IMG/VR virus record: IMGVR_UViG_3300045988_182799
Source of the DNA: a virus
Strand: one strand, 5' to 3'
Length of the DNA: 64,000 nt
Shown: piece after piece, positions 1 through 64,000 of the stretch
How positions within the stretch are numbered: position 1 is the first letter of the stretch
Layout of the letters: the number at the start of each line of letters is the position of its first letter
Made by a program: the position numbers and the translations under genes
Notes under the pieces: model-generated
Database searches by the model: none
Told to the model about the DNA's origin: nothing
What the model saw: only the letters and a program-made list of their open reading frames with translations

Positions 1-134
1 TTGTCCAAGCGGCGCGGACAAGGCATTCGTCTTCGTGGTCATAGTTAAGGAGTTCCGCGCAAATGACCGTACTGCGAATCAACAACAGTACAATGCACGC
101 CCAGAGACAGCCGCAGGAAGCGGCATGTTGCTGG

Positions 135-210
135 TGGTGGAAATAGAGGGATTCGAACCCTCGACCCCCTGCTTGCAAAGCAGGTGCTCTCCCAGCTGAG
201 CTATATCCCC
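135..210 (-). tRNA. tRNA-Ala(UGC): tRNA-Ala (anticodon UGC)
   Basis: Reverse complement reads GGGGATATAGCTCAGCTGGGAGAGCACCTGCTTTGCAAGCAGGGGGTCGAGGGTTCGAATCCCTCTATTTCCACCA. It has a 7-bp acceptor stem, GTTCGAATC T-loop, anticodon loop TTTGCAA and an encoded CCA. Confidence 0.85.
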
Positions 211-240
211 ATGATGGCGGGGCATCCCCGCCGGACAGTT

Positions 241-633
241 TTAGGTGTACTGGAAGTCGCCGTACTGCTTGACCTCGCGCTCCAGGTGGAGCGGAATGGT
301 CTTGGTGCTTCGCTGCGTGATGTCGCTACGTGCCACCAGAGTCTCGCTTACGCCTGCCGCCTGAAGAACTTCAAACAGATTGGAAGGGCCTGTACCAGCA
401 TAGCCCGCCGTCAGTCCGTTGACACGCATTGTAAACCCATGCAGATGCGGTGCCAGGCCAGAAATGAAATCGAGTTCAACAATGACCTCGTCACTCTTAT
501 CGTTCACACGTTTGACTGAGATAGCACGGATGTTCTGGCTCCCGAAGGTCTCAATCAGTTTCTTGGCTGCCGCTGCGGTTTCAATCGTGGATGTACCTTC
601 TACATTGATAATTGCCTGCTCCATTGGAATCAT
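241..633 (-). CDS. hypothetical protein (130 aa) between tRNA-Ala and tRNA-Thr
   Basis: Intact ORF with a strong RBS (GAAAGGAGAT) immediately upstream of the ATG. No recognisable motif. Confidence 0.55.
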   Translation of the reverse strand: MIPMEQAIINVEGTSTIETAAAAKKLIETFGSQNIRAISVKRVNDKSDEVIVELDFISGLAPHLHGFTMRVNGLTAGYAGTGPSNLFEVLQAAGVSETLVARSDITQRSTKTIPLHLEREVKQYGDFQYT

Positions 634-825
634 CTCCTTTCTACTTCAAGTTGTCATGCACTGTGGCAGATAACGCTCTGCACTGCGAGGCTTTACGTTG
701 CCCATTCGTGTTCGGTTCCGGCTACGACGACTTCCGTAAGGACTTAGCCAACCGCCAACAGGTGCATGCCCCCGTTGGAAGCTTCTTGGGCGGATTCTCA
801 AAGAGCGCGTCGCCCAATCGGACCG

Positions 826-901
826 TGGAGCTTAGTGGCAGATTCGAACTGCCCGCCTGCACATTACGAGTGTGCCGCTCTGCCTAATGAGCTAACCAAG
901 C
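826..901 (-). tRNA. tRNA-Thr(CGU): tRNA-Thr (anticodon CGU)
   Basis: Reverse complement GCTTGGTTAGCTCATTAGGCAGAGCGGCACACTCGTAATGTGCAGGCGGGCAGTTCGAATCTGCCACTAAGCTCCA folds as a 76-nt cloverleaf with anticodon loop CTCGTAA. The acceptor stem has one G-U pair. Confidence 0.75.
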
Positions 902-1187
902 ATGGCAGGATGTTTTATGCTTGTTATCATCCCAAATCAGGGCAGCCAACCCTGCATCAAGCACCATCCGGCAGCCACGCCGATGGATTCTGTATTGTAC
1001 CCTCTCCGCCGTTTTCCGGTCTCATTCGCGACTGATACTGGGACTTTCGGATACTCTCAGGCACAGCACCTGTTTGCCGATTCTTTTAGAGGCTGTCCAT
1101 TGGCATTCGGACAGCGGACCACAAGTGGACCATGCTCGCTTTATTTAGTGTCGTGCGTACGGTGACAGCGACGGTGGAGCGGGCAGC

Positions 1188-1262
1188 GGGATTCATTTCT
1201 ATTCACGCCACCCATGTGGGCAGCGACAATTGCTATACCCCGCGTGGTGGGTCACGTCTGGC
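1188..1262 (-). pseudogene. decayed tRNA-like remnant
   Basis: Reverse complement begins CGCGGGGTATAGCAATTG, nearly identical to the 5' end of the tRNA-Met at 2870-2943, and ends ...GAATCCCGCTGCCCGCTCCA. It has acceptor-like termini and a T-loop-like GAATCC, but no foldable anticodon arm. Confidence 0.25.
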
Positions 1263-1279
1263 TTTCGCTTTTGCGGCCT

Positions 1280-1474
1280 TTATTTTGCTTCGCTGTTTAT
1301 GTACCCAAACCAGCAGCTTTCGCAGCCAGCGAACCCCGCGCACCCTTCCTCGTACACGTCATTCCATGGCGGACATCTGAAATTCTTTTCAAAGACTTTT
1401 ACCATGTTCTTTTTGATATCTTCCACGGGTCCGCTGAACTTCATTCCTTTTGTCAATTCTTCAAAAACCGTCAT
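1280..1474 (-). CDS. small hypothetical protein (64 aa)
   Basis: The AT-rich 5' half encodes a Lys-rich peptide (MTVFEELTKGMKFSGPVEDIKKNMVKVFEKNF...). An RBS (GGAAGGAAAG) precedes the ATG, and hairpin element 1 sits just upstream. The C-terminal third is GC-rich and may be read-through. Confidence 0.35.
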   Translation of the reverse strand: MTVFEELTKGMKFSGPVEDIKKNMVKVFEKNFRCPPWNDVYEEGCAGFAGCESCWFGYINSEAK

Positions 1475-1489
1475 TTTTCTTTCCTTCCT

Positions 1490-1514
1490 TCTCGCCGCGT
1501 GGAGGCTACCAGCG
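1490..1514. other. conserved hairpin-loop element, copy 1 (partial)
   Basis: Contains GCCGCGTGGAGGCTACCAGCG, a 15/16 match to the core shared by copies 2-6. The flanking stem is weak. Confidence 0.4.
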
Positions 1515-1523
1515 TAGGGATAT

Positions 1524-1598
1524 TGGAGGAGTATATCGGGGTCGAACCGACGTTATCTGCTTGGAGGGCAGAGGTATTAACCGTTATACGAATACTCC
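1524..1598 (-). tRNA. tRNA-Gly(UCC): tRNA-Gly (anticodon UCC)
   Basis: Reverse complement GGAGTATTCGTATAACGGTTAATACCTCTGCCCTCCAAGCAGATAACGTCGGTTCGACCCCGATATACTCCTCCA. Anticodon loop is CCTCCAA. Confidence 0.85.
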
Positions 1599-2366
1599 AC
1601 AAGATTGCGGGTGAACCCTCATTTAGCCCCGCCATGATGTTCGTTTAGGAGGTAGTCGGCCCCGAACGCCATCTTTACACCACTTGACAATCTTGCGAAT
1701 CTCATCGCTGACTATGCGTGAGAATCCAAGAAAGCGCTTAGGTGTTGGTCAACTTCAAATCTTAGAGCCCTACCGTTACTTCTCTGTCAATTCGGGCAAA
1801 CGGTTTTCGATGGGCTACGTGTGTAAGACTGCGGCTTACTTACCAGCTGCCGTGCAGCAGTCTCGCCTATACGGCTGTGTCGCGTCTGGCTGCGCCCCGG
1901 CTTTACGGGGATGCTCGTACGTCTGCATGCTTGATGGGGCGGGATTTGTTGTTTCCGAACCGTAGTTCGAGAGGAAGCACTCGTCCACACAACTTCCTGG
2001 CCTTTAGGGATACCGCTCACACCGGGAATTGTGATGCGATTCCCACGATTGAAGACTTCGCCATGTCGCGGGTATTGACCGCAACAATGTTGCCCACTGC
2101 TCACCACGAGGAGGTTGTCTTCTGAGCAGTAGCGCGGATTGTGTGGAGCAGTCCGCGCAAGCAGCTTCCGCGTATTCCCTGCTGCTTGAGGGAGCTTGTT
2201 GAGCGTCCGCCGACGCCGTACCCCGGAGGGAACGTCCAAAGGCGTTTTGCAGTACGGAAAAGTTCGGTTTAGAGCCATGAACTGGGCCAAGGACTGCTTA
2301 CCTTGTCTGGTTTGCCCTCCAGATTGGGTTGAGAGCATTCGTCAGCGACTGTAGTAATCGTTGTCC

Positions 2367-2400
2367 ACCACCCGCCGCGTGGAGGCTGTCTCATGGGTGG
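2367..2400. other. conserved hairpin-loop element, copy 2
   Basis: CCACCC-[GCCGCGTGGAGGCTGTCTCAT]-GGGTGG: a 6-bp stem enclosing the conserved 21-nt loop. Confidence 0.55.
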
Positions 2401-2523
2401 CTGGGCACGTCGGATGTTTCCGGCGTGCCCAGATAGGCGCTACCTATCGTGTCGTTCTAAGGCGGGAGCTGCCCGCCATCAGGTTTACCTGTGCATCGGA
2501 TTATCCCTTTCACTTATGCGGCC

Positions 2524-2624
2524 TGTCGGACGTAATTAGTGCATAGGCGTTCTCCTTTGTTCAGATTTTGACATCGGACGCGGTAATTACTGCATCGGAG
2601 TGCCCTCCCTGTTAGATTTCGACC
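2524..2624. repeat. two tandem degenerate ~50-nt repeats inside the ncRNA candidate
   Basis: Unit 1 is TGTCGGACGTAATTAGTGCATAGGCGTTCTCCTTTGTTCAGATTTTGACA. Unit 2 is CATCGGACGCGGTAATTACTGCATCGGAGTGCCCTCCCTGTTAGATTTCGACC. Aligned by eye at roughly 70% identity. Confidence 0.5.
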
Positions 2625-2758
2625 TGTTTAACGTCCGTGTCAGGACGTGTTCTGGATGGGTGGTGTCACACCACCGTGTTCCGTGCTTACGCGTCGCACC
2701 TGTACTCCACTATTACGCCTTATCGCGCGATTGACGTGTTCCCTTGTACTACACCCAG

Positions 2759-2835
2759 TGGCGACTCGTGCCGGACTCGAACCGGCGACCTCCAGCGTGA
2801 CAGGCTGGCGTTCTAACCATCTGAACTAACGAGCC
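2759..2835 (-). tRNA. tRNA-Asp(GUC): tRNA-Asp (anticodon GUC)
   Basis: Reverse complement GGCTCGTTAGTTCAGATGGTTAGAACGCCAGCCTGTCACGCTGGAGGTCGCCGGTTCGAGTCCGGCACGAGTCGCCA. Anticodon loop is CTGTCAC. Confidence 0.85.
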
Positions 2836-2869
2836 ATATATGACCGATTTAGCGTCGCGGCCGAGACGA

Positions 2870-2943
2870 TGGATACGGGGATGGGACTTGAACCCACAAC
2901 CACCAGCGTATGAGGCTGGTAAGCTACCATTGCTATACCCCGT
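2870..2943 (-). tRNA. tRNA-Met(CAU): tRNA-Met/Ile2 (anticodon CAU)
   Basis: Reverse complement ACGGGGTATAGCAATGGTAGCTTACCAGCCTCATACGCTGGTGGTTGTGGGTTCAAGTCCCATCCCCGTATCCA. Anticodon loop is CTCATAC. Initiator, elongator or lysidine-Ile identity cannot be decided by eye. Confidence 0.8.
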
Positions 2944-2992
2944 GTCAATAACAAGACATTGGCCGCAAGAACCTTCAAAACTTGCGTTGTCC

Positions 2993-3027
2993 ATCCCTCG
3001 CCACGCGGAGGCTGTCTTGTGAGGGAT
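2993..3027. other. conserved hairpin-loop element, copy 3
   Basis: ATCCCTC-[GCCACGCGGAGGCTGTCTTGT]-GAGGGAT: a 7-bp perfect stem with a 21-nt loop. Confidence 0.55.
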
Positions 3028-3204
3028 TCTCGGAGATTGCGCAAGGATGTGTAGAACTATACTGGTGTAGTATGATGTGCTGCAAGCAGCTACAATGCAC
3101 ATTCTCCGAGGTTGTTATTACCGTCTATCAAGTGAGGGTATGTAGCACTATAGTAGTTGTGATGTGTGTCGGGATGACACTTACAACACTTGATATTCGG
3201 TATA

Positions 3205-3280
3205 TGGCGGGTCGTACAGGGCTCGAACCTGTGACATCTTGATTAACAGTCAAGCGCTCTGCCGACTGAGCTAACGACCC
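3205..3280 (-). tRNA. tRNA-Asn(GUU): tRNA-Asn (anticodon GUU)
   Basis: Reverse complement GGGTCGTTAGCTCAGTCGGCAGAGCGCTTGACTGTTAATCAAGATGTCACAGGTTCGAGCCCTGTACGACCCGCCA. Anticodon loop is CTGTTAA. Confidence 0.85.
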
Positions 3281-3324
3281 AGAAATAAGACATTTGCCAC
3301 GGGGAGCTCAATACCCGTGTTACC

Positions 3325-3357
3325 GTCACCGCCGCGAGGAGGCTGTCTTATGGTGAC
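3325..3357. other. conserved hairpin-loop element, copy 4
   Basis: GTCACC-[GCCGCGAGGAGGCTGTCTTAT]-GGTGAC: a 6-bp perfect stem with a 21-nt loop. Confidence 0.55.
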
Positions 3358-3450
3358 ATAGCCCGCAAGATGTGTGTATAGCATCGTATCAAGAAGTTAC
3401 GATTCATCAAGCGGGATTTTGGATTTCAACGGAGGAACGATGAAAACCAA

Positions 3451-3526
3451 TGGAGCTTCCGGTGGGACTCGAACCCACAACCTACTGATTACAAGACAGT
3501 TGCTCCGCCTGTTGAGCCACAGAAGC
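3451..3526 (-). tRNA. tRNA-Thr(UGU): tRNA-Thr (anticodon UGU)
   Basis: Reverse complement GCTTCTGTGGCTCAACAGGCGGAGCAACTGTCTTGTAATCAGTAGGTTGTGGGTTCGAGTCCCACCGGAAGCTCCA. Anticodon loop is CTTGTAA; the anticodon stem has one non-WC pair at its base. Confidence 0.75.
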
Positions 3527-3571
3527 ATGGTAGTCGCAAGGAGTAAAACCTTGACGACTAATGTATTATTT

Positions 3572-3599
3572 AGTATATGCGGTTCGCACGATTCGGCAA
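3572..3599 (-). promoter_or_regulatory. sigma70-type promoter of the conserved-spacer family; likely drives the tRNA array
   Basis: Minus strand reads TTGCCG-aatCGTGCGAACCGca-TATACT, with a 16-nt spacer carrying the family core. It lies directly upstream of tRNA-Thr(UGU). Confidence 0.45.
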
Positions 3600-3621
3600 T
3601 ACAGATTATTTGAAGCACATT

Positions 3622-4308
3622 CTATATTTTGCGAATCTGCAAGTCACTGACATCTGCAATGTCTCGGTTTTCTTTCGTGACATCCTTTACCGCGCGTTTC
3701 TTTGACCAGAGAACACTCAGGACGCGATTGCGAAGGTTGTCGTCCTCGATAGTGGATGTCACTTTTACGATTTCTGACTCGCTCAAGTAGACTGTTCCAC
3801 CCTGCTGAATCATGGTCGGATACCCGTTATCACTTCTCAGGACCTTTTTATCAAGGCTATCGTAGGCGTATATCGCGTCGATAAGAAGTTCGGCCGCGAT
3901 TCCGTCCAGCTGTTCTTCCGTGATACCCTGGAAGACGAGCCAGCGGCGCATGAACGAGTCATCCGGGATACTGTCACTGTAAAGAGAGAACAGAGGAGAT
4001 ACCAGTTTGTTGCTCGAATAGCGCTCATGCTCTTCATCGACATTCAGGTTGTCCTGCCAAAGCTTCAGCATCAAGCCGTCGCCGTAGTAGACGAACGTGT
4101 CGTGAAAGAACCCGGACGAGCACACCTTGATATGGTCGATGTTCGCAACTTCCTCACGGTGGCAGAGTACAAAGCGCGTGCCTTCACTCTTGCCGTAGGT
4201 CTCATCGTCCCACTTGACCGTGACCCGTTCCAGCACAAACCTGTCGTTGAGGAGCTTCAGAACTGCTTTGATGGGAAATACTCGCCAGTCCATCAGATGT
4301 TTCTCCAT
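3622..4308 (-). CDS. hypothetical protein (228 aa), last gene of the AAA/zinc-ribbon/nuclease operon
   Basis: Intact ORF overlapping the upstream gene by 16 nt. No recognised motif. Confidence 0.55.
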   Translation of the reverse strand: MEKHLMDWRVFPIKAVLKLLNDRFVLERVTVKWDDETYGKSEGTRFVLCHREEVANIDHIKVCSSGFFHDTFVYYGDGLMLKLWQDNLNVDEEHERYSSNKLVSPLFSLYSDSIPDDSFMRRWLVFQGITEEQLDGIAAELLIDAIYAYDSLDKKVLRSDNGYPTMIQQGGTVYLSESEIVKVTSTIEDDNLRNRVLSVLWSKKRAVKDVTKENRDIADVSDLQIRKI

Positions 4309-4736
4309 TCCTTTGCTATCGGGTCGTACTCGGCCACTTCTTTTTTCGTAACCTTACCGTCCTTTTTATACAGCGTGACGCGCTGGATATAGTTGGCGGC
4401 ATTGGTATCAAGTCGGCGCATGGCTTCGGCAGAAGAGCTCGTCGTAGTGAGACTACGATAAGTCCCGCCGGAGCCCATGACGTCAGGCTCATAGTACCCA
4501 GTCTCGTAGTAGACTGCTATATCCTGTTCGTTAGGAGAAGCGGCATCCAGGATGACCTTGGAGCTTTCCTTGTTGCTACCCGCATAGGAGTTGCGGATGA
4601 TGCGAGCACCACGGTCATTCCCCTGCTGTTCATAGGCTTCGGCAATGAACTCAACGTAGGTCTTGAACTTCTGCTCGTCGCCGTCTCGATGTGCTTCAAT
4701 GAGCTTTCCGAGTGTAACTACGCCAACCACATTCAT
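4293..4736 (-). CDS. hypothetical protein (147 aa)
   Basis: Intact ORF in the operon. No recognised motif. Confidence 0.55.
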   Translation of the reverse strand: MNVVGVVTLGKLIEAHRDGDEQKFKTYVEFIAEAYEQQGNDRGARIIRNSYAGSNKESSKVILDAASPNEQDIAVYYETGYYEPDVMGSGGTYRSLTTTSSSAEAMRRLDTNAANYIQRVTLYKKDGKVTKKEVAEYDPIAKEWRNI

Positions 4737-4812
4737 TGCTTTTACTCCTCTCTTGAACTGTCTACATTATACCATTTTTGGAGTTCCGACTCGTACTGTG
4801 TAGACCAATGAT

Positions 4813-5487
4813 TCATAGATTCTTAACAAACTTACGCGTTTTTACAGGAATGAACCTGAAATGTCCAGTCTTATCTTGTTCGACTCTCCACTTCCACATG
4901 TGTCCCTGCATCCGTTCAGAATACAGCATCTGCTCGGTCGGTAAAAGCAGCCCTATGCCGTAGTATTTCGTAAGAGGTCGGCCTTTTTCGTGGTTTTCAG
5001 CAGCACGAGGAAAGGGGCGTTTTTCCTGCTTTAATTTGTATCCCGCATCGAGCAGTTCTGTGGCATAGAGCGCTGCATTTACTCGATGAAATACATATAG
5101 CATTTGGGTGCTTGAGAAGTAATAGAAGATACAGTTGGCGTTTTTATAAAGCCACCCATCTGAGTGATGGAGCGTTGACTCATTGGTGACAGGATTGCAG
5201 TTGATGACATTACCATTTTCATCAAATAGATAGGAGTCAACGGCCTGTTCCAGGAAGATGTTGCCGGTAGTGTATGTATCTGTTTTAGCATCGAGCGTTA
5301 CCGTGCGGCCATCTTTGCGATGAATCAGGAAGTCAATATCCTGTTCTTGATACGTTTTGATGCTTCTCACATCTTCGTAGCTCTCAAAGCTCAACCTTCC
5401 CAATTCGCAGCTCTTTTTTACGTAGTCAATTGCCACCTGTTCTCCGAGTTTTCCGACCGCAAGCTGGTCTTTCATGTTATAAGCCAA
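4813..5487 (-). CDS. PD-(D/E)xK-fold nuclease-like protein (YraN/Hjc-like N-terminal domain)
   Basis: N-terminus GKLGEQVAIDYV...QDIDFLIHRKDGRTVTLDAKTD matches the GxxGE...(E/D)IDLI...(D/E)xK pattern of the YraN/restriction-endonuclease-like fold. The C-terminal 120 aa are uncharacterised. Confidence 0.55.
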   Translation of the reverse strand: MAYNMKDQLAVGKLGEQVAIDYVKKSCELGRLSFESYEDVRSIKTYQEQDIDFLIHRKDGRTVTLDAKTDTYTTGNIFLEQAVDSYLFDENGNVINCNPVTNESTLHHSDGWLYKNANCIFYYFSSTQMLYVFHRVNAALYATELLDAGYKLKQEKRPFPRAAENHEKGRPLTKYYGIGLLLPTEQMLYSERMQGHMWKWRVEQDKTGHFRFIPVKTRKFVKNL

Positions 5488-5493
5488 GAAGTA

Positions 5494-6234
5494 TCACCTC
5501 CGCACTTTGCGGCAGGCGGGGCACTTAGGACCATACTTGCATACGGTAAAGAGCAACGGCGTCCATTCTTCGTCCTTGCCATAGCCGCAATCGGGACATA
5601 CCAAAGCAATGCGTTCACCGCTTCCGGCGGTCAGTTCATCGGGCCGAAACTTATTGGCGGTCGGATGCCACATAGCTGCAATCTGAGGGTATCCAACGCT
5701 GATGATAGGCTTCGTCGTGCATTTGCGAATTCGCTTCATCCGGTTGTGAGAAGCATTCAACCTGGCGCATTGCGGGCAGCCCGTATGATTCACGCCGCTG
5801 CCGCAAGCGAAAGCCAGGAGCGGATGCCACTCTCCGTTTTGACCATAGCCGCAGGTCTTGCAGACAAGATAGACATGCAGACCGCTGCCGGATGTGATTT
5901 GGTCAGGCTGGATGGTATTTAGCGTAGGATGCCACTGTTCGCCAATTTCAGGATGAACTGTAGCTACATCATTCACACCTTTGACCACGATTCGTCCAGC
6001 ACAAACCGGACAGCCGCCTTTTGTACGACAGACAGAAGAAAGCACCGGCCGCCATTCACCGTTTTTTCCGTATCCACACCGTGGACAAATCAAGGCAATG
6101 CGACGGCCGCTTCCACACGTGATTTCATCAGGACCACAGTCATTGGCAGTCGGGTGCCACATGGAAGCAATCTCAGGATGTTCTTCCGCTACCGTGCCGC
6201 GAGGCTCATAGAGCTTAATCTCAAATTCACGCAT
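5494..6234 (-). CDS. protein made of three tandem zinc-ribbon repeats (WHPT.N...GSG...CxxCGYG.NGEW...GCPxC)
   Basis: Three roughly 80-aa repeats each carry the W-H-P-T-x-N, GSG, C-x2-C-GYG and C-P-x-C signatures, i.e. 12 Cys in four-Cys clusters. The start overlaps the AAA ATPase stop by 8 nt. Confidence 0.7.
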   Translation of the reverse strand: MREFEIKLYEPRGTVAEEHPEIASMWHPTANDCGPDEITCGSGRRIALICPRCGYGKNGEWRPVLSSVCRTKGGCPVCAGRIVVKGVNDVATVHPEIGEQWHPTLNTIQPDQITSGSGLHVYLVCKTCGYGQNGEWHPLLAFACGSGVNHTGCPQCARLNASHNRMKRIRKCTTKPIISVGYPQIAAMWHPTANKFRPDELTAGSGERIALVCPDCGYGKDEEWTPLLFTVCKYGPKCPACRKVRR

Positions 6235-7138
6235 CCTGGTTCTCCTTCTCTTGCTGTTCGATGACCCAGCTTACAATATGGTCCGTGCAAGCTTTCGTTA
6301 CATTGCTGGGCGTATAATTGTGGTCAATGTGAGAGAGCAGGTCTTCAATTTCTTTCTTGCTCGCTGTATAGCCAACCGAAATGAAGAACTTCTCGCATAA
6401 GTCATGCGCAGACTGAGTATCCAGCATGCGAACACGATGAAGGAAGCTGAACCGACGGAACAGTGCAGCGTCAAGCTGGTCTTCCCTGTTCGTGGTTCCG
6501 ATAAGAATAACGTCATTGGGCAGCCGGTCAAGTTCCTGCATCAGAGCAATCGTCACGCGGCTCATCTCTGCTACATCGTCTCTGCCGCCGCGCTTCATGC
6601 CGATAGCATCGATTTCGTCGAGGCACAACACACAGGGGCTGCGTGTAGCATAGTCAAAGACCAGACCAATGTTCTGCTGTGTCTTGCCAAGAGCCGAGCT
6701 GATAAGACCGGAAAATTTGAGATATACGAACGGCAGGTCTGCTTTGTGGGCAATGTATCTTGCCAGTTCGGTTTTACCAGTTCCAGGCTCACCGCTCAGG
6801 AGCAAAGAACTGGTATAGTGAACGCCCATTTCTTTGAGTTTGAGGGACGCTTTTCTCGTTTTGAGAATCTTTTCGATGACTGCTTTCTCCGATTCACGAA
6901 TCAGGAATCTCTGCTCCGGGAAATCAGATACATCTTCTGCCACCAAAAGGCCCTGCATGTTGAACGGCAATTCAATGAATCGCGGTTCAGCATTGTTGAG
7001 CTTTGCCAGGCAGTTCGTCTTGAATTGCTCATCCCTCGCAGCGGTGATACTGTTCAGAATGATTTTTGCTTGCATCTGTGCTTTGCGAATGTCGCCTTCT
7101 GCTACATAGCGAAGGAGCATGCGGTTGTTATCATTCAT
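6227..7138 (-). CDS. classical AAA ATPase (single AAA domain)
   Basis: Walker A LSGEPGTGKTELA, Walker B VLCLDEIDAIG, sensor-1 IGTTN and the arginine-finger region DAALFRRF. An N-terminal ~100 aa domain is of unknown function. Confidence 0.85.
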   Translation of the reverse strand: MNDNNRMLLRYVAEGDIRKAQMQAKIILNSITAARDEQFKTNCLAKLNNAEPRFIELPFNMQGLLVAEDVSDFPEQRFLIRESEKAVIEKILKTRKASLKLKEMGVHYTSSLLLSGEPGTGKTELARYIAHKADLPFVYLKFSGLISSALGKTQQNIGLVFDYATRSPCVLCLDEIDAIGMKRGGRDDVAEMSRVTIALMQELDRLPNDVILIGTTNREDQLDAALFRRFSFLHRVRMLDTQSAHDLCEKFFISVGYTASKKEIEDLLSHIDHNYTPSNVTKACTDHIVSWVIEQQEKENQDA

Positions 7139-7195
7139 GGTTTATTTACCTCTATAAATGAAAAGACCCACCAAACGGCAGGTCTTGATTCTTTG

Positions 7196-7873
7196 TTATT
7201 TATTTGCAAAGTAGGTGTCTGTGTCAGCTCTCGCGGCTCTCGCCTCAATATCAGCTTCGTTCAGATACCGAACGCTTTTGAATGTGTAGTTGGTATCGCC
7301 CTTTGTGCGAACATAGATGCCGCGCTTTGCGTATGTCAGTCCAGGCGTCATATCGCTGTCAGCTGTAGTCAGCAGTTTGATAATCTGATGCTCACCTGCA
7401 TCATCAACCACGCAAAGACTCACATCCGCATTGCCGTCACATGGGTAATCTTCCGGCAGCTTCACTTCGTAATCCACCACTACGAGTTCCGGGTTTTCGA
7501 TGCAATCTCGCAGCTTATCAAGAGCTGATTCTTCAGTTCGCAGTACAGAAAGAGAATTACTGAGCGCAATGGTGTTGCTGATGTAATCTTCATTTTCTGT
7601 TTCGGTAGTGATTTTAGTGATGCGCATTTCAATGTCATGCCATCGCCCATCGGTCAAAGAGCCATTTGAAACTGTTCCCCAGTCGCCGAGAGCGATAAGG
7701 TTATTGTTCTCGCCTCGCACCGGTTCTGTTTCCATACTGGTTTGAGCTGGAAGGCCTAGCGTTTCGCTGCTTTCAGCCGTTGCCACAGGGAAATCGGCGG
7801 GCAGCGTGCTGACGGGATAGCAGGCAGTCAAGGCAACAGCAAGCGCCGGAATAATCAAAAGCAGCTTTCTCAT
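7196..7873 (-). CDS. lipoprotein (225 aa)
   Basis: Signal peptide MRKLLLIIPALAVALTAC with a lipobox Cys. ATGA overlap with the upstream HTH gene suggests translational coupling. Confidence 0.65.
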   Translation of the reverse strand: MRKLLLIIPALAVALTACYPVSTLPADFPVATAESSETLGLPAQTSMETEPVRGENNNLIALGDWGTVSNGSLTDGRWHDIEMRITKITTETENEDYISNTIALSNSLSVLRTEESALDKLRDCIENPELVVVDYEVKLPEDYPCDGNADVSLCVVDDAGEHQIIKLLTTADSDMTPGLTYAKRGIYVRTKGDTNYTFKSVRYLNEADIEARAARADTDTYFANK

Positions 7874-8394
7874 TGTTCCTTCGCCGCCTTCTTTGTTTTC
7901 TTTCTTCCCCTTTTACGGTGGATTCCAGCTTTGTGCATGATGTCGTATCCACATGTGGTACAGAAACCATACTCCTTAGCAAGTGCCTGAATTGACTTCT
8001 GCGGGTTCTCTCTGACTGCTTGGATATACCGTTCCTCTCTTTTCAGGCGTTCTTTCTTTGCCTTTGTCATCACATCAGAATCCCGCTGGCAGGTATATTT
8101 CGGGTCTACCTGCTTGATGACGCTATAAATCGTTGCGCGGTTCATGTTGTATTCTTTCGCCAGCTCAACGGCCGTTACACCCTTGCTGTACTTGCGAGCG
8201 ATTTCTTTGTCTCGTTGTTTCTTCCATTTGTGGAAGTCCATAGAGCGTTCGTTACGACTCTCTTCACGAGATACTCTATAGCAGATATGGGTTGATACAT
8301 GATGCTTTGCGGCTGCGTCTTTGATAGACATACCACTCTTCAAGTCCTCGACAATGAGTCGGTTTCTTTCTGACATAGCTTCTTTGTCAATCAA
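7870..8394 (-). CDS. DNA-binding protein with three helix-turn-helix-like segments
   Basis: Repeated segments (SIKDAAAKHHVS..., VTAVELAKEYNMNRATIYSVIKQ, SIQALAKEYGFCTTCGY) resemble sigma70 region-4 / Mor-type HTH. First gene of the operon, behind promoter a. Confidence 0.6.
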   Translation of the reverse strand: MIDKEAMSERNRLIVEDLKSGMSIKDAAAKHHVSTHICYRVSREESRNERSMDFHKWKKQRDKEIARKYSKGVTAVELAKEYNMNRATIYSVIKQVDPKYTCQRDSDVMTKAKKERLKREERYIQAVRENPQKSIQALAKEYGFCTTCGYDIMHKAGIHRKRGRKKTKKAAKEQ

Positions 8395-8482
8395 TGTTGA
8401 GTCCTCCTTGCAAATAAAAAAGCAGGCTCTTAAAAGAACCTGCTTTCGTGGTCGTTAATACACTTTTTGGTCTACAATATTC

Positions 8483-8510
8483 AGTTTACTCAATTCGCAC
8501 AAACGCGCAA
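8483..8510 (-). promoter_or_regulatory. promoter a of the conserved-spacer family
   Basis: Minus strand TTGCGC-gttTGTGCGAATTGag-TAAACT. Confidence 0.5.
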
Positions 8511-8530
8511 GAAGGCAACATGAAACGGTT

Positions 8531-9024
8531 TTATTTCCATTCCATATATGGAATATGTGCCAGCATAAGCAAACACACTTCAAGATTTGATTCGATGTAA
8601 CGAGCAATTGTATCGAATCGTTGATTCAGACTCAATGACTCAAAAGTGTAGCCGGATTCAGAGAGAATCATTTCCTCGCTGCTGGTATACATAACATTGA
8701 GCATCGCCGTCAATGCTTGCAGGATTTCCGTATCGCAGTCCTTCTTTGTGAAGAAGAAATATCGTGTTGAGTTCCCATCGGTGATGCCGATTTTGCCTTC
8801 ATAGCCATCAAAACTTGCAAGGTCGCCGAATAGGCTGCAAGCAATATAGCCAAGCTTTTCTTCAACCGGCACAGTGACCCACAAAGGATAACGCTCGTTT
8901 GGCTGAAAATCAGCCTTGCCACAGTTATACTCCCACTCAATGAAAGCACGAATACTGATAACTTCTCCGTACGGCGTAATGAATTTGACGTTTTCCAATT
9001 TACTCACCTCGCTTGTGCGCCACA
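8531..9024 (-). CDS. hypothetical protein; probable start at internal ATG ~9024 (possibly leaderless)
   Basis: The track ORF 8531-9175 overlaps the upstream gene by 74 nt, and its first 50 codons run through promoter b. An ATG lies ~7 nt downstream of the TACAAT -10 with no SD, consistent with a leaderless mRNA. Confidence 0.45.
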
Positions 9025-9030
9025 TGATTT

Positions 9031-9058
9031 TATTGTATTCAATTCGCAATGAAAAGCA
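9031..9058 (-). promoter_or_regulatory. promoter b of the conserved-spacer family
   Basis: Minus strand TTGCTT-ttcATTGCGAATTGaa-TACAAT. Confidence 0.5.
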
Positions 9059-9101
9059 AAAAGAGGGGCCGCCTGGCGGCAGCCCCTCGAATGCAGTGCG
9101 A

Positions 9102-9611
9102 TTAGTATTTTCCGGTTTGAATGCCCGGGATGGCTTCGATTTCCTTGAGGATGTTTTCGAAGTTGTGCATGACATACGAAGAAATCTCGCACATCTTCTC
9201 CTCGTGGTTCAGGGTGTCGAATTTGGCAAAGGCGCTGTTTTCCTCGTAGGCCGCTTTGACCTCTGCGTAAATACGCTCGAATACATTCGCGGCTTTAATA
9301 GCAACCTTGTCTGCGTAAAACGGGCACCAGACCTCTTTGGTGGTGTTGGCGGTTTTGATGAGGATAGGCTCTCCCCTGTCGTCGCCATTGCCCAGCATTT
9401 GGAACAATGACATAGACATAGCCTGCATCATCTGGGACGGAGTCAACTCCTCCCATTTGGTGTCGGGCTCGGCAATCTTGCAGCTGTTGAACTTGGCGTA
9501 TGCACAGCCGGTCTCGGCCTGGTAGTTCTTGTCGCGGGTTTCTGCATAGAGAAATTCGGCAACATCTTTGGTCGGCATGGATTTGCCCATCAGAATAACA
9601 GTTTTGCTCAT
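9102..9611 (-). CDS. hypothetical protein (169 aa)
   Basis: Intact ORF. No recognised motif. Confidence 0.55.
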   Translation of the reverse strand: MSKTVILMGKSMPTKDVAEFLYAETRDKNYQAETGCAYAKFNSCKIAEPDTKWEELTPSQMMQAMSMSLFQMLGNGDDRGEPILIKTANTTKEVWCPFYADKVAIKAANVFERIYAEVKAAYEENSAFAKFDTLNHEEKMCEISSYVMHNFENILKEIEAIPGIQTGKY

Positions 9612-9635
9612 GGTGGTATTCTCCTTTTTGAAAAA

Positions 9636-11069
9636 TTACATCGTCGGACTTTGCGGCAGCCACTGCTGCGGATAAGAACGAAGCAGATTCTTCGGCACAC
9701 AATCATTCAGTGCAGAGTTCTCAGCAAGTGCCATGTCGATGATGTAGTAATCATCACCGTTGCGCATCACATCAACACTCCACTGCCCTGTCAGCTCTAC
9801 GTGCGGGATAACCTTCTTCAGCTCATCCAGAACAATCTGGACACTCTCCTTGTAGCGCTTTTCCAGCACATCCTCGTGCATCTGGTAGATAACGTAGTCG
9901 TGCCGTTCCTGCGGACTGCTCACTTCCTGGAATTTGCCCTTCATCACATCGCTGCGCCAGTAAGGACTCACTCCGAGAATTGTCTTGGCATCGAAGTCCA
10001 CAAACACGCGGTATTCAGTGTGCAGCGGCAGACCGTTATAGATAGTCGGGTTTCCTTCCTTGTCTTTGATATACTCTCTGACAACCCATTCATTGGTCGT
10101 ATTTGCCCCATAGAAGCAATGTCCATTGGTGGGCGCTGCCATAGAACAGGTCAGGTGGTTCAGAAACAAGAAATACTCGCCTATCTCACGGACCTCTTGC
10201 GGTTCCTGGACATGAGCATTGCGAAACTCGTACTTGGAAGAGTAGGTGCCGGTTTTGATAAAGTAGTCGCCGTCATCGTTCAGATGGAAGATTCTCTTGC
10301 AGTAACGGTTCACAATCGCCTTCGTCACGGGATTCAGCGTCTCAAAGCCGAGTCTCGTGAGTTGGAGCATCGTGATGGGCACATGTAGGAGTTTCGTCTC
10401 CGGCACCTTGAAGAACTTATTACCGTCTAAGCCTTTAACCAACGGCGGCAGCCAGTAGCTCATGGTGTTCGGATTCATTTCGAGCATCTGATATGTGATG
10501 TCATCGAGGTCCAGAATATCGAGGCCCTGGCGGAACATGTGATACTGCATCGCCTTGTTTCGGTCATTTCTCGCATCGAGATACGCCTTGTAGTGGCTGA
10601 GCAGCACCTTGTAAGATGGCTCAGAAATGTCAATCTTCATCAGATTGCCGGTCAGCTGCGGCCGAAGTTCTTCCGGGAACTTCTTGAGGTCCTCATTCGT
10701 AACCGGCGGAAGGATATGCTGGTTAGTAGAATACCGCACGTAATATCCACCACGCTCCGGCTCATAGATGTACATTCTGGTGCCATCCATCAGCTCGGCA
10801 ACAATTTGGTCAATGAGATTGTCCAGCTCTTTCGTAAAAGGCACGCTCTTATCGAGCATTGCCTTTACGGTTGCGGTATCCCACTGGAGAAGATTGTCAG
10901 ACAGTGTCCCACTTTCCAGCACTTGGGTTTTGTAGACATCCTCAAAGGTTTTAAGAGCATCAGGGCTTGTTTTCAGCATCGATGCAAGCTCTTCATAGGA
11001 AAACGGCTCATTTTCTTTCTTAGATAGCATTGCACCGATTTGAGCAAGCATGTCATTGAACTGAGCCAT
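9636..11069 (-). CDS. hypothetical protein (477 aa), possibly with a C-terminal ATP-grasp-like fold
   Basis: The C-terminal region (...FIKTGTYSSKYEF...EYRVFVDFDAKTILGVSPYW...) resembles the ATP-grasp strand pattern. Weak, by-eye only. Confidence 0.55.
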   Translation of the reverse strand: MAQFNDMLAQIGAMLSKKENEPFSYEELASMLKTSPDALKTFEDVYKTQVLESGTLSDNLLQWDTATVKAMLDKSVPFTKELDNLIDQIVAELMDGTRMYIYEPERGGYYVRYSTNQHILPPVTNEDLKKFPEELRPQLTGNLMKIDISEPSYKVLLSHYKAYLDARNDRNKAMQYHMFRQGLDILDLDDITYQMLEMNPNTMSYWLPPLVKGLDGNKFFKVPETKLLHVPITMLQLTRLGFETLNPVTKAIVNRYCKRIFHLNDDGDYFIKTGTYSSKYEFRNAHVQEPQEVREIGEYFLFLNHLTCSMAAPTNGHCFYGANTTNEWVVREYIKDKEGNPTIYNGLPLHTEYRVFVDFDAKTILGVSPYWRSDVMKGKFQEVSSPQERHDYVIYQMHEDVLEKRYKESVQIVLDELKKVIPHVELTGQWSVDVMRNGDDYYIIDMALAENSALNDCVPKNLLRSYPQQWLPQSPTM

Positions 11070-11401
11070 CAGTAGCCCTCCTCATCGGAAATCTCATCTG
11101 CCGTCAGGTCTTCGTTGAAGTCCACGGTCAAATCAGCAACCGGCGCGTCCAGCTTTTTAAGGCCGAACGACTCATAGAAGCCATCAGGAATCTCGGCCGC
11201 ATCACCCCAGTTGAAGTAGCCACTGTTGAGTCGCAGCGTCTTTTTGCCTTCTTCGGTATCCAGATAAGACTTTACGGCGTTGCGTACTTGCGTGAGAACG
11301 TCATACGTTTTTTCAGAGTCATACTCAAACTGCAACATGGTCGTCTCGGTGCTGAATGGGCCTATGATTTCGTTTGCTGCGATAGTAAAAATTTTAGTCA
11401 T
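11069..11401 (-). CDS. small highly acidic protein (110 aa)
   Basis: Rich in Asp/Glu and ends ...DEISDEEGY. Its stop overlaps the downstream gene start. Sits behind promoter c. Confidence 0.55.
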   Translation of the reverse strand: MTKIFTIAANEIIGPFSTETTMLQFEYDSEKTYDVLTQVRNAVKSYLDTEEGKKTLRLNSGYFNWGDAAEIPDGFYESFGLKKLDAPVADLTVDFNEDLTADEISDEEGY

Positions 11402-11530
11402 GGTAAATACACTCCTTTGTTTTGACGCAAAAAGAGCGGGCCTCCCGCGTGGGAAGTCCGCTCTTCAAGCGAAATTGTGAATACGAAGGGCAAGTCGCCT
11501 TTTCGATTATGTTATCTATCGTACACTTTT

Positions 11531-11558
11531 ATCTTACGCAATTCGCATATTTTGACAA
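11531..11558 (-). promoter_or_regulatory. promoter c of the conserved-spacer family
   Basis: Minus strand TTGTCA-aaaTATGCGAATTGcg-TAAGAT. Confidence 0.5.
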
Positions 11559-11730
11559 CCGGGTGCTTTTGTTGGATGAATGACTGGATACGAGTGGCAT
11601 CGTCATATTCGAGATGAAGGGTCGCGTTTACCATATTAGTAATAGATTGGATTGGTTATTGGATAGAATTGGATAGATTTTGTATTGCTATGAGTTAATA
11701 TCTAATCAAGAACGGAACAGTTGATACCCT

Positions 11731-12888
11731 TTACGGCTTGCAATACCCGCAAGGTGTATAGCCCTGCTCGATTAGGTCATCGCGGGAACCTGTATAGTCT
11801 TTGCGGTTTGCATCGCTCATTTGAGCTACGGCGGAGCAGTCAGGCTTATGAAATTTCATAGAGTTTGTGTTCAGGACATAGGTACTGACCGTCGTATCCT
11901 TTTGCTGTGACTCCTCGACCTCGACTGTATCGGTGGTAGTGCTTTCTGCCGCCTGGTGATATTCGCCATAAGTGAAAGTGACGTCCTTACCGTCCGATGT
12001 GCAGTAGATGTCTCCCATCTCGTCAGTTCTGAAAACCTCAATGTCTTTGCTCTGGAGCTTTGCCAAAGTGATGTCGTGTGGATGACCATAGCTGTTGTCC
12101 TTGCCACAGGAAATAACAGCATAGGCTGGATTCACTGTGTCGAGGAACGCTTCGGATGTGGAGGTTCGAGAACCATGATGCCCTACCTTCAGAACAGTAG
12201 ATTGGATGTCTTGTCCAGACTGTAGGATAACATCTTCGGCAGGCTCTTCTGCATCACCCGTAAACAAGAATGAGGTTTCTCCATATACGATGCGTAGGAC
12301 AATGGAGGTATTGTTGGTATCATCCGGCACTGAGTTCACGGCGATAACAGTCACTTCGGCATCGCCAAGGGAGAATGTATCCCCTACCGACGGAATCGTA
12401 AGGCCGTTGCCTCTTTCTTCCGCTCGCTGCTTGAAGTTCCGAAAAGCTTTACTGTCGTACTCTGTGACAGGGCAATACGTGACATCAGCCGTCACGGCTT
12501 CGAATGCACCGGAAAGACCTCCGATATGGTCTTCATGGGCGTGCGTGCCAACAACATAATCCAGATGTCCGTCTGTCTCACGTTCCAGAACAGAATATAC
12601 GAGGTCAGAATCATCAACATTGCCACCGTCAATGAGCATCGAATGCCCATCACAGGTAACAAGAGCAGAGTCCGCCTGCCCCACATCAATGAAGTGGATA
12701 GTAAAGCTGCCGTCTTCCGTTACGCCAGCCGTCTGCTCGCTGTCAGAGACAGGACTTTCTGAGACGACCCCGGATACAGGAAGACTACCCGAATCAATCG
12801 GGGTCTGACCACAGCCTGCGAAGCTGAGCGTGAAGAGTGCCGCAACCGCTGCCGCTGCTCTCCGCAAGAATGTGTTTTTGCTTTGCAT
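11731..12888 (-). CDS. lipoprotein with a metallo-beta-lactamase fold (ComEC-C-like) and a C-terminal Ada-type Zn-binding-like domain
   Basis: Signal/lipobox ...LSFAGC. MBL motifs HFIDVGQADS...DGG and VGTHAHEDHIGG. C-terminus KFHKPDCSAVAQMSDANRKDYTGSRDDLIEQGYTPCGYCKP matches the FHxPxC...GYxPCxxCxP pattern of the Ada N-terminal Zn domain. Confidence 0.7.
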   Translation of the reverse strand: MQSKNTFLRRAAAAVAALFTLSFAGCGQTPIDSGSLPVSGVVSESPVSDSEQTAGVTEDGSFTIHFIDVGQADSALVTCDGHSMLIDGGNVDDSDLVYSVLERETDGHLDYVVGTHAHEDHIGGLSGAFEAVTADVTYCPVTEYDSKAFRNFKQRAEERGNGLTIPSVGDTFSLGDAEVTVIAVNSVPDDTNNTSIVLRIVYGETSFLFTGDAEEPAEDVILQSGQDIQSTVLKVGHHGSRTSTSEAFLDTVNPAYAVISCGKDNSYGHPHDITLAKLQSKDIEVFRTDEMGDIYCTSDGKDVTFTYGEYHQAAESTTTDTVEVEESQQKDTTVSTYVLNTNSMKFHKPDCSAVAQMSDANRKDYTGSRDDLIEQGYTPCGYCKP

Positions 12889-13017
12889 TGGAAATTTCTC
12901 CTTTCAAATAAAAAGAGCGGGCCTACCCCGGAATGGGATAAGTCCGCTCTTAAAACAGATTGTGAACGATAGAAAATCGTAACATCTTTATGTGTTTGGT
13001 ATCTATCGTACAATCAA

Positions 13018-13046
13018 TATTGTAGTCAATTCGAAAGGAATGGCAA
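13018..13046 (-). promoter_or_regulatory. promoter d of the conserved-spacer family
   Basis: Minus strand TTGCCA-ttcCTTTCGAATTGac-TACAAT. Confidence 0.5.
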
Positions 13047-13051
13047 GGCCT

Positions 13052-13273
13052 TCACTTTTGGTTATGGGACACTTTAAGGTCAGCATAAATGCAGCACCCA
13101 ATAAGACCCAGGCTGCAGATACATCCAAGTGCTATATGGCGAGGATAAAGAATAAGCCAAGTTGGGTCAGTCATCGCCTTTGCCCAAAAAAGAACGTCCG
13201 CCAAAGCAATGGTGAGCGGAATGATAATGGTCTTTGTGACCTTCCAGATTTTCAGTAGTTTTTCCTTTGACAT
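13052..13273 (-). CDS. small membrane protein (73 aa, two predicted TM segments)
   Basis: Hydrophobic stretches IIIPLTIALADVLFW and LGCICSLGLIGCCIY. Confidence 0.45.
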   Translation of the reverse strand: MSKEKLLKIWKVTKTIIIPLTIALADVLFWAKAMTDPTWLILYPRHIALGCICSLGLIGCCIYADLKVSHNQK

Positions 13274-13285
13274 CTTTTGGCACTC

Positions 13286-14059
13286 CTAAGCAGACAGCGT
13301 GGCTCTGACGACATAGCGTTGGTTTGTGGTTTGGTAGTATCCGAACGGATAGCAGGTATACATCACGAGCCGGTCGGTGGTGTCCGAAAGGTCCACAAGA
13401 ATGGTTCCATCATCGGCCACCACAGTGCCCGCGTCTGCCGTTACCGTTCCCGGCCTGGCAGAATCTACCGTATATACGTATTGTCCGTAGTCTGTAGTGA
13501 CCACAAATTCGTCACCAATACTTACGTATTGAAGCAAAGCCAAAGTGCTGTCGTTATGGGAGCAAAGAAGATGACAACCACCGTAGCCTACCTGATAGGA
13601 GCCTGTGTACTGATATACACCGCTGCGGCTGTCGAGGAGAGCTTGGTCATCGCCCCAGATAAGGGAAGCGTTGATACCTACGCTGCTGCATGAGACTGTC
13701 CCGTAGGAAGCGCCATACGTGGCAGGCACCACATCACCCCATACGCTGGTCGTGAGTGGAGCCGGAGTATCTGTAGGGACCGGTGTTGGTGCTTCTGTCG
13801 GTTCAGGCGTCTGTGTAGGAGTAGGCTCTGGTGCAGCTGTTGGTTTCGACAAAGGAGCATGAGGTGTGGGTTCCGGGATGCTGTCGGTGCTTAGATAAAT
13901 CGCATCATTCGCTGTCTCAGCCGTTGCCGCTGATTCCGTTGTGCTGGCAAAAGAGTCTGGTGGTACTGATACGGGAGTAGATGCACTACTCGCGCAAGCT
14001 GTGGCAAAGGTCAGTACGCCTACTGCCACAGCAGTTATCACTGCTTTTGTCCGTCTCAT
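13286..14059 (-). CDS. sortase-family transpeptidase-like protein with a Pro/Thr-rich linker
   Basis: N-terminal signal plus lipobox (TFATAC), PT-rich linker, catalytic-like LVMYTCYPF (TLxTC motif), and downstream Arg (YVVRATL). Confidence 0.55.
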   Translation of the reverse strand: MRRTKAVITAVAVGVLTFATACASSASTPVSVPPDSFASTTESAATAETANDAIYLSTDSIPEPTPHAPLSKPTAAPEPTPTQTPEPTEAPTPVPTDTPAPLTTSVWGDVVPATYGASYGTVSCSSVGINASLIWGDDQALLDSRSGVYQYTGSYQVGYGGCHLLCSHNDSTLALLQYVSIGDEFVVTTDYGQYVYTVDSARPGTVTADAGTVVADDGTILVDLSDTTDRLVMYTCYPFGYYQTTNQRYVVRATLSA

Positions 14060-14101
14060 ATAACAAGTCCTTTCTGGTCGTTAGTAAAAATCAAAGCTGC
14101 C

Positions 14102-14767
14102 TCAATGCTTAACGAATCGAGGCAGCTTTTTGGCAACGGACATGATAAGCCATTTTTGCGTTTCTTCTGAGAGTTGGTGCGGTTTGCACTCTACCTTCTT
14201 GCGGATACCATAGGTGCTTTCACCGTCATAGTAAATCAGGACACCGATGCCATCGGGAATTTCGCCTTTCACTTTTTTATAGAGAGCCGTCGGCATAGCA
14301 TAGTAGTTGCAATGCCCTACAAAGTTGTGCCCGTGGTCAGAGTGAAAGTCCCCTACTGAGATTTTAATTTCTACACAGGTGATGACGGTATCAATCGTGT
14401 AGAGATGCTGTGTCTTATACAACCTACAGAACCGCTCGGTGCAAGGTTCGTTGCGAAAATTCCAGTTGGAGATGTCCTTCGGACAATTCACTTCCTGCGT
14501 CCATTGTTCGATAGACGGCATAACGAGGTCTTTATCCTCGTCGGAGTACATCGACAATTTGCAAGTTCCACACTTTGTCTCAGAAGTAAAACACTCCTGC
14601 ACACGGACGAAATCTACAAGCCCAGAGCGTGTCGTGCCGCACTCCACAGGCACTTCAAGAGCATCGAAGCCCTGGCGGAATGTATCCGTTCTATACCCGC
14701 CGTAGTTGGTTGGATTCCAGTTATGGAGCGCCACCTCAATTTCGCGGGTCAATTGTGTTTTAGCCAC
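14102..14767 (-). CDS. Cys-rich hypothetical protein (221 aa)
   Basis: Intact ORF with multiple Cys pairs (CGTCK, CPKD..C.ERFC). No fold assigned. Confidence 0.5.
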   Translation of the reverse strand: MAKTQLTREIEVALHNWNPTNYGGYRTDTFRQGFDALEVPVECGTTRSGLVDFVRVQECFTSETKCGTCKLSMYSDEDKDLVMPSIEQWTQEVNCPKDISNWNFRNEPCTERFCRLYKTQHLYTIDTVITCVEIKISVGDFHSDHGHNFVGHCNYYAMPTALYKKVKGEIPDGIGVLIYYDGESTYGIRKKVECKPHQLSEETQKWLIMSVAKKLPRFVKH

Positions 14768-14784
14768 TTGTGTTTACCTCAGAA

Positions 14785-14901
14785 TATCATGGCCCAGCTG
14801 AATCATCTTTTTACGCTTTTTGTGCAAAGAGACAAGATGCGCAACGGCAGCTGCGATACCGGCTACCATTACCATTTTCAGAAACTTCTTCATGGGGGTT
14901 C
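14785..14901 (-). CDS. small hydrophobic peptide (38 aa), not in ORF track
   Basis: ATG preceded by AAAGGAGAA. Encodes MKKFLKMVMVAGIAAAVAHLVSLHKKRKKMIQLGHDILR: one TM segment and a basic tail. Confidence 0.35.
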
Positions 14902-14911
14902 TCCTTTCAGG

Positions 14912-15805
14912 TTACGCCTTTTTCTTGGCTTTTTTGGCTTCAGGCTTTACGATACGTCCCGTGGCGTCGTAGATGTTGTACGGGAAATCACCGTCATTGA
15001 TGCGCTTTGCGACACGCTGGCCGGTGGCAGTCTTATAATACTGGTTCAGTCGGTTCGCAGTACGGTAGAAGGCATACTTTGCATACTGTGTGCCGGTTTT
15101 TGAAGTGTTGTTGCGAATCAGGTCATCACGCAGCATGACGGCATAGTGCTCGGCTTCATTGGTCGTGAAACCGCTATAGAAAACTTCGAGAAACTTGGCG
15201 ATATAGGCTTCGGGCACATCGTTCATCGCTGCCACAATCATGGCGGCGGTGATACCGGCGGAAGACAGGCCACGCATCGAACCACGCTTAATATGGCTCG
15301 TGACCATCTCAATCTGAGGCCGATACTTGGCGAGCCACTCGGTCAGGTCTTCCTCATGGCTTAAATTGGAGCCGGAAAACATACGGCCGATAAGGTTGGC
15401 TGCCGAGAGAATTGTTTTGTCGGTCCAACTCATGTCGTAGTCTGACATCTGGACACGGTTCGCCATCGAGCGGCTGTTGCCGGAATCGATGTGCTGAGAC
15501 TTGGGCGCATTGAAGGTCACGTTCATGCGCACAGTGACACCGGATTCTACCACCGCCATCAGACGGTGCTGACCATCGACCAACGTGCCATCGGTGGCAA
15601 TCGCAATGCCCTGATGAGTCGTGTCCCAGTGACCCTCGCGCATATCCTTTGCCATTTTCTTGACCTTGGCAAAGTTCACGTTGCGGTTATTGGTGTTCTT
15701 CTCCAGCCACTGCTTTGCCAGTGCGGGCGTAACGACATAGCCGTCACGAGTATGCTGTTCAAAATTATAACGTCCCATTGTGATTCCTTCCTGCCTTATA
15801 GGCAT
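14912..15805 (-). CDS. ParB-like nuclease domain protein
   Basis: ParB/Srx-fold signature ...GTLVDGQHRLMAV... within a 297-aa protein with a Lys-rich C-terminus. Confidence 0.65.
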   Translation of the reverse strand: MPIRQEGITMGRYNFEQHTRDGYVVTPALAKQWLEKNTNNRNVNFAKVKKMAKDMREGHWDTTHQGIAIATDGTLVDGQHRLMAVVESGVTVRMNVTFNAPKSQHIDSGNSRSMANRVQMSDYDMSWTDKTILSAANLIGRMFSGSNLSHEEDLTEWLAKYRPQIEMVTSHIKRGSMRGLSSAGITAAMIVAAMNDVPEAYIAKFLEVFYSGFTTNEAEHYAVMLRDDLIRNNTSKTGTQYAKYAFYRTANRLNQYYKTATGQRVAKRINDGDFPYNIYDATGRIVKPEAKKAKKKA

Positions 15806-15855
15806 GTAATATGACTGATTTATATTTACTGTGATTTGTCGATGAATGAGATGGA

Positions 15856-16362
15856 TTAGATGACGGGCTTTTCCGCAGAATACTGCCGATTGACCAGTTC
15901 CTGTGTACTCATGGCGCAGAACCCTGCATCAGCGGCCGCGTCAACCGCCTTGAAGTAGTCATCCACAAAGAGAATTTGGGAAGGCTCTAAGCCGTAGACT
16001 TTGGCAAACATCTGCATAACGGTCACTTTGCGTTCCGGGCTGGATGTGCCAAGCATGTCATGGAACTGGCCCGGAAAGTGCATTTCAAGCCATTGTTTTT
16101 TGAACGGCAGCGTGATGCTGTCCTGCACAAAAGAGATGCAGTATTTCGGAATGTCGGGGCAGCTCTCAAGGAAGTGCTGGATGAGGTCATTGGGCTCACC
16201 GATTTCATCAAAGACTCGGTAGCCGTCCTTCGTTTCTTTTTCCCGGCGCAGGAGCCGTTCCCTGTGGGCCTCTCCCGTAGCATCGAGCCGATGTTCCCGA
16301 TAGTGGATAAGCAGTGTATCATCAAAATCGAAGAACATCATCTTGATTTTTGAAAGGTTCAT
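15856..16362 (-). CDS. HAD-superfamily phosphatase (5'(3')-deoxyribonucleotidase/NT5C-like)
   Basis: HAD motif I FFDFDDTLL sits near the N-terminus once the start is placed at ATG ~16362 (RBS AAAGGAGAA). The size and motif spacing fit NT5C-like phage/plasmid dNMP phosphatases. Confidence 0.6.
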   Translation of the reverse strand: MNLSKIKMMFFDFDDTLLIHYREHRLDATGEAHRERLLRREKETKDGYRVFDEIGEPNDLIQHFLESCPDIPKYCISFVQDSITLPFKKQWLEMHFPGQFHDMLGTSSPERKVTVMQMFAKVYGLEPSQILFVDDYFKAVDAAADAGFCAMSTQELVNRQYSAEKPVI

Positions 16363-16375
16363 GTCGTTTTCTCCT

Positions 16376-16669
16376 TTATTTGTAGGCAATTTCATGGTTT
16401 GTGACATCAGATTCTGTCAGGAAAACATCACTATAGTCGTCCTCATCCGTTCCAGCGCAAACATGGTGTTCATAAGGCATAGAGCCTTCTTGCTCCACAT
16501 CAATGCGCCAGATACTGTCGGTGTAGTGGACGAACAAAACCGTGTCATCTTCCAGAAAGAGCCAGACACCGGCCACATCATAGCAGCCGATTTCATCCAC
16601 TGCATAATTTGAATTGTCCAAGCAGACGAGGTCGTCGCTCGAACCGTAGATTTTAACCATCATATACAT
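16376..16669 (-). CDS. hypothetical protein (97 aa)
   Basis: Intact acidic ORF. Confidence 0.5.
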   Translation of the reverse strand: MYMMVKIYGSSDDLVCLDNSNYAVDEIGCYDVAGVWLFLEDDTVLFVHYTDSIWRIDVEQEGSMPYEHHVCAGTDEDDYSDVFLTESDVTNHEIAYK

Positions 16670-16944
16670 CCCTGCTTTACTTCACGATGCAATCTTTTAC
16701 CGCAGCTTCTGACTCTGCGTACTGCCGAGCATGACTTTTGGCTGCCACCAGCAGAGCATCCTACTCAACCTGAAGCACTGCCTGCATTGAGGTGTGCTGT
16801 TTCCGCTTTGCACGTGAAACGGCATGCTGCCTGACCGCCTGGCGGATGGCTGCGTTTGTGTGTTGGATGCTGGCGGTTTCCTCACGCGAAAAGTTTTTGT
16901 CCGTATTTCCTTGAAGATTAGACTCAGTTACAGCCTTTGCAAAC

Positions 16945-17745
16945 TTAATAGATGTCGTCATAGCTGCCTCCGATTCCGGCCCAAAGAGCTTCATCACTCA
17001 AGTCGTTGCGAGGGCACTTGATAATGCCCGCTTCTCTTAAAATTTGTCTTGCTTCCTTTGGCGTTAAGCCGTATTGCTTGGCGAGATTCGATAGAGACTG
17101 ATTTGGGATAGCTCTGGCTTGTGTAATCAATCGCCTTTTCTTTTCTGTCCAATCGATTGCTAAGCTCTTGTTTTTTGGAGCTGAGAGAGCGGTTCTTTCA
17201 AGGTCTTTTTCGAGGTCTTTTTGGTATTTTTTTGCGGCCGCCTGAATGCCGCTGACCGTCATTCCCCATTTATCAGCAATCTTTTTATAAGACATGCCAC
17301 TGATGTAGTCTTCATATATTTGTTTGTTTCTGGCGTGCTTTTCCTGAACATCTTTCTGGCGATAGAGGCGCGTCTTCGCCAAACCTTCACGCTCTTTTTG
17401 ATACTTTTTCACGATTGACCGAACGCAGCTACTGGTAACGCCCCATTTCTCCGCTATTTTGATGCAAGACGCACCACTTATAAACTCTTCATAAATTTGC
17501 TTGTTTCTGGTATGTTTTGCCTGTGCATTTTTCTGCCAGTCAAGGCGTGTCTTCGTTAAACCATATTTGGGGTCAGAACGTAGAATTTCGACAATTCTAT
17601 AGCAAGAAAGGCTATATTTGTCCGCCAACTCCAAGACACATACACCATCCATATAATCTCTGTAAATGGCGTCATTGCGTTCTTTCAAAGATTCATAGAC
17701 GCCGTTATTCTTTGCCTTCATCATAGTATCGCTGCTTCTCATCAC
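16945..17745 (-). CDS. multi-HTH DNA-binding protein (three tandem Mor/sigma70-region-4-like repeats plus a fourth HTH)
   Basis: Three repeats of RN.QIYE.(F/Y)ISG.S..KIA.KWG.T.S.(V/I)......KKYQK, followed by LSNLAKQYGLTPKEARQIL. Confidence 0.65.
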   Translation of the reverse strand: MMRSSDTMMKAKNNGVYESLKERNDAIYRDYMDGVCVLELADKYSLSCYRIVEILRSDPKYGLTKTRLDWQKNAQAKHTRNKQIYEEFISGASCIKIAEKWGVTSSCVRSIVKKYQKEREGLAKTRLYRQKDVQEKHARNKQIYEDYISGMSYKKIADKWGMTVSGIQAAAKKYQKDLEKDLERTALSAPKNKSLAIDWTEKKRRLITQARAIPNQSLSNLAKQYGLTPKEARQILREAGIIKCPRNDLSDEALWAGIGGSYDDIY

Positions 17746-20570
17746 AGACCTCCAAACGAAAGTTGCTCGCCCGTTGTCTGAGGCTTTGCTTCACTCTTTT
17801 CTTTCTTCTTGGAACCAAAGCTGCCACCATTACGCCGCTTGTAGCCGTACCCCTTATGCGCAGCCTGGACGGATTTGTACCCATACCCGTTTGCATCATC
17901 CAGCACAGTGTTGGAATCCTCTTCCATGATGACATAGCGTACATCACCGGGTTTAGATAGCTTGGAGGAGCGAATAACTCGATATTCGGCCGGAAACGCT
18001 TCTTTTTCTTTCTTATACTGCTCTTCTCCGTCCTTCCACCAGCCGACAGGTTCAGAGTCATACGTCTTACGCTCCGGCGGCAGACGCTTGTACTGGGAGA
18101 AGTCATAGGGTTCGGTTGCGGTTTCTTCTGCAACTTTGACATCCACACCCATGCTCTGCAAGCTGTTCAGCATTTGCTCGAAACTATCAGCCGGATTCAA
18201 AACCACCTGTTTCGAGGCTTGAGCCGGGCTGTACTGGGTAACAGGCTTTGGACGCTTCTTCTCGCGGACTTTCCAGACCTTGAGAAGCTGACGCTCATTG
18301 AAGTCGATGACCAAGCCGCAGTCTTTAAGCATCTTGCGAACCACATAAGTAGAGAAGTTCGAATAACCCGAATAGGGGCCGACATGGTTCTCAATATCGA
18401 CTGCCACGCAAGACATCTGATGTTCGAACTCTGCATGGTCATCAAGCCACTGTTCAATGACATGGAGAAGTTCTTTCTTATTGACCGATTCTTCCGTAGC
18501 TTTCTTATTCTGTTTCACGTATGCTTCGCAGGCGGCCAGAATTGTGTCATAGCCGTTTACTGCCGTACCGCCCACGATAGAGCGAGTTCCCGCATCCAGG
18601 ATGACATACTGCTCACCCTGCTTGATAATAGCAACACCTTCGTCCTGCGGCTTTTCCTCAACAATGTTGCCGCCGGTATCAAATTCAGGCAGCGAAGTGT
18701 CGGACATAACACGGTCGAGAATCGTGTCAAGGCTCTGGGAGTAGTCTTTCTCCAGATTGTAGGCGAGAGCTTCCGTATAGACGCCCTTGGTGATGCACTT
18801 CACTACCGCATTCAGAAAAGCCGTGCGGTCCGGAATTTCGACTTCATACATCGTGTTATCCCGGATGTTCCAAAGAACGCCGGTAGGAAGGCCTGTGGCG
18901 AGCATATAGCAGGCGCACTGGATGAAGTGCTTGTGTGCGAGGTTTGATACGAACTTCAGATAATAGACATTGTTGTCCTTGACTACATCGGCCATACCGC
19001 TAACGATAAGCGACGTGACAGGCTGCTTCAGTTCATCCTGTTCTACCACAATGTTTAGTTCTGCGCGTTCCTGAACCTCTTCATCATGGGTAAACATCGT
19101 AGAGAGGCGGTCAGTCAGCGCTTTTGCCTGTTCCGGCGTGATGAAAGGCAGTTCAACCTGCTTGATGTAACGGTCCTGACTCGTCATCAGCATCGTCAGG
19201 AACAGGACTTTTTGCTCCACTGATTTCCAAGAGGTCGGGACCTTCGCCATCTTGTCCTTGTGTAGGTACATGAAGAAGGCGATGGCGCTGTCGATGTCGT
19301 AAAAATCGAAGAAGTTTGCCTGCTGGTAGATACCGATGCAGGGAGACAGGTCAATCATCGCATCGGAGTGCTTGATTTCGATTTCCGTCTGGTCTTTCTG
19401 GAATACCTGCTTGGTTGTGATAAGGTTGTAGCACGCATCCACATCCTCATCAAACTTGAAATCGAACATTTCACTGATGTCGAATTTGTCCTTAAAGGTG
19501 GTGCGAGTCTTGACAGGGGTCATTAGGGTCTTATCGCTCACGAGGCTACGCTTATCAGGCTTAACGAAGATGACTTCTTGTTTACCACGGCTCGCAGCTA
19601 CGCAAAAGAGGTTGCGCATGATTTCGTAACGAGTCAGGGGCTGGCGCATACGGGTCGCCCAGTAATCCTCGGTGAAATCGAAGACCACGCAGATAGGACG
19701 TTCCATGCCCTTGCTGCCGTCGAATGTCGTGAAGATGCCCACATTGCTGTTCGGAGCTACGCTTTTTTCGCCGTCGTTGTCTTTGATGCTGGCATAGACA
19801 TGCTTCTTGTCGTAAAGGTTATCGGGACGCTCTTCCAAAGCGTTAAGAACCGTCGCCATCTGGCCGGTACGAGCGCCAAGGCAAAGGACATTCTTGGGGT
19901 CCAAGTCGTTCAGGTACTCAATAACCTCGTCTTTCGTCATGGACTTGACTTCGCAGTTCTCGTTGACTCCGTTGATTTCCTTATTCCAGATAGTGCCAAG
20001 GCGCTCGGCCAAGTCGTGGGACAAGCGAAAGCATTGGGTAAAGTTGACCTGCGTGTGTGCGCCAAGATAGCCGTGGATGAATTTCCAGATATCCAAGGAC
20101 GTGGTGTCGTAGATTTTCTGTGCCATATCCCCTACCGCAATAATTTGCATGGAGGGGTTTTCTTCCTTTATATATTCAAGCAAACGGGAGATTTCTTCGT
20201 TAATATCTTGGTACTCATCGATGATGAGCACGTCATAGCGACCGACCGGAACATGCAAATCGAGCGCCTTCTTAATTTGCTCGCCCTGTCCAATATTACG
20301 AACTCCGTGCCGATAGAGGAGTTTTGAAGCAAAGCCGTGGTAATTCTGAACGATAACATTGTCGTTTTGAATTTTTTCCTGCGCATCAAGTTTTAGCAGG
20401 CGGTTATAGGTCAGATACAGAATTTGTTTGGAGGCATCAAACTCATTGCACAGCACATTGATGGTCGATGTTTTTCCGCTGCCGATGCAGGCGTCACAAA
20501 GTATATTTCTGCCTGCAAGAGCCAGGCGTACAAGGTCCTGCTGCTCAGTAGACAGGTTAGCGAGAGTCAT
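17742..20570 (-). CDS. UvrD/PcrA-like superfamily-1 helicase with a ~380-aa C-terminal extension
   Basis: Walker A CDACIGSGKTSTI, motif II VLIIDEYQDIN (DExQD), motif III IIAVGDMAQKIYD. The C-terminal third has no recognised motif and a Lys/Gly-rich tail. Confidence 0.8.
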   Translation of the reverse strand: MTLANLSTEQQDLVRLALAGRNILCDACIGSGKTSTINVLCNEFDASKQILYLTYNRLLKLDAQEKIQNDNVIVQNYHGFASKLLYRHGVRNIGQGEQIKKALDLHVPVGRYDVLIIDEYQDINEEISRLLEYIKEENPSMQIIAVGDMAQKIYDTTSLDIWKFIHGYLGAHTQVNFTQCFRLSHDLAERLGTIWNKEINGVNENCEVKSMTKDEVIEYLNDLDPKNVLCLGARTGQMATVLNALEERPDNLYDKKHVYASIKDNDGEKSVAPNSNVGIFTTFDGSKGMERPICVVFDFTEDYWATRMRQPLTRYEIMRNLFCVAASRGKQEVIFVKPDKRSLVSDKTLMTPVKTRTTFKDKFDISEMFDFKFDEDVDACYNLITTKQVFQKDQTEIEIKHSDAMIDLSPCIGIYQQANFFDFYDIDSAIAFFMYLHKDKMAKVPTSWKSVEQKVLFLTMLMTSQDRYIKQVELPFITPEQAKALTDRLSTMFTHDEEVQERAELNIVVEQDELKQPVTSLIVSGMADVVKDNNVYYLKFVSNLAHKHFIQCACYMLATGLPTGVLWNIRDNTMYEVEIPDRTAFLNAVVKCITKGVYTEALAYNLEKDYSQSLDTILDRVMSDTSLPEFDTGGNIVEEKPQDEGVAIIKQGEQYVILDAGTRSIVGGTAVNGYDTILAACEAYVKQNKKATEESVNKKELLHVIEQWLDDHAEFEHQMSCVAVDIENHVGPYSGYSNFSTYVVRKMLKDCGLVIDFNERQLLKVWKVREKKRPKPVTQYSPAQASKQVVLNPADSFEQMLNSLQSMGVDVKVAEETATEPYDFSQYKRLPPERKTYDSEPVGWWKDGEEQYKKEKEAFPAEYRVIRSSKLSKPGDVRYVIMEEDSNTVLDDANGYGYKSVQAAHKGYGYKRRNGGSFGSKKKEKSEAKPQTTGEQLSFGGL

Positions 20571-20668
20571 GGTCTAAGTCCTCCAAAAACACATATTGAC
20601 GCAAAAAGAATACCCCGGCAAACACTCAATGCGTTCCACCGGGGTACAATTATTTATCTTACAATATC

Positions 20669-20697
20669 AATTGTAGGCAATTCGCACAGATGGTCAA
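20669..20697 (-). promoter_or_regulatory. promoter e of the conserved-spacer family (helicase operon)
   Basis: Minus strand TTGACC-atcTGTGCGAATTGcc-TACAAT. Confidence 0.55.
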
Positions 20698-20739
20698 GTG
20701 TTTTTTACCGTATTGTGTTTTGAATTTTGCGAGTAAAAA

Positions 20740-20870
20740 AATGACGTCCACCCGTGATTTACGGATGGACGTTCAATCTTACGCAGCCTCACGGGTTGCT
20801 ACTGTTTACGTCACGGGACGCATTTTTTGCATACATGGTTTCAATCTTACGCGGTCTCATTGGCTGCGGC
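20740..20870. repeat. non-coding repeat cluster: 8-bp inverted repeat plus 13-bp direct repeats
   Basis: GACGTCCA..15 nt..TGGACGT, followed by TTCAATCTTACGC twice ~70 bp apart and two CACGGG(A/T) copies. Lies between the nucleotidyltransferase gene and promoter e. Confidence 0.4.
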
Positions 20871-21012
20871 AACAAAGCCATATAATGACTTCACTTTGTA
20901 CATAACACAGCATTGTATGTTTTTCTGTTAACTATGGTGTTTTGCTAATATCTCATTGGCATAGACCTCCATTCTCTACATTCGTTGGTGCAAAGCCTTT
21001 TTGTACTTTATT

Positions 21013-22020
21013 TTACATGACACGTCGCAGATAGGACTTGTTGATTTCTACCAGCAACTCCTCAACCTTCCCAAAGTCCGGCTTGGTCGGGAGCATAGTT
21101 TCCTTCACATCTCGCTGGAATCTTGATTCGAGCCGGTCAACAAGCTCAAAGAATTCGGGAGCGTATGCCCCATCTTGGTACATGTATTTACCGTTGCGGA
21201 TAGCAAGCAGTTCCTCGCGTTCCTTGTCCCGGCGGGCGATGATGTGTCCTTGCTCCAGAATGTCAAAGGCCGTGTAGTATAGCCGTACAAGGTGCATTGC
21301 ATGTTTATTGATGTGGGCAGCATCTTTTTGCGCTTTCGGATGCTGCGGCTGTTCATACTGGTCGATAGTCGTTGTCAGACCTCGAAGCAGGGACTTGAGA
21401 GAGTTGACAGGATAGTTACTCAGATTTCCAGAAATCAAGAGAGGATGTTTGCCTTCAGAATCGACATCTTTACTGATGCTGATTTCAAAGACATCATCTT
21501 TACCCTGACCTGCAATAAGTCGTTCGAGGCTTCTCTTTTCAAACTTGTTTTTGAGCGGCTCAGGAGAAGCGCCATTCCGCAGTAGTCCCATCTGCAAGCG
21601 TCTGAGCTGGTCGTTCGCAAAGCCACCATAGCTGTATGCAATGCGCCGGGTCAGGAAAAGTTCCTTGTTATCCAGCAGCATCTGTCCTTCTGGAGTCATG
21701 TTCACATACAGCTTCGGGTCGTTGCCAAGAAGCTCAATGACATTAGGGTTACATTGGACAAGCAGGTTGACAAATTTATTGATGGCGTAGATGACGGTAT
21801 CCGTCTGATTATTGATGACTTGCTCAAAGCGATTAAACCCCAAGATTTCAGGCGAACCAGCCGCACCACGGATGTCAACATCTGAACCCTCAACATTCGT
21901 ACCATAGGCGTGGCTGCCGCCGATAGTCAAAAACAGGATGTTATCTCCCAGATGCTTGTTGGTGCGTAAAAAATCATATTCTTCACGCTGGAGAATCGCT
22001 TTCAATTCTGCGTTTGTCAT
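21013..22020 (-). CDS. pol-beta-superfamily nucleotidyltransferase (335 aa)
   Basis: Canonical NTase motif LFLTIGGSHAYGTNVEGSDVDIRG (GS-x9-13-DxD) with a helical C-terminal domain. Substrate cannot be assigned by eye. Confidence 0.75.
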   Translation of the reverse strand: MTNAELKAILQREEYDFLRTNKHLGDNILFLTIGGSHAYGTNVEGSDVDIRGAAGSPEILGFNRFEQVINNQTDTVIYAINKFVNLLVQCNPNVIELLGNDPKLYVNMTPEGQMLLDNKELFLTRRIAYSYGGFANDQLRRLQMGLLRNGASPEPLKNKFEKRSLERLIAGQGKDDVFEISISKDVDSEGKHPLLISGNLSNYPVNSLKSLLRGLTTTIDQYEQPQHPKAQKDAAHINKHAMHLVRLYYTAFDILEQGHIIARRDKEREELLAIRNGKYMYQDGAYAPEFFELVDRLESRFQRDVKETMLPTKPDFGKVEELLVEINKSYLRRVM

Positions 22021-22040
22021 GTTACCACTTCCTTACTATT

Positions 22041-22460
22041 TCACGTCATTGCAATACATTTCTTTTCAACCCGGACCCACTTCTCCGTACCCCTGTCATA
22101 CTCCAGCACGTCTTTGGCAACCACTGTGCTTCCCTCGATATATTCCAGAATTTGCCGCACACGCATGGGACGTTTCGCATCCTGTGCTATCCGTAGCGCT
22201 GCATCTCTGTACTCAACTGTGTATGCAGGCTCGTAGGTTACATACGGGCAGCCATCGGGTTGTGTCTGACGACTCAGCTCAAAGCGCGACCGGACGTAGC
22301 CGTTGTGCAGGGCATTACGGATGGCGCAAGCACTTTTTCTTTCGCCACTCTGTTCAAAGGTTTGTGCAATTTCCTCCACACACCGACAAAAATGCGTGGC
22401 ATCTTGGCTGTGTTTTGCGAAAATCAGTTTTCGAATCAGCAGTGCTTCATCTTGACTCAC
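22041..22460 (-). CDS. hypothetical protein (139 aa)
   Basis: Intact ORF adjacent to the NTase. Confidence 0.55.
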   Translation of the reverse strand: MSQDEALLIRKLIFAKHSQDATHFCRCVEEIAQTFEQSGERKSACAIRNALHNGYVRSRFELSRQTQPDGCPYVTYEPAYTVEYRDAALRIAQDAKRPMRVRQILEYIEGSTVVAKDVLEYDRGTEKWVRVEKKCIAMT

Positions 22461-22472
22461 GGCTCTCTCCTT

Positions 22473-22808
22473 TCACTTCTTCGTCGAGACCAAGAAGACT
22501 CTTTTGGAGAAAGTTCCCTTCTCTGCTGCCTTCTGGCTTCTGACCTGTTCCACTTCCCTCTTAGAGACAGCGCAAGTCTTGCCAATAGCGTACAGAACCT
22601 CCATGACGTCTGATATTTCCTCTGCACAGTCCAGAACGCTCCGTTGCTTGGCGGTGTAGGCTTCCAGCAGTTCGGCAACCTCTTCTTTCAGTTTCTCAGC
22701 CAGAGCATCTTCGTACTCCTTATCAGACAGCTTACGGGTCACGCAGGTTTCTCCGTTTTTCTCAATAATAGCCGGGATATTATCCCGAACCAGCTTTTGA
22801 AACATCAT
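22473..22808 (-). CDS. MazG-like / all-alpha NTP pyrophosphohydrolase family protein
   Basis: Placing the start at MMFQKLVRDNIPAII removes an 89-nt overlap with the upstream gene. The KLVRDxIPxII N-terminus and following EExxE pattern are typical of small MazG/HisE-like NTP-PPases. Confidence 0.55.
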   Translation of the reverse strand: MMFQKLVRDNIPAIIEKNGETCVTRKLSDKEYEDALAEKLKEEVAELLEAYTAKQRSVLDCAEEISDVMEVLYAIGKTCAVSKREVEQVRSQKAAEKGTFSKRVFLVSTKK

Positions 22809-22812
22809 AGTT

Positions 22813-23235
22813 TTATCTTTCCTCCAGTTTACAGCGCCGCAGCGGTATGCGCAGCTCACGACAGGTGTATGCGGTTTCTCGTTCATCATCGGTTCCTTCA
22901 AAGACTACACAGCCTTTCTGCTGTTGCTTGGAAAGGTATGCGGGTAAATCATCGTTTGTGACAGATACAAATAGGTATCCACGCTCACTGGCGTACATCG
23001 CAGCCAAGGCCGCAATCTTCTGCCCTGATTCTGCTACAATGACAACCTTATCTCGCTTTGCCAGCATCTTGTCGAGATACTCAGCTACCTGTTTGCGGTG
23101 CTTCCCCATCGCTTGCTGCGTGGCAGTAACACCACAAAAGAACCAATCCTTTTTGCAGATTCTGGCATCGCATTCCTTGCACTGAAGGTAAACCACATTG
23201 CCGTTTATGTATGGACAGTAAATGCTCATTCGCAA
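22813..23235 (-). CDS. hypothetical protein with N-terminal Cys cluster (140 aa)
   Basis: CPY..(11)..CKEC plus a Rossmann-like segment KVVIVAESGQKIAALAAMYAS. No fold assigned. Confidence 0.5.
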   Translation of the reverse strand: MRMSIYCPYINGNVVYLQCKECDARICKKDWFFCGVTATQQAMGKHRKQVAEYLDKMLAKRDKVVIVAESGQKIAALAAMYASERGYLFVSVTNDDLPAYLSKQQQKGCVVFEGTDDERETAYTCRELRIPLRRCKLEER

Positions 23236-23448
23236 TTACACCTTTTTGAAATATTTCTCAACGTATTCATCCGGCAGCTCCATGCGCATCTTATCCGGTC
23301 CTGTGAATTCCTTGAAGCTATATTGCCCACCGCACCAGACCAGATGCCAGATAGTCCCGCGTTTGACGCGGTACGGCTTCTTTTTGCCATCAGGCCCGTC
23401 ATACCATAGTGTCAGCGGCTTGACGCATTTGTAATTTGTGTTATACAT
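23236..23448 (-). CDS. small hypothetical protein (70 aa)
   Basis: This is the C-terminal part of track ORF 23236-23742. The long version overlaps the macro-domain gene by 245 nt and is rejected. Confidence 0.35.
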   Translation of the reverse strand: MYNTNYKCVKPLTLWYDGPDGKKKPYRVKRGTIWHLVWCGGQYSFKEFTGPDKMRMELPDEYVEKYFKKV

Positions 23449-23497
23449 ATCGCTCCTTGTTTTTGTTGGTGGATTCTCCAACCCGTATTCATTTGTC

Positions 23498-23977
23498 TTA
23501 TCTCTTATTCGGCGACAAAACCCAAATCTCCACATTAGCGTTCCACGCCTCAGCAGCTTCGGCAATGAGAGAAAAGACAGTGTCCCAATCACCGCCCGCA
23601 AGGCCGCAGCCGATGCTGCTCGGAATACGGATGGTTGCTTCCGGCGCAATTTTCGAACAATCTCGCATAAACGTAAACAATGCCGTTGCAAAGGCAGCAT
23701 AGTTCGTCTGGCGTTCACCAAGTCCATAGTTATTTTGCCCAAACAGGTTCACAACATGAATGTTCGGCTCAACCCGGACTTTCTGGTAACTGCCAAGGAA
23801 CTCTTTCCATGCCGGGATTTCCATATACTGCTGGTACACAACGGGCCACTTACGGCGGATTTTGAGAGCAAGCCCTGCGCCCATCACGCCTCGACAATTC
23901 ACCTGCTGACAGATGTAGACCTCCTTGTTAGAAGGAAGATTCGTCAGGATGTCGCCAGAGATAATCTTGATGCTCAT
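23498..23977 (-). CDS. macro domain protein (ADP-ribose binding/hydrolysing fold)
   Basis: KIISGDILTN...VYICQQVNCRGVMGAGLALKIRRKWP is the canonical macro-domain N-terminal signature (GDIT...N..G.GvagAi). Confidence 0.8.
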   Translation of the reverse strand: MSIKIISGDILTNLPSNKEVYICQQVNCRGVMGAGLALKIRRKWPVVYQQYMEIPAWKEFLGSYQKVRVEPNIHVVNLFGQNNYGLGERQTNYAAFATALFTFMRDCSKIAPEATIRIPSSIGCGLAGGDWDTVFSLIAEAAEAWNANVEIWVLSPNKR

Positions 23978-23981
23978 GTCC

Positions 23982-24581
23982 TCACTCCTTTATGACGATA
24001 TAGTTGCCGTTGGCAAAGCCCAGCAGCTTGTTGTAAAGCTCCGCAGAAATTTCAATGAACGTCTCGCTGCACAGGCCTATCTTGTGCAGGAATCGCTTGT
24101 CTTGCTGCATAGACGATGCCATGTTAAAGGCAATGGCAAGAACCTTTTTCTGCATGCGGCCGAAAGTCACGCCTCTCATTTCCACACTGTCAGGCGTTGC
24201 TGCCCACACGGATGCCTGTACTGTAATGGCCCACAGGTCCGCATCCCAGAAGCGAGCGTTTTCGTTGCCCATCAAGGGCCGCATAATGCGCCAGGCGTTC
24301 GCGTAGCTCTTGCCTTCGACATTTTCAATGGCAGGCCCGAAGAAGCCGTCCGTTTTGTTGCTGAGTTCAATGAGACGCTCAGCCATCTTGGTGGCAGCGT
24401 AGGCCAGAGACTTGGCATCGGTGTCGTTCATTTCGATAGTCAGCTCTTCCCCATCGGGCTTGATGTACTTATACTTGTTCTCACCAATGGCTGCACTCTC
24501 CTGCAGGACGCGAGGCAGTTCCTTCAGCATTGTCTTGCTTGCACCAGCCTTCGCTTTTTCAATGTAACTGCTGTTTGACAT
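23982..24581 (-). CDS. hypothetical protein (199 aa)
   Basis: Intact ORF. No motif. Confidence 0.55.
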   Translation of the reverse strand: MSNSSYIEKAKAGASKTMLKELPRVLQESAAIGENKYKYIKPDGEELTIEMNDTDAKSLAYAATKMAERLIELSNKTDGFFGPAIENVEGKSYANAWRIMRPLMGNENARFWDADLWAITVQASVWAATPDSVEMRGVTFGRMQKKVLAIAFNMASSMQQDKRFLHKIGLCSETFIEISAELYNKLLGFANGNYIVIKE

Positions 24582-24619
24582 GTTGTGTTCCTCTCAGCTC
24601 AAATGACAGATGCTTTGAC

Positions 24620-25045
24620 TCAGTTCAGCTTGTTTCCCGGATAGAGCGCATAGTCATTGCGGGATGCACGCTCCTCGCTATGTATCAGCATTACGTTTGC
24701 CATGCTGGTGTAGTAGTCCTTGTCTCCGCTCATCGTGTCTTCGACCCCAAATTTGATGTTCAGACCACCATCGACAATCTCGTACTTTACGAGCCTGGCT
24801 ATGACCCACTGATTATTATGCCGGTAGTAGATGTAATCATAGTCCGTCTCTGCTGATTCTGCCGTACTGGGCTCGGCTGTCTCACTCGTAGCAAACAGCT
24901 GTGACGGAATGTCCTTCAGTTCTTCCAGCGTCTGGTCTGCTACTTCACCGCAGCCCTCGAAGGCTACTGCAACGACCAAAATCACGCACACGACCAGTGC
25001 TTTCTTTGCAAATCGCATAATCTGTTTCAAGTGAATCACCACCAT
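24620..25045 (-). CDS. secreted/lipoprotein-like hypothetical protein
   Basis: N-terminal hydrophobic segment ALVVCVILVVAVAFEGC. Confidence 0.55.
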   Translation of the reverse strand: MVVIHLKQIMRFAKKALVVCVILVVAVAFEGCGEVADQTLEELKDIPSQLFATSETAEPSTAESAETDYDYIYYRHNNQWVIARLVKYEIVDGGLNIKFGVEDTMSGDKDYYTSMANVMLIHSEERASRNDYALYPGNKLN

Positions 25046-25171
25046 TATTGTAGGTGCAATGTGCTTTTTTGCTTTCTCTATCTATAATTTTACTTGTAAA
25101 AACGGCAAAATACAACGATAGTAGCTTGTTTTTAATCTTCTGTACACATTTTGAAGGAGTGTCTTTGCCAT

Positions 25172-25214
25172 CGAATAGAAAAGAAAAAGCCCGCCTGTTA
25201 GCAGCAGGCAGGCT
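25172..25214 (-). terminator. intrinsic terminator
   Basis: Minus strand GCCTGCCTGCTGCTAACAGGCGGGC hairpin followed by TTTTTCTTTTCT. Confidence 0.45.
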
Positions 25215-25402
25215 GTTCTCGCAGTGAGCGTTTTAGGTCCGCTCAAGACCCTATTCGTCTCTACCGAAGCAACGCTATCAGCGCTGTTCAGTATCTATTA
25301 GTATATGGTGGTCGCATATCGTGTCAACTGCATATCGCGGCCATGCAACAGAAAAAGGAGCCTCACCTGCTTCTTGCAGGCAAGACTCCTCATTCGTATG
25401 GT

Positions 25403-25729
25403 TTAGCCTTCCACGTCGAAGGTGTAACCCTTTACGGTCATAGTGACCAGGCCGCCACGAGACTGACACTTTACGCCGTCCAGGCTGACATCGAGAGTCA
25501 GGCTGGAATCTTCGTTGTCCAGCCAGCTGGGCCGCATGTAGGCAGCGAGGTCGTGCAGCGCACCGATGACGTAAGTAACCAGGTCCTCATCATCCAGAGT
25601 CTGAGCAATCACATCGTTTTCCTTGTCGGCGGGAAAGCCGATGGAAGCGGTGATGCTGTCAAGGGTGTTGTCGTCCTTGGAGCGGAAAGCGGTGGCGCTG
25701 AACTCAATCAGGTTAGGGTTGGTGTTCAT
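25403..25729 (-). CDS. small highly acidic protein, paralog 1 (108 aa)
   Basis: Start placed at MNTNPNL (RBS AAAGGAGAA). It is 45-50% identical to the downstream paralog over its full length. Confidence 0.6.
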   Translation of the reverse strand: MNTNPNLIEFSATAFRSKDDNTLDSITASIGFPADKENDVIAQTLDDEDLVTYVIGALHDLAAYMRPSWLDNEDSSLTLDVSLDGVKCQSRGGLVTMTVKGYTFDVEG

Positions 25730-25777
25730 AGTGGTATTCTCCTTTGTATATGTTATTGATTTCCTGTGGTACTTATT

Positions 25778-25805
25778 ATTGTATGCGGTTCGCATAAGGC
25801 GTCAA
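25778..25805 (-). promoter_or_regulatory. promoter f of the conserved-spacer family
   Basis: Minus strand TTGACG-cctTATGCGAACCGca-TACAAT. Confidence 0.5.
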
Positions 25806-25916
25806 CCGTCGCACCTGCGGTTTTTGCAGCTACGCTCTCTTATCCGTTTAGCAGCTACGCAACAAAAAAAGGAGCCCCACCCGCTTTCACAGGCAAGACC
25901 CCTAATTTGGCCCTGC

Positions 25917-26237
25917 TTAATCTTCGAGGCCGAAGGTGAAGCCGTTTTCTTTCATAGCAACGAGACCGCCGCGTGACTGAGCCTCGCTGCCGTCGATGGA
26001 AATATCCAGCGTCAGGCTGGTATCTTCGCCGTCCAGCCAGTTGGGCCGCATATCGCTGATAAGGTTGTACAGTGCGGCAACAGCATGAACAATCAGCTTT
26101 TCCTCGCCCAGTGCATTTCCAATCACCTCATCGTCGTTCTCTACGGGAACGCTGATGGATGCCGAAAAACTTTCGAGGTTGTTGTCGTCATCATTGCGGA
26201 ATGCGGTAGCTTCAAATTTCAGAGTGCAAGTATTCAT
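25917..26237 (-). CDS. small highly acidic protein, paralog 2 (106 aa)
   Basis: MNTCTLKFEATAFRNDDDN... It has the same RBS and 5' UTR (caataacatatacaaaggaga) as paralog 1. Confidence 0.6.
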   Translation of the reverse strand: MNTCTLKFEATAFRNDDDNNLESFSASISVPVENDDEVIGNALGEEKLIVHAVAALYNLISDMRPNWLDGEDTSLTLDISIDGSEAQSRGGLVAMKENGFTFGLED

Positions 26238-26284
26238 GGGAAATCTCCTTTGTATATGTTATTGGGGGCCTTCTTGCACCTTTA

Positions 26285-26312
26285 ATTGTACGCAAATCGC
26301 ACGATACAGCAA
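26285..26312 (-). promoter_or_regulatory. promoter g of the conserved-spacer family
   Basis: Minus strand TTGCTG-tatCGTGCGATTTGcg-TACAAT. Confidence 0.5.
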
Positions 26313-26365
26313 TATAAAATTTACTTAATCAAATCCGGCATATTTGAATTAAATTCGTGATTTCT

Positions 26366-26848
26366 TTAATTTTGCGGTTCTTGTGCGGCTCTTTTGTTTC
26401 CCGTCATTACTTTTTCTGCATTTTTAGTGCTTTGATAGAAATATTCTTTGCCTTTAAGCGTAATATACAGAACGCTTCCGTTCCCATCAAGGTATCCACG
26501 TCGCTTTAAATCTTCAAAACGCTTATATGCTCGTTTGGTAGCTTGTGCTTGTTCATCTGACATGTTGCCGCTTTTGTAATCGATGCCATCTCCGGTCATA
26601 AAGAGCATTCGTAATTCTCCATTACCATGCAGTTTGATGTCACAGCTATCTTTTCCATCGGATATTTCAAGGATTTTCTTTAAAATGAGCAGTGCTTCTT
26701 TTCCGTATTGCGCGTCAAGCCATTTTGTAGCTTCTTCGGCGGATACTTTCACTTTCTCACTGCGTGAAATACTCCTTTTTCCAGCAGTATTATGATACGC
26801 GTAAATGTGTCGTGCTGCCATTTCCTTGTACTCAATCGGCTTTTCCAT
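26366..26848 (-). CDS. hypothetical protein (160 aa)
   Basis: Intact ORF. A canonical TTGCGC-17-TATAAT promoter lies at 26941-26968; it does not carry the family core. Confidence 0.55.
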   Translation of the reverse strand: MEKPIEYKEMAARHIYAYHNTAGKRSISRSEKVKVSAEEATKWLDAQYGKEALLILKKILEISDGKDSCDIKLHGNGELRMLFMTGDGIDYKSGNMSDEQAQATKRAYKRFEDLKRRGYLDGNGSVLYITLKGKEYFYQSTKNAEKVMTGNKRAAQEPQN

Positions 26849-26983
26849 AGTATTTTACCTCCTAAAAATAAAAAGCCTCCCACCGCAGTCAGTGTGATAC
26901 TGATTACGATAGGAGGCTGTGAACCTGTTGTGATGTCTGTATTATAGCATGTTTTGAGAATTGCGCAAGACTATATAAGGCGC

Positions 26984-27601
26984 TTATTTGGGTGTTATTG
27001 TTAACGGTGTCCCAATTTTGACAGCTAAGAACCAGTGACCACTCCTACATTCTACCTTATGATATATTACCCGCGCCTTGTTCGTTTTGTCTAATGCTAT
27101 TTTTTCTCCTGTTAGAAGCTCTATACGATTATTTTCATAATCAACAATTCCAAGCAGAATTTGCTTTGTCTCACTTGGCGCGATAAATTCGATTGTAACA
27201 AATTTCTGTTCGTTGACAACAATTTCTATGTCAGTTGCAACATCATTTCCTTTGTTATATATATCAAGTTTGATTGCAAATTTTTGGGCGTGGTCGAGCA
27301 GCGCTTCTTCAAAGTCATTGGCGTTCATTCTCGCGATTACATTTGCACTTTTGCTTGCTTGTAAACAATATTGCTTTTCTTCTATATCAGCTGTTTTTTG
27401 TGTGAGGATTATAATGCTGACTAAATTAAGCGTTTCAACGACGCTTGCTATAATTTCCCACGCATCATTGATTTTCAGACAATACAGAGCTACCCTGACT
27501 ATTAGTATAATGATTGCGGAAATGCTCCAAACGTAAACAGGCTTTACTTTTCTTTTGAAGTGCTTATCATTTGATTCCATAGCATTTAATATTGTTTTCA
27601 A
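26984..27601 (-). CDS. membrane protein (205 aa, N-terminal TM)
   Basis: KPVYVWSISAIIILIVRVALYCL hydrophobic segment. Confidence 0.5.
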   Translation of the reverse strand: MKTILNAMESNDKHFKRKVKPVYVWSISAIIILIVRVALYCLKINDAWEIIASVVETLNLVSIIILTQKTADIEEKQYCLQASKSANVIARMNANDFEEALLDHAQKFAIKLDIYNKGNDVATDIEIVVNEQKFVTIEFIAPSETKQILLGIVDYENNRIELLTGEKIALDKTNKARVIYHKVECRSGHWFLAVKIGTPLTITPK

Positions 27602-29048
27602 TCTCTTCCCCTAACTCCCTATTTGTCTCCGCATCCCCCACCATATCTCTCAGCAATACAAACATAGCTCTCAACACAATGCCAGAGCCATGATAACGCC
27701 CAACACGCTGGTGGTTTTCAGGGTCACAACAAGCGTCCAGTATCGTCGCTTGCCTGAACGCGACAGCCGCATTAAGCGCCATCGCAATGGGCGCTCCAAT
27801 GGCAAACTCGCCATCTGAGACCAGTACAAGCTTTGCAAGCCAGACGTAGGAGCGGTATACATAGAGTATCTCTTCCAGCGACATACCGCTCCAATCTGGG
27901 TTGGCGTCGTTGCCTTGGATGGAGACAATCACCTTCTTGAAGCCCGCTTTCGCATGCTGGTACTTCCTATCGGCCACATCCAGACATGCGATTTGGAACA
28001 TTGCCTTGTAAGAGGAATCATCCAGTTGCAGAGCTTTCTGGAAGCATTGCAATGCTCTCTCGCAGTCTGCATACATTTGCTTTTCGGACAGGCCGTATTG
28101 AAGGAATATCTCGGCCGTAAAAGGCATTGTCTCTTTGGAGGCGTGCTCTATGGCATCACGCAGGTATGGTCTTGCATCAAGAGCAAATTGCGGCTGTCCT
28201 TCGCACAACGCGGCAGCCAGACGGTACATAGGCACGAAGCCGGGGGCTACGCGGTAGATTTTGTTCAGCTCCGAGAGCAGCTTCTCTACCGGTTCAAGAA
28301 TCGAAAGCAGCCTTATTGTCAAAGAGGTGTAAGTCTCCAACGCGGCTGTAAGCTCTCTTAGATGTCTCTGTGCGTTCACATAAGCGTACACGGAATAGAT
28401 GCTCTGTGGCCCTACTCGACTTTGCTTTTCCAGCCCAATGAAGAAATCTGCCATCTCGTTAAGGAAGCTGTCTTCCGGCAACTTGTAATCACTCTTTAGG
28501 CTGAGAGCCTTCAGTTCGCTCATTTTCAGAACCTGAAACGTACTCTTGATTTGCAAGTGCGCGAACATGTCAAATTGCCAGAAGGTCTCATTGATGTGCT
28601 GTAGACTCGCTACTGCCATCGCATCTCCTCGCCAAACGTGACGGATGATGTCATTAAGCGCTTCCTTCTCAAACCGCATCACAGAGGAACGGCCTTGTAT
28701 AGCATCAGCACCATTGATAATCAGTTTCTGTTCCTTGATGCTGAAAGCGCACCACAATTCATTCTCAGCCGGTTCTGAATCACCGGGATAGCAGTCAGTG
28801 AGAAACAGATACGCTGTCTGTTTATTCTCAGGGTGCGCCAATATCTTATGTTGCTTTGACATGTCTTCGGCCGACATCCTGGTTGTTTTGACCAGGCAGC
28901 CAACGAATGAGAAGAATGTTCTCAAAACCTCTTGCTCTGTACCTACTTGTGGTTCATAGAAGATTTGGATTGCCGTGATGGGTTTCATTATGTTGGTCAT
29001 AATTAACTGGATAAAACGCAAAACCGCACACATGCGTTTACGAATCAC
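27567..29048 (-). CDS. large hypothetical protein (~470-490 aa)
   Basis: Intact ORF. The true start is likely at the internal MKPITAIQ (~28988). Confidence 0.55.
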   Translation of the reverse strand: MIRKRMCAVLRFIQLIMTNIMKPITAIQIFYEPQVGTEQEVLRTFFSFVGCLVKTTRMSAEDMSKQHKILAHPENKQTAYLFLTDCYPGDSEPAENELWCAFSIKEQKLIINGADAIQGRSSVMRFEKEALNDIIRHVWRGDAMAVASLQHINETFWQFDMFAHLQIKSTFQVLKMSELKALSLKSDYKLPEDSFLNEMADFFIGLEKQSRVGPQSIYSVYAYVNAQRHLRELTAALETYTSLTIRLLSILEPVEKLLSELNKIYRVAPGFVPMYRLAAALCEGQPQFALDARPYLRDAIEHASKETMPFTAEIFLQYGLSEKQMYADCERALQCFQKALQLDDSSYKAMFQIACLDVADRKYQHAKAGFKKVIVSIQGNDANPDWSGMSLEEILYVYRSYVWLAKLVLVSDGEFAIGAPIAMALNAAVAFRQATILDACCDPENHQRVGRYHGSGIVLRAMFVLLRDMVGDAETNRELGEEIENNIKCYGIK

Positions 29049-29065
29049 ATGTGTGCGGTATAAGA

Positions 29066-29683
29066 TTATATCGTTTCTTTTTTCGGGTAGATGCCACTCG
29101 TAGTAGCAGTAAACAGCTTTTGGAAGATTGCTACAGCTACCAGGCAGAACCTCTCTGATTTTGTTCTTCCTTCTACTTGCAGGCAGCCGCTTTCCTGAAT
29201 TTGTAGCAGCGCCTTATAGATGGCTCCATAGATGGTCTTTCGGAGGTCTGCATCTTCTTTGAGTACAACCACGATGTCTTTCGATGCCCAGGTGCAGACG
29301 CACATGAGTTCTGAAAACTTTTCGTCTTCTCCTTCAAAGGCCAGCTTCCCGCCGAGTGCGAAAGCTGCAAGTGCCAGTTTGTAAAGGTCCTCGTCATCTT
29401 TCGGCGTTTCGAGTTTGTCAGACTCTTTTGTGGCATCCCATACTTTAAGGATACCGTCAGCATATTTTGCCGACATGAAAGCAAGTCTGGTTCGCGTAAA
29501 ATCGTTTGCCTTTACACGCTGCTCAGTTTCGGGATTGTAACAGGTCGTACTATCTACAATGTACTGCTGCTTCATCGTCGTCTCGATAGCTCGAACTGCA
29601 GGCATCAGACTTTTTGTATAGCTTTCAAGGGCTTGAAAGCCTTTATCCCCTTCGCTATTGCGATTCTTGTAATTGCACTTCAT
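29066..29683 (-). CDS. hypothetical protein (205 aa)
   Basis: Intact ORF. Confidence 0.5.
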   Translation of the reverse strand: MKCNYKNRNSEGDKGFQALESYTKSLMPAVRAIETTMKQQYIVDSTTCYNPETEQRVKANDFTRTRLAFMSAKYADGILKVWDATKESDKLETPKDDEDLYKLALAAFALGGKLAFEGEDEKFSELMCVCTWASKDIVVVLKEDADLRKTIYGAIYKALLQIQESGCLQVEGRTKSERFCLVAVAIFQKLFTATTSGIYPKKETI

Positions 29684-29694
29684 AGATGCCTCCG

Positions 29695-30306
29695 TTACGC
29701 AATAGAATTAACCATATCCAACTCCATACAGAAAACCACGAAGGCCAGGTTGGTGATTTTATCGGCATCCGTATCGAGATGCCCGACAAGTTCCTTGACC
29801 GCACCGCTGTCCTTGAGGCTCTTGGCCGCCTGGTAGACGAGCATGTAGGTGTTGACGTAGATGGCCTGCTGCATCACGCGGTCCTTGGTAATGTGCTCCG
29901 GCATGCAATCCACGGAAAGTGACTTGATGAGCGGATACCAACAGGAAAGGTACAAAGCACCACCCTCATCGTTCATCGCCTGCTGAATCTTGACCTGATA
30001 CTTCGGGTAGTTACCGTTCACGACCTCAATGAACTCGGTATCTTTGAACTCATCGCGGTGGCAGTGAAGCCACAGGATAGCGTTGGCAAGGTCCATGCAG
30101 ATGAGTGCCAGCTTTTCGGCTTTGGCATCATCCAGTTTGACGGTATCGAAGCTGTCAGCATCGATGTCATACTGCTTGTAAATGTTCACCAGCTTGTAGC
30201 TATTCTCCCCTGCGCGTACCTTTGCCTTGATGAAGTCGGTAAAGTCGTGCGCCAGGGCCTCGTAGGCTTTCTGCTGCTCTTCGGCAATCGTATTCTGTTC
30301 GCTCAT
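29695..30306 (-). CDS. hypothetical protein, paralog A2 of a two-member family (203 aa)
   Basis: Start at MSEQNTIAEE with RBS AAAGGAGAA. Shares YKLVN(I/L)Y, A(I/T)LWL, (E/V)DCMP(D/E) and DADKI(T/G)NLAF blocks with 31534-32145. Confidence 0.6.
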   Translation of the reverse strand: MSEQNTIAEEQQKAYEALAHDFTDFIKAKVRAGENSYKLVNIYKQYDIDADSFDTVKLDDAKAEKLALICMDLANAILWLHCHRDEFKDTEFIEVVNGNYPKYQVKIQQAMNDEGGALYLSCWYPLIKSLSVDCMPEHITKDRVMQQAIYVNTYMLVYQAAKSLKDSGAVKELVGHLDTDADKITNLAFVVFCMELDMVNSIA

Positions 30307-30320
30307 GTTGAGTTCTCCTT

Positions 30321-30764
30321 TTATCTTAATTTGGTCCTGATTTCTTCGAGCATCATGCCCAGTTTGTTCTGACCGTGAACGCCCTTGCATCTGGGACACT
30401 GGCAATCCCCCCAATAGTTATCGTGCCAGCCGGTCGTGTCTTCGATAATGTGCCGGTCGCCTGTAGCGAGCAGTCGCTGTTTGAACTCCTCGTTCTGGCT
30501 GAACTTGGCATACAGCACCCGGCGCATCGCTTCGTCTCGAACTTCGTCCCAATCTGGAGAAAGTTGGACCCGGCGGCCGAGTTTCTTCGCCTCGTTCGGC
30601 ATGAGGCAGGCAAACTGGCGTCTCTCCTCCAGCGGGACCTTCTGGGCCTGGAACGCTGCCTCCGCGTTGAGGTAGTAGATTCCATCCAGCACAAAGGAGC
30701 AAGGATAATAATTGCTCAGAAACCCGTAGGTCGGGTCGCCTTTCTTAAACCGCAGCAGATTCAA
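30321..30764 (-). CDS. NADAR (YbiA-like) domain protein
   Basis: FLSNYYPCSF...YLNAEAAFQAQK...EAKKLGRR...PDWDEVRDEAMRRVLYAKFSQNEEFKQRLLATGDRHIIEDTTGWHDNYWGDC...GQNKLGMMLEEIR follows the NADAR fold pattern end to end. Confidence 0.8.
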   Translation of the reverse strand: MNLLRFKKGDPTYGFLSNYYPCSFVLDGIYYLNAEAAFQAQKVPLEERRQFACLMPNEAKKLGRRVQLSPDWDEVRDEAMRRVLYAKFSQNEEFKQRLLATGDRHIIEDTTGWHDNYWGDCQCPRCKGVHGQNKLGMMLEEIRTKLR

Positions 30765-31407
30765 TGTGCATTCCCTCCATGACCCCGGCGGGCGTATCTT
30801 TGAGAACCTTGTATCGCATCGTCGTAACGCCCAGCAGACCGTTGAAGATGGTCACAGCGGTATGCGTGAACAGAGGGTTCTGCAAGGTCATCTTGCCGTT
30901 TGTATCCCACTGGCCTTTGAGTGCAGCGGCCGCATCGTACACAACCATCATCATGGCTTCATACATGTCGGACATCAGCTGTCGGTCGTACTTCTTCAAA
31001 GCATAGTAGCTTGGCAGGTTGTAAACGCGGCCGAGGAGCGGCTCGTCATACAAGGGCGAACCTTTCGCAACCATCGTATTGTAGACTTTGGGCCAGGCAT
31101 CTTCTTTCGGCTTGCCGGTGGTTGCCTGCATCTCGATGTTCTTGAAACCAGCCGTCATGTTGTACAGCACCATGAGCCGCTCGGCAAGCAAGACAGAAGA
31201 TTCAGCCAGGTGCTTTGCTTCCTCATTGGTCATCGCAACCTGCATGGCCGTGCTGTCCGAGTCGTTGCCATAATAGAAATACTGCTTGCGCCCGGCGGCA
31301 GCTTTCTGTACGAGCTTCTTTGCCAGCTGGCTCTCGATGTAATTGTAGATGTCGTTCTCCAACTCGCAGGTGATGCGCGTTGCGGTATAATGGATATTTT
31401 TGTTCAT
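30745..31407 (-). CDS. hypothetical protein (220 aa)
   Basis: Intact ORF between paralog A1 and NADAR. Confidence 0.55.
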   Translation of the reverse strand: MNKNIHYTATRITCELENDIYNYIESQLAKKLVQKAAAGRKQYFYYGNDSDSTAMQVAMTNEEAKHLAESSVLLAERLMVLYNMTAGFKNIEMQATTGKPKEDAWPKVYNTMVAKGSPLYDEPLLGRVYNLPSYYALKKYDRQLMSDMYEAMMMVVYDAAAALKGQWDTNGKMTLQNPLFTHTAVTIFNGLLGVTTMRYKVLKDTPAGVMEGMHIESAAV

Positions 31408-31488
31408 GTAGTAGCCTCTTTCTGCATAGTAAAAAGAAAGAGCGGGCGAGCCGCTCTCCTCAAGACACTTATTTATCTTACGATTTTT

Positions 31489-31516
31489 ATTCTATGCAAT
31501 TCGCACAGACACGCAA
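31489..31516 (-). promoter_or_regulatory. promoter h of the conserved-spacer family
   Basis: Minus strand TTGCGT-gtcTGTGCGAATTGca-TAGAAT. Confidence 0.55.
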
Positions 31517-31533
31517 GGCGAAATAGCGACAGC

Positions 31534-32145
31534 TCACGGATTCATCTCGTATGCAATCAGCGCGTCATTGAAATACTTGAAAGCCAAGTTGCCGATTTTA
31601 TCGGCGTCCTTCGGCAGCTTGTCCACCATGCGCTTAATAGAGCCGCCCGTCTTGAGAGACTTCATCGCAAGGTGAACATTCCAGTACATGTTGGTATACA
31701 CCAACTGCCACTTCTTCTTATCGCCGACATAAGCATCCGGCATACAGTCTTCTGCCACAAGGCGGATAAGCATATCCCACGCATCCAGATAGAGCGGGCT
31801 TGTATTGTCGTTCAGCTTATGGATGATTTGCTTCAGATAGGAAGTGTAGTCTTCCCCGCTGATGTCAACGAGCTCGATGTCTGCGAACTTGTCGCGGAAG
31901 TAGTACAGCCAAAGCGTTGCTTTTGCAAGGTCGCAGCTGGCCGCAGCAAGCAGCTGAGCCTTTTCGTCCGGCAAAGTCACAATCTTGGCATCAGGGTCAT
32001 CCAAGCCCTTCTCACCATAGAGATTGACCAGCTTGTACTGGTCTTTGCCGACTCTATCCTCTCTGCGAATAAACTCTTTGAAGTCTTCCACGAAGGCAAT
32101 GTATGCCTGGACTTGCGGGTCGTTTTTCGGGTTGAACTCACTCAT
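31534..32145 (-). CDS. hypothetical protein, paralog A1 (203 aa)
   Basis: See paralog A2. Sits behind promoter i. Confidence 0.6.
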   Translation of the reverse strand: MSEFNPKNDPQVQAYIAFVEDFKEFIRREDRVGKDQYKLVNLYGEKGLDDPDAKIVTLPDEKAQLLAAASCDLAKATLWLYYFRDKFADIELVDISGEDYTSYLKQIIHKLNDNTSPLYLDAWDMLIRLVAEDCMPDAYVGDKKKWQLVYTNMYWNVHLAMKSLKTGGSIKRMVDKLPKDADKIGNLAFKYFNDALIAYEMNP

Positions 32146-32178
32146 GTGCGCTTCTCCTTTACTTTAGTCTACCTACAA

Positions 32179-32206
32179 TGATACTCAATTCGAACGGATG
32201 AACAAG
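32179..32206 (-). promoter_or_regulatory. promoter i of the conserved-spacer family
   Basis: Minus strand TTGTTC-atcCGTTCGAATTGag-TATCAT. Confidence 0.5.
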
Positions 32207-32335
32207 GAACCTTACGACATGTACATGGTTTCTTTAGAAATTGTTATCACGCTTTTAATAAACAGCGTCAAATCTCGCATTTTTGTATTCCATGTGTTAT
32301 AAATGCAAGTAGAAAAGAAGGATGAGGCGTTTTTT

Positions 32336-32770
32336 ATGACACAAACTGATACTAAGACCCGTATCACTGGTTTTGGCTTTTACCTGGATGAAATCGAAAA
32401 GCTGATATTTTACATTTTCCTTGAGAATCATCATCAGACTACAGATGCAATGACCGCTTCGGATAATGTTCGGGTGTTCCTTGACCGTATTTGTCTCGAT
32501 AACGGCCGCATTAACTACGATGAAGCGGATAGGCTTTTGGCAAAGGATGACGATTGTGCCTTGATGGGCGAATGCCTTACTGCTATCCTCAATTATGAGT
32601 TTGGAGAAGAGCTACTCTCTTGCCACTGTAGCGGTTCGACCGCCATGAACCGTCCGTGCCTTATACTTTCATCTGAAAAAAGCCATGATGAGTCGGCTTC
32701 GGCGTATGTGCAGAAAGCGGCGAAGGAACTGCTCGTAGATTTTGAGCATGTGTGCCACCATGCCCTGTAA
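32336..32770 (+). CDS. hypothetical protein (144 aa); one of only two credible plus-strand genes
   Basis: ATG at 32336 preceded by GGATGAGG. Divergent from paralog A1 and convergent with the small-protein pair at 32817-33207. Confidence 0.45.
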   Translation: MTQTDTKTRITGFGFYLDEIEKLIFYIFLENHHQTTDAMTASDNVRVFLDRICLDNGRINYDEADRLLAKDDDCALMGECLTAILNYEFGEELLSCHCSGSTAMNRPCLILSSEKSHDESASAYVQKAAKELLVDFEHVCHHAL

Positions 32771-32816
32771 GACAAAAAGAAGGCTGCCACCCCGGAGTTC
32801 GAGGTGACAGCCTATT

Positions 32817-33014
32817 TTATTTGGCACGGCCGTTATAAAGTGCCGCAACCATATCCAGCGCTTCTTCCGGCGACTTACATTTGTAGCTGATGACGGTCCC
32901 GTTACCCATAAGCGAAGAGCCGCAGCGCCAGAAGGCTTTGCCATCGGAGGTATAGATTGTGTTGCCATTAGATACTCGAAGCGTTACTCCGCTATTGGTT
33001 CTGATTTCATCCAT
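32817..33014 (-). CDS. small protein (65 aa), member of a tandem pair
   Basis: Starts at MDEIRTNSGVTLRVSNGNTIYTSDG. Similar to the upstream 66-aa protein (SGVSLRINGTVIFASNN). Confidence 0.4.
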   Translation of the reverse strand: MDEIRTNSGVTLRVSNGNTIYTSDGKAFWRCGSSLMGNGTVISYKCKSPEEALDMVAALYNGRAK

Positions 33015-33207
33015 TGATTGTCTCCTTCCTGCCACCATACTTTGCAAGTACGATTGCAACTGCGTCTTTCATGGTTGTGGCTTCTCCTTCGATTTCGCCA
33101 TCACTCCGAATTAGGCGGCCATTGATGAACCAGTAGGATACATTATTGGAAGCAAAGATGACCGTACCATTGATACGAAGGCTGACGCCTGATTTCGTTT
33201 CAATCAT
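33007..33207 (-). CDS. small protein (66 aa), member of a tandem pair
   Basis: MIETKSGVSLRINGTVIFASNN... Overlaps the downstream paralog by 8 nt. Confidence 0.4.
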   Translation of the reverse strand: MIETKSGVSLRINGTVIFASNNVSYWFINGRLIRSDGEIEGEATTMKDAVAIVLAKYGGRKETING

Positions 33208-33400
33208 AACAAATTACGCCTCCTCCCTTTATAACTTTTTAGGAGTTGCTTTTGCTACAATACGTCCCGTTTCCGAAACATTGTGTTCCAACTGGAACGA
33301 ATTGCGTTTATGACTAACAATAGCACTTGGTTTAGGTGTATAAGCTCTGACTCGATTGGCCTTTGCTCTATTTAGCATTTCAAAGCATGTAGGGCAGATT

Positions 33401-34291
33401 TTATACATGGTTCACCTCCAGGCATTCATTACAGACAGTGCGGTAATAATCTGCCGTAGGCTGCTCGCCTTTAGGAAGCGGCATGATGGGCTTGACATGA
33501 AGGCTCACACCCTCCGTCGGTGAGCGGCCGCAGAGAGTGCAGCGGAACCCATCACGCTGCAGGACTGAGTGACGAAGCTCGGCAGATGCTGCTTTGCGAG
33601 CTGCTGCCCGTCTTTGCTTTTCTGCCTCATGTTCCTTTGCCAGCCTGACAAACTCCTTGGCCTCTGCCATAGAATATGTACGTGTCTCAGAGAGTGTCTT
33701 CCCTCTTGTGGGAGTATACTGCTTGACAACATGGAAGACCGGCTGCGTGACAGGCGTGCCATATACCGCGTCATTCACGAGTTTCTGTTCCCACTTGTGA
33801 TAGAGGCAAAACGGCACTCGGCGGCCACAATCGTCATCTTTCTCCGTCCAGTTGGGCAGGTCTTCGAGTTCTTTTTTGTACATTCCAAACTGGATGTTGT
33901 TGCTATTGGCCCAACCGAAGACCTCTTCAAACGCATCAATTTTCTTCTGGACGGTGCTCATAAAGAGCCGGTCAAAAGAAGCGTTTTCATAGTCTTCCTT
34001 CGTATCTTGAGGATACTCCAGCGTGATTTCCGCATCGACATCATAGAACTCATAGCCTTGATTGATTTCTCGTAGCCCATCGAGGATGTTACTCGTCTGT
34101 TCTACATTCTTCTTGGCATGACGTGTGACCAGAAACCAGATGAGCCCGATAATTCCCAGCAAGCCTGCTGCCACCAGCACAATATCCAAGGGCGTTATCA
34201 TTGCCATTTGGTCCTCAATCCAGAACGAAAACTCGTCCGGCATGTCAATCAGCCAATCACCAAAGTCAATTGGCTTACCGTAGTTGTACAT
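33401..34291 (-). CDS. membrane-anchored protein with a degenerate HNH-like C-terminal zinc finger
   Basis: TM segment ITPLDIVLVAAGLLGIIGLIWFLV. C-terminus FRCTLCGR...LHVKPIMPLPKGE...TVCNECLEVNHV follows the CxxC...H...CxxC layout of HNH but lacks the HH dyad. Confidence 0.5.
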   Translation of the reverse strand: MYNYGKPIDFGDWLIDMPDEFSFWIEDQMAMITPLDIVLVAAGLLGIIGLIWFLVTRHAKKNVEQTSNILDGLREINQGYEFYDVDAEITLEYPQDTKEDYENASFDRLFMSTVQKKIDAFEEVFGWANSNNIQFGMYKKELEDLPNWTEKDDDCGRRVPFCLYHKWEQKLVNDAVYGTPVTQPVFHVVKQYTPTRGKTLSETRTYSMAEAKEFVRLAKEHEAEKQRRAAARKAASAELRHSVLQRDGFRCTLCGRSPTEGVSLHVKPIMPLPKGEQPTADYYRTVCNECLEVNHV

Positions 34292-34470
34292 GTTTCACCT
34301 CTTTCAGTTCAAGCCATTTTCATCATACTTGTCGCTCTTGCCAAGATTACAGATGCTGCAAAGAGTCCGCAGGTTGAATAGCCTGAAAGTCCTTTATGCA
34401 AATATAGATAGAATTCGATATACGATGCCGACTGCAACAAGCATAAGCACCGGAATCCAGCTACCGATTG

Positions 34471-34818
34471 TCATGGGCTGGCTTCCCTGCAGCAAAATGC
34501 TCTTTTTGGGTTCCCGCTCGGAAAATAGAACATCCTTGGCTCCGGGTAGTCATTCTGTTGGCGGCGCTTTGTATATATCCTGCCTTCAAACTCAAATTGA
34601 TATACGACAGAATAGTTGTAGTTCTTATAGGTGGGTTCACTGGAGTCATACGGCAAGTTCCGGATTTTGACAGGCGTAGCCATAGCACAGTAACCTTTAT
34701 CTTTTGCTGCCTGAACCTGCTCTTCGTATGTGTTGAACCAGTGAGGATGCTTGGCTACCGGTATGCCGATACAGATGATGACAATGAAGGTTGAGATAGC
34801 GAATAAAGCGATATTCAT
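34471..34818 (-). CDS. membrane protein (115 aa)
   Basis: N-terminal TM segment LFAISTFIVIICIGIPV. Confidence 0.5.
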   Translation of the reverse strand: MNIALFAISTFIVIICIGIPVAKHPHWFNTYEEQVQAAKDKGYCAMATPVKIRNLPYDSSEPTYKNYNYSVVYQFEFEGRIYTKRRQQNDYPEPRMFYFPSGNPKRAFCCREASP

Positions 34819-36092
34819 TGCCAGTCCCTCCCATAGACTCTGATGTCAGAAGGATATTCGGTCATCATCTTATATTCTTCATCATCAGCCTTCACATCGC
34901 TCCATGTCCACTTACCATCCGCAAAAATAATGACATGTCCCCTTTGAAGCTCTGAGACGTATTTTGCGTTCTTTTCGCTCAAGTGGCATGCTTTTGCCAC
35001 ATTGGGAACCAAATGGCTGAATATTTTGTGGTATACCTGTACATCTGAATCAGCCATGATTTCATGGAGAAACGCATCGTCTATACCGTCGTTAAACACG
35101 CTGGTAACGGTGATTACGGTGCAGTCACAGGGCATCGCGTTCTGGCAGAGGTGTTTGCTCCAGCTCAAAGTGGTGTCACGCTCCAGCATAAACGGAGCAT
35201 TTTTCATAACGTCACGGTTCTCGCCAAAGAATACATCCCGCATCAGAATAGCCTTCTTGTCCGCCTCGTCCTGCATACGCTCGCTGAGGATTTCAAAGCA
35301 ATAGGCCATCATAAAGTCCTTGGCCGTACTGTCTTTTTCGATTTGTCCCCTGTATTTCATAAAGTCCAGCACAAGGAAAGGACTATCCCAATCAACATCC
35401 GTCTTATGGTTGAACCAGCCATAAGGTCCATCTACAAACTGTGAAAGCACGTTTGTGAAGTCATCAAGTTCTTTCAGATGTGCAAGCTTAATAGTCGTAT
35501 AAAAGTCTTCTATAGTCGGGAACTCTTTGTACTGGTCTGAGTCTTCCACGAGAAGACTGGCATTGTCATAGGTGATGCCTTTGACCTTATAAAGGCGGTA
35601 GAGTAACGCATCAAGCAATCCCGCTTGCTCTGGTGTCATCTCAGGATACATTGCTCTGAACACTGTGAGCAGTTCCTGTACTTTTCTTGTTAGAACGGAA
35701 CACTTACGGGAGCCTTCTTTCGGCTTGCGAATGTCGAACAAGTTGATATGTGAGTTTTCTTCTCCTATAATCACGTTCTTACCGCCAAGCTGGTCGCACA
35801 TATAGCCGTACTCTTCACGGCTCAACCCATCCGTTAGGATAGTAGCTTGTGCTCCTTGCTTGCAAAGGCGGTAAAGAATCAACTTGCCAGTAAAATCCTT
35901 GCCCTGGCCGTGGCTTCCGACAATGGAGATGACTGAGTTTTGATGCTTGGAAGCGTCAGTCATGTTGACGACTATATCGGCATCCTCTTTTCCTGTCCAG
36001 CACTTTGCAATGCTGATACCGCCTTCTTCTTGAATCGGTATGATTTCAGGAACATTAGCGGGCGCTTGCTTCTTTTTGAAAAACGGAAACAT
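34815..36092 (-). CDS. P-loop ATPase of the VirD4/TraG coupling-protein type (no N-terminal TM)
   Basis: Walker A IVGSHGQGKDFTGKLIL resembles the APTRSGKGVGxVIP motif of T4SS coupling proteins; a Walker B-like hhhhD is present. Start placed at MFPFFKKK (RBS GGGAGGG); the upstream GTG overlaps promoter j. Confidence 0.5.
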   Translation of the reverse strand: MFPFFKKKQAPANVPEIIPIQEEGGISIAKCWTGKEDADIVVNMTDASKHQNSVISIVGSHGQGKDFTGKLILYRLCKQGAQATILTDGLSREEYGYMCDQLGGKNVIIGEENSHINLFDIRKPKEGSRKCSVLTRKVQELLTVFRAMYPEMTPEQAGLLDALLYRLYKVKGITYDNASLLVEDSDQYKEFPTIEDFYTTIKLAHLKELDDFTNVLSQFVDGPYGWFNHKTDVDWDSPFLVLDFMKYRGQIEKDSTAKDFMMAYCFEILSERMQDEADKKAILMRDVFFGENRDVMKNAPFMLERDTTLSWSKHLCQNAMPCDCTVITVTSVFNDGIDDAFLHEIMADSDVQVYHKIFSHLVPNVAKACHLSEKNAKYVSELQRGHVIIFADGKWTWSDVKADDEEYKMMTEYPSDIRVYGRDWQ

Positions 36093-36126
36093 GTCATTTT
36101 CCCTCCCAATATGTATCTGATTTTTA

Positions 36127-36154
36127 TTATCTGCAATTCGCACAATTCATCAAA
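36127..36154 (-). promoter_or_regulatory. promoter j of the conserved-spacer family
   Basis: Minus strand TTGATG-aatTGTGCGAATTGca-GATAAT. Confidence 0.55.
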
Positions 36155-36218
36155 TTTTCGCAGATACGAAAAAAGCAGCCACCTCCCGAAGGAAGCGGCT
36201 GCGTATCACTAATCCGAA

Positions 36219-37103
36219 TTAGAACTTGAAGAATCGAGGCACAATACCATCTTTGTCCATGTCCAGAATCATGGCAGCGAAAGTATCCATCTGAATCGGC
36301 ACAAACTCAGCCGTATAGCTGAGCGAGCCGCCGGACTCCTCCGCAATGTCGAGCATCGTCTTGAGGAATGCTGTAAAGTCCTGAATCTCGTTAGGTTTGA
36401 GGGTGACGCTCGTGCAGATGGAAAGGCAACTCTCATCCACGTCTGCCACATCGCCTTCCTCGCGGCCAAAGACGCTCCTGACAGACTGAACTGCAGCCAG
36501 CATCTTATCGACCTGCTGAACGGTGAAGGTATCTCCCGCTTCCAGCTCCATCTCGAAGGTGTAGCAGAACCAGAAAGGAATATCCTTTACCGCTTCTTCC
36601 GACACATAATCGGGACTGTCGCACAGCGTCTTGCCATCAAAGGTCAGCATCGACACATGGCTGTCCACGTCGTAGTATTCAAGGCCCTGATACCGGACCG
36701 ATTCAGCCCCGCAATCCTGCAAAATATCGCTCCAGAATGCAGAGCCGTAGAAGATGCTGTAGCTGAAGTAGTGAATCATGCCGTAAGACAGAAACGCTTC
36801 AACGTCCACATCTTCGAGGATACGCGAAACGGCATCCTCCACTTCCGGCGTGCTCTGCCAGCTGGTATCGAGACCATCAAGCCCCTTCCCGCCGGTCTTG
36901 TTGTGAATGTCCAGAGCAGTTTTCCCGTCAAGTTTGATGACCATTGCGCTAAGACTCATGGACTCGATGCTGGCGGTATCGAGGAACTGGCGCAAATACC
37001 GCGCCAAATCTTTACGTACCTGCTCGGCACCCTTCTCACCTTTCCCGATAATGATGCGCTCAATAGCGACCAATTCAGTGCTCATAGTATCTCCTTTACT
37101 CAA
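36219..37103 (-). CDS. acidic hypothetical protein (294 aa)
   Basis: Intact ORF, strongly Asp/Glu-rich. Confidence 0.55.
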   Translation of the reverse strand: MSKGDTMSTELVAIERIIIGKGEKGAEQVRKDLARYLRQFLDTASIESMSLSAMVIKLDGKTALDIHNKTGGKGLDGLDTSWQSTPEVEDAVSRILEDVDVEAFLSYGMIHYFSYSIFYGSAFWSDILQDCGAESVRYQGLEYYDVDSHVSMLTFDGKTLCDSPDYVSEEAVKDIPFWFCYTFEMELEAGDTFTVQQVDKMLAAVQSVRSVFGREEGDVADVDESCLSICTSVTLKPNEIQDFTAFLKTMLDIAEESGGSLSYTAEFVPIQMDTFAAMILDMDKDGIVPRFFKF

Positions 37104-37270
37104 TATGGACAGGCAGCTTGATTTCTGTCTCGTTCTGTTTCAGAGGCGGCAAATCCTGTACGTACTCAGCAATCTTCTCAGCCAGTTCGGCAGCGCTCAG
37201 CATTTTGATTTCCGGCGGAACAATGCAGCGGTCATCAACGACATAGTTCTTAGTGCCCATAGGCATTCCC

Positions 37271-37771
37271 TCACAGTGCAGCCAGATAGTGAATCGCCAT
37301 CTTTGCAAACCCGATAGCAGATACAAAGCACCATCCTGCTTTTCCAGCCCAGATAACCTTTGTATAGATGGGTAATACCTTTCGGACCGGCTCCAATTTC
37401 CCGAATGCAAGAGGAATTGCGGATACCATCAGCAGCGAAATGTCAAACGCTAAACAAACAAACACAGTTAAACAGTAGTTCAGCATGAGTTGAGCTTCGA
37501 CCTTATTGACTTCAATTAAGCGCAAAGCCAACAAAGCAAATGCCGTTGAAATCACACAGCTAATGACAAGGATTCGTACCGTATGGTTCAGAGTATCCTC
37601 GGGTGATAGGTATTTTCTTTTGCCGCAGCAATAGGTTACTTCTTGGAAGGCTTTACGCCCAAAATACAAGTTATAAACACCATTTACTGCGAAAAGGATA
37701 GCTGTTATGGAGAACAGCGCCACTCTGCAAATAGCAACGATACCCATAGGAATCAAAAGGAGAACTTGCAC
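37271..37771 (-). CDS. polytopic membrane protein (166 aa, ~5 TM)
   Basis: Hydrophobic profile. The downstream small ORF 37096-37260 is a possible coupled peptide. Confidence 0.55.
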   Translation of the reverse strand: MQVLLLIPMGIVAICRVALFSITAILFAVNGVYNLYFGRKAFQEVTYCCGKRKYLSPEDTLNHTVRILVISCVISTAFALLALRLIEVNKVEAQLMLNYCLTVFVCLAFDISLLMVSAIPLAFGKLEPVRKVLPIYTKVIWAGKAGWCFVSAIGFAKMAIHYLAAL

Positions 37772-38640
37772 TCACGGCGCTCGCGGCCATTGCCGCACCA
37801 ATAGTGCCGCCAGGTGGGAGCCTTACCGTTCGCTTCCTTCTTGTAACGCTCCATCAGATAATGGCCCACCACAAAGGTCTTGATATTGACTTTCTTGGTC
37901 TGGCCCTTGAACGTAAAGACAGGACGTTCGTCCTTTTTCGGGCTGTCCAGACGAATCTCCGCGCCTTTGCTGGCAAGGTAGTAGGCACACAGCATTGCGA
38001 GACGGACATAGGGCGTGCCTTCGCCGTAAACAGACGGGATAGCGTCCAGCGTTTCAGGAATAGTGATGTCATCTTTATCGCGGGTCGAAGATGCCTTTTC
38101 AATGTACTGTTTCGTGCTGCGAGTCGCCTCCGTCAAGCTCTGACCCTCCTTAATCCAAGCGGGAAGGGACAGGAACGCGAAGTTCTCCTTCTCGTTCTGG
38201 ACGGGGCCGACAAGGACGATGCCAACGAAGGTGTCATCCGTCTTTGTATCGAACTCGATATGCACGAACATGCCGCAGTAGTCCACGCTGTTGTACAGAG
38301 GCACATAGAAGTTCTTGAACGGCAGGCGCTCCAGCACCTCGCGATGGAGGGTGAGGTCATCGGTATCCATCAGCAGTTCCAGAAAATCCTTGCCGAAATC
38401 GTAGATGACCTTGGTCTGATTCCAGTTGGCGATGGTGTAGCACGGGAAAATCTGGGCAGCCAGCACCTTTTCAAAGCCAGGCTGCTGCATCTGCTGGGCA
38501 ACACGCAGGCACTGAAGCGTAGCGCCCTTGGTGAATTCGTCCAGCGTCTTGCCGCAGGGGTCCTCAAAATCGAAGCCGGTACGGGTCGAGCGAGTAACGG
38601 CATTGGCGGTGAGTGCGATACGAACCTGTTCAGAAGTCAT
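37753..38640 (-). CDS. hypothetical protein (295 aa)
   Basis: Intact ORF with strong RBS ATTTTGGAGGATATTT. Confidence 0.6.
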   Translation of the reverse strand: MTSEQVRIALTANAVTRSTRTGFDFEDPCGKTLDEFTKGATLQCLRVAQQMQQPGFEKVLAAQIFPCYTIANWNQTKVIYDFGKDFLELLMDTDDLTLHREVLERLPFKNFYVPLYNSVDYCGMFVHIEFDTKTDDTFVGIVLVGPVQNEKENFAFLSLPAWIKEGQSLTEATRSTKQYIEKASSTRDKDDITIPETLDAIPSVYGEGTPYVRLAMLCAYYLASKGAEIRLDSPKKDERPVFTFKGQTKKVNIKTFVVGHYLMERYKKEANGKAPTWRHYWCGNGRERRECKFSF

Positions 38641-38724
38641 AAATATCCTCCAAAATATGTTATTTGTTTTCGGCTTCCCGATGGTTTGTTAGAAAGCAAA
38701 GTTGTCTGCCAGCCGTAGCTGTTG

Positions 38725-38772
38725 CCCGCTGCCCGCCTCGTGGAGGCCCCTTTGCATAAAGGCAGCTGCGGG
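38725..38772. other. conserved hairpin-loop element, copy 5 (variant)
   Basis: CCCGCTGCC-[CGCCTCGTGGAGGCCCCTTTGCATAAA]-GGCAGCTGCGGG. Lies immediately 3' of the stop of the 38784-39380 gene. Confidence 0.45.
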
Positions 38773-38783
38773 GAGAACCCCGC

Positions 38784-39380
38784 TCAAGATTTGATGTTTA
38801 GGCGTCTATTGATTTCTTTTACGCCGAGTTTCCGAGATGTAAATACAGGCTTTACCTCTTGCCCGTGCTGTTTCACAAACCGTTCGAGCACTGTCCATGA
38901 CGGCTCGCTTCCATCCTCAAAGGAATACGGGTCAAGGTTCAGAAAGAGCCAGGTCTTGGTGTGTTCCCTGCCGGCCAGATAGTGAATGAGTGATGCCGTA
39001 ATGGCAAGAACCCCCTTATGCCATGTGTAGGTCATAGTTCGGCTCACATCATGGACAATAAGTTGGGGCTGCTTTCCCATCGCCATATCGACTTCGATGG
39101 TATGCGCCACAACGGGCTTATCGTCCGTAATCTTATATTGATGCAGAATCATCGGAATGCGGCCCGGAACGATACGGTCATGGTCCAGTACAAAGTCCGC
39201 GTACTCCCCTGTCACATCAAAGACAATGATTCGGTCTGAGATGGTACGCAGCGTCTTGGCAATCTGACGCTTACACCAGAACGTCTTCCCTACCCCTTCA
39301 TTGGCAGATACGAGAGTATAGTAGCTGGTTTCAATGATATTAGGTTCTATCCGTTTCATTCCTTGATGTACTCCTCGCAA
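38784..39380 (-). CDS. small P-loop NTPase (198 aa)
   Basis: Walker A SANEGVGKTF and Walker B RIIVFDVTGE. Confidence 0.6.
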   Translation of the reverse strand: MRGVHQGMKRIEPNIIETSYYTLVSANEGVGKTFWCKRQIAKTLRTISDRIIVFDVTGEYADFVLDHDRIVPGRIPMILHQYKITDDKPVVAHTIEVDMAMGKQPQLIVHDVSRTMTYTWHKGVLAITASLIHYLAGREHTKTWLFLNLDPYSFEDGSEPSWTVLERFVKQHGQEVKPVFTSRKLGVKEINRRLNIKS

Positions 39381-39886
39381 AACTCCAGTTTGCGTTCTGC
39401 ATAACTCTCATCACCCGTAACATTGACCAGAAATTCTTGCAATTCCGCTTCGAGCTTCTTCTCGGTCAGAGTGGCGAGCTTTTCGTTATACTCTTTCGGC
39501 GGCCAATCAATGGCACAGAAAACCATCGTGTTGCCATCGTAATCAAACGTACTGAAAAAGCTCCCGGAGGGATAGCCGTAACACTTTTCAAAAACGTGAC
39601 ACAGGGCGTTTGCATAGATGATATGGGCTTCTTCCTTCAAGCAGTCACTTCCGTAGTCCTTAGCCCGGTGCAGATTATACCAATCACCGGCTGCCGCAAC
39701 GAATTTCATGCCCAGCGGCCAGGCTTCATACCCTTCGAGGTCTTCGTTTTTGAAAGACGGCACTAAGGCAAGAACTTCTTCTTTAGTCGGAACATATCTC
39801 GCCAGAAAGTCCTCGTTGTAATGGACTTCCTCACCGTCTCCAAGGTTAATACCTTTCCCGGTGTTGTTTACGTGATACCACCCCAT
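39356..39886 (-). CDS. hypothetical protein (176 aa)
   Basis: Intact ORF. Confidence 0.5.
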   Translation of the reverse strand: MGWYHVNNTGKGINLGDGEEVHYNEDFLARYVPTKEEVLALVPSFKNEDLEGYEAWPLGMKFVAAAGDWYNLHRAKDYGSDCLKEEAHIIYANALCHVFEKCYGYPSGSFFSTFDYDGNTMVFCAIDWPPKEYNEKLATLTEKKLEAELQEFLVNVTGDESYAERKLEFCEEYIKE

Positions 39887-40487
39887 TAGTTGTTTGCCCC
39901 TCCATTTGCATTTTGATTAGCAGAACTGCGCTTGTTGCAGACAGCAGTGAAAGAAATCCGCACAGAAACGATGCCCAAAAATTCTCGGCGTCGGAGCTGC
40001 TGTCTACGCTGATATAGTACGGATATGCGTTCATGTCTCCAATTGCTTCCTGATATTCCTCCAGGTGTTCTGCCGGTACTGCCAGGATATTGCCTTTAAT
40101 AGGAGCATGGCTATAGATATAGGAGCCTTTTTCGCTATCATCAAACTCGGCCGCGATGATATAATCATCACCACTTTTGGTGTATACCTTTATCGGGTAG
40201 AAGGCTGTTACGTAGTCGCCGGACGGCTCATCACTTGCGGCCTGATGCCGTTCCCACATGATGATGTTGGATACAATGTTATAGTCTTCCGAATCCAGCG
40301 CAATGGATTTTTTCTCATACTGCTCCAATTGAGAAGGCTCAACCGTAGCCAGGTTCGTTCTGATAACCTGCTGCATGTAGGAAATCGGTACGAATGCAAA
40401 CAGTACCGCCATCACCAACATAAGAAGTATCTGCATAATGGCTTTCGTTTTCTTTTTCATAGTTATCTCCCGTGTGCTGCATACCAA
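39846..40487 (-). CDS. membrane-anchored protein (213 aa)
   Basis: N-terminal signal/TM segment AIMQILLMLVMAVLFAFVPI. Confidence 0.5.
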   Translation of the reverse strand: MVCSTREITMKKKTKAIMQILLMLVMAVLFAFVPISYMQQVIRTNLATVEPSQLEQYEKKSIALDSEDYNIVSNIIMWERHQAASDEPSGDYVTAFYPIKVYTKSGDDYIIAAEFDDSEKGSYIYSHAPIKGNILAVPAEHLEEYQEAIGDMNAYPYYISVDSSSDAENFWASFLCGFLSLLSATSAVLLIKMQMEGQTTNGVVSRKQHRERY

Positions 40488-40806
40488 GCATAGAAGCCAT
40501 CGTATTGCTCCCGCCCTGGTCTGTCTTCGCTCAAACTCGCGGGTATCTACAAATGACTATACCGTCCGGCGTGCAAGCCTCTACCACAGGCTTCTTTTTC
40601 GGCTTCTTTGAGTTTCTCAGGAAATTCCCGTTCTTCATTCTCGTTTTCTCGGAAGGCTTCCGCAAACGCTTTGTACAAGTCGTAAGTATCTTTTTCAGGA
40701 TTAAAAGGCACGGTCCTATAATACTCCGTTATGAACCATTTTTTACCATCGATGCTTGTCAGATAAAATCTTGTATTTGGGATTGGGATACTTCCCATCA
40801 TGTTAC

Positions 40807-41199
40807 TCACCATCCTCCACGAGATAAGCGAACCCACTCTGTCCTTGTCCCGCTGTAATACGGAGTATGAGTATACGCTTCGTAGGCCCATTTGCGCTCT
40901 TGCTTTTCCCTCAATGCTTGCTCCTCCTTCAGTTCCTTGACTGTGGCGATGAGCTTGTTTTCTTTGCCTTCCGCTTCACCTTTGGCAAAAGCGGCTTTTT
41001 GGGCTTCGTCAATACGCTGGTATCTGTTCTTTCGTTCTTTCTCGATATAGAGTAGTCCATTGGCTACTGCATCGAGAAATGCTTGTGTCTCAAAGGCAGA
41101 AATAGGTTCTTTTCCATCCTTATCTTTGGATACACAGAAAAAGCCGTTTTCGTCATAGCAGATGAAATAGGGAGAGTTTGGGACCTGTTGTGTTTTCAT
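40807..41199 (-). CDS. hypothetical protein (130 aa)
   Basis: Intact ORF. The downstream ORF 40547-40891 probably starts at the internal MMGSIP (~40800). Confidence 0.45.
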   Translation of the reverse strand: MKTQQVPNSPYFICYDENGFFCVSKDKDGKEPISAFETQAFLDAVANGLLYIEKERKNRYQRIDEAQKAAFAKGEAEGKENKLIATVKELKEEQALREKQERKWAYEAYTHTPYYSGTRTEWVRLSRGGW

Positions 41200-41259
41200 G
41201 GCTTTCTCCCCTTCTTTTTCGTTCTGAAGACTATTTGCCAGGAGCCTTTCCCGTTGCCC

Positions 41260-41296
41260 GCCGCTTGCCCCGTGGAGGCTGTCTTCGTTGAGCGGC
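41260..41296. other. conserved hairpin-loop element, copy 6
   Basis: GCCGCT-[TGCCCCGTGGAGGCTGTCTTCGTTG]-AGCGGC. Lies immediately 3' of the flotillin gene stop, followed by a second small hairpin GCAGCCC-TCAAT-GGGCTGC. Confidence 0.5.
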
Positions 41297-41330
41297 AGCA
41301 GCCCTCAATGGGCTGCGTGATGAACCTCAA

Positions 41331-43022
41331 TTATTTGTTGGGGCCCGTCTTCTTTTTATACGGATTGGTTTTGTTGGTGGTAGCATGCTTCTCAGCTGCC
41401 TTGGCGTGAGCATCCATGATGGCCTTTTCCTCGTCCGTAAAATCGGGACGGAAAGAAGTTTTATCTTCGCCGGTGATAGGGTCTTTCTCATGGAACATCC
41501 AACCATCTTCGACACGCTCGGAGGTGATGTGAGATTTTGGCTCGTCCAACTCCACACCATCGATATGGATGTTGCGGTCCGTCTTAGCCTGGATGCTATT
41601 GGCACGAACAATCTCACCCATGTCGATACCGGTTGCCTCCTTCACCGTCTGCATGGTCTGGGCCATGAGCACCGGGACGTTACCAGACACACCGGATACG
41701 CCGGAAGCATCACCACCGATGATAGACACCTTGTCGATGCTGGACAGGGGCTGGGCCACGCTCTTGGCGATGTCAGGCAGAACCTTGATAAGCATTTCGG
41801 CAACAGCTGCGTCGTTGTACTGTTTGTAGGCTTCGGCTTTCTGTTTCATAGCCTCTGCCTCAGCCAGACCTTTCTGGCGAATGGCTTCAGCCTCAGCCTT
41901 ACCGACCATCTCGATGCCTTCTGCTTCCTGCTGCTTAGCGAACTTTTGTGCTTCGGCTGCACGCTCCGCCTCGTATTTTTTGGCTTCTGCTTCTTTCTGA
42001 CGGCGATAAAGGTCTGCATCAGCCTGTTTACGGACTTCTGCGTCCAGTTTACGCTGCTGGACTTCGGCTTCCTGCGCAGCAAGGTCAACCATCTTCTTCT
42101 GCTTGGCAATCTCTGCGTCAGCCTCAGCTTCTTTGATTTCCTTGGCACGGAGGTTCATCTGGATACGACCGGCGGCATCCGCATCGGCCGCCGCCTTGTC
42201 AGCTTCCGCCTTCAGCTTTGCCTTGGCGAGCTGCAACTCGTTGTTGCGCTGTGCGATAGCGGTCTGAGCTTCGACTTCCTTGGCATTTGCAGCCATCTCA
42301 GCATCTGCTTTGGCGCAAGCCACGTCACGGGCCGCCTGGGCACGAGCAATCTCAGCCTGCTTCTTCACCAGTTCTTCCTGCTCGATACCGATAGCTTCGA
42401 TGACACCGTGATTGTGGCCCTGTGCATCAATCGCGTCCCTAATGTCTTGAACATTGAAGGTCACGACCTCAAGGCCCATCTTGGCGAGGTCTGGACGAGC
42501 GTTCTCAATGACGCTCAGTGCCATCTGCTTGCGGTTTGTCAGAATCTGGTCAACGGTCATGTCGGAGACAATCTCACGCAGGTTGCCCTGCAGAACGTCA
42601 TTGACCTTGTCGTTGATGCCCTGCTCATTCATACCAAGGAAGTTCGAGATAGCTGCCTGCTGGCGGGACATGACATACGCCTTGGCGTCCTTCAGACCAG
42701 ATGCTTTGACCTCATCGTCCAACACAGTGGAGTTCTCACTGTAAACCTGAATCGTTACGACAGAATCAATCCAGAGCGACACGCCATTCTGAGTCTTAAC
42801 GCCTGTTTCAGGGGTCTTGACATCGATTTTCAGCAGCCGCATGTTCAGCTTGTCTGCTCGTTGCAAGACAGGAAGCACAAACGTGCCTTTACCGGATACT
42901 ACTTTAGGCTTTGACAACCCAAAACCGGTCACGACGATAGCCTCCGTCGGAGGGGCCTTCTTGTAGCACAGAAAGCCGAAGATGATAATAAGGACTGCTA
43001 CAATCCCGATGATAAGCGCCAT
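41331..43022 (-). CDS. flotillin / SPFH (band-7) family protein
   Basis: N-terminal TM (ALIIGIVAVLIIIFGFL), SPFH core, long Ala/Glu/Lys-rich coiled coil (AEAQKFAKQQEAEG...) and a C-terminal flotillin-like tail. Confidence 0.8.
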   Translation of the reverse strand: MALIIGIVAVLIIIFGFLCYKKAPPTEAIVVTGFGLSKPKVVSGKGTFVLPVLQRADKLNMRLLKIDVKTPETGVKTQNGVSLWIDSVVTIQVYSENSTVLDDEVKASGLKDAKAYVMSRQQAAISNFLGMNEQGINDKVNDVLQGNLREIVSDMTVDQILTNRKQMALSVIENARPDLAKMGLEVVTFNVQDIRDAIDAQGHNHGVIEAIGIEQEELVKKQAEIARAQAARDVACAKADAEMAANAKEVEAQTAIAQRNNELQLAKAKLKAEADKAAADADAAGRIQMNLRAKEIKEAEADAEIAKQKKMVDLAAQEAEVQQRKLDAEVRKQADADLYRRQKEAEAKKYEAERAAEAQKFAKQQEAEGIEMVGKAEAEAIRQKGLAEAEAMKQKAEAYKQYNDAAVAEMLIKVLPDIAKSVAQPLSSIDKVSIIGGDASGVSGVSGNVPVLMAQTMQTVKEATGIDMGEIVRANSIQAKTDRNIHIDGVELDEPKSHITSERVEDGWMFHEKDPITGEDKTSFRPDFTDEEKAIMDAHAKAAEKHATTNKTNPYKKKTGPNK

Positions 43023-43266
43023 ATACATACTCCTTTCGCTCATCACAACCAATGCCTGTCTTTTGTGCAGGCGCGAATACAAACAAAAAAGCTGCGGAAG
43101 CAAAAGCAACCACAGCCTTTTATATGAACCACCGGCCCAGGAAAAAGCCGATGGGGTGAATACAAGCGGAAAGCAAACATGTCAAAGTGAGAGGAAACCA
43201 CGTCGTACACACCGGCAGGAAGAGGTTAAGACCCGCCGGAACCCAATTCCGCTTGTACAATTCTAA

Positions 43267-43293
43267 TTCTACGCAATTCGCACAAATGCACAA
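43267..43293 (-). promoter_or_regulatory. promoter k of the conserved-spacer family (flotillin operon)
   Basis: Minus strand TTGTGC-attTGTGCGAATTGcg-TAGAAT. Confidence 0.55.
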
Positions 43294-43305
43294 GACATTA
43301 TTTCG

Positions 43306-43352
43306 ATAAGCAAAAAGAATCCCCGCTGCTCTTTGCGGGGAAAGCAGCGGGG
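43306..43352 (-). terminator. intrinsic terminator
   Basis: Minus strand CCCCGCTGCTTTCCCCGCAAAGAGCAGCGGGG hairpin followed by ATTCTTTTTGCTT. Confidence 0.55.
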
Positions 43353-43529
43353 TCCGTAAGAAAGGATAAAGAAAGGATGTAAGGAACGAGGTGACTGCAT
43401 GAAAGCAGATAGAACCGTCGGAGAGGGACGGCAAATGTTGTGAGAACTCAGGCACTGTACCCTGCCCCGGTTTGCATGGCTGCCATCGACAGCACCGTCG
43501 GGTCTTTGTCCTTGCCCTCTATATTGTAT

Positions 43530-43547
43530 TATACCACATGTGGTATA
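43530..43547. promoter_or_regulatory. perfect 18-bp palindrome TATACCACATGTGGTATA (candidate operator)
   Basis: Perfect inverted repeat in a non-coding stretch upstream of the terminator and promoter k. Confidence 0.4.
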
Positions 43548-43773
43548 CAAAATCAAGATGCAATCCGAAAATATGGCACATTTAGTGCTTTGTCTGTATA
43601 ATGAGTTGAACTTTTTTGCCTCTGTTTGTGGAGCTCAATCCAAAAAGATAGCCGTTTCCCAACCTTTTGGGAAATGAGATACACTTTTAACTTTAACTCA
43701 TTCCTGAAGCAGAGTAATGATGACGGTTCTGGCATTGGAGTAGTCCGAGGCACAGGTCGTCAGTGCCAACACC

Positions 43774-44220
43774 TTATAAGTTCCAGCATCTTTTTTGTAG
43801 GCTGCGAGTACATCCTGATTTACGTTCTCTGCATTTTCTTCTACATGTCTCGGCAGCAAAGCCAAACGGTGCGTAGACGCTTTCCAGCTGTTCAGCCGTT
43901 AGATAGTAGCGTTCCCGGCCAGCCAGGTGTTCGGGTCCTTGCAGGTCTGTGGTACTGCCCACCTTTGCCCAGTCACCATTGATGCAAGCAAAGAAATCGG
44001 CAGCCGAGCCGTCCTCGCTTTCAAGTTTGATGTCTGCTTCTTTGTCTTCTTCAAGGCTGCTTTGCATTGCTGTTTCGGAGGTCGCAATTGATGTTGTATT
44101 CTGTCCCTTCTTATCATCTGCGTAAGCCGCCGGTATGAAAGGAGTAAACAACTGCGCGGCGAGCAAAATGGCAGCCGATAAGCTTGTGATTCTTTTTGCG
44201 TCTGTCACTGTATCACACCT
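43774..44220 (-). CDS. secreted hypothetical protein (probable GTG start)
   Basis: GTG preceded by AAAGGTG gives signal peptide MTDAKRITSLSAAILLAAQLFTPFIPAAYA|DD. The track ATG start further upstream would run through promoter l. Confidence 0.4.
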   Translation of the reverse strand, partial: RCDTVTDAKRITSLSAAILLAAQLFTPFIPAAYADDKKGQNTTSIATSETAMQSSLEEDKEADIKLESEDGSAADFFACINGDWAKVGSTTDLQGPEHLAGRERYYLTAEQLESVYAPFGFAAETCRRKCRERKSGCTRSLQKRCWNL

Positions 44221-44270
44221 TTGCTGATATTTTGCGAAAAAGTTATAATGTGACAACCATTGCAATGGAT

Positions 44271-44298
44271 ATTGTTGCCAATTCGCACGTTTTGGCAA
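44271..44298 (-). promoter_or_regulatory. promoter l of the conserved-spacer family
   Basis: Minus strand TTGCCA-aaaCGTGCGAATTGgc-AACAAT. Confidence 0.45.
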
Positions 44299-44406
44299 CA
44301 AAAAAGCCCGACCGCTTTGGGTCGAGCTTAATGCTTCTTATTATATGTTGCTGGTTTTGCGTTTTCTTTTGGGACAGTGAAGTGTTTGTAAACAATTCAT
44401 CACACA

Positions 44407-44436
44407 CTGTCAAGATTTATTATGATATGGTATAAT
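44407..44436 (+). promoter_or_regulatory. plus-strand sigma70 promoter with extended -10
   Basis: TGTCAA-like -35, 17-nt spacer, TGgTATAAT. Drives the plus-strand gene at 44467. Confidence 0.5.
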
Positions 44437-44466
44437 GGGTATAGAAAATGAGAGGAATGATGTGTA

Positions 44467-44880
44467 ATGCAAACCTCAATGCAGAGACTGTGTCTTTCAA
44501 ACGAGCAGATTGAACGGCTTCAAGCTATCATAGAGTCAAAGCAAAACTGCAAGTGCCAGGCGGATGTATCGTTTGGCACTGTATGGATTACATCGGATGA
44601 TGAACTCAATGAGCTGCGAGTCTCTTTTCTGGGTGATTTCGAGCTTGTCGTGTCCCGCGTTGGCTTTACTCATAAGCGTCGTGGTACGATGACTTCTGTT
44701 CTGGAAGAACTGAAGAAGATATGCACCGAGGTCGGCGTTCCCAGGATTGTGATACAGTCTGTTCTGACACCTGAGATGCAGGCATTCTGCCAGGCGCATC
44801 ATATTGAGCCTGACAAGAACACAACCATGCAGGTTGGTGATGTCTTGGTAGGCGACTATTATCTTATGCTTGATACCTGA
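44467..44880 (+). CDS. hypothetical protein (137 aa), second credible plus-strand gene
   Basis: ATG after GAGAGG. Weak GNAT-like RRG motif only. Convergent with the minus gene at 44887-45276. Confidence 0.5.
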   Translation: MQTSMQRLCLSNEQIERLQAIIESKQNCKCQADVSFGTVWITSDDELNELRVSFLGDFELVVSRVGFTHKRRGTMTSVLEELKKICTEVGVPRIVIQSVLTPEMQAFCQAHHIEPDKNTTMQVGDVLVGDYYLMLDT

Positions 44881-44886
44881 ACCTTT

Positions 44887-45276
44887 TCAGCATTCGAGAA
44901 CTTCCGGGTCTCCATCGAAATTCTCTCCCCTGTCGAGGCGCTGCCCCACAGAGAAGTTGATGACAAGGGGGTCCTTGTCATATTCAGAATAGTCGAAGTC
45001 TTCCCTCTCACCGTCACTCAACGCTGGGTCATACTCAATTGTTGCGAGCCAAGCATCGAACGGCATTTCATCATGGGTTGCGATGTATTTGGCGTACTGC
45101 CCAAACAGTTCGCAGCATCTGGGCCACGGCAGAGGATTGTCAAGATAAAACTCAAGCTGCCAGTCCTCATACGGAGTCAGGTCGTTCACGCCGTAACGCT
45201 GGAGCCCCTTGAGTGCTTCCTGGCCTTCCTTGCTGGTAAAGAGATAATCGTATCCGTTCATGTTCATTTCCGTCAT
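44887..45276 (-). CDS. hypothetical protein (129 aa)
   Basis: Intact ORF. Confidence 0.55.
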   Translation of the reverse strand: MTEMNMNGYDYLFTSKEGQEALKGLQRYGVNDLTPYEDWQLEFYLDNPLPWPRCCELFGQYAKYIATHDEMPFDAWLATIEYDPALSDGEREDFDYSEYDKDPLVINFSVGQRLDRGENFDGDPEVLEC

Positions 45277-45435
45277 CTTTTACAGGTCCTTTCTTTATTT
45301 GTGTTTCTTCCAAGTTCGTGGTGGTCGGCCGAGTCCCTGCCTCCTTTCTTTGTGGGGTCACTCTATAAAGAGATATTTTCTATAAAAATGTAAACCGCTA
45401 TATACAAAAAGCCTCCAAAATTCTGGCGGCTGCTG

Positions 45436-46337
45436 TTATTTGTGATGGAGAGGTGCTGCTCCGAGTAATGCTGTCACATCAAACGACGATGCGTTATAGA
45501 CTGTCAGCTGTTTCTCAAGCGCGTATTTCACAGTATAAGCTGTGCCGCCTGTCTGCTTCGTGCAGTAAGAAATGCAATAGTCTGAGCAATCGACCAGATG
45601 CCTGTCACGGGTCAAGTAAGCACTCTTGCTCGGCTCTTTACTGACATAGACGATTTTGTCCATCTTTTTGTCTAAGTTCTTAGCATGGAGCTGCTGTTCT
45701 GGAGTCCATCGGTCGCGGTAGCCTTCAAAAGGAAGCACCTCGATGATGCGCAGGCGGCCGTTTTCTTTCCTACATATAGCAAATCCGAAGCAGGCAGTGG
45801 GAAAACTATCTTCTCGAAGTTCTGCCTATTGATGACCGTAATGGCATCCGGCTTTTTATAGTCCGAGCCGAGCTTTGCCATCGTCTTATTCCAACTGACT
45901 CCGACCGAACATGTGATACCGAGTTCGTCCTTGACGGTGTCGGAAATTTTCTTTGCTATCTCCTCACCTGTCCCAAAGAGAGACTGACTCGCTGTACAAT
46001 CGAGCCAGGCCTCGTCCAAACCAAACGGTTCGACTTGGTCGGTGTAGCGAAGGAAGATTTCTCTGGTATAGCCGCTGAATCGAGTGTATAGGTCATAGTG
46101 AGCCGGAACAAAGGTGATGTCTCTGCAATGTTGCTGTGCCTCCCAAAGCGGCATACCAGTTTTCACGCCCATCCGCTTGGCCGGATACGAAGCTGTCAAT
46201 ACGATGCCGCTCCGCCGTTCTGGGTCACCGCATACTGCAATCGGCTTGTCCCGTAATTCAGGATGGTAGGCCATCTCACAGCTGGCATAGAAACAGTTCA
46301 TATCGCAATGAAGGATGGCTCGCTCTTTTGCCATAAT
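45436..46337 (-). pseudogene. Y-family DNA polymerase N-terminal (palm/fingers) domain, truncated or frameshifted, followed by an out-of-frame 100-aa ORF
   Basis: From MAKERAILHCDMNCFYASCE...SGIVLTASYPAKRMGVKTGMP...LDEAWLDCT...CSVGVSWNKTMAKLGSDYKKP...VGKKTAA it is a clear Y-family polymerase. After KKTAA the frame degenerates into Cys/Ser-rich junk and stops ~120 aa short of a full polymerase. ORF 45436-45738 continues in another frame and overlaps by 67 nt. Confidence 0.55.
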
Positions 46338-46529
46338 ATACAACCTCAATTCGTACAGATGGTTCCTAATTCGCATATAACAACCGACTGTTGTTATTAT
46401 AGCCTATCAAGTGGTGGGATGCAAGGGGTATGGAAGAATTTGCCGTTTGCAATCCCATTAGTTACTCTACAACTGTGGAAGACCTTGACAAAAGAAAGAG
46501 AGGAGCTTGTTTGGCTCCCCTCTTTTACT

Positions 46530-48239
46530 TTATTCTGTGATATTCAGTTTTTTGAGTTCCTCGTATACGCTCTGCTCTACAAGGTTCAGCGATGTGACAT
46601 CACGGATGTAGCCTACCGGAACGCCTTTTCGTCCGGCAAGGTCTTTGATTGGCGTATACTCTTTATGGCCCATGCTGTCAGTCTTGAAAAGTACGGCGGC
46701 CGCACCGTCCAATTGCCTATCGGCCGTCATCGCCTTATCTTTCTCGACGACAGCAGCATCTGGGTATTTCTGAGCGAATTTGCCCATGATGTTTGGATGC
46801 CCACCAACGAAGACGATTTTCTTAGCCGAGAAGATTCTGGAAAGTTCCTCTTCATAGTTGATGTCTGGTTCCGCCGGGGCAGCCTCTACTCTTTCTTCGG
46901 CCGGTTGAGCTGGAAGCTGCTGCCGCAGCCTGGCGTTCTCTTCCCGCAGAGCTTTGAGTTGTTCCTCAAGGTCCATGATTTGCTTTTGCTGGGACTCGAC
47001 CTTGGATTGGATGCCTGCATAGCGATTCCTGGCATCTTCGGCCGCACGTTCTGCCGCATCGGCGCGGACCTTGTATTCCTTCAGAGACTCTTTCTGCTGT
47101 TTCAGCAGCTCACCGTCCCGTTCCATCTGTCGCTTGCACTTCTTCAGTTCATTGTTTAGGCGGGTCCCCTGCGGATTGAAGAAGTAGTCCTGTAATCCTT
47201 CCAGCACAGTTTTCTTCGTTTGCTCGCAAAGCATCGTATAGTAAGTAGCATTAAAGAGTGCAGTACGGAATATTTTCACTTTCTCTTTTGCTATCTGTAT
47301 GGTTTCGTCATCGTAAGCAGATTCGTTTTCTGCGTCAATCGCTTCCCATACCTTCTCAAGCGGTGCATCTACCTTATCGATACTGGCGGCCGTATAAGCA
47401 GCAACTGCCATGTGCATCAGCATTTCCTTGGACAGCACCTGCTTATCCATTCTTTGCTGGTTCATTACGCCGCTGGCCGTGAGTGTTGCTATAAGAGGCA
47501 TCTGGAGAGCATTTTCTTCATCGCGTTCAATGCCCGTTTTCCGGCGCATCGTATTGGAGTCGTTAATCCAGGTGGCACCGAAGCTCTTTGCCGCAAATCG
47601 CGGCCGTACTACGGTTCGATACAAATAGTCGTAGCGTTCCATGTAGCGAACCTTGGCAGTGGTATTGATATTACCCAACAGCATCATCGCCAAGAGTGCA
47701 TTGGTGTAGATGTCATTGCTGCAAGAATCGAAATTCTTGTATCGCGGTGCATATACCGCAAAGAAGGCTCTGGATGGCGGATTCAGTTTATGTTCTGTAA
47801 AAGCGTCATACGCTATGGTTTGCTTGCTCTTGTCGTCATCAGGGGTTGACTCTATCTTACTGTATACTGCTTCGAGCGCCTTCTCGTTAATCGCAGGCAA
47901 TTTTTCTTTCTTCGTGTTTTTCAGATAGGTTGATAGGAGGTCTTCGGTAAGCTGTGGCTTATCATCTTCGTCACTGCTTAGAATACATGCCAGGCATAGG
48001 ACTGCGTTGCGGCTCTGCACTGTATCTAAGCCTAATATGTATTGGAGCGTTTTCTCTCCGTGGCAGATTGCTTTGATATGCTTATCTACCTTATCCTGAT
48101 GCTCACTGTAGTATTTGCCGGACAACTCTATGCACGCTTTGCTTCGGCTCGCAAATAGCGCCATGCGTTCGGCGTACTTATCGTACAATGCGCCCACTGT
48201 CATGGTCTCCGGGATGTTGTTCTTTGCCACGTCATTCAC
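46530..48239 (-). CDS. large coiled-coil protein with conserved C-terminal domain (paralogous architecture to 49828-51975)
   Basis: Central coiled coil (KQQKESLKEYKVRADAAERAAEDARNRY...LREENARLRQQL) and C-terminal KKIVFVGGHPNIMGKFAQKYPDAAVVE...AAAVLFKTDSMGHKEY...GYIRDVTSLN. Confidence 0.65.
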   Translation of the reverse strand: MNDVAKNNIPETMTVGALYDKYAERMALFASRSKACIELSGKYYSEHQDKVDKHIKAICHGEKTLQYILGLDTVQSRNAVLCLACILSSDEDDKPQLTEDLLSTYLKNTKKEKLPAINEKALEAVYSKIESTPDDDKSKQTIAYDAFTEHKLNPPSRAFFAVYAPRYKNFDSCSNDIYTNALLAMMLLGNINTTAKVRYMERYDYLYRTVVRPRFAAKSFGATWINDSNTMRRKTGIERDEENALQMPLIATLTASGVMNQQRMDKQVLSKEMLMHMAVAAYTAASIDKVDAPLEKVWEAIDAENESAYDDETIQIAKEKVKIFRTALFNATYYTMLCEQTKKTVLEGLQDYFFNPQGTRLNNELKKCKRQMERDGELLKQQKESLKEYKVRADAAERAAEDARNRYAGIQSKVESQQKQIMDLEEQLKALREENARLRQQLPAQPAEERVEAAPAEPDINYEEELSRIFSAKKIVFVGGHPNIMGKFAQKYPDAAVVEKDKAMTADRQLDGAAAVLFKTDSMGHKEYTPIKDLAGRKGVPVGYIRDVTSLNLVEQSVYEELKKLNITE

Positions 48240-48315
48240 TCCTTTTCTATCTGTATTATATCAATCACGGTATCAACAACCAATGTTGGCGGCAAGAATG
48301 TTACAGATTCTTCAG

Positions 48316-48765
48316 TTATTCTTTGATAAACGCCCATAAGTTAGGCAATTGAAGAGTCGTGCGGAGGTAATCTGAAAGCTCTTTGTTCTGGTCAAGACCT
48401 ATACGGCCACGGAAGAGATATTGTTCCCCCACATCGTTTGTCAGGGTCAGATACCAGCGGTCGGTGTGTTGCGCTTCATCTGTTTGCAGGAACATCGGCA
48501 AATGATGTTTTACTTTCGCGAGCACGGAATGTATTGCATCAGCCGGTAGATGATGGATGGTGTAGTGGTCCCGAACCGGTTCGTCTTCATCCAGGTATTC
48601 AAGTTGTTCGAGATATACATGACCTCCCTGCTCTGCTACAATAAGTCGCTGTTCTGATTCTTTGTTCGGTTCAGTATCAAGGCTTAGCCTTGTGCAGGTA
48701 GTACGAAGCTGCAATCTGATGATGTTTCCCTCGAATTGCTTCGAGTTATGGTCTGTAAATGCCAT
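48316..48765 (-). CDS. hypothetical protein (149 aa)
   Basis: Intact ORF between the two coiled-coil genes. Confidence 0.55.
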   Translation of the reverse strand: MAFTDHNSKQFEGNIIRLQLRTTCTRLSLDTEPNKESEQRLIVAEQGGHVYLEQLEYLDEDEPVRDHYTIHHLPADAIHSVLAKVKHHLPMFLQTDEAQHTDRWYLTLTNDVGEQYLFRGRIGLDQNKELSDYLRTTLQLPNLWAFIKE

Positions 48766-48876
48766 GAATATGCCTCTTTCTGAGTATGATGCGTCTCTGT
48801 ATAGTTTATCGCCCTATGCACAACTCGTTTTCATTTTCCGCATGACGATGCCTGTATTTATGGCGCGTAGCGTGCT

Positions 48877-49683
48877 TTATGGTTTGCGGCTCTCAATGCT
48901 TTTCTTCGCACGCTGATAAGCCGTGTCAAACTCTCTTTGTTTCTTCTCTCTCATAACATCTGAAAAGAGAATCAAGTTCTTGCGCTGCTCCGCTTGTCCA
49001 TCATTGGGGAAGCCTTCAAAGGTCAGTTTGCAGTCGAGGGCCATCTCTAAGCTGACGATACGCGAATAGTCCTTATTGAGTGGGAGCTCGTGCTCTTCGT
49101 CATCCAAGAGCAGGATGCTGTAGAGCCATCTGGCCGGTCCTTCGACAAAGTCGAGGTCAATCTTCGTGTCGAACAGTTCTTCGCCTGGGAACAACGGTGA
49201 TTCGACTTTCGGACATTCTTCATCGAAGCCGAAATTATAAATCAGCTCGCAGTAAGGTGATGCGGGTGTTATCGTGCAGCGGTATTTTTCAGTCGGAAAG
49301 GCAATGCACTGTGTTAGAGTGTAGGCAAATGGCCCGGCGCTGCGAGTTGCAAGGTTGAAGTATTCCGCCCAGGCATTGAGGTCTGTTGTTAGATAGGAAA
49401 TCGCTGCTTCCTGTATTTGCTTGATAGCATCCTTTCGGTTCGCATTCAGAAGCCCGCCTTCCGGGGCCTCTTTGCCCTGCTGCATCTGGAAGCCTTCTGC
49501 TTCGTCGTAGGAGGCTTTCAACTTTCCAGCTTTGATTTCAAGACGAGAGAATCCAAAGGCTCCATCATAGTGCAGAAAGCTGTACTTCCGTGTGTCGATA
49601 TAAAGTGTTCCTTTGATGATAAACTCTGTGTCATAGAAGCCTATATGGTGGTAGCCGGAAACTTCCGTACGGATGATACTCAT
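48877..49683 (-). CDS. hypothetical protein (268 aa)
   Basis: Intact ORF between the two coiled-coil genes. Confidence 0.55.
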   Translation of the reverse strand: MSIIRTEVSGYHHIGFYDTEFIIKGTLYIDTRKYSFLHYDGAFGFSRLEIKAGKLKASYDEAEGFQMQQGKEAPEGGLLNANRKDAIKQIQEAAISYLTTDLNAWAEYFNLATRSAGPFAYTLTQCIAFPTEKYRCTITPASPYCELIYNFGFDEECPKVESPLFPGEELFDTKIDLDFVEGPARWLYSILLLDDEEHELPLNKDYSRIVSLEMALDCKLTFEGFPNDGQAEQRKNLILFSDVMREKKQREFDTAYQRAKKSIESRKP

Positions 49684-49827
49684 ACCAATACCCTCTTTTG
49701 ATTTTTAAGAAACAGAGATTTTTTCAGAGAAAATTTTCAAAATTGCGAAAGCGGCTTGTAGCAAAGATTTAGCAAGTATTAGCAAGTTCGTAGATAGTTT
49801 GTTCTGAACTGAAGCAAGTAACGGCTT

Positions 49828-51975
49828 TTATTGTTGCTGGTCCGCATTGACTACCTGCTCTGCGCATTTTGCAGCGGAGGCGGAAGTGAAATAACGCAGC
49901 GGGATGTTCTTGCTGCGGACAATGTCGATGATTTTGTAGAAAGCCTTATGGGAGAGGTAGTTGGTTTGCAGCCATACGATGTCCGCACCTTTGATTTGTT
50001 CAGTGCTCGGAACTCCATCCACGAATTTCACATCCGGCACCATCGGCCGTATTGCCTTCAGCCAGGAAGGATGTCCGCCAAAGACGATGTGCTTCTTGGT
50101 GGTGTGGTACGGGAACGCTACCTGCGTCTTGGTATCTTTCCTGGCGGCAGAGTCTGCGTCATTGGTCAGCGCAAACACCAGCTCACGAAGGTCGTTCAGT
50201 TCTTGCTTTTCTTTCTCGTGTTCTACAGAAGCCTTCTCTATGGCAGTAGTTAGTTCACTGATTGTCTTTTCGGCTTTATAGAGTCCCTGCTTATTCTTTT
50301 CATACTTATTCTTGAGCTTCTCAATCTCTGCTTCATACGCATCGCATTTGGCACGTAGAGCATCGCACTCATCTTTTGTGTCGTTGGGAAAATCGATGCG
50401 GCCTTTTAGGTTGGACAGTAGAGATATGTATGCGGCGTATACAGCTCTACCTTCTGGCGCTGTCACACCCAAATCGGCAAGTGTTGCTTCTATCGGGTCT
50501 GCGCTGGCTGTGTTACGTGGAACGAGGACTCCATCGGTATAGGTGTATACGGCGGCCGCCGGGGTCATACGCACGGGAGTCTTTGCGTCTGCACCTTCTT
50601 GTTGTACCAAGGACATCGTATTCCAGCAGATTGGCACAACACTACTATCGCTTGTTAGGTTGTCTTCCATCAGATGGAGCTTGGCTGTATTGGCATCAAT
50701 ATAGAAAGCGGTTTGACCTGTTGCATCCACGCATTGTTTGACTGCTCCTCCACACCACGGTAGTTGTGCCGCTGCGTGGGAGAGAAGCACACAGGATGGA
50801 TAGTAAAGCCACGGAAGATTATCGCCGTTATCTATCATGTAATAGAATGCGAAGCATACTGCATACGGGTCCATGACTTCAAACATCACCGCACGCTTTG
50901 CTACTGCTGACGAATATTTCTTTGCCCATGTTTCTTTCGTCCAATAGGCACATTCGGCACTATCATAAGCAAAGTCTCTTTCCAACTCGTTGAGCTTTTG
51001 GAGCTTGGTTTGCATTGCCTCTAACTTTGCAACGATAGTTTCTCCGCGTTCTGCAATAGAATGGAGCCCGATTGTCATTTCTGTTTTTGTACCGACTCCA
51101 GGCATATTATTTTTAGCAAGCGGCAGGGCTTTTGCTTTGACCATAGAATGCGTCTTTTGGGAAAAAGCATTTGCTTCATCGCTCACTTTATTAAGCTCGT
51201 CATCAAGGCGATGGATTTCATCCAGACATTTCTTCTCTTCCTTGACCCACTTGGAGCGGCAACAGAAATAACGACTTATGGCTCCCCTTACCTGTATGGC
51301 ATACATATTTACAGCATTATCGACCTTATCTTCTGGGAGCAAGCCAACAATGGCATCAAACACATTTCTGGACGGTACATTCTGATGCTGCTTACCCGCA
51401 ACGGTATAGCTATCAGTGACAGGATACTTGAGCGGAGGCTTCTCCGGGTTATTGATGCCAACACAGTCCTCGTTTCGATGCAGAATGATATAAACCATAC
51501 TGCGAATCACAGCTTCACTATAGCAAGGAGATACACAAGACGGTAGTTCGATAGATGCGAGCTGTTCCTCGTCTTTTGGCAACAAAGCGAGTGCTTCATC
51601 CATCTTGTGGTTCGCTCTGATGGCATCCAGCATCCAGATAGCAGCGGCGAGCGAGTAATTGAACTGTCGCTCGCCTATGTTGAACGGAGGAGTCATCACC
51701 ATATTCAGGCGGACCCATTCGTCCTCGTATCGCACCTCAAGGTCTTCCGGTATATATTCTTTGGCAATAGCTACTGCCATATCTCGTGTTTCGGCAATGG
51801 CTTCTACTCGCCTATCTATTGTTTTATTGTCAATGTCAAACTCAAAGGCAACGCTTGGGTCCTTCTCCATCTCGCCGCCGAATCCGGCTATATTTTTAAG
51901 TAGCGCTCGTTTGCATCGTTCTTTGAAGCTGCCGGTTGGCTTCTTGCTATTGCGTTTTGCCTTGCCTTTGCCCAT
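49828..51975 (-). CDS. large coiled-coil protein with the same C-terminal domain as 46530-48239
   Basis: Start at MGKGKAKRN (RBS AAAGGAGAA). Coiled coil AKCDAYEAEIEKLKNKYEKNKQGLYKAEKTISELTTAIEKASVEHEKEKQELNDLREL, then KKHIVFGGHPSWLKAIRPMVPDVKFVDG...ADIVWLQTNYLSHKAFYKII. Confidence 0.65.
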   Translation of the reverse strand: MGKGKAKRNSKKPTGSFKERCKRALLKNIAGFGGEMEKDPSVAFEFDIDNKTIDRRVEAIAETRDMAVAIAKEYIPEDLEVRYEDEWVRLNMVMTPPFNIGERQFNYSLAAAIWMLDAIRANHKMDEALALLPKDEEQLASIELPSCVSPCYSEAVIRSMVYIILHRNEDCVGINNPEKPPLKYPVTDSYTVAGKQHQNVPSRNVFDAIVGLLPEDKVDNAVNMYAIQVRGAISRYFCCRSKWVKEEKKCLDEIHRLDDELNKVSDEANAFSQKTHSMVKAKALPLAKNNMPGVGTKTEMTIGLHSIAERGETIVAKLEAMQTKLQKLNELERDFAYDSAECAYWTKETWAKKYSSAVAKRAVMFEVMDPYAVCFAFYYMIDNGDNLPWLYYPSCVLLSHAAAQLPWCGGAVKQCVDATGQTAFYIDANTAKLHLMEDNLTSDSSVVPICWNTMSLVQQEGADAKTPVRMTPAAAVYTYTDGVLVPRNTASADPIEATLADLGVTAPEGRAVYAAYISLLSNLKGRIDFPNDTKDECDALRAKCDAYEAEIEKLKNKYEKNKQGLYKAEKTISELTTAIEKASVEHEKEKQELNDLRELVFALTNDADSAARKDTKTQVAFPYHTTKKHIVFGGHPSWLKAIRPMVPDVKFVDGVPSTEQIKGADIVWLQTNYLSHKAFYKIIDIVRSKNIPLRYFTSASAAKCAEQVVNADQQQ

Positions 51976-52020
51976 CGTGTTCTCCTTTGTCTGGGTTGCG
52001 CCAGATTTCTCTAATATAAC

Positions 52021-52049
52021 ATTATACGACATGTTGCGGTATTTATCAA
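52021..52049 (-). promoter_or_regulatory. canonical sigma70 promoter (TTGATA-17-TATAAT)
   Basis: Perfect -10 with a 17-nt spacer. Does not carry the family core. Confidence 0.55.
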
Positions 52050-52310
52050 TCGCTACACTTTTCCGTGTGCGGCAAGCTTCACATTTTCCCGGCGAGTTTT
52101 TGCTGATTCCGGCACTTTTTGCAGCGAGTTTTGTTCTGCGGCTCGGGATTCATGTGAGCACTGCGCTCTGCACCCATATAGAGCATCTCACTGTCTGTTT
52201 CTTGGCAGACTGTTCTGATGCGAGAGCTGGCATGGCTTGCCCGCCATGAAGCGTGTGCCGGTTGTACTGGACCATGCCCCCTTGCCGTGGTTCATCCAGC
52301 ACAAAGAAAA

Positions 52311-52370
52311 CTTACACGCCGTGCAACAGGATTCGCCTATAGCTTACACGCGTGTAACTATTCGTGTAAG
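52311..52370. promoter_or_regulatory. operator-like cluster: four TTACACG half-sites, two forming the perfect palindrome TTACACGCGTGTAA
   Basis: CTTACACG (52311), TTACACGCGTGTAA (52344-52357), CGTGTAAG (52363). Located in a 490-nt non-coding region. Confidence 0.4.
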
Positions 52371-52463
52371 TCACAGCATTATTATTCCCTTTGGTTTCCC
52401 TTCACAGCGCCACAAAGCTGCCTGCTACGAGGTTCTGAGCGTTTAGTCCGACATTCTTCCCGT

Positions 52464-52511
52464 ACAACAAGAAAAGCACGCCACAGAAGCCCGTAGGCCC
52501 CTATGACGTGC
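52464..52511 (-). terminator. intrinsic terminator after the phosphoesterase pair
   Basis: Minus strand GCACGTCATAGGGGCCTACGGGCTTCTGTGGCGTGC hairpin followed by TTTTCTTGTTG. Confidence 0.4.
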
Positions 52512-52521
52512 GTATCGTTAT

Positions 52522-53364
52522 TTAGAGATAGTTAGATGGCTTAATGACGGATACTCCGTATGGAGATGTATCAATGTCGAGGTATGTGCAGCCGGAGTTG
52601 GGTCTATCCATCCGAGTGATTTCTTTATGAGGGATGTGTCCAAAAATATAGAGCGTATCCCGATGACCGGTCAGCATTTCGTCTTTATCATAATCAAAGA
52701 CTCGACCGAACGGATTGTTGTGTGTCACTACGACTTGTTTGAATCGAGAGCCAGGCGGAGGTGTGATGTTGAGTTCCTGTGCCTGATTCTCGAAGATAAC
52801 TTCAAAGTTCTCTCTCGTCTTTTTCGTACCAGACAGGTACTCGTAGATGGTATGCTCTGCTTCATACGGTGTGCCACACATATTGTCGAGCAAGTATACG
52901 ACCATCTGCCAAAGCCCATCATTCTCCCACGCGAGAGTATAAGTGATGAAGAGCTTCTGCCACCCGGCGAATGTATGAGGTCTTGCGGCGAGAATCTTCT
53001 TTCTTTCCTCCATGCTGCATCTGAGCGTTTCGAGTTCTTCTTTTGTTCTGAAGATGTGCTCTCCTTGCTTGTAGTGTAGGAAGACCCAGGCTGCGAGCTT
53101 TCTGACGGTCGGAGACTGTGCGAGTGCTTTATAGTATCGAAGCATCTGCCTATGTTCGTATTCGTGGTTGCCAAGAACGAGATGGACTGTATCTGGATGT
53201 TCCGCAATGAAGTTGACGACCTTTGCGTTTTCCTTGCCACGGTCTACTACATCACCAACGAAGACGAGCTTGTCGGTTCCTTCATTCCATCCGGCGGCCA
53301 TGAGGGATTCGATGAGACCTTTGTAGTTCCCATGCACATCTCCTGCCACATAGATGTCGCTCAT
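52522..53364 (-). CDS. calcineurin-like metallophosphoesterase (PPP-type phosphatase fold)
   Basis: Motifs GDVHG, GDVVDRG, GNHE and a later HG/GH pair. The start overlaps the upstream gene (ATGA). Confidence 0.75.
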   Translation of the reverse strand: MSDIYVAGDVHGNYKGLIESLMAAGWNEGTDKLVFVGDVVDRGKENAKVVNFIAEHPDTVHLVLGNHEYEHRQMLRYYKALAQSPTVRKLAAWVFLHYKQGEHIFRTKEELETLRCSMEERKKILAARPHTFAGWQKLFITYTLAWENDGLWQMVVYLLDNMCGTPYEAEHTIYEYLSGTKKTRENFEVIFENQAQELNITPPPGSRFKQVVVTHNNPFGRVFDYDKDEMLTGHRDTLYIFGHIPHKEITRMDRPNSGCTYLDIDTSPYGVSVIKPSNYL

Positions 53365-54149
53365 TGGTTATCACCTTCTTTCCCAAAGTCGTCCGTGTTT
53401 ATTTCCGCAATCTGGTTGTACAGCACTCTGAGCTTGTACATCGGTTTATCGATGTCTTGGTGCATGTGGCCGCAACACCATTGTTTAAACTTCACCCGGC
53501 GGTAAATTTCATCAAGGTATACGCCAGTCGGGTCGTGAATCGGGCTGATGTCTCTGAAATAGATTGGCATGAGCATCTGTGGAAGCATGTGCGTCAGGAT
53601 GATGTCTACTTTATTCCCATGCTCATCCAATGCGTCAAGACCGTGCCACATCTCTTTCTGAGATGGGACTTCTTCCCTCCACCAAGTGACGCCTTCTGTA
53701 CGGTATGCTTTATCGATAGACTCTGCACCTCCCATACACCATACAGTTATACCATCAATCGTGTAGTATTCGCCGCGCATCAGGTGGATGACATTCGGTG
53801 CTTCCGGCAGGCGTTGAATCAAGCCGCCGTTCCACCGTTCAGTAGGCTGCTCTGCCCAGAAGGTGTGGTTATCGTGGTTACCATCAATGAAGAGGATATT
53901 GCAAGGAAAAGACTTCATCCAGTCGGTGTACATCTGGTACGCTCGCGCTGACTTGATACAGTGTTGCGGCATGTCCAGTGTCTTGAGGTCGTCCGCCGGA
54001 ATGCGGTCTGTTGGAAAGAACGGAAATCCGAAGTCTCCACAAACAACAATTACATCCTCCTTTGTGAGGTTGCGGTCAAGAAACCGTTTCGGATTGATTT
54101 TGGAAATCTCATCTGGTCCATGTGTATCGCCAAAAATATGAAGAAGCAT
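53361..54149 (-). CDS. second metallophosphoesterase
   Basis: Motifs GDTHG, GDFG, DGNHD and GHMH. Confidence 0.75.
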   Translation of the reverse strand: MLLHIFGDTHGPDEISKINPKRFLDRNLTKEDVIVVCGDFGFPFFPTDRIPADDLKTLDMPQHCIKSARAYQMYTDWMKSFPCNILFIDGNHDNHTFWAEQPTERWNGGLIQRLPEAPNVIHLMRGEYYTIDGITVWCMGGAESIDKAYRTEGVTWWREEVPSQKEMWHGLDALDEHGNKVDIILTHMLPQMLMPIYFRDISPIHDPTGVYLDEIYRRVKFKQWCCGHMHQDIDKPMYKLRVLYNQIAEINTDDFGKEGDNQ

Positions 54150-54208
54150 CCATCGTCATCTCCTTTCTGCTCTGGGTTGATTTTGTTCTGGATGAATTAT
54201 CGGGTGCC

Positions 54209-54967
54209 TCACAGCATCGCGAGCAGTTTCTCTGCTTCATGGTTTTCCTTGTAGGCCGCAATCGCCATATTCCGCCGGTCTTTCTCCTGCTCTTCTTCGG
54301 GATACCAGTCTTCTGTATAGTCGTCGCCCAGCAGCTTCTTTACGACTTCCTCGAACGGAATGCCTTTGCTGGGTTCGCCGTTTTCAGCGAGGTCTTTCTT
54401 TGTTTCCTCAAGGTTCGCGTCGATTTCAGCTTTGGCGTTCTCTATACCTTTAGGTTCGATACCAAAAAAGGTCATTTCCCACAACACGCGGGAAAGGCAC
54501 CACTCAAGGCCGTAGATATAGATACTGGACGGTGCCAGCTTCCAGCTGAGAATCTCTTCCCAGCTGCAAAATTCAAAAGCGTATTGAGTCGGCAGGTCCT
54601 GCTTCATTACGGCCGCCATGATGTCATCGGTGCTCATAAAGGTAAGCATCTCATCGCTGATGGCTTCAGCTTCAGATACTTTCGTGTGCTTCTCTTTCCA
54701 GGCACGGAGGTCACTGGCTTCGATGCAGACGGTGTCATCTCCCACGTCACCAAAGCCCTTGCAAACGAAGAGCAGTTTCTGCTCCGGCTCTACTTTCAGG
54801 GTGAGCGTCTTCATGCGCATGAATGCAGCATTGACCTCTTCCTTAGCATCTGCGAGCCGGTCACGCTCCTCGCCGCCACTGTGATACATAGCTGCAAACT
54901 CCGCAGCCAGCTTGTCTACGTCACAGTGCATGAATGCCTGATAGGTGTTCTCAAAGTTCGTGGTCAT
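54209..54967 (-). CDS. acidic hypothetical protein (252 aa)
   Basis: Intact ORF. Confidence 0.55.
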   Translation of the reverse strand: MTTNFENTYQAFMHCDVDKLAAEFAAMYHSGGEERDRLADAKEEVNAAFMRMKTLTLKVEPEQKLLFVCKGFGDVGDDTVCIEASDLRAWKEKHTKVSEAEAISDEMLTFMSTDDIMAAVMKQDLPTQYAFEFCSWEEILSWKLAPSSIYIYGLEWCLSRVLWEMTFFGIEPKGIENAKAEIDANLEETKKDLAENGEPSKGIPFEEVVKKLLGDDYTEDWYPEEEQEKDRRNMAIAAYKENHEAEKLLAML

Positions 54968-55072
54968 AATTGCCTTTCCGGCTGTTCACTTCAGCCCAAT
55001 TCTTGTGTATTCCAAAGTGCTGCTTTATAGTTCTTGATGAACTTATATCAGGCAACAGCTTCATCCCATCTC

Positions 55073-55306
55073 TTATTTCTTCGTTTTCTTCCCGGCTTCT
55101 TTCAAAATAGTCACCTTCGTCTTCGGATGCAGCTTATCCTTTACAGCTTCATATTCTTCTGTCGTCCCCTCAAAGGTGATTTTACTACCTCCTGCTACCA
55201 TCGCTTTTTGCATATCAAGAGAGTCAATGCACTGTGCGGATTCCGTATGAACTCCAATGATAGTTCCTGTTCCGCGTCCTCTCGGACTTATCACTTCATA
55301 TACCAT
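55073..55306 (-). CDS. small hypothetical protein (77 aa)
   Basis: RBS AGGAGG. Its 5' region overlaps a GCTACGC repeat. Confidence 0.5.
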   Translation of the reverse strand: MVYEVISPRGRGTGTIIGVHTESAQCIDSLDMQKAMVAGGSKITFEGTTEEYEAVKDKLHPKTKVTILKEAGKKTKK

Positions 55307-55490
55307 GTTTGGCTACGCCTCCTAAAAAGAAAAAGAACGACGGCTACGCAACCAGCGACCAGTTTCATGGTGGCAGCTACGCTTCCGTCGTTCATAAACT
55401 CCTTTGCTATTGGCAGCGATGCTTTCATCCTCTGCCTACGGTTCGTTCCACGCGCACCTACGGTTTCACCCGCCGGGCTACGCTTTAATC
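55307..55490. repeat. intergenic cluster of six GCTACGC / CCTACGG heptamers
   Basis: Copies at ~55312, 55343, 55376, 55435, 55457 and 55477, spaced 31, 33, 59, 22 and 20 nt (about multiples of a helical turn). Confidence 0.6.
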
Positions 55491-55673
55491 ATCGTCGTCT
55501 TTGAGTGCGTTATAGGCAAAGAACCCATAAAGGCCAAAGAAGTACAGCGTAATAACCCAAGTGGGAAGGTATTCAGTCACGCCGGTCAGCGTGAAGACAA
55601 CAGCCATAATACAAGCCGTTACCAGAAACTGCGAATCGACGTACAGCACCAATCCGATGTTAAAGCCTTTCAT
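55485..55673 (-). CDS. small hydrophobic protein (62 aa) with DDDD C-terminus
   Basis: Two TM-like segments ending ...NALKDDDD. Confidence 0.45.
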   Translation of the reverse strand: MKGFNIGLVLYVDSQFLVTACIMAVVFTLTGVTEYLPTWVITLYFFGLYGFFAYNALKDDDD

Positions 55674-55675
55674 CT

Positions 55676-56341
55676 TTATGCCTCCTCAAAGTAGTCTCTC
55701 AGCGAGTCAGAGACTTTAACTCGTACAGTATCATCCCACGAGTCGTATTTGTTCTCCGGATACGAAACATCTTCAACCGAACTCAGCTTCCAGGTAGAAA
55801 CAGGTTCACCATCTTCGATGCGAACAATGGTAGGAGCGCCGATACGCTTCTCTCCAATTTCGTACTTGTTCTTATCCTTATCGCTTATCGTGTAATCTGC
55901 CAGGTAGTCTTGCAGCCAATTGAGAAGTTCATCATACCCTTCCCCTGCTGCTTTTGTCATCACAGGAGCACCAGTATTCTCGTCGTATGCGTAGATGTCG
56001 CGGTACTCATCGATTTGGCAGTAGTAAACGGTCTGGTTCTTTTCTTTGGCAATACTGGTAAGTTCAGGAATCAGGTTGCGGCAGTAAGGGCAGCGAGGAT
56101 ACGCAAAGATAACGATGCCATCTTTGATTTCTCTCGCCTGTGTCGCAGTCACTTCAACATAGGTGTTATTCCAGGGAACACCTACGGTTTGATAGGTATA
56201 GTCAGCAGCTACGCTCGGCTTCTGGTTGTTGTATCCAGAGTAGCTTCTTGCAACTACGGCTCCATCACTACTGGCTACGCTAATTGCAGCAGCCATTGCC
56301 AGCGATGCAACTACGTAAGGAACAATGAATTTCTTAGTCAT
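55676..56341 (-). CDS. secreted thioredoxin-fold protein with CxxC (CPYC)
   Basis: Signal peptide MTKKFIVPYVVASLAMAAAISVAS and IVIFAYPRCPYCRNL. Its 5' coding region contains several GCTACGC-type heptamers. Confidence 0.6.
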   Translation of the reverse strand: MTKKFIVPYVVASLAMAAAISVASSDGAVVARSYSGYNNQKPSVAADYTYQTVGVPWNNTYVEVTATQAREIKDGIVIFAYPRCPYCRNLIPELTSIAKEKNQTVYYCQIDEYRDIYAYDENTGAPVMTKAAGEGYDELLNWLQDYLADYTISDKDKNKYEIGEKRIGAPTIVRIEDGEPVSTWKLSSVEDVSYPENKYDSWDDTVRVKVSDSLRDYFEEA

Positions 56342-56354
56342 TTCTCAAAACCTC

Positions 56355-56425
56355 AAGTGCCTACGGTCAGGAGCTACGCTTTGAGGTTTGTAGTTCTTCG
56401 GCTACGCTTCGGCAGCTACGCTCCT
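56355..56425. repeat. 5'-UTR cluster of four GCTACGC/CCTACGG heptamers
   Basis: Copies at ~56360, 56373, 56401 and 56415, between the promoter at 56457-56485 and the start of the thioredoxin-like gene. Confidence 0.55.
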
Positions 56426-56456
56426 TCCGTGTTTCGTCTTCTTTATTTTCATCGCC

Positions 56457-56485
56457 ATTATACCACGAATTCGTAATTGTCTCAA
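56457..56485 (-). promoter_or_regulatory. sigma70 promoter with family-like spacer (TTGAGA-caattACGAATTCGtgg-TATAAT)
   Basis: Perfect -10 and a 17-nt spacer containing ACGAATTCG. Confidence 0.5.
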
Positions 56486-56547
56486 TTGTGGTCCTTCGAT
56501 GTTCATAAAATAGTAATATTTGCTTTTGAGGTTTTGGACGTGCGCTA

Positions 56548-56838
56548 TCAGCTACGCTTCTTTTGAATGAGACTTAAAAGAGACTCTTTACTCTGTCGTG
56601 GAGGCGGCGGCAAAAGTGATGGAACGAGAATCGGGTCTTTCTCGTCTTCTATCTCTTCAAATTTCTCATCATCTCCGTCAAAGAACCAACTTGATTCCTT
56701 TACAGCTTCATCCGTTGCTACAAGGTCCTGCGTTATCGTACAGTCATCGCAATAGACTTTCGGGACGCCTACTCTACCCTCGAACTTCTTCTTGCATATC
56801 GGGCATACTCGAATTGCTATCATTGTTCTTCCTCCCAA
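56548..56838 (-). CDS. small zinc-ribbon protein
   Basis: CPICKK...CDDC pairs and an acidic/Pro-rich tail. Confidence 0.45.
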   Translation of the reverse strand: MGGRTMIAIRVCPICKKKFEGRVGVPKVYCDDCTITQDLVATDEAVKESSWFFDGDDEKFEEIEDEKDPILVPSLLPPPPRQSKESLLSLIQKKRS

Positions 56839-58196
56839 TACCCAGAATGAGTCAGCGGGTTAATACCATCGCGGCGGATTCCGTAGTCATCATATTTGTG
56901 TGCAGGCATAGGCGTGTTGTTCATATCTTTGAAGTCAATGAGTTTCTTACCCATAACTCTGCTGATTCCATCTTGCGTTCCTCTTTCACATACAATGTGA
57001 TAGCGCTCTTTGTTTGCTCTTTGGAATACAAGCTCTTCAAGCTCAATGATGGGAAAGATGAGCGTCTTATCTTCTTGGTCTTCGATGTAGGCTTCCACAT
57101 ACTCTCGCGATGAAACGGTGGTGTATCGTTCAGTCATTTCTGAAAGCCACATCTCAATCATACTGTTTAGGTCGCTTCGTGTTAGCGTTACTGTTCTGGA
57201 GAGAAGTTCTACGCCGAGCGTGTTGGTTGGAACGAAGTAGTTGCATGCGTACACCTGTTCGAGATTCGCAAGAGTCATCAGCTTATCCGTTATAGTGCTT
57301 CTGCTTGCGTTCTCGACTACCTTGCCGTACTTGTTGCCTGTGATGATTTTGGGAATCATGGCGCAAGTCTTTCCAATGATGACGCTTTTGGGTACAGACG
57401 CACACACTTCAGCAAAATCATCATTGGCTTTTGCTGCGTCACTGCTCTCAAAGAGCCTGGATATAGCTGCGACTCTGCGGCGCTCATAGGAGATAATCCA
57501 ACGCATCAACCTGTCCAGCGTGCAGTAAACGTAGAAGATTCCTTTGCAGTTTACTATCACTCCTACCAGACGGCTCATGCCAGTTGTGTATTCCTCGCCA
57601 ACTGTCTGTTCAGCCTTGATGGTTGCAGAGAGTTCGTCAGAGAGAAACAGCAGGCCTTTATCATAGAAGTAGTCGTCCATGAATCTTGCGTAGTCATCCG
57701 CATCTGCATTCAGAACATTTTCAAGACGGATATGTTCTTCCTTTGCGAGTTTGATGCCTGCCGCTCGACACATGCAGCTTACTACTTCCATACGGTTCAG
57801 CCGCCTGCCGTTTTCACCCTTGAGTCTCCGCTTCATAGTAGCTCGCTTTTGCCCATCCAGCGCATCACGAGCCGTGGAGCGGATGTACTTTACTCCATCT
57901 GGTGTTATACGCAGATGGTTAGATTCATCCTTGCGAAATACCTCTACATAGCCGTGCTTGACTGCATTTCGTACTGCCAGCGTAACGCTCTGATACGGCA
58001 TATCCGACAGTGCAATCACAAGCTGCCTGCGCTGAATGGAATCCACACTGTAGAGATAACACAGAAGCCTTTGCTCGTTTGTCATTTTGTCACCTACTAT
58101 TTGTATATAAGAAACGCTATGCCGTACCACCTGATACGCCGAAAGTCTATTACTGCGCCAAAAAACAATGAAAGGATACAACAATTTAAGGAGCAT
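56820..58196 (-). CDS. hypothetical protein (~420-458 aa)
   Basis: Intact ORF. The start is likely MTNEQRLLCYLY. Confidence 0.55.
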   Translation of the reverse strand: MLLKLLYPFIVFWRSNRLSAYQVVRHSVSYIQIVGDKMTNEQRLLCYLYSVDSIQRRQLVIALSDMPYQSVTLAVRNAVKHGYVEVFRKDESNHLRITPDGVKYIRSTARDALDGQKRATMKRRLKGENGRRLNRMEVVSCMCRAAGIKLAKEEHIRLENVLNADADDYARFMDDYFYDKGLLFLSDELSATIKAEQTVGEEYTTGMSRLVGVIVNCKGIFYVYCTLDRLMRWIISYERRRVAAISRLFESSDAAKANDDFAEVCASVPKSVIIGKTCAMIPKIITGNKYGKVVENASRSTITDKLMTLANLEQVYACNYFVPTNTLGVELLSRTVTLTRSDLNSMIEMWLSEMTERYTTVSSREYVEAYIEDQEDKTLIFPIIELEELVFQRANKERYHIVCERGTQDGISRVMGKKLIDFKDMNNTPMPAHKYDDYGIRRDGINPLTHSGYWEEEQ

Positions 58197-58253
58197 AAAA
58201 ACAGCATCCTGAAAATGTTGTATTTTGCAGTCCCCAAAATTGTTGTATCCGAG

Positions 58254-59027
58254 CTACGCTTCAATCCATCTTGTGATGTCTGATTTTTCGCACAAAATCA
58301 CATCCAGATAGGGTCCTTCTGAATCCTCTATGGCGGTATAGACGAAGCTCATTTGCTGCCAACCGTCGCCGTGCTTCAATACACGGCTGATAGCATTGGT
58401 GATAGCTCCTGTATAGACGTTATTATTGTCTATCGGCATCTTACCGCCTGGTCGGATACCTCTGCGAAATACCAGATACACAAGTCCTGATGGCACGTTG
58501 ATAGGCCCATTCTTTGAGATGTATTCTGTCACAGCTGCTTCGGTAATAATGTCGAATTCTGCATCCAAATAATACTGTCCGGTGTCGTCTTTTTCTTTTG
58601 CTTTGCGGCTGTACCACTCATAGTGAAATGGTGGCAAAAACGACTTATAGCGTACCGCCAGGAGCGCATGTTTTGGTGCTGATACTGAACAGAAATCATC
58701 TGGAATAGTGCCCATTCCAGCATCTTTTTTATACGGAACAGGCTTTTCTCGGCCTTGGAAAGATGCTAAAATCGAGCGTTCGGATTTCAAAAGTTCGATT
58801 GAAACACTATTCAGGATAGATGCTGAAATCTTGCTGAGTGGCATATCATCTTGGATTTGGCTCATCATAGCCGAAGCGTTTTGGACGTGTTTCTTTACAT
58901 ACCCTGCCGTATCATGGTAAAGAACCGGCTTCTCAGATGGTGAATCGGAACGGTTGGAAGCAGGTTTTTCGCTCGGCTTGTTTTCTTCGATGTATCGTTT
59001 GTAATCAATCAACGATGGGAACGCCAT
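58254..59027 (-). CDS. hypothetical protein (257 aa)
   Basis: Intact ORF. Confidence 0.55.
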   Translation of the reverse strand: MAFPSLIDYKRYIEENKPSEKPASNRSDSPSEKPVLYHDTAGYVKKHVQNASAMMSQIQDDMPLSKISASILNSVSIELLKSERSILASFQGREKPVPYKKDAGMGTIPDDFCSVSAPKHALLAVRYKSFLPPFHYEWYSRKAKEKDDTGQYYLDAEFDIITEAAVTEYISKNGPINVPSGLVYLVFRRGIRPGGKMPIDNNNVYTGAITNAISRVLKHGDGWQQMSFVYTAIEDSEGPYLDVILCEKSDITRWIEA

Positions 59028-59622
59028 CCCAAACCTCCTCGTCAGGAACCTGCTCGGTCACATCGAGGTTGTAATCGTCGTCAACCGTGCAGAAAAAGCG
59101 GATGCCACAGCCATCCAACAGCTCACGCTTTGCGCCAGGGCGCAGAATAGCGATACGAGAGGTAACGGACATCATATCTTCGCGAATACCGGCGTTGCGA
59201 ATCATATCAGCCGTAATGAGCTCCTTGCCTTTTTCAAACTCACAGACATAATAGACGCTGCTATCAAAGCAAAAGCTCAGCAACCAAGGGCTGGTGGCGG
59301 GAATCGAAAAACGACGGCTCTCCGGCAAAAACTCGCAAGCAACACGGAATGCACGGCAACGCTTACGATACAGGCTCGTCATAGTAATGTAATCGGCTTT
59401 GGCAAGGCCGTCATTGGTAGCATAGCAGGCCGGACGGCGGTTTGAACCTTTGCGGCAAGCGTTGTAGATGATTTCGCGAGCCTTGTTGGGTGTAATTTCG
59501 TACCGACGTGTCAGATATTCTTCCATCAGCGTATTAGGGATAACCGGAATGGAATCGAGCAGTTCGCGGATGTCAGTGTTGTGAATCTCAGACATAAGAA
59601 TGTCTCCTTTCAGTATTGGCAA
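59005..59622 (-). CDS. hypothetical protein (~195-205 aa)
   Basis: Intact ORF. Confidence 0.5.
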   Translation of the reverse strand: MPILKGDILMSEIHNTDIRELLDSIPVIPNTLMEEYLTRRYEITPNKAREIIYNACRKGSNRRPACYATNDGLAKADYITMTSLYRKRCRAFRVACEFLPESRRFSIPATSPWLLSFCFDSSVYYVCEFEKGKELITADMIRNAGIREDMMSVTSRIAILRPGAKRELLDGCGIRFFCTVDDDYNLDVTEQVPDEEVWDGVPIVD

Positions 59623-59727
59623 AATGTGTATTTGTCATATTTTGCGTTTGGTTGAGTGCTATCTTACACATAGCAGCGTTCAAATGCAGCGCTTTTAGAA
59701 ATGTGCAATTTGAGGTTTGACAAAAAG

Positions 59728-59805
59728 AAAAAGCACTTTTGAGATACACAAAAGCAGCACGTTTTATTTGTACCGGGCCATTGCATATCTCAAAAGTGCT
59801 GTTTT
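59728..59805. terminator. large inverted repeat (15-16 bp arms, 40-nt spacer) flanked by T/A runs; bidirectional terminator-like
   Basis: AAAGCACTTTTGAGATA ... TATCTCAAAAGTGCT, followed by TTTTCAG on plus and TTTTTCTTTTTG on minus. Lies 3' of the VirB4 gene. Confidence 0.5.
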
Positions 59806-59879
59806 CAGTTGGTATTGGTGATGTATCGTTATATTTTGCAGTTCAGAATGTCACATTCAGCAAATCCTCGTCATTGCTA

Positions 59880-62552
59880 TTAGAGTCGGACCCCACCTTT
59901 GGCGTTTTCAGCAGCCAGGCGTTCCTGTTCTTCTCTGTGCTGCTTCTCTTTGAGGGCTTTCTCTTGCAAATAGAAGCTCTTTGCATCTGTCGTGATTTCC
60001 TGCTTTTCATAAGGTGCGGCAACAAAGTCAACGAACAGCTTGGCGGAAGCGGCACAGACCAGACCTTGACCACGTTGCAGGTTGGAGACATTTTCCATCT
60101 CCGCATCAGTCAACTGAATGGCCGACTGCAATGCCTGCGCTTCAGACGGGATAAGGTGCATGATGATTTTGGTGTCAGCGTTACCGATGATTGCCTTACC
60201 ATACTTGCCGCCTTTATACTCGTAGAACTGAGAGATGTCCTGCGTCATAGCGAAAGCCGAACCACCGTAAGCACGAATCGTACGGAAAATTTCTACAACG
60301 TCCTCTGCTGCCATTTCGTTCGAGTCGGTGCCAATCAGCTTCCAGCACTCGTCGATAAATACGGCCTTGCGCTTCGTACGGTCCTCTTTAATTTTGGTCC
60401 AGACAAAGTCAAGAACAACAAACATCGACATTGTAAGGATTGCGCCTTTCATGCCATTGAAGTCAAACACGATGTATTTTGCTTTCAGGTCAACATTCGT
60501 GGGACGGTTGTAGCATGCCATAGAACCTGTAATCAGCGGGTTCAGGATATTGCAGATGCGATGGAGTTCAGGAACATTCTGCATCTCTTTTTGGAGGTCT
60601 TCCAGCAGAGGCATCTTTTTATAACCGCCGTGTTCTTTATCGAGAATCGATTCGTTATCATTGGTGATGCCGAAGTCCTTATAGCATCTGTAAAGACTCG
60701 TATCAATAAGCTGTTCCTCTTCCTGTGTCATATCCTTAACGACCAAGTGCAGGAAGGACTTGATGGTGTGAATTTTCTTTGTAAGCAGAGAACCAGTAGA
60801 CTCGTAGTCATCCAGTTCTTTAGCATCCGCATCGTCCGGCACGCGGATGTCCATGATGTTGATGCTATTGATGGAAGACGGGTCCATACTGATGAACTGG
60901 CCGTCAACCGCCTTACATCCGCCGCCATAGTCTTCCAAGCCCTTCAGCGGAGAGATGACGAATACTTGCGTATCCATCTCAGACAGACGCAATGCAAAGA
61001 GCTGTGCGGTAAAGGTCTTGCCATAACCGGAAGAACCGAGGATAACCGCGTTTGCATTGGCGTGAACGTCCGTATCGAACATGTCGATAGTAACAAGGGA
61101 GTTGTTGGCACGGTTTGTACCAATCATAACGCCATCAGGGTCCTGCATTTCAAAGGAAATGAACGGATAGCAAGATGCCACACCAGAGGTCAGTACGTTG
61201 CGCTGTGCTCGGCGCTTGATGTCCTTATGGAGCTTGCCAAGAGGAAGCAATGCAGACTCAAAGCACTCTTCCATCATAAAGTTCGCACGGCGAATCTTCA
61301 TGCCCTGGCCTTTAACGCGCTTTTCAAGGGAATTGTATTTGTATTCCAGCTCATCCAAACTATCACCAACAACGGTGATAAGAATACTCATGTAATAGAA
61401 TTCCTCACCGCTGGAGAGACCTTTCAGCATGTATTCACTGGAAGAAATCTTTTCCATGCGGGCATGATAATCCGAGTCGGTATCATGGCTATCCATTGCA
61501 TTGGCACGGCTCAAACGAAGCTGCGTACTGATTTTGTTGTAGACTGCTTCCCGTGACTGATGTTCGAAGAAAACATCCATATCAACACCCTCGCCAGCGT
61601 TGACGAAAGTAGCAATCCAGCCAGCATAGACACGCTGATTGTAGCCGGTGGACGGGATATAGGCGAAGGTGTAGAACTTTCCATCAATGACAATATAGTC
61701 ATAATGGGTAAAATCAATCCAGTCTGGCGCAATCAATTCCGTGGCATTCAGAGAGGTCTTTACGCCGTTCTTATCCGCTTCGGTATAGCGTTCAATGATG
61801 GGCGTAACGTGGTCGTGGAACGTAATAGTCTCACTCTTGCGACGGTTCAGCATCTGATAGAACAGCTGGTGTATACCGGCATCTTCGTTGCGGCTGCTGT
61901 CACCAAGCGCCGGGATAAAGATGTTCCCACACTGTTCCATGTGGGAACGTACGTTGGCAGCCATTGCGTTCAGGTCCGCCACAACCATATCAAAGTTAGA
62001 GCCATCATTACTGATGGTGCGCTGAAACTCGATGATGATAAAGAAGCGGCGCGTAATGCCAACAGACAACGCCGTTTTGCGAAGCAGGCCGATGTAGGCT
62101 TTTAGCATCCGCTTGCGCTTGATGTTCGTTTCTTCACGATAATAGGAAGTGACTGTAGCAATCGTCTTTTCGACATCTGCCTTACGAGCAAAAGTCTTGA
62201 ACTGAATGTTGACCGGCACTGCCTTGAAAGTCTGATAGAAGAGTGAGATGATGCGGTTCTGAGTTTCGGCGTCCATGTAACCGAAGTTGATGGGCCGAAA
62301 CTCAAGAATCTTCACATAACGGTGGTCTTTAGTAATGATTACGCCGTTATAAATATCTTGAACAGGAATGATGCGTTGTGTACTGCGAACGATTTGATAC
62401 CGGTCTGCATTAGCTTGCATCTCTTTGTCGATACGCTTACGTTCGGCGTTGGCAATCTCTTCACGCTCTTTCTTTGTTAGACGAACGCTTTCCAAGCTGT
62501 CCCCAACAACGCCATTCGGAACAGCTTGCTGTTTGTTTTTCTTTCTAAACAT
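59880..62552 (-). CDS. VirB4/TraE-family type IV secretion ATPase (890 aa)
   Basis: Walker A ILGSSGYGKTFTA, Walker B KAVFIDECWKL, and length/architecture typical of Firmicutes conjugative VirB4 (Tn916 Orf16 / TcpF-like). Confidence 0.9.
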   Translation of the reverse strand: MFRKKNKQQAVPNGVVGDSLESVRLTKKEREEIANAERKRIDKEMQANADRYQIVRSTQRIIPVQDIYNGVIITKDHRYVKILEFRPINFGYMDAETQNRIISLFYQTFKAVPVNIQFKTFARKADVEKTIATVTSYYREETNIKRKRMLKAYIGLLRKTALSVGITRRFFIIIEFQRTISNDGSNFDMVVADLNAMAANVRSHMEQCGNIFIPALGDSSRNEDAGIHQLFYQMLNRRKSETITFHDHVTPIIERYTEADKNGVKTSLNATELIAPDWIDFTHYDYIVIDGKFYTFAYIPSTGYNQRVYAGWIATFVNAGEGVDMDVFFEHQSREAVYNKISTQLRLSRANAMDSHDTDSDYHARMEKISSSEYMLKGLSSGEEFYYMSILITVVGDSLDELEYKYNSLEKRVKGQGMKIRRANFMMEECFESALLPLGKLHKDIKRRAQRNVLTSGVASCYPFISFEMQDPDGVMIGTNRANNSLVTIDMFDTDVHANANAVILGSSGYGKTFTAQLFALRLSEMDTQVFVISPLKGLEDYGGGCKAVDGQFISMDPSSINSINIMDIRVPDDADAKELDDYESTGSLLTKKIHTIKSFLHLVVKDMTQEEEQLIDTSLYRCYKDFGITNDNESILDKEHGGYKKMPLLEDLQKEMQNVPELHRICNILNPLITGSMACYNRPTNVDLKAKYIVFDFNGMKGAILTMSMFVVLDFVWTKIKEDRTKRKAVFIDECWKLIGTDSNEMAAEDVVEIFRTIRAYGGSAFAMTQDISQFYEYKGGKYGKAIIGNADTKIIMHLIPSEAQALQSAIQLTDAEMENVSNLQRGQGLVCAASAKLFVDFVAAPYEKQEITTDAKSFYLQEKALKEKQHREEQERLAAENAKGGVRL

Positions 62553-62561
62553 ATCGCTTTG

Positions 62562-63692
62562 TTACTCCTCGTCGTCAAAGATGGAGAACGAATCTGCGGA
62601 GAAGTCTCCATTGTGGCTGTTATAGATTTGCGGCTTAGCTTTCAGCGGACGAACAAGCGGTCCTGCTTGATTCTTCATACGCTCATTTGTGATGATGCGC
62701 GGTACGAACGGGCCATTGGGGGTTGCTGCTTCTTCGTCAAAGCTGATGTCAATTTCTTCCGGCTCGACGGATGCCATGCCATCCAGCAATGTCACATCAT
62801 CAAGACTCATTTCAGGAGTCTCGGTAATGGTTTCGACTTCGTCCAGCACAACATTCATCGTCTGTTCTTCGGATTGAGCAGGAATAAAGTTGGGGTCAGT
62901 CTGTTGCTGCATCTGCTGCATAGCGACTAACTTGGCACGATACTGAGCAGCTTTAATGCGTTCAGCCTTTTCGATACGGCGCTTAATGCGTTCCTGAACC
63001 ATCTTTTCGTGCTCTTCTTCTTGACGCTTCTTAGCTTCGGCTTCTTCCTTATGCTTCTGCTTCAAAGCAGCACGCGCAGCACGGCGTTGGTTGCGAGGCA
63101 AGGAATTGATAAACTCCTTTTCTTCCTTTGCACGTTGCTTTGCTTCTGCTTTGAGTTCTGCTTTTGTTTTGAGCTCATCAGGCTTTTCTACGAAGTCCTC
63201 ATCGTCATCGTAGTAAATCTGTAAATCATCAGCGGTAATATCTGCACTAATCGGTCCGTCTCCGCCGCCAAGTACCTTCTTCTTAAAGTTTTCCCATGCT
63301 TCTTTCAGCTTCTCCTTCGGGAGCATGCCATTTTCCTTCATTAGGTAGTCGGGTTCGAGCTCTGTTTTAATACGCGGATTATACTTGGAAATTCTACGAC
63401 TTTTGCGGAAATGAATTACGTGAGCCAAGAACTCAAAGAAGCTGTCATCCCCTACGCCGTGCGACACCGCTACGAATACTCCGGCACACACGATTGCGGT
63501 GTAGGCTACGGTAGACTCCACATCCCAGCCAAGTTGTGTCCACCCGTAAATAAAGATTCCAAGAAATGGAATCGCTACCACAACACCTTCGATGAAGTTC
63601 TTGGTTTTGAACGCACCACCAAAGACGTAGCCGGTATCGAACGAGTTCTTCGGAATCATGTAAACATTTGGCTGCTTTTCTTCTTTGTTCAT
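62562..63692 (-). CDS. membrane protein upstream of VirB4 (VirB3/PrgI/TcpE-like position) with long charged coiled-coil tail
   Basis: Start at MNKEEKQ (RBS GGGGAGGA). Two TM segments (FIEGVVVAIPFLGIFIYGW, AIVCAGVFVAVS), then a long Lys/Glu/Arg-rich region. Confidence 0.55.
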   Translation of the reverse strand: MNKEEKQPNVYMIPKNSFDTGYVFGGAFKTKNFIEGVVVAIPFLGIFIYGWTQLGWDVESTVAYTAIVCAGVFVAVSHGVGDDSFFEFLAHVIHFRKSRRISKYNPRIKTELEPDYLMKENGMLPKEKLKEAWENFKKKVLGGGDGPISADITADDLQIYYDDDEDFVEKPDELKTKAELKAEAKQRAKEEKEFINSLPRNQRRAARAALKQKHKEEAEAKKRQEEEHEKMVQERIKRRIEKAERIKAAQYRAKLVAMQQMQQQTDPNFIPAQSEEQTMNVVLDEVETITETPEMSLDDVTLLDGMASVEPEEIDISFDEEAATPNGPFVPRIITNERMKNQAGPLVRPLKAKPQIYNSHNGDFSADSFSIFDDEE

Positions 63693-63973
63693 TACTGGTT
63701 GTCCTCCCCTTCCGGGACGATTGCAAGCATCACAGTGCAGCACTGGTGGAAGAGACTTACTGCAAGCTCTTTATTCTTATCCAGCTCAGACAAGAGAAGT
63801 GCGGATTCTTTTACACTTGCAACAACGCCATTTTCACTCACGTTCAATGACACAAACGCTTGGTTCTCTCTGCATGACGCTTCAATGGCAGACATATCCA
63901 CATCATTCAATTCGAGAAAAGCAGAAACCGTCAACTCTACCGCATTGTTCCGTACAGTACAGGAAACAAACAC
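63692..63973 (-). CDS. hypothetical protein at window edge
   Basis: ORF reaches to within 27 nt of the window end. The true start may be at 63973 or beyond the window. Confidence 0.35.
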   Translation of the reverse strand: MFVSCTVRNNAVELTVSAFLELNDVDMSAIEASCRENQAFVSLNVSENGVVASVKESALLLSELDKNKELAVSLFHQCCTVMLAIVPEGEDNQ

Positions 63974-64000
63974 GTCTCTGTTTTCAAGCTGTGAGAAGAA

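Follow-up and report, generated by a model that had tools for sequence, protein, structure and literature searches.

A promoter class with a conserved spacer box and coupled leader terminators in a conjugative plasmid of human-gut bacteria

The window and its promoters

The 64-kb window (the whole stretch of DNA analysed here) matches conjugative megaplasmids of the human gut that were recently described under the name 'Hodor', and its source is a large conjugative plasmid (~200-390 kb) of human-gut bacteria. The paper describing the Hodor megaplasmids makes no mention of the promoters considered here, which are listed in Table 1 with their leaders and the two multi-HTH proteins. All 13 minus-strand promoters that the original prediction had placed in the window and that share its core are present within 1 nt, each with the form TTGnnn-N4-(10-mer)-N2-TAnnnT and a spacer of 16 nt, and a degenerate fourteenth member is newly added at 25300-25327. 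A further site at 56457-56485, proposed as a relative, was rejected: it is a different promoter, lacking TGCGA, in which the spacer has 17 nt, the -10 is extended and a palindrome (ACGAATTCGT) is present.

Table 1. Promoters, leaders and associated genes of the window
Feature	Position	Strand	Sequence and context
Seven-tRNA array	135..3526	-	Thr, Asn, Met, Asp, Gly, Thr, Ala; downstream of promoter 3599
Motif promoter	3572..3599	-	core GTGCGAACCG; first tRNA 45 nt downstream
3xHTH protein	7870..8394	-	168-174 aa; three HTH modules, Mor-like / CD3324-family; candidate box reader
Leader with intrinsic terminator	8416..8475	-	stem 8447-8418 and T-run, between promoter and 3xHTH gene
Motif promoter, tandem-HTH operon	8483..8510	-	TTGCGCgtttGTGCGAATTGagTAAACT
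Motif promoter	9032..9059	-	core TTGCGAATTG; preceded by terminator 9088-9063; drives ~160-aa gene 8531-9025
T1 leader	11429..11524	-	5' GTACGATAGATAACA box, hairpin, TTCACAATTT box, terminator; then RBS of 11069-11401 and conserved 477-aa gene 9636-11069
Motif promoter	11531..11558	-	core ATGCGAATTG
T1 leader	12910..13011	-	5' GTACGATAGATACCA box, closing stem, TTCACAATCT box, terminator; then RBS of MBL-fold gene 11731-12888
Motif promoter	13019..13046	-	core TTTCGAATTG
Four-HTH protein	16945..17745	-	266 aa; Mor 2.7e-16, CD3324_fam 66.9 bits; second candidate reader
Short leader	20603..20662	-	GTAAGATAAATAATT box, hairpin, T-run; ahead of UvrD-like helicase 17742-20570
Motif promoter	20670..20697	-	TTGACCatctGTGCGAATTGccTACAAT; preceded by terminator 20772-20744
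Degenerate motif promoter	25300..25327	-	TTGACAcgatATGCGACCACcaTATACT; terminator 25391-25355 before, leader terminator 25214-25188 after
Motif promoter	25778..25805	-	core ATGCGAACCG; preceded by terminator 25903-25870; drives paralogue 25403-25735
Motif promoter	26285..26312	-	core GTGCGATTTG; drives 25917-26237
Short leader	31431..31481	-	GTAAGATAAATAAG box, hairpin, T-run (intrinsic terminator) ahead of gene 30745-31407
Motif promoter	31489..31516	-	TTGCGTgtctGTGCGAATTGcaTAGAAT
Motif promoter	32178..32205	-	core GTTCGAATTG; drives 31534-32145
Motif promoter	36126..36153	-	TTGATGaattGTGCGAATTGcaGATAAT; preceded by terminator 36202-36175; drives VirB4-like ATPase fragment 34815-36092
Motif promoter	43266..43293	-	TTGTGCatttGTGCGAATTGcgTAGAAT; preceded by terminator 43352-43321; structured ~150-nt leader, then SPFH/flotillin gene 41331-43109
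Motif promoter	44271..44298	-	TTGCCAaaacGTGCGAATTGgcAACAAT; preceded by terminator 44329-44304

A search with the full pattern at up to two mismatches returned 12 matches, on the minus strand only, against 0.02 expected from shuffles; the exact 10-mer occurs in six window sites. The window is ~18% non-coding, and all 14 sites are non-coding (one overlap with a low-scoring ORF that had been added by hand was discounted) and run in the same orientation as the genes. A general bias of coding sequence, raised initially as a possible refutation of the motif, is not seen, the core having a single 1-mismatch match within coding sequence, at 5401, and no coding enrichment. Outside the 28 bp the flanks hold no information, and the window sites are thus not recent duplicates. 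The tRNA array is headed by a motif promoter as first proposed; for the accessory operons, said to be mostly so headed, what stands is that many gene cassettes are.

Constrained bases and distribution of the motif

The constrained bases were defined on a core-blind sample of 151 promoters in relatives, retrieved through the leader box and the -10 only. Their invariant parts are TTG(C), then Y-D-TGCGA-R..G in fixed register, then TAnAAT. Each base of TGCGA is kept in 97-99% of these promoters, equal to the conservation of the -35 TTG, and Y9, A16 (77%) and G19 (84%) are the other conserved spacer positions, while positions 4, 5, 7, 8, 17 and 18 and the flanks are free. The ten near-invariant spacer positions of the original prediction are therefore retained in part: the whole 10-mer is not conserved, since the 'TT' of GAATTG (positions 17-18) is unconstrained. 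Variation at the free positions and in the flanks indicates selection on specific bases and not recent copying. The promoters of tandem paralogues that are 51% identical retain only TTG, TGCGA, G19 and the -10. In the relatives (~10 kb windows around motif sites, ~1 Mb in total), a scan at up to two mismatches found 156 sites on the coding strand and none on the opposite strand. The register is constant, with 139 canonical sites and 6 in other registers, the latter equal to the antisense background. A regulator conserved elsewhere on the plasmid would escape a survey restricted to such windows.

The promoter can be read as a pair of repeats, TTGCCAA and GTGCGAA, set 10 bp apart. In 77% of the core-blind sites TTGC forms the -35, whereas non-motif promoters of the same plasmid have the canonical TTGA, a 17-bp spacer, TATAAT and no box; the upstream repeat thus exceeds a sigma-A -35. 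Taken at the level of sequence, these comparisons support a single promoter class, set by an element beyond the needs of sigma-70/sigma-A. The earlier claim of conservation in excess of such needs is in this respect well founded, the extra element being strand-specific, register-fixed and conserved across the element family.

Beyond the family the pattern falls to chance level, with 20 matches across 185,579 species genomes against ~17 expected (our own calculation, strict pattern), and family contigs are present in only one MAG among these genomes. Two distant relatives, a Vescimonas plasmid (all 142 kb) and a Subdoligranulum plasmid (42 kb scanned), lack the motif, and the 3xHTH family has no tblastn homologue in PLSDB or INPHARED. 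Both the TGCGA box and the 3xHTH family are thus restricted to this plasmid family.

The polymerase itself could be the reader of the box, which sits where the beta' zipper touches the spacer (PMC3173786). TGCGAA would then be a strong Z-element, read by the host beta' zipper or sigma and setting promoter strength with no separate factor, and the similarity of the sites would be upheld by selection for strength and by common descent. The fixed register would be a natural consequence, and TGCGA overlaps the mapped Z-element at -22..-18 as well as the position near -21 that the zipper contacts (PMC3173786). We nevertheless hold this to be improbable: the loose Z-element consensus and the <2-fold cost of single changes are ill-matched to the near-invariance of TGCGA, the box is absent from other promoters of the same plasmid, and the strict pattern is not enriched in any sequenced genome. 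Given these promoters without it and the chance-level pattern in genomes, the box is dispensable for the host polymerase in general.

Least probable, and very doubtful, is a reading in which the motif is recognised by a dedicated plasmid sigma factor or by a global regulator of the host, for example a Spo0A-type response regulator on the tandem 7-mers. Queries that recovered a control plasmid's annotated sigma genes yielded no sigma-70-family gene from the window or from ~1 Mb of family DNA (119 family loci); hexamers and spacing follow the sigma-A pattern, and the dedicated sigma proposed initially is not supported. 0A boxes have a head-to-tail arrangement, which tandem 7-mers with a 3-bp gap recall. 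The CGAA of the box is common to TGTCGAA (PMC3485338), and phi29-family early promoters contain host Spo0A sites (PMC2731898). However, TGTCGAA occurs in none of 151 cores, an invariant T replaces the contact base G2, the box is one base shorter than TGNCGAA, and host genomes hold no regulon signal.

Leader terminators and tandem-HTH proteins

A second layer, absent from the original prediction, lies just downstream of the promoters. In ~47% of them a -10-like box at about +2..+7 is followed by an intrinsic terminator ahead of the first gene. The terminator lies 50-125 nt downstream in 61 of 130 promoters, and TAnnnT at about +2..+7 accompanies 41 of 59 terminator-coupled promoters as against 2 of 75 others. 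Since about half of the promoters run into a terminator, initiation alone cannot 'switch the load', contrary to the proposal that the whole accessory load might be switched at once. The abundant T1 family consists of ~95-nt leaders that recur within a plasmid, up to six in ~10 kb, each carrying a terminator of its own some 90 nt after the start; a terminator ends 142 of 151 T1 leaders, and 8 of 11 terminator pairs have compensatory changes. The 16-nt T1 box pairs with a strand further downstream, suggesting an RNA element and not merely a pause signal. The layout of the short leader at 20603..20662 recurs ahead of the orthologous helicase gene in relatives, and the terminator in the 3xHTH leader keeps its position, not its sequence, in three other lineages.

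One alternative is the loading of a Q-like antiterminator: the promoters would be constitutive, with a repeat-bound protein engaging a polymerase held at a sigma-dependent pause just downstream and conferring terminator resistance. Three hallmarks of lambdoid late promoters coincide here, the in-promoter DNA element, the -10-like box (in the proportions given above) and an intrinsic terminator, at 45-100 nt; for Q, binding to a DNA element that precedes a sigma-dependent pause is documented (PMC5001585, PMC9191641). Yet about half of the motif promoters have neither pause-like box nor leader terminator with the core unchanged, and the pairing of the T1 box suggests more than a pause signal. 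Lambdoid phages have one such promoter each, not dozens, and the only trace of a Q-family protein is a single 17-bit, sub-threshold antitermQ match over one HTH. We therefore regard this possibility as rather unlikely.

The two multi-HTH proteins, already suggested as binders in the original prediction, are the window's only recognisable DNA-binding proteins, and in each lineage examined one of the two is preceded by a motif promoter. Of 119 loci, 57 have a motif promoter 113-143 nt ahead of the 3xHTH orthologue, additional tandem-HTH paralogues occur downstream of the orthologue in family loci, and the four-HTH gene is co-transcribed with the helicase from promoter 20697. The AlphaFold model of the 3xHTH protein has three three-helix modules, and its best-conserved parts are the helices of modules 2 and 3. 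The closest structural matches, all weak (E>0.1), are monomeric proteins with several HTH units that bind asymmetric sites (Cbp1, Tc3/Mos1, paired domain); ArdK on direct-repeat DNA (PDB 7bca) is also among the weak fold matches. What is awkward for these proteins as reader, judged by sequence, is that the 3xHTH orthologues are only 31-38% identical whereas the box is constant, and no co-variation between the two was seen.

The same proteins might instead exert positive control, a factor with sigma-4-like HTH modules binding both repeats and recruiting or re-specifying the host polymerase, as T4 MotA/AsiA and Mu Mor/C do; the promoters would then be silent until the factor is made. This alternative is unlikely, though it is the most probable of those weighed here. 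It agrees with the absolutely fixed register, the asymmetric site with direct repeats, and the conserved TTGC departure and suboptimal 16-bp spacer on a plasmid that also has canonical promoters; the HTH modules match Mor, with sigma-70 region 4/ECF models below threshold (region-4 matches in the four-HTH protein). Against it, TTG, the 16-bp spacer and a near-consensus -10 should yield basal activity with sigma-A alone, and there is a bootstrap problem, the regulator's own operon being under the same promoter plus a terminator. Moreover, Pfam scans of about 70 window proteins found no homologue of MotA, AsiA or full-length Mor; of the Mor profile, just the C-terminal HTH portion is matched.

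A favoured reading and known systems

We favour, tentatively and at somewhat less than an even chance, promoters of the host sigma-A type that contain a site for a plasmid factor, combined with control of termination in the leader. The host housekeeping sigma-A RNA polymerase would use the -35 TTG, the 16-bp spacer and the -10 TAnAAT, followed by a discriminator rich in A and, about 8 nt past the -10, a T-R start. The plasmid-specific site would consist of the two direct repeats, one helical turn apart, with TTGCCAA having a second role as the -35 and GTGCGAA at -24..-18 (TGCGA at -23..-19, taking the first base of the -10 as -12). We infer that a plasmid-encoded sequence-specific protein reads the repeats, and one factor probably controls these promoters together; the tandem-HTH proteins are the sole candidates found, and their successive modules could occupy successive major grooves. 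We lean towards a repressor that would keep the cassettes of this large plasmid quiet and control its own operon, but an activator or sigma-4 substitute would be equally compatible with the fixed register, with a -35 that departs from consensus and with the Mor-like/sigma-4-like modules. In about half of the promoters a second tier would be superimposed, in which the transcript opens with a conserved box and meets a terminator before the ribosome-binding site, so that expression would also require read-through (antitermination).

Parts of this scheme are reminiscent of several known systems. The Q-binding element of the lambdoid PR' promoter, its sigma-dependent pause and the terminator tR' (PMC5001585, PMC9191641) parallel the in-promoter element, the -10-like element within ~10 bases of the transcript start and the nearby terminator seen here, in many promoters, half of them without pause box and terminator, and without a Q-family protein. 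The Z-element (Yuzenkova et al. 2011, PMC3173786) shares the spacer location (-22..-18 relative to a -12..-7 hexamer), but it has a loose, AT-rich sequence (AACCT, AACAT) and a modest effect, whereas the present box is GC-rich and invariant. T1 is a candidate analogue of canT of Tn916 (PMC11658703) and conAn2 of pLS20 (PMC8191782), cis-acting antiterminator RNAs of Gram-positive conjugative elements, in that a structured RNA is transcribed right after an element promoter, alongside terminators insulating element genes. canT/conAn are present as a single copy per element, heading the conjugation operon, and work processively, whereas T1 occurs many times per plasmid, has its own terminator and matches no Rfam family.

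T4 middle promoters combine a MotA box with a sigma-70 -10, through sigma appropriation by AsiA/MotA. There, too, dozens of promoters have an asymmetric box specific to the element, placed upstream of a normal -10 at a constant distance, but the MotA box takes the place of the -35, at about -30, while here the TTG is retained at proper spacing and the box is centred near -21. Global regulons of plasmids and plasmid prophages are known from IncP-1 (KorA/KorB/TrbA), IncW R388 (ArdK/StbA/KorA) and the phage-plasmid P1 (C1). In these regulons one element-encoded binder has sites in many dispersed promoters, usually its own included, which gives coordinated silencing and an expression burst after transfer; P1 C1 and ArdK recognise asymmetric or direct-repeat sites. 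No sequence homology to Kor, ArdK or C1 was detected, and the likeness lies in the sites of one putative element-encoded binder embedded in many promoters of a replicon. In contrast to them, the present site keeps one fixed register inside the -35/-10 spacer in >150 promoters and doubles as the -35, a leader terminator is coupled to it in half of the cases, and three or four HTH modules are joined in a single chain of the candidate binder.

Motif promoters in the window and in its relatives

The regulatory signature carried by the motif promoters, which combine a TTG -35, a 16-bp spacer with a TGCGA box and a TAnAAT -10 on the minus strand, is in our judgement real and well supported. A scan of the window with the pattern TTG-N7-core-N2-nAnnnT, where the core is a 10-mer in the spacer, recovered 13 promoters that the original prediction had assigned to the class, all displaced by at most 1 nt; a further, degenerate promoter brings the class to 14 (see table), and the fixed 16-nt spacer that had been proposed holds for every one of them. 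The 10-mer GTGCGAATTG occurs 12 times at ≤1 mismatch, always on the minus strand, and the sole plus-strand match of the pattern scan has three mismatches and is due to chance. With ≤2 mismatches, the complete pattern gives 12 matches, compared with 0.02 expected from 100 shuffles. Since the 13 sequences have nothing in common beyond the 28-bp unit, the sites are not recent copies of each other. Codon-usage scoring places nearly all genes of the window on the minus strand, and every motif site falls in its non-coding ~18%, 6-254 nt 5' of a gene or of the first tRNA, many with a strong intrinsic terminator a few bases 5' of the site; a sequence bias of coding DNA, the outcome that would have spoken against the prediction, was looked for and not seen.

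The class is limited to 3.5-44.3 kb of the window, namely the regulatory/cassette region and the tRNA array, and the conjugation region (VirB4/VirD4; window 44300-64000 and locus L144 of a relative) is without any TGCGA-class promoter. The promoter with its upstream end at 56485, earlier counted as a relative of the class, turned out to be a different promoter, TTGAGA-17-TGgTATAAT. This near-consensus promoter has in its spacer a perfect 10-bp palindrome, ACGAATTCGT; it has the look of a classical operator for a dimer and is separate from the TGCGA class. The consensus promoters 52049 and 43556, also named by their upstream ends, are devoid of the TGCGA box, have ACATGTnGTATAAT in common and carry ACATGTnG immediately 5' of the -10; judging from these sequences, they may form a second promoter class.

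Coordinates and characteristics of features in the window
Feature	Coordinates	Strand	Remarks
tRNA array	135-3526	minus	seven genes (Thr-TGT, Asn, Met, Asp, Gly, Thr-CGT, Ala) across 3.4 kb; gaps up to 1.1 kb, holding small ORFs
3xHTH protein	7870-8394	minus	three HTH modules
Short leaders	8416-8475, 20603-20662, 31431-31481	minus	GTAAGATAAATAA-type box directly followed by a terminator
Gene behind promoter 9059	8531-9025	minus	called ATG just 6 nt past the -10
477-aa protein	9636-11069	minus	behind a T1 leader; adjoins HTH module
T1 leaders	11429-11524, 12910-13011	minus	also in relatives L151, L186, L010, L048 and others
Sortase	13286-14059
4xHTH protein	16945-17745	minus	four HTH modules
14th, degenerate motif promoter	25300-25327	minus	retains ATGCGA
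Tandem cassette duplication	25403-26312	minus	terminator, motif promoter, gene of ~106-110 aa
Plus-strand ORF	32303-32770	plus	155 aa; divergent from promoter 32205
Truncated VirB4-like ATPase	34815-36092	minus	second such ATPase; C-terminal part of CD1110 family only; own motif promoter
Small P-loop protein	38784-39380	minus	TrwB/HerA-like motif
Promoter 43556	43528-43556	minus	TTGAT(A/T)-17-TATAAT
Promoter 52049	52021-52049	minus	TTGAT(A/T)-17-TATAAT
Promoter 56485	56457-56485	minus	near-consensus
VirB4-like ATPase	59880-62552

The gene behind promoter 9059 gives rise either to a leaderless mRNA or to a protein whose true start is a downstream TTG with a GAGGTG Shine-Dalgarno. The plus-strand ORF is the only one on its strand that scores positive for coding; it has no family match and is 79-86% conserved in three relatives. 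The truncated VirB4-like ATPase and the small P-loop protein are both encoded well away from the main T4SS genes.

Scanning IMG/VR for the exact pattern returned at least 119 loci, on contigs of 27-389 kb, and the matched loci have patches 72-92% identical to the window. Among the matches listed, 156 sites with ≤2 core mismatches lie on the gene strand as against none on the opposite strand, and noise appears in those loci only from 3-4 mismatches upwards. In 185,579 species genomes, 20 matches to the motif pattern were found compared with ~17 expected by chance (our calculation); the sole genome with several matches is a gut 'Clostridiales' MAG, whose contigs are 94-99% identical to loci of the plasmid family. 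Neither Vescimonas pMM35_02 nor 42 kb of a Subdoligranulum plasmid contains the motif. A host-genome regulon was rejected on the chance-level matches in species-representative genomes, and these, together with the motif-free Vescimonas and Subdoligranulum DNA, indicate that the signature belongs to the plasmid family and not to the host chromosome. The MAG in question ('Clostridiales bacterium', GTDB HRGM_Genome_2451, a species representative; loci L129, L141 and L143, contigs of 224 kb and 37 kb) either had the plasmid binned into it or offers a clue to the host.

Conserved positions of the promoter

The first sample of relatives was picked via the core, and a second, core-blind sample was picked via the leader box (TAnnnT-N6-TGTACGATAGATA), giving 151 distinct promoters in which positions are numbered from the T of the -35 TTG as 0. 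In this core-blind sample, TTG at positions 0-2 is 97-99% conserved, C at position 3 is found in 77%, position 9 is a pyrimidine in 97%, position 10 is G, T or A and never C, each base of TGCGA at positions 11-15 reaches 97-99%, A follows at position 16 in 77%, positions 17-18 are essentially free and position 19 is G in 84%. The ten near-invariant spacer positions of the original prediction are thus reduced to an invariant TGCGA(A). Positions -1..6 (c-TTGCCAA) and 9..16 (y-GTGCGAA) constitute a direct repeat with a 10-bp period, which explains the odd C of the -35; the non-motif promoters of the plasmid have a canonical TTGA -35. The register is constant, with 139 canonical sites against six in other registers, a number equal to the antisense background. 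In the tandem cassette duplication, the two proteins are 51% identical and the RBS regions near-identical, and the promoters have diverged save for TTG, TGCGA, G19 and the -10.

The motif promoters conform to the sigma-70/sigma-A layout (TTGnnn and TAnnnT, 16-18 bp apart) and have an A-rich discriminator downstream of the -10. The seventh nucleotide past the -10 is T in 92 of 120 sites and the eighth a purine in 115 of 120, a T-R step that would correspond to the usual start-site signature, housekeeping promoters of this type initiating at a purine 7-8 nt past the -10. What the data establish is a class of promoters of sigma-A type in which specific bases are additionally required at -23..-19 (counting the first base of the -10 as -12), half of them coupled to leader termination. 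This box may be an element intrinsic to the polymerase, as it coincides with the contact of the beta' zipper (PMC3173786); against this, the Z-element as known is loosely defined and weak in effect, and the plasmid has other promoters in which the box is missing.

Other known sites were considered and set aside. A palindromic operator is suggested in the window by the dyad-like TGCGAaTTGCA, but its right half is unconserved in the core-blind data. An overlapping second promoter (TTGCnT + ATAAAT) is likewise unconserved in relatives. In our reading, the TG lies one base too far 5' for an extended -10, and the spacing of the core-blind consensus is wrong for an ECF-type -35/-10. Sites for Spo0A, Rex and CcpA do not fit in sequence, which is in part also our own reading.

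Leaders, terminators and candidate readers

In the relatives, 61 of the 130 non-redundant motif promoters are coupled to an intrinsic terminator, the T-tract beginning 50-125 nt past the -10 and 5' of the first RBS, and 80/130 have a terminator within 200 nt upstream. Leader terminators follow six of the 14 window promoters (upstream ends 8510, 11558, 13046, 20697, 25327 and 31516). A -10-like TAnnnT at about +2..+7 accompanies 41 of 59 promoters with a leader terminator, compared with 2 of 75 without one. The commonest leader, T1, spans ~95 nt, has four parts and is followed by the RBS. It opens with the 5' box TGTACGATAGATA(A/C)CA, which is invariant, continues with a variable hairpin that has a GUACGA/UCGUAC closing stem, and then has a TTCACAATTT box and, in 142 of 151 leaders, a terminator. 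The closing stem has at least six contiguous pairs in 114/150 leaders versus 10/150 shuffled controls, and compensatory changes were found in 8 of 11 terminator pairs. Up to six T1 copies occur per ~10 kb, a promoter retaining (G/T)TGCGA lies 5' of almost all T1 boxes, and no Rfam family matches the leaders. T1 is an abundant leader family and a candidate for a new cis-regulatory RNA. The short leaders precede the helicase gene, a 220-aa gene and the operon of the 3xHTH protein, in a layout kept in relatives with differing hairpin sequences. The tandem-HTH operon follows the same plan in four diverged lineages, its terminator always just 5' of the RBS and differing in sequence. The leader may act as a conditional attenuator or, like canT or conAn2, as a cis-acting 'pass' (PMC11658703, PMC8191782). 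A Q-like loader would account for the joint occurrence of promoter box, pause-like box and terminator (PMC5001585, PMC9191641), but not for the half of the promoters that have neither of the latter two.

Among the ~70 window proteins, Pfam and NCBIfam scans identified the 3xHTH and 4xHTH proteins, and no others, as clear DNA binders. Their HTH modules match the CD3324 family and, over its HTH part alone, Mor; against models of sigma-70 region 4/ECF they score below threshold. A search for a sigma-70-family gene found none in the window or in the 119 loci listed; the same queries picked up the sigma genes annotated on the Vescimonas plasmid. AlphaFold models the 3xHTH protein (pLDDT 84) as three three-helix modules joined by flexible linkers, and Foldseek gave weak matches only (E>0.1), the best being multi-HTH binders of extended asymmetric sites. 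Sequence and fold searches of the PDB were uninformative past 'tandem HTH', the deep homologue search returned close relatives only, and PLSDB and INPHARED yielded no homologue of the family. At 57 of the 119 loci listed, a 3xHTH orthologue lies 113-143 nt 3' of a motif promoter and is followed by more tandem-HTH paralogues. An identity of only 31-38% between orthologues, with a constant DNA box, speaks against a tandem-HTH protein as reader, although conservation of the orthologues is highest in what would be the recognition helices of modules 2 and 3.

We propose that a plasmid-encoded protein would read both promoter repeats. We lean towards a repressor, since the hexamers look competent alone, conjugative plasmids as a rule have autoregulated global repressors, and at 350 kb the plasmid must keep the burden on its host low. 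A register that never shifts, a -35 that departs from consensus and modules resembling Mor suit an activator or sigma-4 substitute about as well. It is rather unlikely, in our estimate, that the 10-bp-phased repeats, the leader terminator and the conserved box where the transcript begins make up a single new device, used dozens of times per megaplasmid, in which a sigma-4-like protein with tandem HTH modules binds the promoter and gives the polymerase a 'pass' through the cassette's own terminator (a multi-copy antitermination regulon, Q-like or coupled to the promoter in another way) or, in an alternative version, that the polymerase core reads TGCGA as a basal promoter element with a strict sequence definition.

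The carrier element and comparison with known systems

A phage origin of the element was rejected: megablast against INPHARED and PLSDB gave no nucleotide match, and PHROGs matches were generic only. Besides the VirB4-like ATPase and the sortase, the window encodes a UvrD-like helicase, an SPFH/flotillin protein, a Y-family polymerase, metallophosphoesterases and seven tRNAs. The exact VirB4-like protein is present on contigs, some of them >200 kb, in 404 blocks of a metagenome collection, and VirD4 and an M23 peptidase are encoded just past the window; by VirB4, the closest cultured relatives are Subdoligranulum and Vescimonas plasmids (37-39% identity). The 477-aa protein is 74-90% identical in 33 loci, far above its neighbours; Pfam, NCBIfam and the PDB gave nothing for it, and its sole match is PHROG 12834, of unknown function.

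The Hodor conjugative megaplasmids of the human gut, described in a preprint of February 2026, measure 211-389 kb, have a GC content of ~45-47%, encode sortases, VirB4 and VirD4, carry Rep_3, ParA/ParB/ParM and a MOBH-like relaxase module, and can be traced by related reads in 9,349 metagenomic samples from gut or wastewater (PMC12934698). With a GC content of ~48% in the window and relatives among IMG/VR contigs of up to 389 kb, our element matches them in size, GC, gut origin, sortases, T4SS and filing as a huge phage; genes for Rep_3, ParA/ParB/ParM and the MOBH-like relaxase are not in the window. The 'viral' label in IMG/VR is explained by the filing of Hodor plasmids as huge phages in viral databases, and the words 'promoter', 'tRNA' and 'sigma' do not occur in the Hodor paper (PMC12934698). 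A literature search for the motif string gave primer matches only.

The presence of one regulator's site across many promoters of a mobile element is well known. Apparently unreported are the confinement of the box to one register of the spacer, the way the direct repeat incorporates the -35, a scale of >150 sampled promoters, the close link with a new family of leaders and terminators, and the setting, a newly recognised and very prevalent gut megaplasmid. For the Hodor plasmids, with ~350 kb of cargo, the motif provides a ready-made map of transcription units, with >150 promoters, predicted start sites and terminators, and points to a single control input that is testable. If box and leader terminator cooperate, they would offer compact insulation and co-regulation of dozens of horizontally exchanged cassettes, as well as a host-portable promoter/terminator toolkit for gut Bacillota.

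The Spo0A 0A box is a TGNCGAA 7-mer with contact bases G2, C4 and G5 (PMC3485338). The cores found here read GTGCGAA, ATGCGAA or TTGCGAA, and TGTCGAA occurs in 0 of 151. Lambdoid Q acts with a -10-like pause element and a terminator; a putative pause element of this kind is seen here in 41 of 59 terminator-coupled promoters and is absent from 73 of 75 others, and no protein of Phage_antitermQ or related Pfam families was found, Phage_antitermQ reaching 17.1 bits over a single HTH against a 26-bit cut-off. Mor and C of phage Mu have a full Mor domain and bind a dyad site upstream of or overlapping the -35 at promoters without a -35, whereas the proteins here match only profile positions ~58-107, the HTH part, and the site lies in the spacer, has no dyad and accompanies a TTG -35. 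MerR-type activators work on a 19-20 bp spacer with a palindromic operator; here every site has a 16-bp spacer, and no MerR-family protein was found in the window. The box resembles the Z-element (-22..-18, contacted by the beta' zipper) in position, but not in sequence or conservation, the Z-element having a loose AT-rich consensus. The Kor/ArdK/C1-type global-repressor regulons also place one site in many promoters of one replicon, as do the 14 promoters in the window and the 156 sites in relatives among the matches listed. Their binder is cognate and element-encoded, and the tandem-HTH genes linked to the motif are candidates for this role, with the low identity of their orthologues. The operators of KorA and KorB are dyad-symmetric, whereas the sites described here combine an invariant left half, TGCGA, with a free right half and a direct repeat.

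Follow-up and report, generated by a model that had tools for sequence, protein, structure and literature searches.

An IetA-like AAA ATPase, a zinc-ribbon array and a PD-(D/E)xK nuclease in a hypervariable stretch of a presumed gut conjugative plasmid

Seven consecutive genes on a 64-kb stretch of DNA filed as a virus record (hereafter, the window) raise the question of whether an AAA ATPase, a zinc-ribbon protein and a nuclease encoded side by side constitute a new defence machine or are accessory genes that happen to be neighbours. The first-pass annotation had described the locus as one translationally coupled operon behind a promoter and had seen in its central trio, though no named system, the composition of many defence systems and some counter-defence modules. 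We put at about one half the probability of a different reading, namely, that the locus is accessory and hypervariable, belongs to a large conjugative plasmid carried by human-gut Bacillota (‘Hodor’-type, misfiled as a virus) and consists of at least three modules, with no dedicated three-protein machine.

The open reading frames g1 to g7 follow one another in the same direction on the minus strand, between positions 3622 and 8394 (Table 1), and all seven are real genes: at more than 100 public loci, homologues with 33%–98% amino acid identity are arranged in this order. The domain assignments made at first reading, that is, multi-HTH protein (g1), lipoprotein (g2), AAA ATPase (g3), triple zinc ribbon (g4) and PD-(D/E)xK nuclease (g5), hold. 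The proposed chain of overlaps survives in part: three junctions only, g1/g2 (ATGA), g3/g4 and g6/g7, overlap, whereas g4 and g5 are separated by 6 nt, with the Shine–Dalgarno sequence of g5 within the 3′ end of g4, and gaps of 57 and 76 nt separate g2 from g3 and g5 from g6, respectively. No sigma-70-like promoter was found at 8395–8510, upstream of g1, so that ‘promoter a’ of the first-pass annotation is not confirmed. A single seven-gene operon is doubtful, because the g2–g3 gap holds a terminator-like hairpin and the g5–g6 gap an extended −10 box, TGGTATAAT, which the consensus promoter scan missed because it has no −35 hexamer.

Table 1. Genes and expression signals of the locus, in window positions
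Feature	Position	Strand	Remarks
Terminator-like hairpin	8418..8447	-	13-bp stem, then T-run; directly upstream of g1 ribosome-binding site
g1, 174-aa multi-HTH, Mor-type DNA-binding protein	7870..8394	-	TTG start; AAGGAGG 8 nt upstream
g2, 225-aa predicted lipoprotein (MRKLLLIIPALAVALTAC...)	7196..7873	-	Signal peptide and lipobox LTAC; 4-nt overlap with g1
Terminator-like hairpin	7163..7186	-	10-bp stem, then T-rich tail; in g2–g3 gap
g3, 303-aa classical AAA ATPase, orphan IetA-like	6227..7138	-	PF00004 AAA, 9e-29
g4, 246-aa, three tandem DUF4379 treble-clef zinc ribbons	5494..6234	-	PF14311 1.8e-24, 3 stretches; 8-nt overlap with g3
g5, 224-aa PD-(D/E)xK nuclease, unannotated family	4813..5487	-	TTG start 6 nt past g4 stop; GGAGG inside g4 end
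Extended −10 promoter-like box TGGTATAAT	4766..4774	-	30 nt upstream of g6 ATG; in g5–g6 gap
g6, 147-aa conserved protein	4293..4736	-	Own promoter-like element upstream (TGGTATAAT box)
g7, 228-aa protein	3622..4308	-	16-nt overlap with g6

The outer genes appear to form pairs of their own. The g1 protein matches the Pfam families HTH_28 (7.7e-9), HTH_23 (1.1e-8, two stretches) and Mor (7.7e-8) and the PHROG family ‘late transcriptional activator’ (6e-11); one to three such genes stand upstream of the ATPase in all related loci, and a paralogue is located at 16945–17745 of the window. The lipoprotein g2, without a family match in Pfam, PHROG, PADLOC or NCBIfam, has a homologue (56% identical) only in the L001-type sub-lineage and none in the L004, L007, L031 and L067 types; together with the Mor-type regulator it would make up the first module. 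Homologues of g6 (55%–62% identical) follow g5 in most sub-lineages, with one found 4.6 kb away in L007, a duplication in L034/35 and a paralogue at 22041–22460 of the window. Weak profile matches of g6 to the N-terminus of IetA/phrog_3757 were not borne out by hhalign, and its AF2 model has a pLDDT of 47. Homologues of g7 (42%–43% identical), another protein without a match in the same four collections, travel with those of g6, at times ~2 kb apart, and g6–g7 may be regarded as a further pair with a separate promoter.

The ATPase motifs of g3 are intact (Walker A GEPGTGKT, Walker B DEID, sensor-1 N217 and RRF arginine fingers) and invariant across the homologue alignment (A7), and its pore loop is non-aromatic (SALG). 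Judged by its sequence, g3 belongs to the classical protein-remodelling clade and not to a DNA-acting AAA+ clade; the best PDB match is the D2 domain of CDC48/VCP (1e-35). Among defence systems, IetAS (Gao_Iet, or IteA–IteS) combines an AAA ATPase antitoxin with an S8 serine-protease toxin, and was described as a plasmid-stability toxin–antitoxin pair before it was found again as an anti-phage system. The best defence-model match of g3 is PADLOC IetA (5.7e-61; for the IetA link, see PMC13069673), the top NCBIfam match is IteA, at 190 bits versus an equivalog cutoff of 510, and the PHROG match is phrog_3757 (3e-66). Identity to an annotated IteA, which carries a similar pore loop (SLLG), is 36.6%. 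ATPases of this type are found by themselves, with no neighbour conserved, at all 20 Clostridia genome loci and in three further mobile-element settings (L006, L054 and L056), and several phages are among the carriers of a lone ATPase.

The nuclease g5 retains the catalytic residues E16, D52 and D66-x-K68 and represents a family of ~110 clusters for which Pfam, PHROG, NCBIfam and PADLOC hold no model; its fold is closest to the homing endonuclease I-Ssp6803I and the junction resolvases RecU and Hjc. What had been taken for a 120-aa extension is no loose tail: the C-terminal part is conserved family-wide (A163, N165, G179), and the whole-protein model reaches a pTM of 0.87. Some relatives of g5 occur without the ATPase (L037/38, L050, L051, L114-132), and distant ones adjoin a topoisomerase IA-like gene or a Dam methylase gene. 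In L111, the neighbours of g5 encode a 640-aa HTH protein on one side and an HD-domain protein on the other, and the element carrying L052, a locus that matches L111, encodes a VirB4/TraG-type conjugation ATPase. The HD protein, considered as a candidate MOBH relaxase, matches HD_5/HD-GYP-type models instead.

The repeats of g4 are also seen as three DNA repeats (D1) with spacings of 264 and 225 nt, and its closest homologues consist of DUF4379 repeats alone, in two or three copies; PADLOC has no model for g4. This is a facultative gene, present in 62 of the 79 related clade loci and absent from 16. Where present, it always abuts g5, even when a further gene intervenes between it and the ATPase (L067 type). 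No DUF4379 gene was found beside g5 relatives outside the clade, so that the g4–g5 partnership, too, is lineage-specific. In phage group II introns, a homing-endonuclease family has recently been recognised in which a nuclease follows an array of DUF4379-like repeats (PMC12350094); Marseilleviridae encode a 4xDUF4379–REase fusion (PMC5513546), and P0295 is a further DUF4379 array fused to a nuclease. Given such fusions, the invariable contact of the zinc gene with g5 and the location of the g5 Shine–Dalgarno sequence inside g4, g4 and g5 possibly act as a two-part pair of DNA-binding protein and nuclease.

The extent to which the central genes depend on each other can be read from the variation of the locus. 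The first-pass annotation had named the absence of the trio outside this element as evidence against its defence-type interpretation; in the neighbourhood comparison, the trio turned out to be confined to one element family, which largely contradicts that interpretation. Within this clade, the ATPase is adjacent to g5 in ~78 of 79 loci, on the same strand in every sub-lineage sampled (ATPase identity 58%–74%), while other neighbours change. Nevertheless, loci L067 and L007, 81% identical, differ by a clean 1.9-kb indel that takes in the zinc gene and extends precisely from the stop codon of the ATPase to the start codon of g5, and an IS605 element occupies this site in L031; an IscB-like gene is attracted to it as well. 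Compared with L067 (95% identical), L110 has a 2.2-kb deletion, its ATPase being truncated after Walker B and g5 intact; in L075 the whole ATPase is gone, but the zinc gene and g5 remain, the latter intact; and three independent microhomology deletions (P0034, on a 291-kb scaffold, P0027 and P0015) removed the catalytic half of g5 and spared the ATPase, although these deletion variants are metagenome assemblies, some of low coverage, and may represent minority genomes that are not viable. In the only other element group with both genes (L052/L111), the ATPase and g5 are 3.6 kb apart in divergent operons; the recurrence of the rare g5 family less than 4 kb from the ATPase in such deeply diverged elements is more than expected of independent genes. 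Otherwise, the catalytic residues of both enzymes are intact throughout the relatives. Because the three genes have been gained, lost and found separately so often, we view the trio as neighbouring accessory genes and not as one new defence machine; a coupled ATPase–nuclease system retains some probability.

Such a system would be a plasmid-carried conflict system made of g3 and g5, plus g4 where present, and would serve in defence, in counter-defence or in keeping rival elements out. Sensing or gating would fall to the IetA-like ATPase, and the effector role, taken by the IetS protease in IetAS, to the nuclease, with the zinc array as an optional DNA-binding sensor or specificity factor. The tight g3–g4 and g4–g5 junctions (8-nt overlap; 6-nt gap and shared ribosome-binding site), the near-constant adjacency of ATPase and g5 with its echo in L052/L111, the affiliation of g3 with a defence or toxin–antitoxin ATPase and the preserved active sites are consistent with it, as are the frequent gains and losses, which we counted in its favour because conflict loci tend to be hypervariable. 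To that extent the defence-type interpretation stands, but the restriction of the trio to one element family weakens it, as do the lone ATPases in genomes and other mobile elements, the solitary relatives of g5, the divergent operons, the tolerated IS605 insertion and the lack of PADLOC matches for g4 and g5. Moreover, variants with an intact nuclease and no functional ATPase argue against a toxin restrained by the ATPase. We consider a conflict system rather unlikely.

A role of g5 as a housekeeping RecU/Hjc-type junction resolvase that helps to replicate the plasmid, resolve its multimers or process DNA during conjugation, with the ATPase engaged in the same DNA transaction, would agree with the fold matches, with the topoisomerase IA-like and Dam methylase neighbours and with the setting of g5 in L111 and the conjugation ATPase of L052. 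It is nonetheless improbable: g5 is dispensable, because several natural genomes, one of them on the 291-kb scaffold, lack its catalytic half, the ATPase is of the protein-remodelling kind, and the HD protein is not matched by the MOBH relaxase model. Distinctly improbable, too, is a selfish, free-standing, split homing-endonuclease cassette formed by g4–g5, the ATPase being an insertion neighbour. Its attraction lies in the intron-borne DUF4379 nucleases and in the clean presence or absence of the zinc gene at one intergenic site that also draws IS605 and the IscB-like gene. However, g5 keeps its position in lineages without the zinc gene, so that the nuclease is not what moves; it is not of the Vsr/EDxHD type, it and the ATPase are old residents common to the diverged L052-type elements, and the window contains no further copies of g4 or g5.

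In the modular accessory stretch that we favour, g3 would be a module by itself, an orphan IetA-type, presumably hexameric ATPase that probably acts on proteins and would work with no dedicated partner encoded alongside; in Clostridia, its family occurs as an unaccompanied gene on megaplasmids, conjugative elements and prophages. Like IetA in IetAS, g3 might neutralise or remodel a host or rival factor, which could be a protease toxin akin to IetS; this antitoxin-mimic role we infer purely by analogy. The remaining module, g4–g5, would comprise a minimal, intact PD-(D/E)xK DNA endonuclease, upstream of which a DUF4379 array was apparently acquired and translationally linked in some lineages. 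By analogy with single-chain DUF4379–nuclease homing and restriction enzymes, the array may be the DNA-binding specificity subunit of g5.

The source element resembles a giant conjugative plasmid from bacteria of the human gut more than it does a phage. The window ORFs scanned encode a VirB4-like conjugation ATPase (NCBIfam 5.4e-75; Pfam TraG P-loop), DUF5697, a sortase and a UvrD-like helicase, and close relatives are human-gut contigs of 211–389 kb; these genes, the size of the relatives, the gut origin and the GC content are the reasons for the Hodor-type reading. Sizes of 211–389 kb, a GC content of ~47%, sortases, VirB4, a helicase and filing in viral databases agree with the description of the ‘Hodor’ conjugative megaplasmids, recently reported from the human gut (PMC12934698), in which the seven-gene string does not figure. 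That description, with which rather than with Hodor sequences our element was compared, fits better than a phage. Rep_3, ParAB and a relaxase, including an HD relaxase, were not identified among the window ORFs scanned, unlike in the Hodor description, whereas human-gut origin, relatives of 211–389 kb, GC of ~47%–48%, sortase, VirB4-like ATPase and helicase genes, TnpB insertions and filing as virus records are common to both.

Among known systems, IetA is the AAA family closest to g3, which shares an unusual non-aromatic pore-loop motif with IteA and, like it, is plasmid-borne; g3 differs in being ~80 aa shorter (303 versus 387 aa in IteA) and far under the NCBIfam equivalog cutoff, in having a zinc-ribbon protein and a nuclease as neighbours within a family that is solitary elsewhere, and in that no IetS or S8 protease was found in g1–g7 or anywhere in the 64-kb window. 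The nuclease is only 7%–13% identical to I-Ssp6803I, RecU, Hjc and NhoI/Eco15I/DpnI-type catalytic domains and, unlike those minimal PD-(D/E)xK nucleases, has an extra conserved, beta-rich C-terminal part (A163-x-N165, G179). Although g5, unlike the DUF4379-linked homing nucleases, is not of the Vsr/EDxHD type, the placement of three ~60-aa treble-clef repeats (g4) directly upstream of a small nuclease with the restriction-endonuclease fold parallels the enzymes that join a DUF4379/CapR-like array to a Vsr/EDxHD or restriction-type nuclease, and, as in DUF4379–nuclease enzymes, the number of repeats varies among the relatives of g4, from two to three.

The seven ORFs of the window at 3622-8510 (g1-g7, numbered in transcription order) lie head-to-tail on the minus strand and are real, as the first-pass annotation had it, but the chain of ATGA or 8-16-nt overlaps that it described holds only in part: g1 and g2 overlap by 4 nt (ATGA), g3 and g4 by 8 nt and g6 and g7 by 16 nt, whereas gaps of 57, 6 and 76 nt separate g2 from g3, g4 from g5 and g5 from g6, respectively. 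The 'promoter a' placed ahead of these genes was not recovered: neither a recurring motif nor a sigma-70-like site was found upstream of g1. One terminator-like hairpin immediately precedes the ribosome-binding site of g1 and another lies inside the g2-g3 gap, whereas an extended -10 promoter-like box, TGGTATAAT, stands in the g5-g6 gap, 30 nt ahead of the g6 start. These hairpins and gap signals suggest that g1-g2, g3-g5 and g6-g7 form up to three transcription units rather than one. Seven tRNA genes (Ala, Thr, Gly, Asp, Met, Asn and Thr) directly downstream of g7 constitute an unusual cargo for a plasmid.

Features of the window considered in the analysis
Feature	Position	Strand	Length	Remark
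tRNA genes (seven)	135-3526	-
g7	3622-4308	-	228 aa
g6	4293-4736	-	147 aa
TGGTATAAT	4774-4766			promoter-like box
g5, PD-(D/E)xK nuclease	4813-5487	-	224 aa	TTG start
g4, zinc-ribbon protein	5494-6234	-	246 aa
g3, AAA ATPase	6227-7138	-	303 aa
Hairpin	7186-7163			terminator-like
g2, lipoprotein	7196-7873	-	225 aa
g1, multi-HTH regulator	7870-8394	-	174 aa
Hairpin	8447-8418			terminator-like
phrog_12834 protein	9636-11069	-	477 aa	upstream of the locus
Metallo-beta-lactamase-fold protein	11731-12888	-		upstream of the locus
Sortase	13286-14059	-		window ORF scan
g1 paralogue	16945-17745	-	266 aa	Mor-type
UvrD-like helicase with PDDEXK_3 region	17742-20570	-		window ORF scan
g6 paralogue	22041-22460	-		28% identity
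AcrVA2-like homologue	37753-38640	-
DUF5697 gene	59005-59622	-		adjoins VirB4-like gene
VirB4-like conjugal-transfer ATPase	59880-62552	-		PHROG 'terminase'

The element had been assumed to be a jumbo phage on account of matches to PHROG 'terminase' and 'tail' families and of IMG/VR relatives of up to 389 kb, an identity overturned by Pfam and NCBIfam. The 'terminase' is a VirB4-like conjugal-transfer ATPase (NCBIfam conju_CD1110, 5.4e-75; Pfam TraG P-loop) and the 'tail' ORF encodes a metallo-beta-lactamase-fold protein; no terminase, capsid or tail gene was found among the ~40 window ORFs scanned, and INPHARED yielded no nucleotide match to the window. Flotillin and a second Mor-like protein are also encoded, besides the tRNAs. 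The Hodor megaplasmids, described in 2026, are human-gut replicons of 211-389 kb with a GC content of 47.1% or 44.6%, which carry multiple sortases, VirB4/VirD4, a separate helicase and TnpB insertions, and have mostly been found in viral databases; their description mentions neither an AAA protein nor defence genes (PMC12934698). An HD relaxase and Rep_3/ParAB are further traits of the class. The size of the relatives, habitat, GC content, sortase, VirB4 and helicase of our element all fit, and Rep_3, ParAB, VirD4 and relaxase were not found among the ~40 ORFs scanned. Judging from the features that fit, the window is likely part of a Hodor-type conjugative megaplasmid, and the IMG/VR 'viral' contigs related to it are probably conjugative megaplasmids as well. 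Upstream of the locus, the metallo-beta-lactamase-fold protein at 11731-12888 has a homologue in a related locus (L001, 641-1798) with a faint match to Anti-Pycsar Apyc1. The neighbouring 477-aa protein lacks a Pfam match, is 73-79% identical in sub-lineages outside the window's own group and has relatives within a few kb of a stand-alone ATPase in three bacterial genomes (L138, L139 and L141), a possible association.

Most of the initial domain calls were borne out. Pfam searches of g1 recovered HTH_23, HTH_28 and Mor-type helix-turn-helix motifs, and the protein matches PHROG 'late transcriptional activator' families; g2 starts with a signal peptide and a lipobox (LTAC). The g3 product is a classical AAA ATPase (PF00004, 9e-29), the solved relatives of which are CDC48/VCP D2 domains (1e-35) and in which the Walker A (G116-T123), Walker B (D174/E175), sensor-1 (N217) and second-region-of-homology RRF arginine-finger (R228/R229) residues are invariant across 12 family members. 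Its nearest named family is IetA/IteA (PADLOC IetA, 5.7e-61): NCBIfam IteA is the top match, at 190 bits well under the 510-bit equivalog cutoff, and an annotated IteA, taken from a true IteA-IteS pair, is 36.6% identical, with the same non-aromatic pore-loop motif. Among phage families, g3 matches phrog_3757 (3e-66), which has no annotated function. Pfam, PADLOC and NCBIfam searches detected no IetS protease domain in g1-g7, and a tblastn search of the 64-kb window with a real IteS gave no match at E<=1. The similarity to IetA, combined with the lack of an IteS, marks g3, as far as its sequence tells, as an orphan IetA-like ATPase outside the definition of an Iet system. With PADLOC 2.0, g3 was the sole match (IetA), g4 and g5 gave none, and no catalogued defence system was complete at the locus.

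The call of a triple zinc ribbon for g4 also stands: three stretches match DUF4379 treble-clef ribbons (PF14311, 1.8e-24), the repeat, visible at the DNA level too, follows the pattern W..P..N...GS...CxxCG..W......CPxC, and the cysteines are conserved in the family alignment. Most g4 relatives found consist of repeats only, and one carries a REase_MTES domain. The g5 protein has no match in Pfam, PHROGs, PADLOC or NCBIfam, nor among INPHARED or PLSDB proteins, and an exhaustive HMMER search gathered 112 representative clusters of its family; some 110 clusters of small PD-(D/E)xK nucleases are without a family model in these four profile collections. In an alignment of 23 clusters, E16, D50, D52, K68, D70 and E80 are invariant and position 66 is D or E, which is the PD-(D/E)xK signature, and conserved residues extend deep into the C-terminal half (G111-W112, A163, N165 and G179). 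The AlphaFold model is a confident single fold (pLDDT 93.4, pTM 0.87). The restriction-endonuclease-like fold and the E/D...D...(D/E)xK active site thus uphold the nuclease call, whereas its YraN-like flavour does not survive, since YraN/UPF0102 is neither a family-profile match nor the closest structure. As for g6, its AlphaFold model was unusable (pLDDT 47), and its candidacy as a paralogue of the ATPase N-domain, raised by weak matches to the N-termini of IetA/phrog_3757, was dismissed at a profile-profile probability of 0.2. The exact g6 protein is present on 588 public contigs (the longest of 371,842 bp), and L034/L035 carry g6-g7 as a tandem duplication.

Several sub-lineages of the element family share the arrangement HTH(1-3) - [lipoprotein] - ATPase - [zinc protein] - g5 - g6 (-g7), with identities to the window copies of 58-98% for the ATPase and 33-96% for g5. 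Across 79 IMG/VR loci retrieved through the ATPase, the zinc gene stands between ATPase and g5 in 62 and is missing between them in 16, and one locus has the ATPase only. The ATPase-to-g5 space is a hotspot of change. For instance, relative to L007 (81% nucleotide identity), L067 has an additional 1.9-kb block, comprising an extra HTH gene and the zinc gene, the position of which is exactly delimited by the ATPase stop and the g5 start; this additional multi-HTH gene (3963-5231, ~420 aa), located between ATPase and zinc gene, is gained or lost with the latter. Compared with L067, a 2.2-kb deletion in L110 (95% identity) takes out the HTH gene, the zinc gene and the 3' end of the ATPase but spares g5, which is intact, and L075 (97% identity) has lost the whole ATPase and retains the zinc gene and an intact g5. 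In L031, an IS200/IS605 element (3569-5694; 556-aa TnpB and 147-aa TnpA) lies between ATPase and g5, the ATPase 3' fragment is duplicated, and a 515-aa IscB-like RRXRR/HNH protein (6967-8514) follows g5. Three 'long ATPases' from different sub-lineages (P0034, on a 291-kb scaffold, P0027 and P0015), which at first sight resemble natural domain fusions, are independent in-frame microhomology deletions (at, e.g., EQR and MHYL), each joining the ATPase to mid-g5 with the loss of all g5 catalytic residues. The 402-aa ATPase of L004 (6001-7209), one of these three, the C-terminus of which matches g5 residues 106-216, was accordingly reinterpreted from a Rosetta-stone fusion, which would have proved an interaction, to a deletion product; an ATPase split by a mobile endonuclease was ruled out, because the three microhomology deletions cut the ATPase end and the catalytic half of g5. 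Every single-gene loss thus occurs in nature, which argues against strict mutual dependence of ATPase, zinc protein and nuclease and, in particular, against a role of g5 as a toxin that the ATPase would keep under control.

Outside the element family, the proposed co-occurrence of the three genes was not recovered. When 8 kb around the ATPase were inspected in one genome per species, 20 loci from Oscillospiraceae, Christensenella and other Clostridia carried the ATPase family at 43-55% identity, and in all 20, relatives of g5, the zinc gene and g6 were absent from this interval. The flanks share no common family beyond near-identical locus pairs and look, by eye, prophage-typical (Dam methylase, phosphoesterase, small terminase subunit). 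Other mobile elements also keep the genes apart: the ATPase occurs alone in a 233-kb phage-like contig, a temperate phage and a 190-kb sortase-bearing contig, g5 relatives are found next to a topoisomerase IA-like gene, near a Dam methylase or alone, and no ATPase lies within 6 kb of the short relatives that consist of the nuclease only. In the one exception (L052/L053/L111), 3.6 kb separate an ATPase (51% identical) from a g5 relative (32%), the two belonging to divergent operons; the ATPase is followed by an AcrVA2-like gene, and g5 lies after an HD_5-domain gene and before a 640-aa HTH protein. A MOBH relaxase was considered for the HD protein in L111 and rejected, only HD_5/HD-GYP-type models matching. 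Given that this element and the window both carry the VirB4/TraG-type ATPase and DUF5697 pair and an AcrVA2-like gene, it probably represents a deeply diverged member of this plasmid family, not an independent occurrence. The presence of ATPase and g5 in it indicates that both are old residents of the family, and their divergent operons that they need not be co-transcribed. The AcrVA2-like protein of L052 (6024-7112) is 28% identical to its homologue in the window (1.6e-29), which may point to a common pool of accessory genes of the anti-defence type; no link between AcrVA2 and plasmid leading regions was found in the literature.

Taken together, the first-pass observation was largely correct, but its system-level reading, a defence-type ATPase, sensor and nuclease, is unsupported by the distribution. 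The most likely reading, with a probability of about one half, is that, on a conjugative megaplasmid of the Hodor type, the string represents a hypervariable accessory locus in which independent modules would be juxtaposed. These would be the regulator with its lipoprotein, the protein-remodelling ATPase as an IetA-like orphan, an intact small endonuclease for which a DNA-binding zinc-ribbon partner would be optional, and the g6-g7 pair of unknown function. If so, chance can assemble a neat 'ATPase + sensor + nuclease' string inside a variable accessory locus, so that the gene pattern on its own would say little about the existence of a system, and protease-less IetA-like ATPases of unknown role would be widely distributed among the mobile elements of gut Clostridia. 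A coupled ATPase-nuclease conflict module is unlikely, yet deserves to be kept in mind given the persistent adjacency of ATPase and g5 inside the family and their co-residence in diverged relatives. Less probable again is its specific form, an ATPase-gated 'Iet' variant on gut megaplasmids that would exclude rival plasmids or phages, with the nuclease replacing the protease effector and the zinc array as optional DNA reader, or the related notion that the stand-alone IetA-like ATPases in mobile elements across Clostridia are antitoxin mimics disarming IetS-type defences. A coupled module would be a novel effector exchange within Iet, a poorly understood family, and would make the control that IetA-type ATPases exert over their partners accessible to study. 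IetAS was originally reported as a toxin-antitoxin pair of plasmids, in which the toxin is a serine protease and the antitoxin an AAA ATPase, and was later found to be anti-phage, by a mechanism still unknown (PMC13069673); the pair joins the ATPase to an adjacent S8 subtilisin-like protease, IetS, whereas g3 is without such a neighbour.

For the nuclease itself, which in the viral structure library resembles only uncharacterised small phage nucleases, a housekeeping junction resolvase appears improbable, and a selfish homing cassette marginally more so. The zinc gene adjoins g5 in the window, and the two other sub-lineages that carry it show the same contact, even where another gene parts it from the ATPase; this contact, with the g5 ribosome-binding site (GGAGG) within the last g4 codons, lends plausibility to a 'DNA reader plus nuclease' in two parts. 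Comparable combinations are known: Marseilleviridae encode four DUF4379 repeats with a restriction-endonuclease domain (PMC5513546), and phage group II introns encode a new homing-endonuclease family in which three to five DUF4379/CapR-like repeats (~60 aa), proposed as DNA-binding specificity modules, precede a Vsr/EDxHD nuclease (PMC12350094). Vsr is absent among the g5 fold matches, and g5 relatives elsewhere lack a zinc partner. In homing endonucleases of this type, array and nuclease share one polypeptide, within a mobile intron or a free-standing mobile cassette, whereas here they are encoded by separate genes, and g5 keeps its position and catalytic residues where the zinc gene is missing.

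Follow-up and report, generated by a model that had tools for sequence, protein, structure and literature searches.

What could join a macro-domain protein, a MazG-like enzyme and a nucleotidyltransferase in one short gene string of a mobile element? The string occupies positions 21013-24581 of the DNA analysed here, a stretch of 64,000 nucleotides referred to below as the window. An earlier note had proposed that these enzymes act on nucleotide signals and nucleotide-based modifications, and are used against host immunity. Our analysis supports that reading in part, as the set is better understood as reversing damage to DNA and RNA than as degrading cyclic-nucleotide or NAD-derived messengers.

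Layout of the operon and its host element

The gene string is real. All seven ORFs are present, co-directional and on the minus strand, each start is preceded by a GGAG-like motif (ribosome-binding site), and the intergenic gaps are 4-49 nt. The features are listed below from the upstream end, followed by those outside the operon.

25300-25327, minus strand: promoter-like site (TTGACA-16-TATACT, 11/12) upstream of the operon, a consensus match only
24620-25045, minus strand: unk141, 141 aa, lipoprotein-like N-terminus
23982-24581, minus strand: unk199, 199 aa, fast-evolving and helical
23498-23977, minus strand: macro, 159 aa, stand-alone ALC1-like macro domain of the SCO6735 subtype
23236-23448, minus strand: small70, 70 aa
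22813-23229, minus strand: Cys138, 138 aa, Cys-rich
22473-22808, minus strand: MazG-like gene, 111 aa, predicted MazG/HisE-superfamily all-alpha NTP pyrophosphohydrolase
22041-22460, minus strand: unk139, 139 aa, orphan protein
21013-22020, minus strand: NTase, 335 aa, predicted RlaP-family Pol-beta nucleotidyltransferase, conserved anchor of the locus
20744-20772, minus strand: terminator-like hairpin with T-run at the operon end
30321-30764, minus strand: NADAR hydrolase, 6 kb upstream of the operon, overlapping an unk199 paralogue by 20 nt
30745-31407, 31534-32145 and 29695-30306: the other copies of the unk199 paralogue family (four in the window)

Two starts were refined: small70 corresponds to the final 70 codons of a 168-aa ORF, and the ATG of the MazG-like gene was placed at 22808. 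On near-identical metagenome contigs, genes called independently had identical lengths (199/159/70/138/111/139/335 aa). In the 442-nt gap before the helicase gene, the terminator-like hairpin (20772-20744) is followed by a promoter-like site (20697-20670), the number of such promoter-like sites in the region not being above that in shuffles. The gene unk141 is possibly the first of the operon. It is the conserved upstream neighbour of macro in most relatives (41-57% identity at about 24 more distant loci, 95% at two near-identical loci), and profile searches yielded no family match for it.

All seven genes recur in unchanged order in a diverged relative (L035), in which protein identities range from 34 to 87% (59% for the NTase, 82% for small70). 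The dN/dS values of the four central genes, small70, Cys138, MazG-like and unk139, are 0.05-0.14 (0.06 for small70 and 0.09 for unk139).

The operon resides in a large conjugative element (>100 kb) of human-gut Clostridiales, the conjugative nature being deduced from a VirB4-like ATPase gene, a coupling-protein gene just outside the window and seven tRNA genes. The mobility assumed in the earlier note thus holds. The element also carries two calcineurin-like phosphoesterases and a HAD phosphatase. The gene at 15856, formerly taken for an NT5C-like dNMP phosphatase, gave only a generic HAD signal (4.4e-4), and we therefore regard that identification as unconfirmed.

The macro, NADAR and RlaP proteins

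The recognisable enzymes of the operon are members of known families. The macro-domain call is well founded, as the protein matched the DarG models of PADLOC (6.9e-14) and NCBIfam (1.9e-12, profile positions 1-149, corresponding to the macro part only), and its nearest PDB structures were SCO6735 (5e3b, 5.3e-14), BT1257, DarG (5m3i, 2.1e-5) and TARG1. By these matches the protein is an ALC1-like macrodomain. Its 159 residues comprise the macro domain only, the DarT-binding C-terminal domain being absent, and its score against full-length DarG is 47 bits versus a cut-off of 250. SCO6735 removes ADP-ribose from thymidine (dT-ADP-ribose) and protects from DarT, and mutations of its Asn27, Gln85 and Gly128 loop abolish or strongly reduce the activity (PMC9411070). 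The equivalents of these residues (QQVNC, LFGQ and IGCGLAGG in the alignment) are kept in the window protein and in all 23 aligned copies from relatives. The catalytic lysine of the DarG type (DarG K80 / TARG1 K84) is absent, its position being taken by Gln (NLFGQNN) in the window protein and, again, in all 23 copies. We regard macro as a predicted ADP-ribosyl glycohydrolase of the SCO6735 type within the ALC1 class, with the essential residues intact. Lys34 and Lys89, which position DNA in SCO6735, are replaced by Ala and Gly at the aligned positions, and macro may therefore act on something other than DNA. Profile searches found no match to DarT among the neighbouring genes, suggesting that macro is an orphan antitoxin-like hydrolase, like the phage protein AdfM.

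The NADAR call at 30321 also stands (PF08719, 6.3e-27). The protein matched the NCBIfam 'NADAR family anti-phage protein' at 1.4e-17, the score of 63 bits being far under the cut-off of 240, and the PADLOC candidate PDC-M42C at 1.2e-15. Neither an ADP-ribosyltransferase nor any other toxin family was detected by profile searches beside macro or NADAR. Like macro, NADAR is putatively an orphan, antitoxin-like hydrolase of ADP-ribosyl groups, the second on this element. The phage macro domain AdfM counters DarTG2 (PMC13309987) and the NADAR protein AdfN counters DarTG1 (PMC11825919). Hence the anti-immunity use envisaged in the earlier note fits macro and NADAR, which belong to classes that phages use against DarT ADP-ribosylation, but not the NTase, which the note had supposed to act on nucleotide signals.

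The NTase, recognised previously as a pol-beta nucleotidyltransferase from its GGS...DxD motif, can be refined to a predicted RlaP. It matched PF10127 (RlaP) at 66.2 bits (4.6e-18) against a Pfam gathering cut-off of 23 bits, with residues 17-142 aligned to positions 9-140 of the 249-position profile, and it matched phrog_388 over the full length (2.5e-47). Searches returned 2591 homologues; of the 120 listed, all those of full length contain PF10127. G34, G35, S36, D47, D49 and D74, i.e. the Pol-beta motif and the third acidic residue, are invariant across 29 homologues. In the AF2 model (pLDDT 87.7), helices at the N-terminus are followed by a core of beta-sheet and a helical domain, and the terminal helix spans 316-334; the PfRlaP crystal consists of an NTase domain and a C-terminal helical domain, of which the last helix packs on the N-terminal helices. 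Assignment to CD-NTases (cGAS/DncV-like), one of the placements considered in the earlier note, was rejected on sequence and fold similarity. The antibiotic nucleotidyltransferases (ANT/Lnu) likewise lack close similarity in sequence and fold, and the protein is no MNT enzyme either; being an RlaP, the protein does not cluster with ANT/Lnu, an outcome that the note had named as one that would speak against its reading. RlaP enzymes add one or two NMPs to the 3'-OH of damaged RNA (PMC12776372), which argues against nucleotidyl transfer to or from signals, and they do not act on DNA.

The RlaP family owes its name to an association with RNA ligases (PMC12776372). Beside the NTase, however, neither RtcB nor a 5'-phosphate ligase was found among ORFs scanned across the window and called genes beyond its high end, and family searches of the 64-kb window detected no RNA ligase, polynucleotide kinase, KptA, sirtuin or 2H enzyme. 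The usual ligase partner is thus missing locally. Neighbours of RlaP relatives elsewhere include KptA (~5 kb from a homologue in a C. difficile phage), CCA-adding enzymes and a calcineurin-like phosphoesterase, and we count these tRNA-related genes in favour of the damage-reversal reading given below. A macro neighbour was absent at the more distant RlaP loci examined.

Exchangeable cassettes between macro and RlaP

Among about 25 relatives, macro and RlaP form the constant ends of the string and the cassettes between them vary, the middle genes being missing from most relatives. As judged from these sequence comparisons, two cassettes (small70 with or without Cys138; MazG with unk139) and unk199 have been gained and lost between macro and RlaP by recombination, and one recombination breakpoint falls inside RlaP itself. 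Rather than a fixed system, the string is a mosaic whose cassettes can be exchanged. Conservation is highest, and exchange most recent, in the central cassette, which has lower dS and has passed between diverged elements. The adjacency of macro and RlaP was found in one lineage of related elements only, and may therefore reflect common descent rather than function.

small70, Cys138 and unk139 are restricted to this lineage, small70 travelling with Cys138 or alone, and only 13 homologues of unk199 were found (24% identity over 182 aa, E 1e-12, to the paralogue at 30745-31407). The earlier description of Cys138 as a Cys-cluster/Rossmann-like protein is only plausible. C5, C17, C25 and C32 are invariant and C20 nearly so, and this N-terminal cluster is followed by an alpha/beta domain with a beta-alpha-beta pattern and an invariant E67-S68-G69, but the model reaches a pLDDT of just 52.6.

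The MazG-like call is sustained by a weak match to PF01503 (22.1 bits versus a cut-off of 21.3) and by 31-43% identity to annotated NTP pyrophosphohydrolases. The 111-aa protein, with the metal-binding motifs E42-E43-x-x-E46 and E63-E64-x-x-D67 (EExxE...ExxD) in its translation, is a predicted MazG/HisE-type NTP pyrophosphohydrolase. Across the relatives its gene always co-occurs with unk139, which has a paralogue at 4293-4736 and 22 representatives among 1.84 billion.

Function of the operon and comparison with known systems

We favour, tentatively and at somewhat less than even chances, the view that the operon is a swappable kit reversing the damage that host immunity inflicts on the DNA and RNA of the element, with enzymes that stand side by side rather than in a single pathway. 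The terminator-bounded accessory set would contain enzymes each undoing a different kind of damage to nucleic acids. By analogy with characterised relatives, macro would free the thymidines of single-stranded DNA from the ADP-ribose that DarT2-type toxins attach, this single-stranded state being the one in which conjugative elements arrive in a cell, and NADAR would act likewise on guanine adducts. RlaP would restore nucleotides lost from the 3' ends of tRNAs cut by anticodon nucleases, again as its relatives suggest, and a ligase from the host or from elsewhere on the element would then reseal them. We would guess that the MazG-like enzyme, together with small70, Cys138 and unk139, provides another nucleotide-directed counter-measure or supports RNA repair. 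We count for damage reversal the conserved order, the purifying selection, the operon anatomy, the conjugative nature of the element and the mosaic exchange; the seven tRNA genes are taken as a sign of pressure on tRNAs, and AdfM and AdfN as precedents for orphan hydrolases in counter-defence. Against it count the replaced lysines of macro, the ligase missing from the window, the restriction of the macro-RlaP adjacency to one lineage, and the four of seven proteins that lack a recognisable function.

An appreciably less probable explanation is one coherent RNA-repair pathway, in which RlaP rebuilds 3' ends, macro clears ADP-ribose-1''-phosphate, by-products of NAD-dependent end healing or ADP-ribose on RNA ends, and the MazG-like and Rossmann-like proteins assist. 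The name of RlaP and the KptA near its homologue agree with this, as do the tRNA genes, the two calcineurin-like phosphoesterases and the HAD phosphatase on the element. Predicted RNA-repair neighbourhoods of phages, the one literature context found for the MazG-like enzyme, include MazG-superfamily pyrophosphatases and a cRec domain of Rossmannoid type (PMC9503650). The family of macro, phrog_335, is annotated 'phosphatase', and unrelated Bacillus megaplasmids encode fusions of this macro subtype with a YpsA-SLOG domain, followed in one of them, two genes downstream, by the tRNA-repair nucleotidyltransferase Thg1. Nevertheless, the window yielded none of the ligase, kinase, KptA, sirtuin and 2H families, macro falls in the TARG1/DarG/SCO6735 class and not in the Poa1p/MacroD type, most relatives dispense with the middle genes, and the pair of aspartates that a cRec domain should have is missing from Cys138.

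Degradation or sequestration of immune signals (CBASS, Pycsar, Thoeris or type III CRISPR), with Cys138 acting either as a ring nuclease or as a binder of the CARF/SLOG kind, and the MazG-like enzyme hydrolysing messengers or their precursors, appears unlikely. In the Cys138 family, 17 of 25 members weakly matched the PADLOC CARF model (best E 0.0017) and nine the Pfam YAcAr/SLOG families (best E 0.034), and the central cassette is the part most conserved and most recently exchanged; all these matches, however, are below significance, the Cys138 model is of low confidence, and profile comparison of Cys138 with a genuine SLOG-macro protein gave a probability of 0.2%. Moreover, the NTase is not a CD-NTase, and the literature searched holds no report of a MazG-type enzyme acting on immune signals. 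We consider similarly improbable that small70, Cys138, MazG-like and unk139 make up an undescribed counter-defence module, combining a zinc ribbon and a CARF/SLOG-like messenger binder with a MazG-type enzyme that destroys the messenger or its precursor. If so, macro and RlaP would flank this cassette in a 'nucleic-acid first-aid' operon for DNA entering single-stranded by conjugation. Lower still do we rate the idea that the genes protect the host of the element, as element-borne defence or toxin-antitoxin systems (e.g., the MazG and unk139 pair, or NADAR and macro as defence candidates). The anti-phage and PDC-M42C matches of NADAR and the inseparability of MazG and unk139 favour it, but NADAR scores far under the family cut-off, neither hydrolase has a detectable toxin or ADP-ribosyltransferase beside it, and macro aside, PADLOC gave no significant match for any product of the string (unk139 and Cys138 are marginal, E 0.006-0.008).

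The damage-reversal reading can be set against known systems. PfRlaP, PaRlaP and T4 NrdC.11 share with the window NTase the Pol-beta motif and the three acidic residues, and the architecture predicted for the latter, an NTase domain and a helical domain with a terminal helix, may be similar. In contrast, the window protein has 335 aa versus the 249-position PF10127 model, which matches its N-terminal half only, lacks an adjacent RtcB or other RNA ligase, and falls in the phage cluster phrog_388. Small 'house-cleaning' MazG/HisE pyrophosphohydrolases of Bacillales plasmids and a Vibrio jumbo-phage homologue resemble the MazG-like protein over the full length, in size (~100-110 aa) and in motif, but the window gene differs in its constant pairing with an orphan. 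Anti-defence clusters in the leading regions of conjugative plasmids (PMC11541004) likewise hold uniformly oriented small accessory genes including anti-immunity candidates; the enzyme families here differ from the classic ArdA/PsiB/SSB set, and oriT and relaxase were not located.

Streptomyces coelicolor SCO6735, the best solved relative of macro (5e3b, aligned with residues 6-141) and, like DarG and TARG1, in the ALC1-like class, agrees with it in stand-alone size, in the Gln at the catalytic-Lys position, in the Asn and in the IGCGLAGG loop; SCO6735 is chromosomal, whereas the window protein, with K34 and K89 replaced, is on a mobile element. AdfM (PhiKZ gp104) retains the DarG-type Lys (FPTKDNW) where the window protein has Gln, and BLAST similarity between the two is confined to the N-terminal 51 residues. 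AdfM and the T4-type NADAR AdfN come from phages, whereas the window element is conjugative and not a demonstrated phage. The likeness lies in stand-alone ADP-ribosyl hydrolases carried by a mobile element with no toxin gene, and the window element has one of each class.

Gene string and its variation among related loci

Seven ORFs occupy the minus strand between positions 21013 and 24581, and gene calls on near-identical metagenome contigs gave identical lengths for them (199, 159, 70, 138, 111, 139 and 335 aa).

Features of the gene string and its borders, in the order of transcription (promoter- and terminator-like sites are consensus matches)
25391-25188, minus strand: promoter- and terminator-like sites upstream of unk141, the 141-aa protein gene preceding the string
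23982-24581, minus strand: unk199, ORF of 199 aa
23498-23977, minus strand: macro, ORF of 159 aa
23236-23448, minus strand: small70, ORF of 70 aa
22813-23229, minus strand: Cys138, Cys-rich, ORF of 138 aa
22473-22808, minus strand: MazG-like protein, ORF of 111 aa
22041-22460, minus strand: unk139, ORF of 139 aa
21013-22020, minus strand: nucleotidyltransferase (NTase), ORF of 335 aa
20772-20744, minus strand: terminator-like hairpin in the gap behind the NTase gene
20697-20670, minus strand: promoter-like site in front of a UvrD-like helicase gene

A GGAG-like motif precedes all seven start codons, and the genes are separated by 4, 49, 6, 4, 12 and 20 nt. On the 3' side of the NTase gene, a gap of 442 nt (20571-21012) extends to the UvrD-like helicase gene. 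The gene spacing and the promoter- and terminator-like sites, the latter being consensus matches only, together describe a single transcription unit. Rfam scans of the string and its surroundings, including the 442-nt gap, detected no RNA family. The same non-coding gap carries two copies of a 28-nt direct repeat (20772-20799 and 20840-20867, 82% identical). Just upstream of the operon lie tandem paralogues (25403-25795 and 25917-26237, minus strand; 51% identity), which are conserved in most relatives.

An IMG/VR search with the NTase yielded 29 loci, whose contigs are 36-346 kb long, and the window proteins were compared to them by tblastn. In ~25 loci macro precedes the NTase gene, and the two are only ~230 nt apart in most of these. 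The genes placed between them vary: MazG and unk139 in L009, L010 and L025; small70, Cys138, MazG and unk139 in L003 and L026; and small70, MazG and unk139 in L002. MazG and unk139 co-occur in the related loci without exception. All seven genes were found in the same order as in the window on the ENA contig L035, with an NTase only 59% identical; the other identities are 34% (unk199), 52% (macro), 82% (small70), 73% (Cys138), 87% (MazG) and 59% (unk139). In this comparison, the dN/dS values were 0.06 for small70, 0.14 for Cys138, 0.05 for MazG and 0.09 for unk139, with dS of 1.1-3.2 for these four genes and saturated for unk199, macro and NTase. The low dN/dS values and the dS pattern indicate that the ORFs of unknown function are real genes, and that the central cassette (small70, Cys138, MazG and unk139) diverged more recently than its flanks. 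Judged from the sequences, the gene string is not a chance arrangement.

Residues 1-150 of the L035 NTase are 68-84% like those of the window, and the remainder is 98-100% identical to the NTase of L043, a locus without the string. As one half is window-like and the other L043-like, a recombination breakpoint lies inside the NTase gene, near residue 150 (regions compared: L035 8001-9023, L043 8001-9038 and window 21013-22020). The varied gene content and the breakpoint together mark the locus as a mosaic slot, in which macro and NTase serve as anchors. In L043, genes for 111-aa and 144-aa proteins upstream of the NTase gene were considered as counterparts of MazG and unk139, and rejected as unrelated to both.

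The element and its host

Almost every gene in the window is on the same strand. Two features are listed below:

Landmarks of the element
135-3526, minus strand: seven tRNA genes (Ala-TGC, Thr-CGT, Gly-TCC, Asp-GTC, Met-CAT, Asn-GTT and Thr-TGT)
59880-62552, minus strand: VirB4/TraG-P-loop ATPase (PF19044, 2.2e-19)

Near-identical contigs (L040, 1-9991, from a 210-kb ENA contig) extend just past the window end and encode a type IV coupling protein (PF02534), an M23 peptidase and a 1694-aa protein, and a sortase, an MBL-fold lipoprotein, an SPFH protein and Mor-like HTH proteins are found within the window. We failed to find a capsid, a portal or a clear terminase gene in the window. A GTDB scan with the VirB4-like protein retrieved one metagenome-assembled genome (MAG), a human-gut genome labelled Clostridiales bacterium, in which a VirB4-like gene of 87% identity is present on a 224-kb contig (L042; DYBQ01000001.1); the GTDB scan with the NTase gave no match. 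DNA similarity searches against phages and plasmids matched no known record. Based on the VirB4-like ATPase, the coupling protein, the lack of capsid, portal and terminase genes and the Clostridiales MAG, we regard the element as large, plasmid-like and conjugative, with gut Clostridiales as its hosts. Its relatives are catalogued in IMG/VR as viral, and a phage-plasmid is a possible alternative.

Some other genes are worth recording. The seven tRNA genes form an array on this element, which in other respects looks conjugative. A 442-aa protein at 34815-36143 (minus strand) is paralogous to the N-terminal region of the VirB4-like ATPase (26% identity over 392 aa, E 1e-31). A 234-aa ORF at 45672-46376 (minus strand) comprises the N-terminal IMS (UmuC/DinB) domain only (PF00817, 1.3e-47) and represents a Y-family polymerase gene that is truncated or split, and a 246-aa protein at 5494-6234 (minus strand) bears three Cys-rich internal repeats (WHPT.N...PD.IT.GSG...C..CGYG..GEW.P.L). 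Two calcineurin-like phosphoesterases are encoded in tandem at 52522-54149 (minus strand). The protein at 15856-16407 (minus strand), described in the earlier note as NT5C-like, could be assigned only as a HAD-type phosphatase with a DxDxT motif. These three proteins are candidate RNA end-healing enzymes. The metallo-beta-lactamase-fold protein at 11731-12888 (minus strand) has a lipoprotein-type signal peptide, and its relatives showed a faint match to Anti-Pycsar Apyc1 in precomputed records; it is unlikely to be Apyc1, as the signal peptide makes it probably extracellular.

The nucleotidyltransferase and the central cassette

The NTase scored 66 bits for PF10127 (RlaP), for which the cut-off is 23, and matched phrog_388 from end to end (2.5e-47). 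PF10127 was found in all full-length proteins among 120 listed of the 2591 homologues of the NTase, and G34-G35-S36, D47-x-D49 and D74 are invariant across 29 homologues. An AF2 model from 29 sequences was confident (pLDDT 87.7, pTM 0.83). Foldseek with this model found no match in PDB at E <= 0.001, no cGAS/DncV-type enzyme was among the structure matches listed, and PDB sequence and profile searches gave no relative. The profile evidence places the enzyme as RlaP; with regard to the classes weighed earlier, it is not a CD-NTase, nor specifically ANT/Lnu or MNT. RlaP enzymes, including T4 NrdC.11, add 1-2 NMP to an RNA 3'-OH with a preference for cleaved-tRNA mimics, and are inactive on DNA and protein (PMC12776372). 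They had earlier been predicted to replace nucleotides lost to anticodon nucleases (PMC7824862). Relatives of the NTase were found in 292 phage records as well as in plasmids of Clostridium and Clostridioides, often beside tRNA-related genes, among which we counted KptA, CCA-adding enzymes and a calcineurin-like phosphoesterase. No RNA ligase was found in the 64-kb window; the RlaP gene of the operon has a plasmid context and no ligase gene close by.

The MazG-like protein has a Pfam PRA-PH match barely over the threshold and the motifs E42-E43-x-x-E46 and E63-E64-x-x-D67. It shares 31-43% full-length identity with annotated NTP pyrophosphohydrolases of Bacillales and other plasmids and of one Vibrio jumbo phage. 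The literature search returned no report of a MazG-type pyrophosphohydrolase acting on immune signals; predicted phage RNA-repair neighbourhoods include a MazG-superfamily pyrophosphatase (PMC9503650). The Cys138 family has only 178 members, every one at least 62% identical, in which C5, C17, C25, C32 and the E67-S68-G69 motif are invariant and C20 nearly so. Its AF2 model was poor (pLDDT 52.6), with a hairpin followed by beta-alpha repeats, and PDB sequence and profile searches found no relative. Sub-threshold matches of the family were to CARF models (17 of 25) and YAcAr/SLOG models (9 of 25). Cys138 was rejected as a Toprim or cRec domain, since the acidic residues that these domains need are not conserved in it. 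An exhaustive search for unk139 among 1.84 billion proteins returned 22 representatives, none of them annotated. A paralogue of unk139 (4293-4736, minus strand; 27% over 144 aa, E 2e-5) is located far away from the string, and no MazG-like gene adjoins it.

Predicted ADP-ribosyl hydrolases and the proposed role of the string

The NADAR protein proposed previously at 30321-30764 was borne out by PF08719 (6.3e-27), TIGR02464 (3.9e-25) and YbiA in PDB (1.9e-15). unk199 belongs to a helical family of ~200 aa without known domain, which has four copies in the window:

The unk199 paralogue family
31534-32145, minus strand: family member
30745-31407, minus strand: family member (g30745)
29695-30306, minus strand: family member
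23982-24581, minus strand: unk199

One copy shares 20 nt with the start of the NADAR gene, and 4 nt separate the end of another from the macro gene; the pairing of g30745 with NADAR is retained in ~15 related loci. A word-based search with unk199 found 13 close homologues only. That unk199 and g30745 are hidden DarT-like transferases was rejected, as neither gave an ART, DarT or PADLOC match and both belong to the helical family.

The macro protein fell below the threshold of the generic Pfam Macro model and was assigned to phrog_335 (2.9e-36). The NCBIfam DarG match (1.9e-12) covers the macro part only, with 47 bits against a full-length cut-off of 250, and PADLOC gave a DarG match at 6.9e-14. 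Among proteins of solved structure, its best relatives are SCO6735 (5e3b, 5.3e-14), BT1257, DarG of T. aquaticus and M. tuberculosis, and TARG1. In the alignment, the window protein and SCO6735 share a Gln (NLFGQNN) where DarG and TARG1 have the catalytic Lys, and the Asn of QQVNC and the IGCGLAGG loop are also present; all three are retained in the window and in 23 of the 23 relatives' copies aligned. SCO6735 takes thymidine-linked ADP-ribose off DNA and shields cells from DarT; its activity is abolished by mutation of Gln85, and nearly abolished or strongly reduced by that of Asn27 or Gly128 (PMC9411070). Lys34 and Lys89, which position the DNA in SCO6735, have no counterparts in the window protein. 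Neither DarT nor another ADP-ribosyltransferase family was detected among the macro gene's neighbours.

In megaplasmids of Bacillus thuringiensis and Cytobacillus (L047, 3476-6372; L048, 3491-4913), the same macro subtype forms the C-terminal half of a YpsA-SLOG fusion. The fusion gene is followed by genes for a GIY-YIG nuclease and the tRNA-repair enzyme Thg1 in one of them, and for a weak DarT1-associated-NADAR-like protein in the other. A comparison of Cys138 with the SLOG half of a Bacillus fusion was not significant.

The best-supported reading sees the string as one operon of a conjugative element, encoding damage-reversal enzymes that act independently of each other: the macro protein, with the nearby NADAR, would free DNA from ADP-ribose, cut RNA ends would be rebuilt by RlaP, and the MazG cassette may have some nucleotide-directed role. 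The main rival takes the whole string as a single RNA-repair pathway, to which the megaplasmid fusion lends some weight as an independent context, with Thg1 two genes downstream in one case. For the idea of signal degradation in the earlier note, the weak CARF/SLOG hints in Cys138 are the sole basis, and a role in host defence is the least likely.

If the predictions fail, the locus is a variable accessory slot built of known enzyme families. The chance that something new is hidden among the lineage-restricted genes of the central cassette is modest; small70, Cys138 and unk139 are conserved, accompany a MazG-type enzyme, and could be tested at little cost.

The recognisable parts of the string are all from known families, and orphan antitoxin-like hydrolases on mobile elements have already been published. 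Protection of phages from DarTG by stand-alone ADP-ribosyl hydrolases was documented recently: AdfM of PhiKZ counters DarTG2 (PMC13309987), and the AdfN NADARs counter DarTG1 (PMC11825919). The similarity of AdfM, which retains the Lys, to the macro protein of the window is only distant. Here, macro and NADAR hydrolases are both present on one widespread conjugative element of gut Clostridiales, suggesting that the same counter-measure may matter for conjugation too, since the DNA enters as the single-stranded substrate preferred by DarT.
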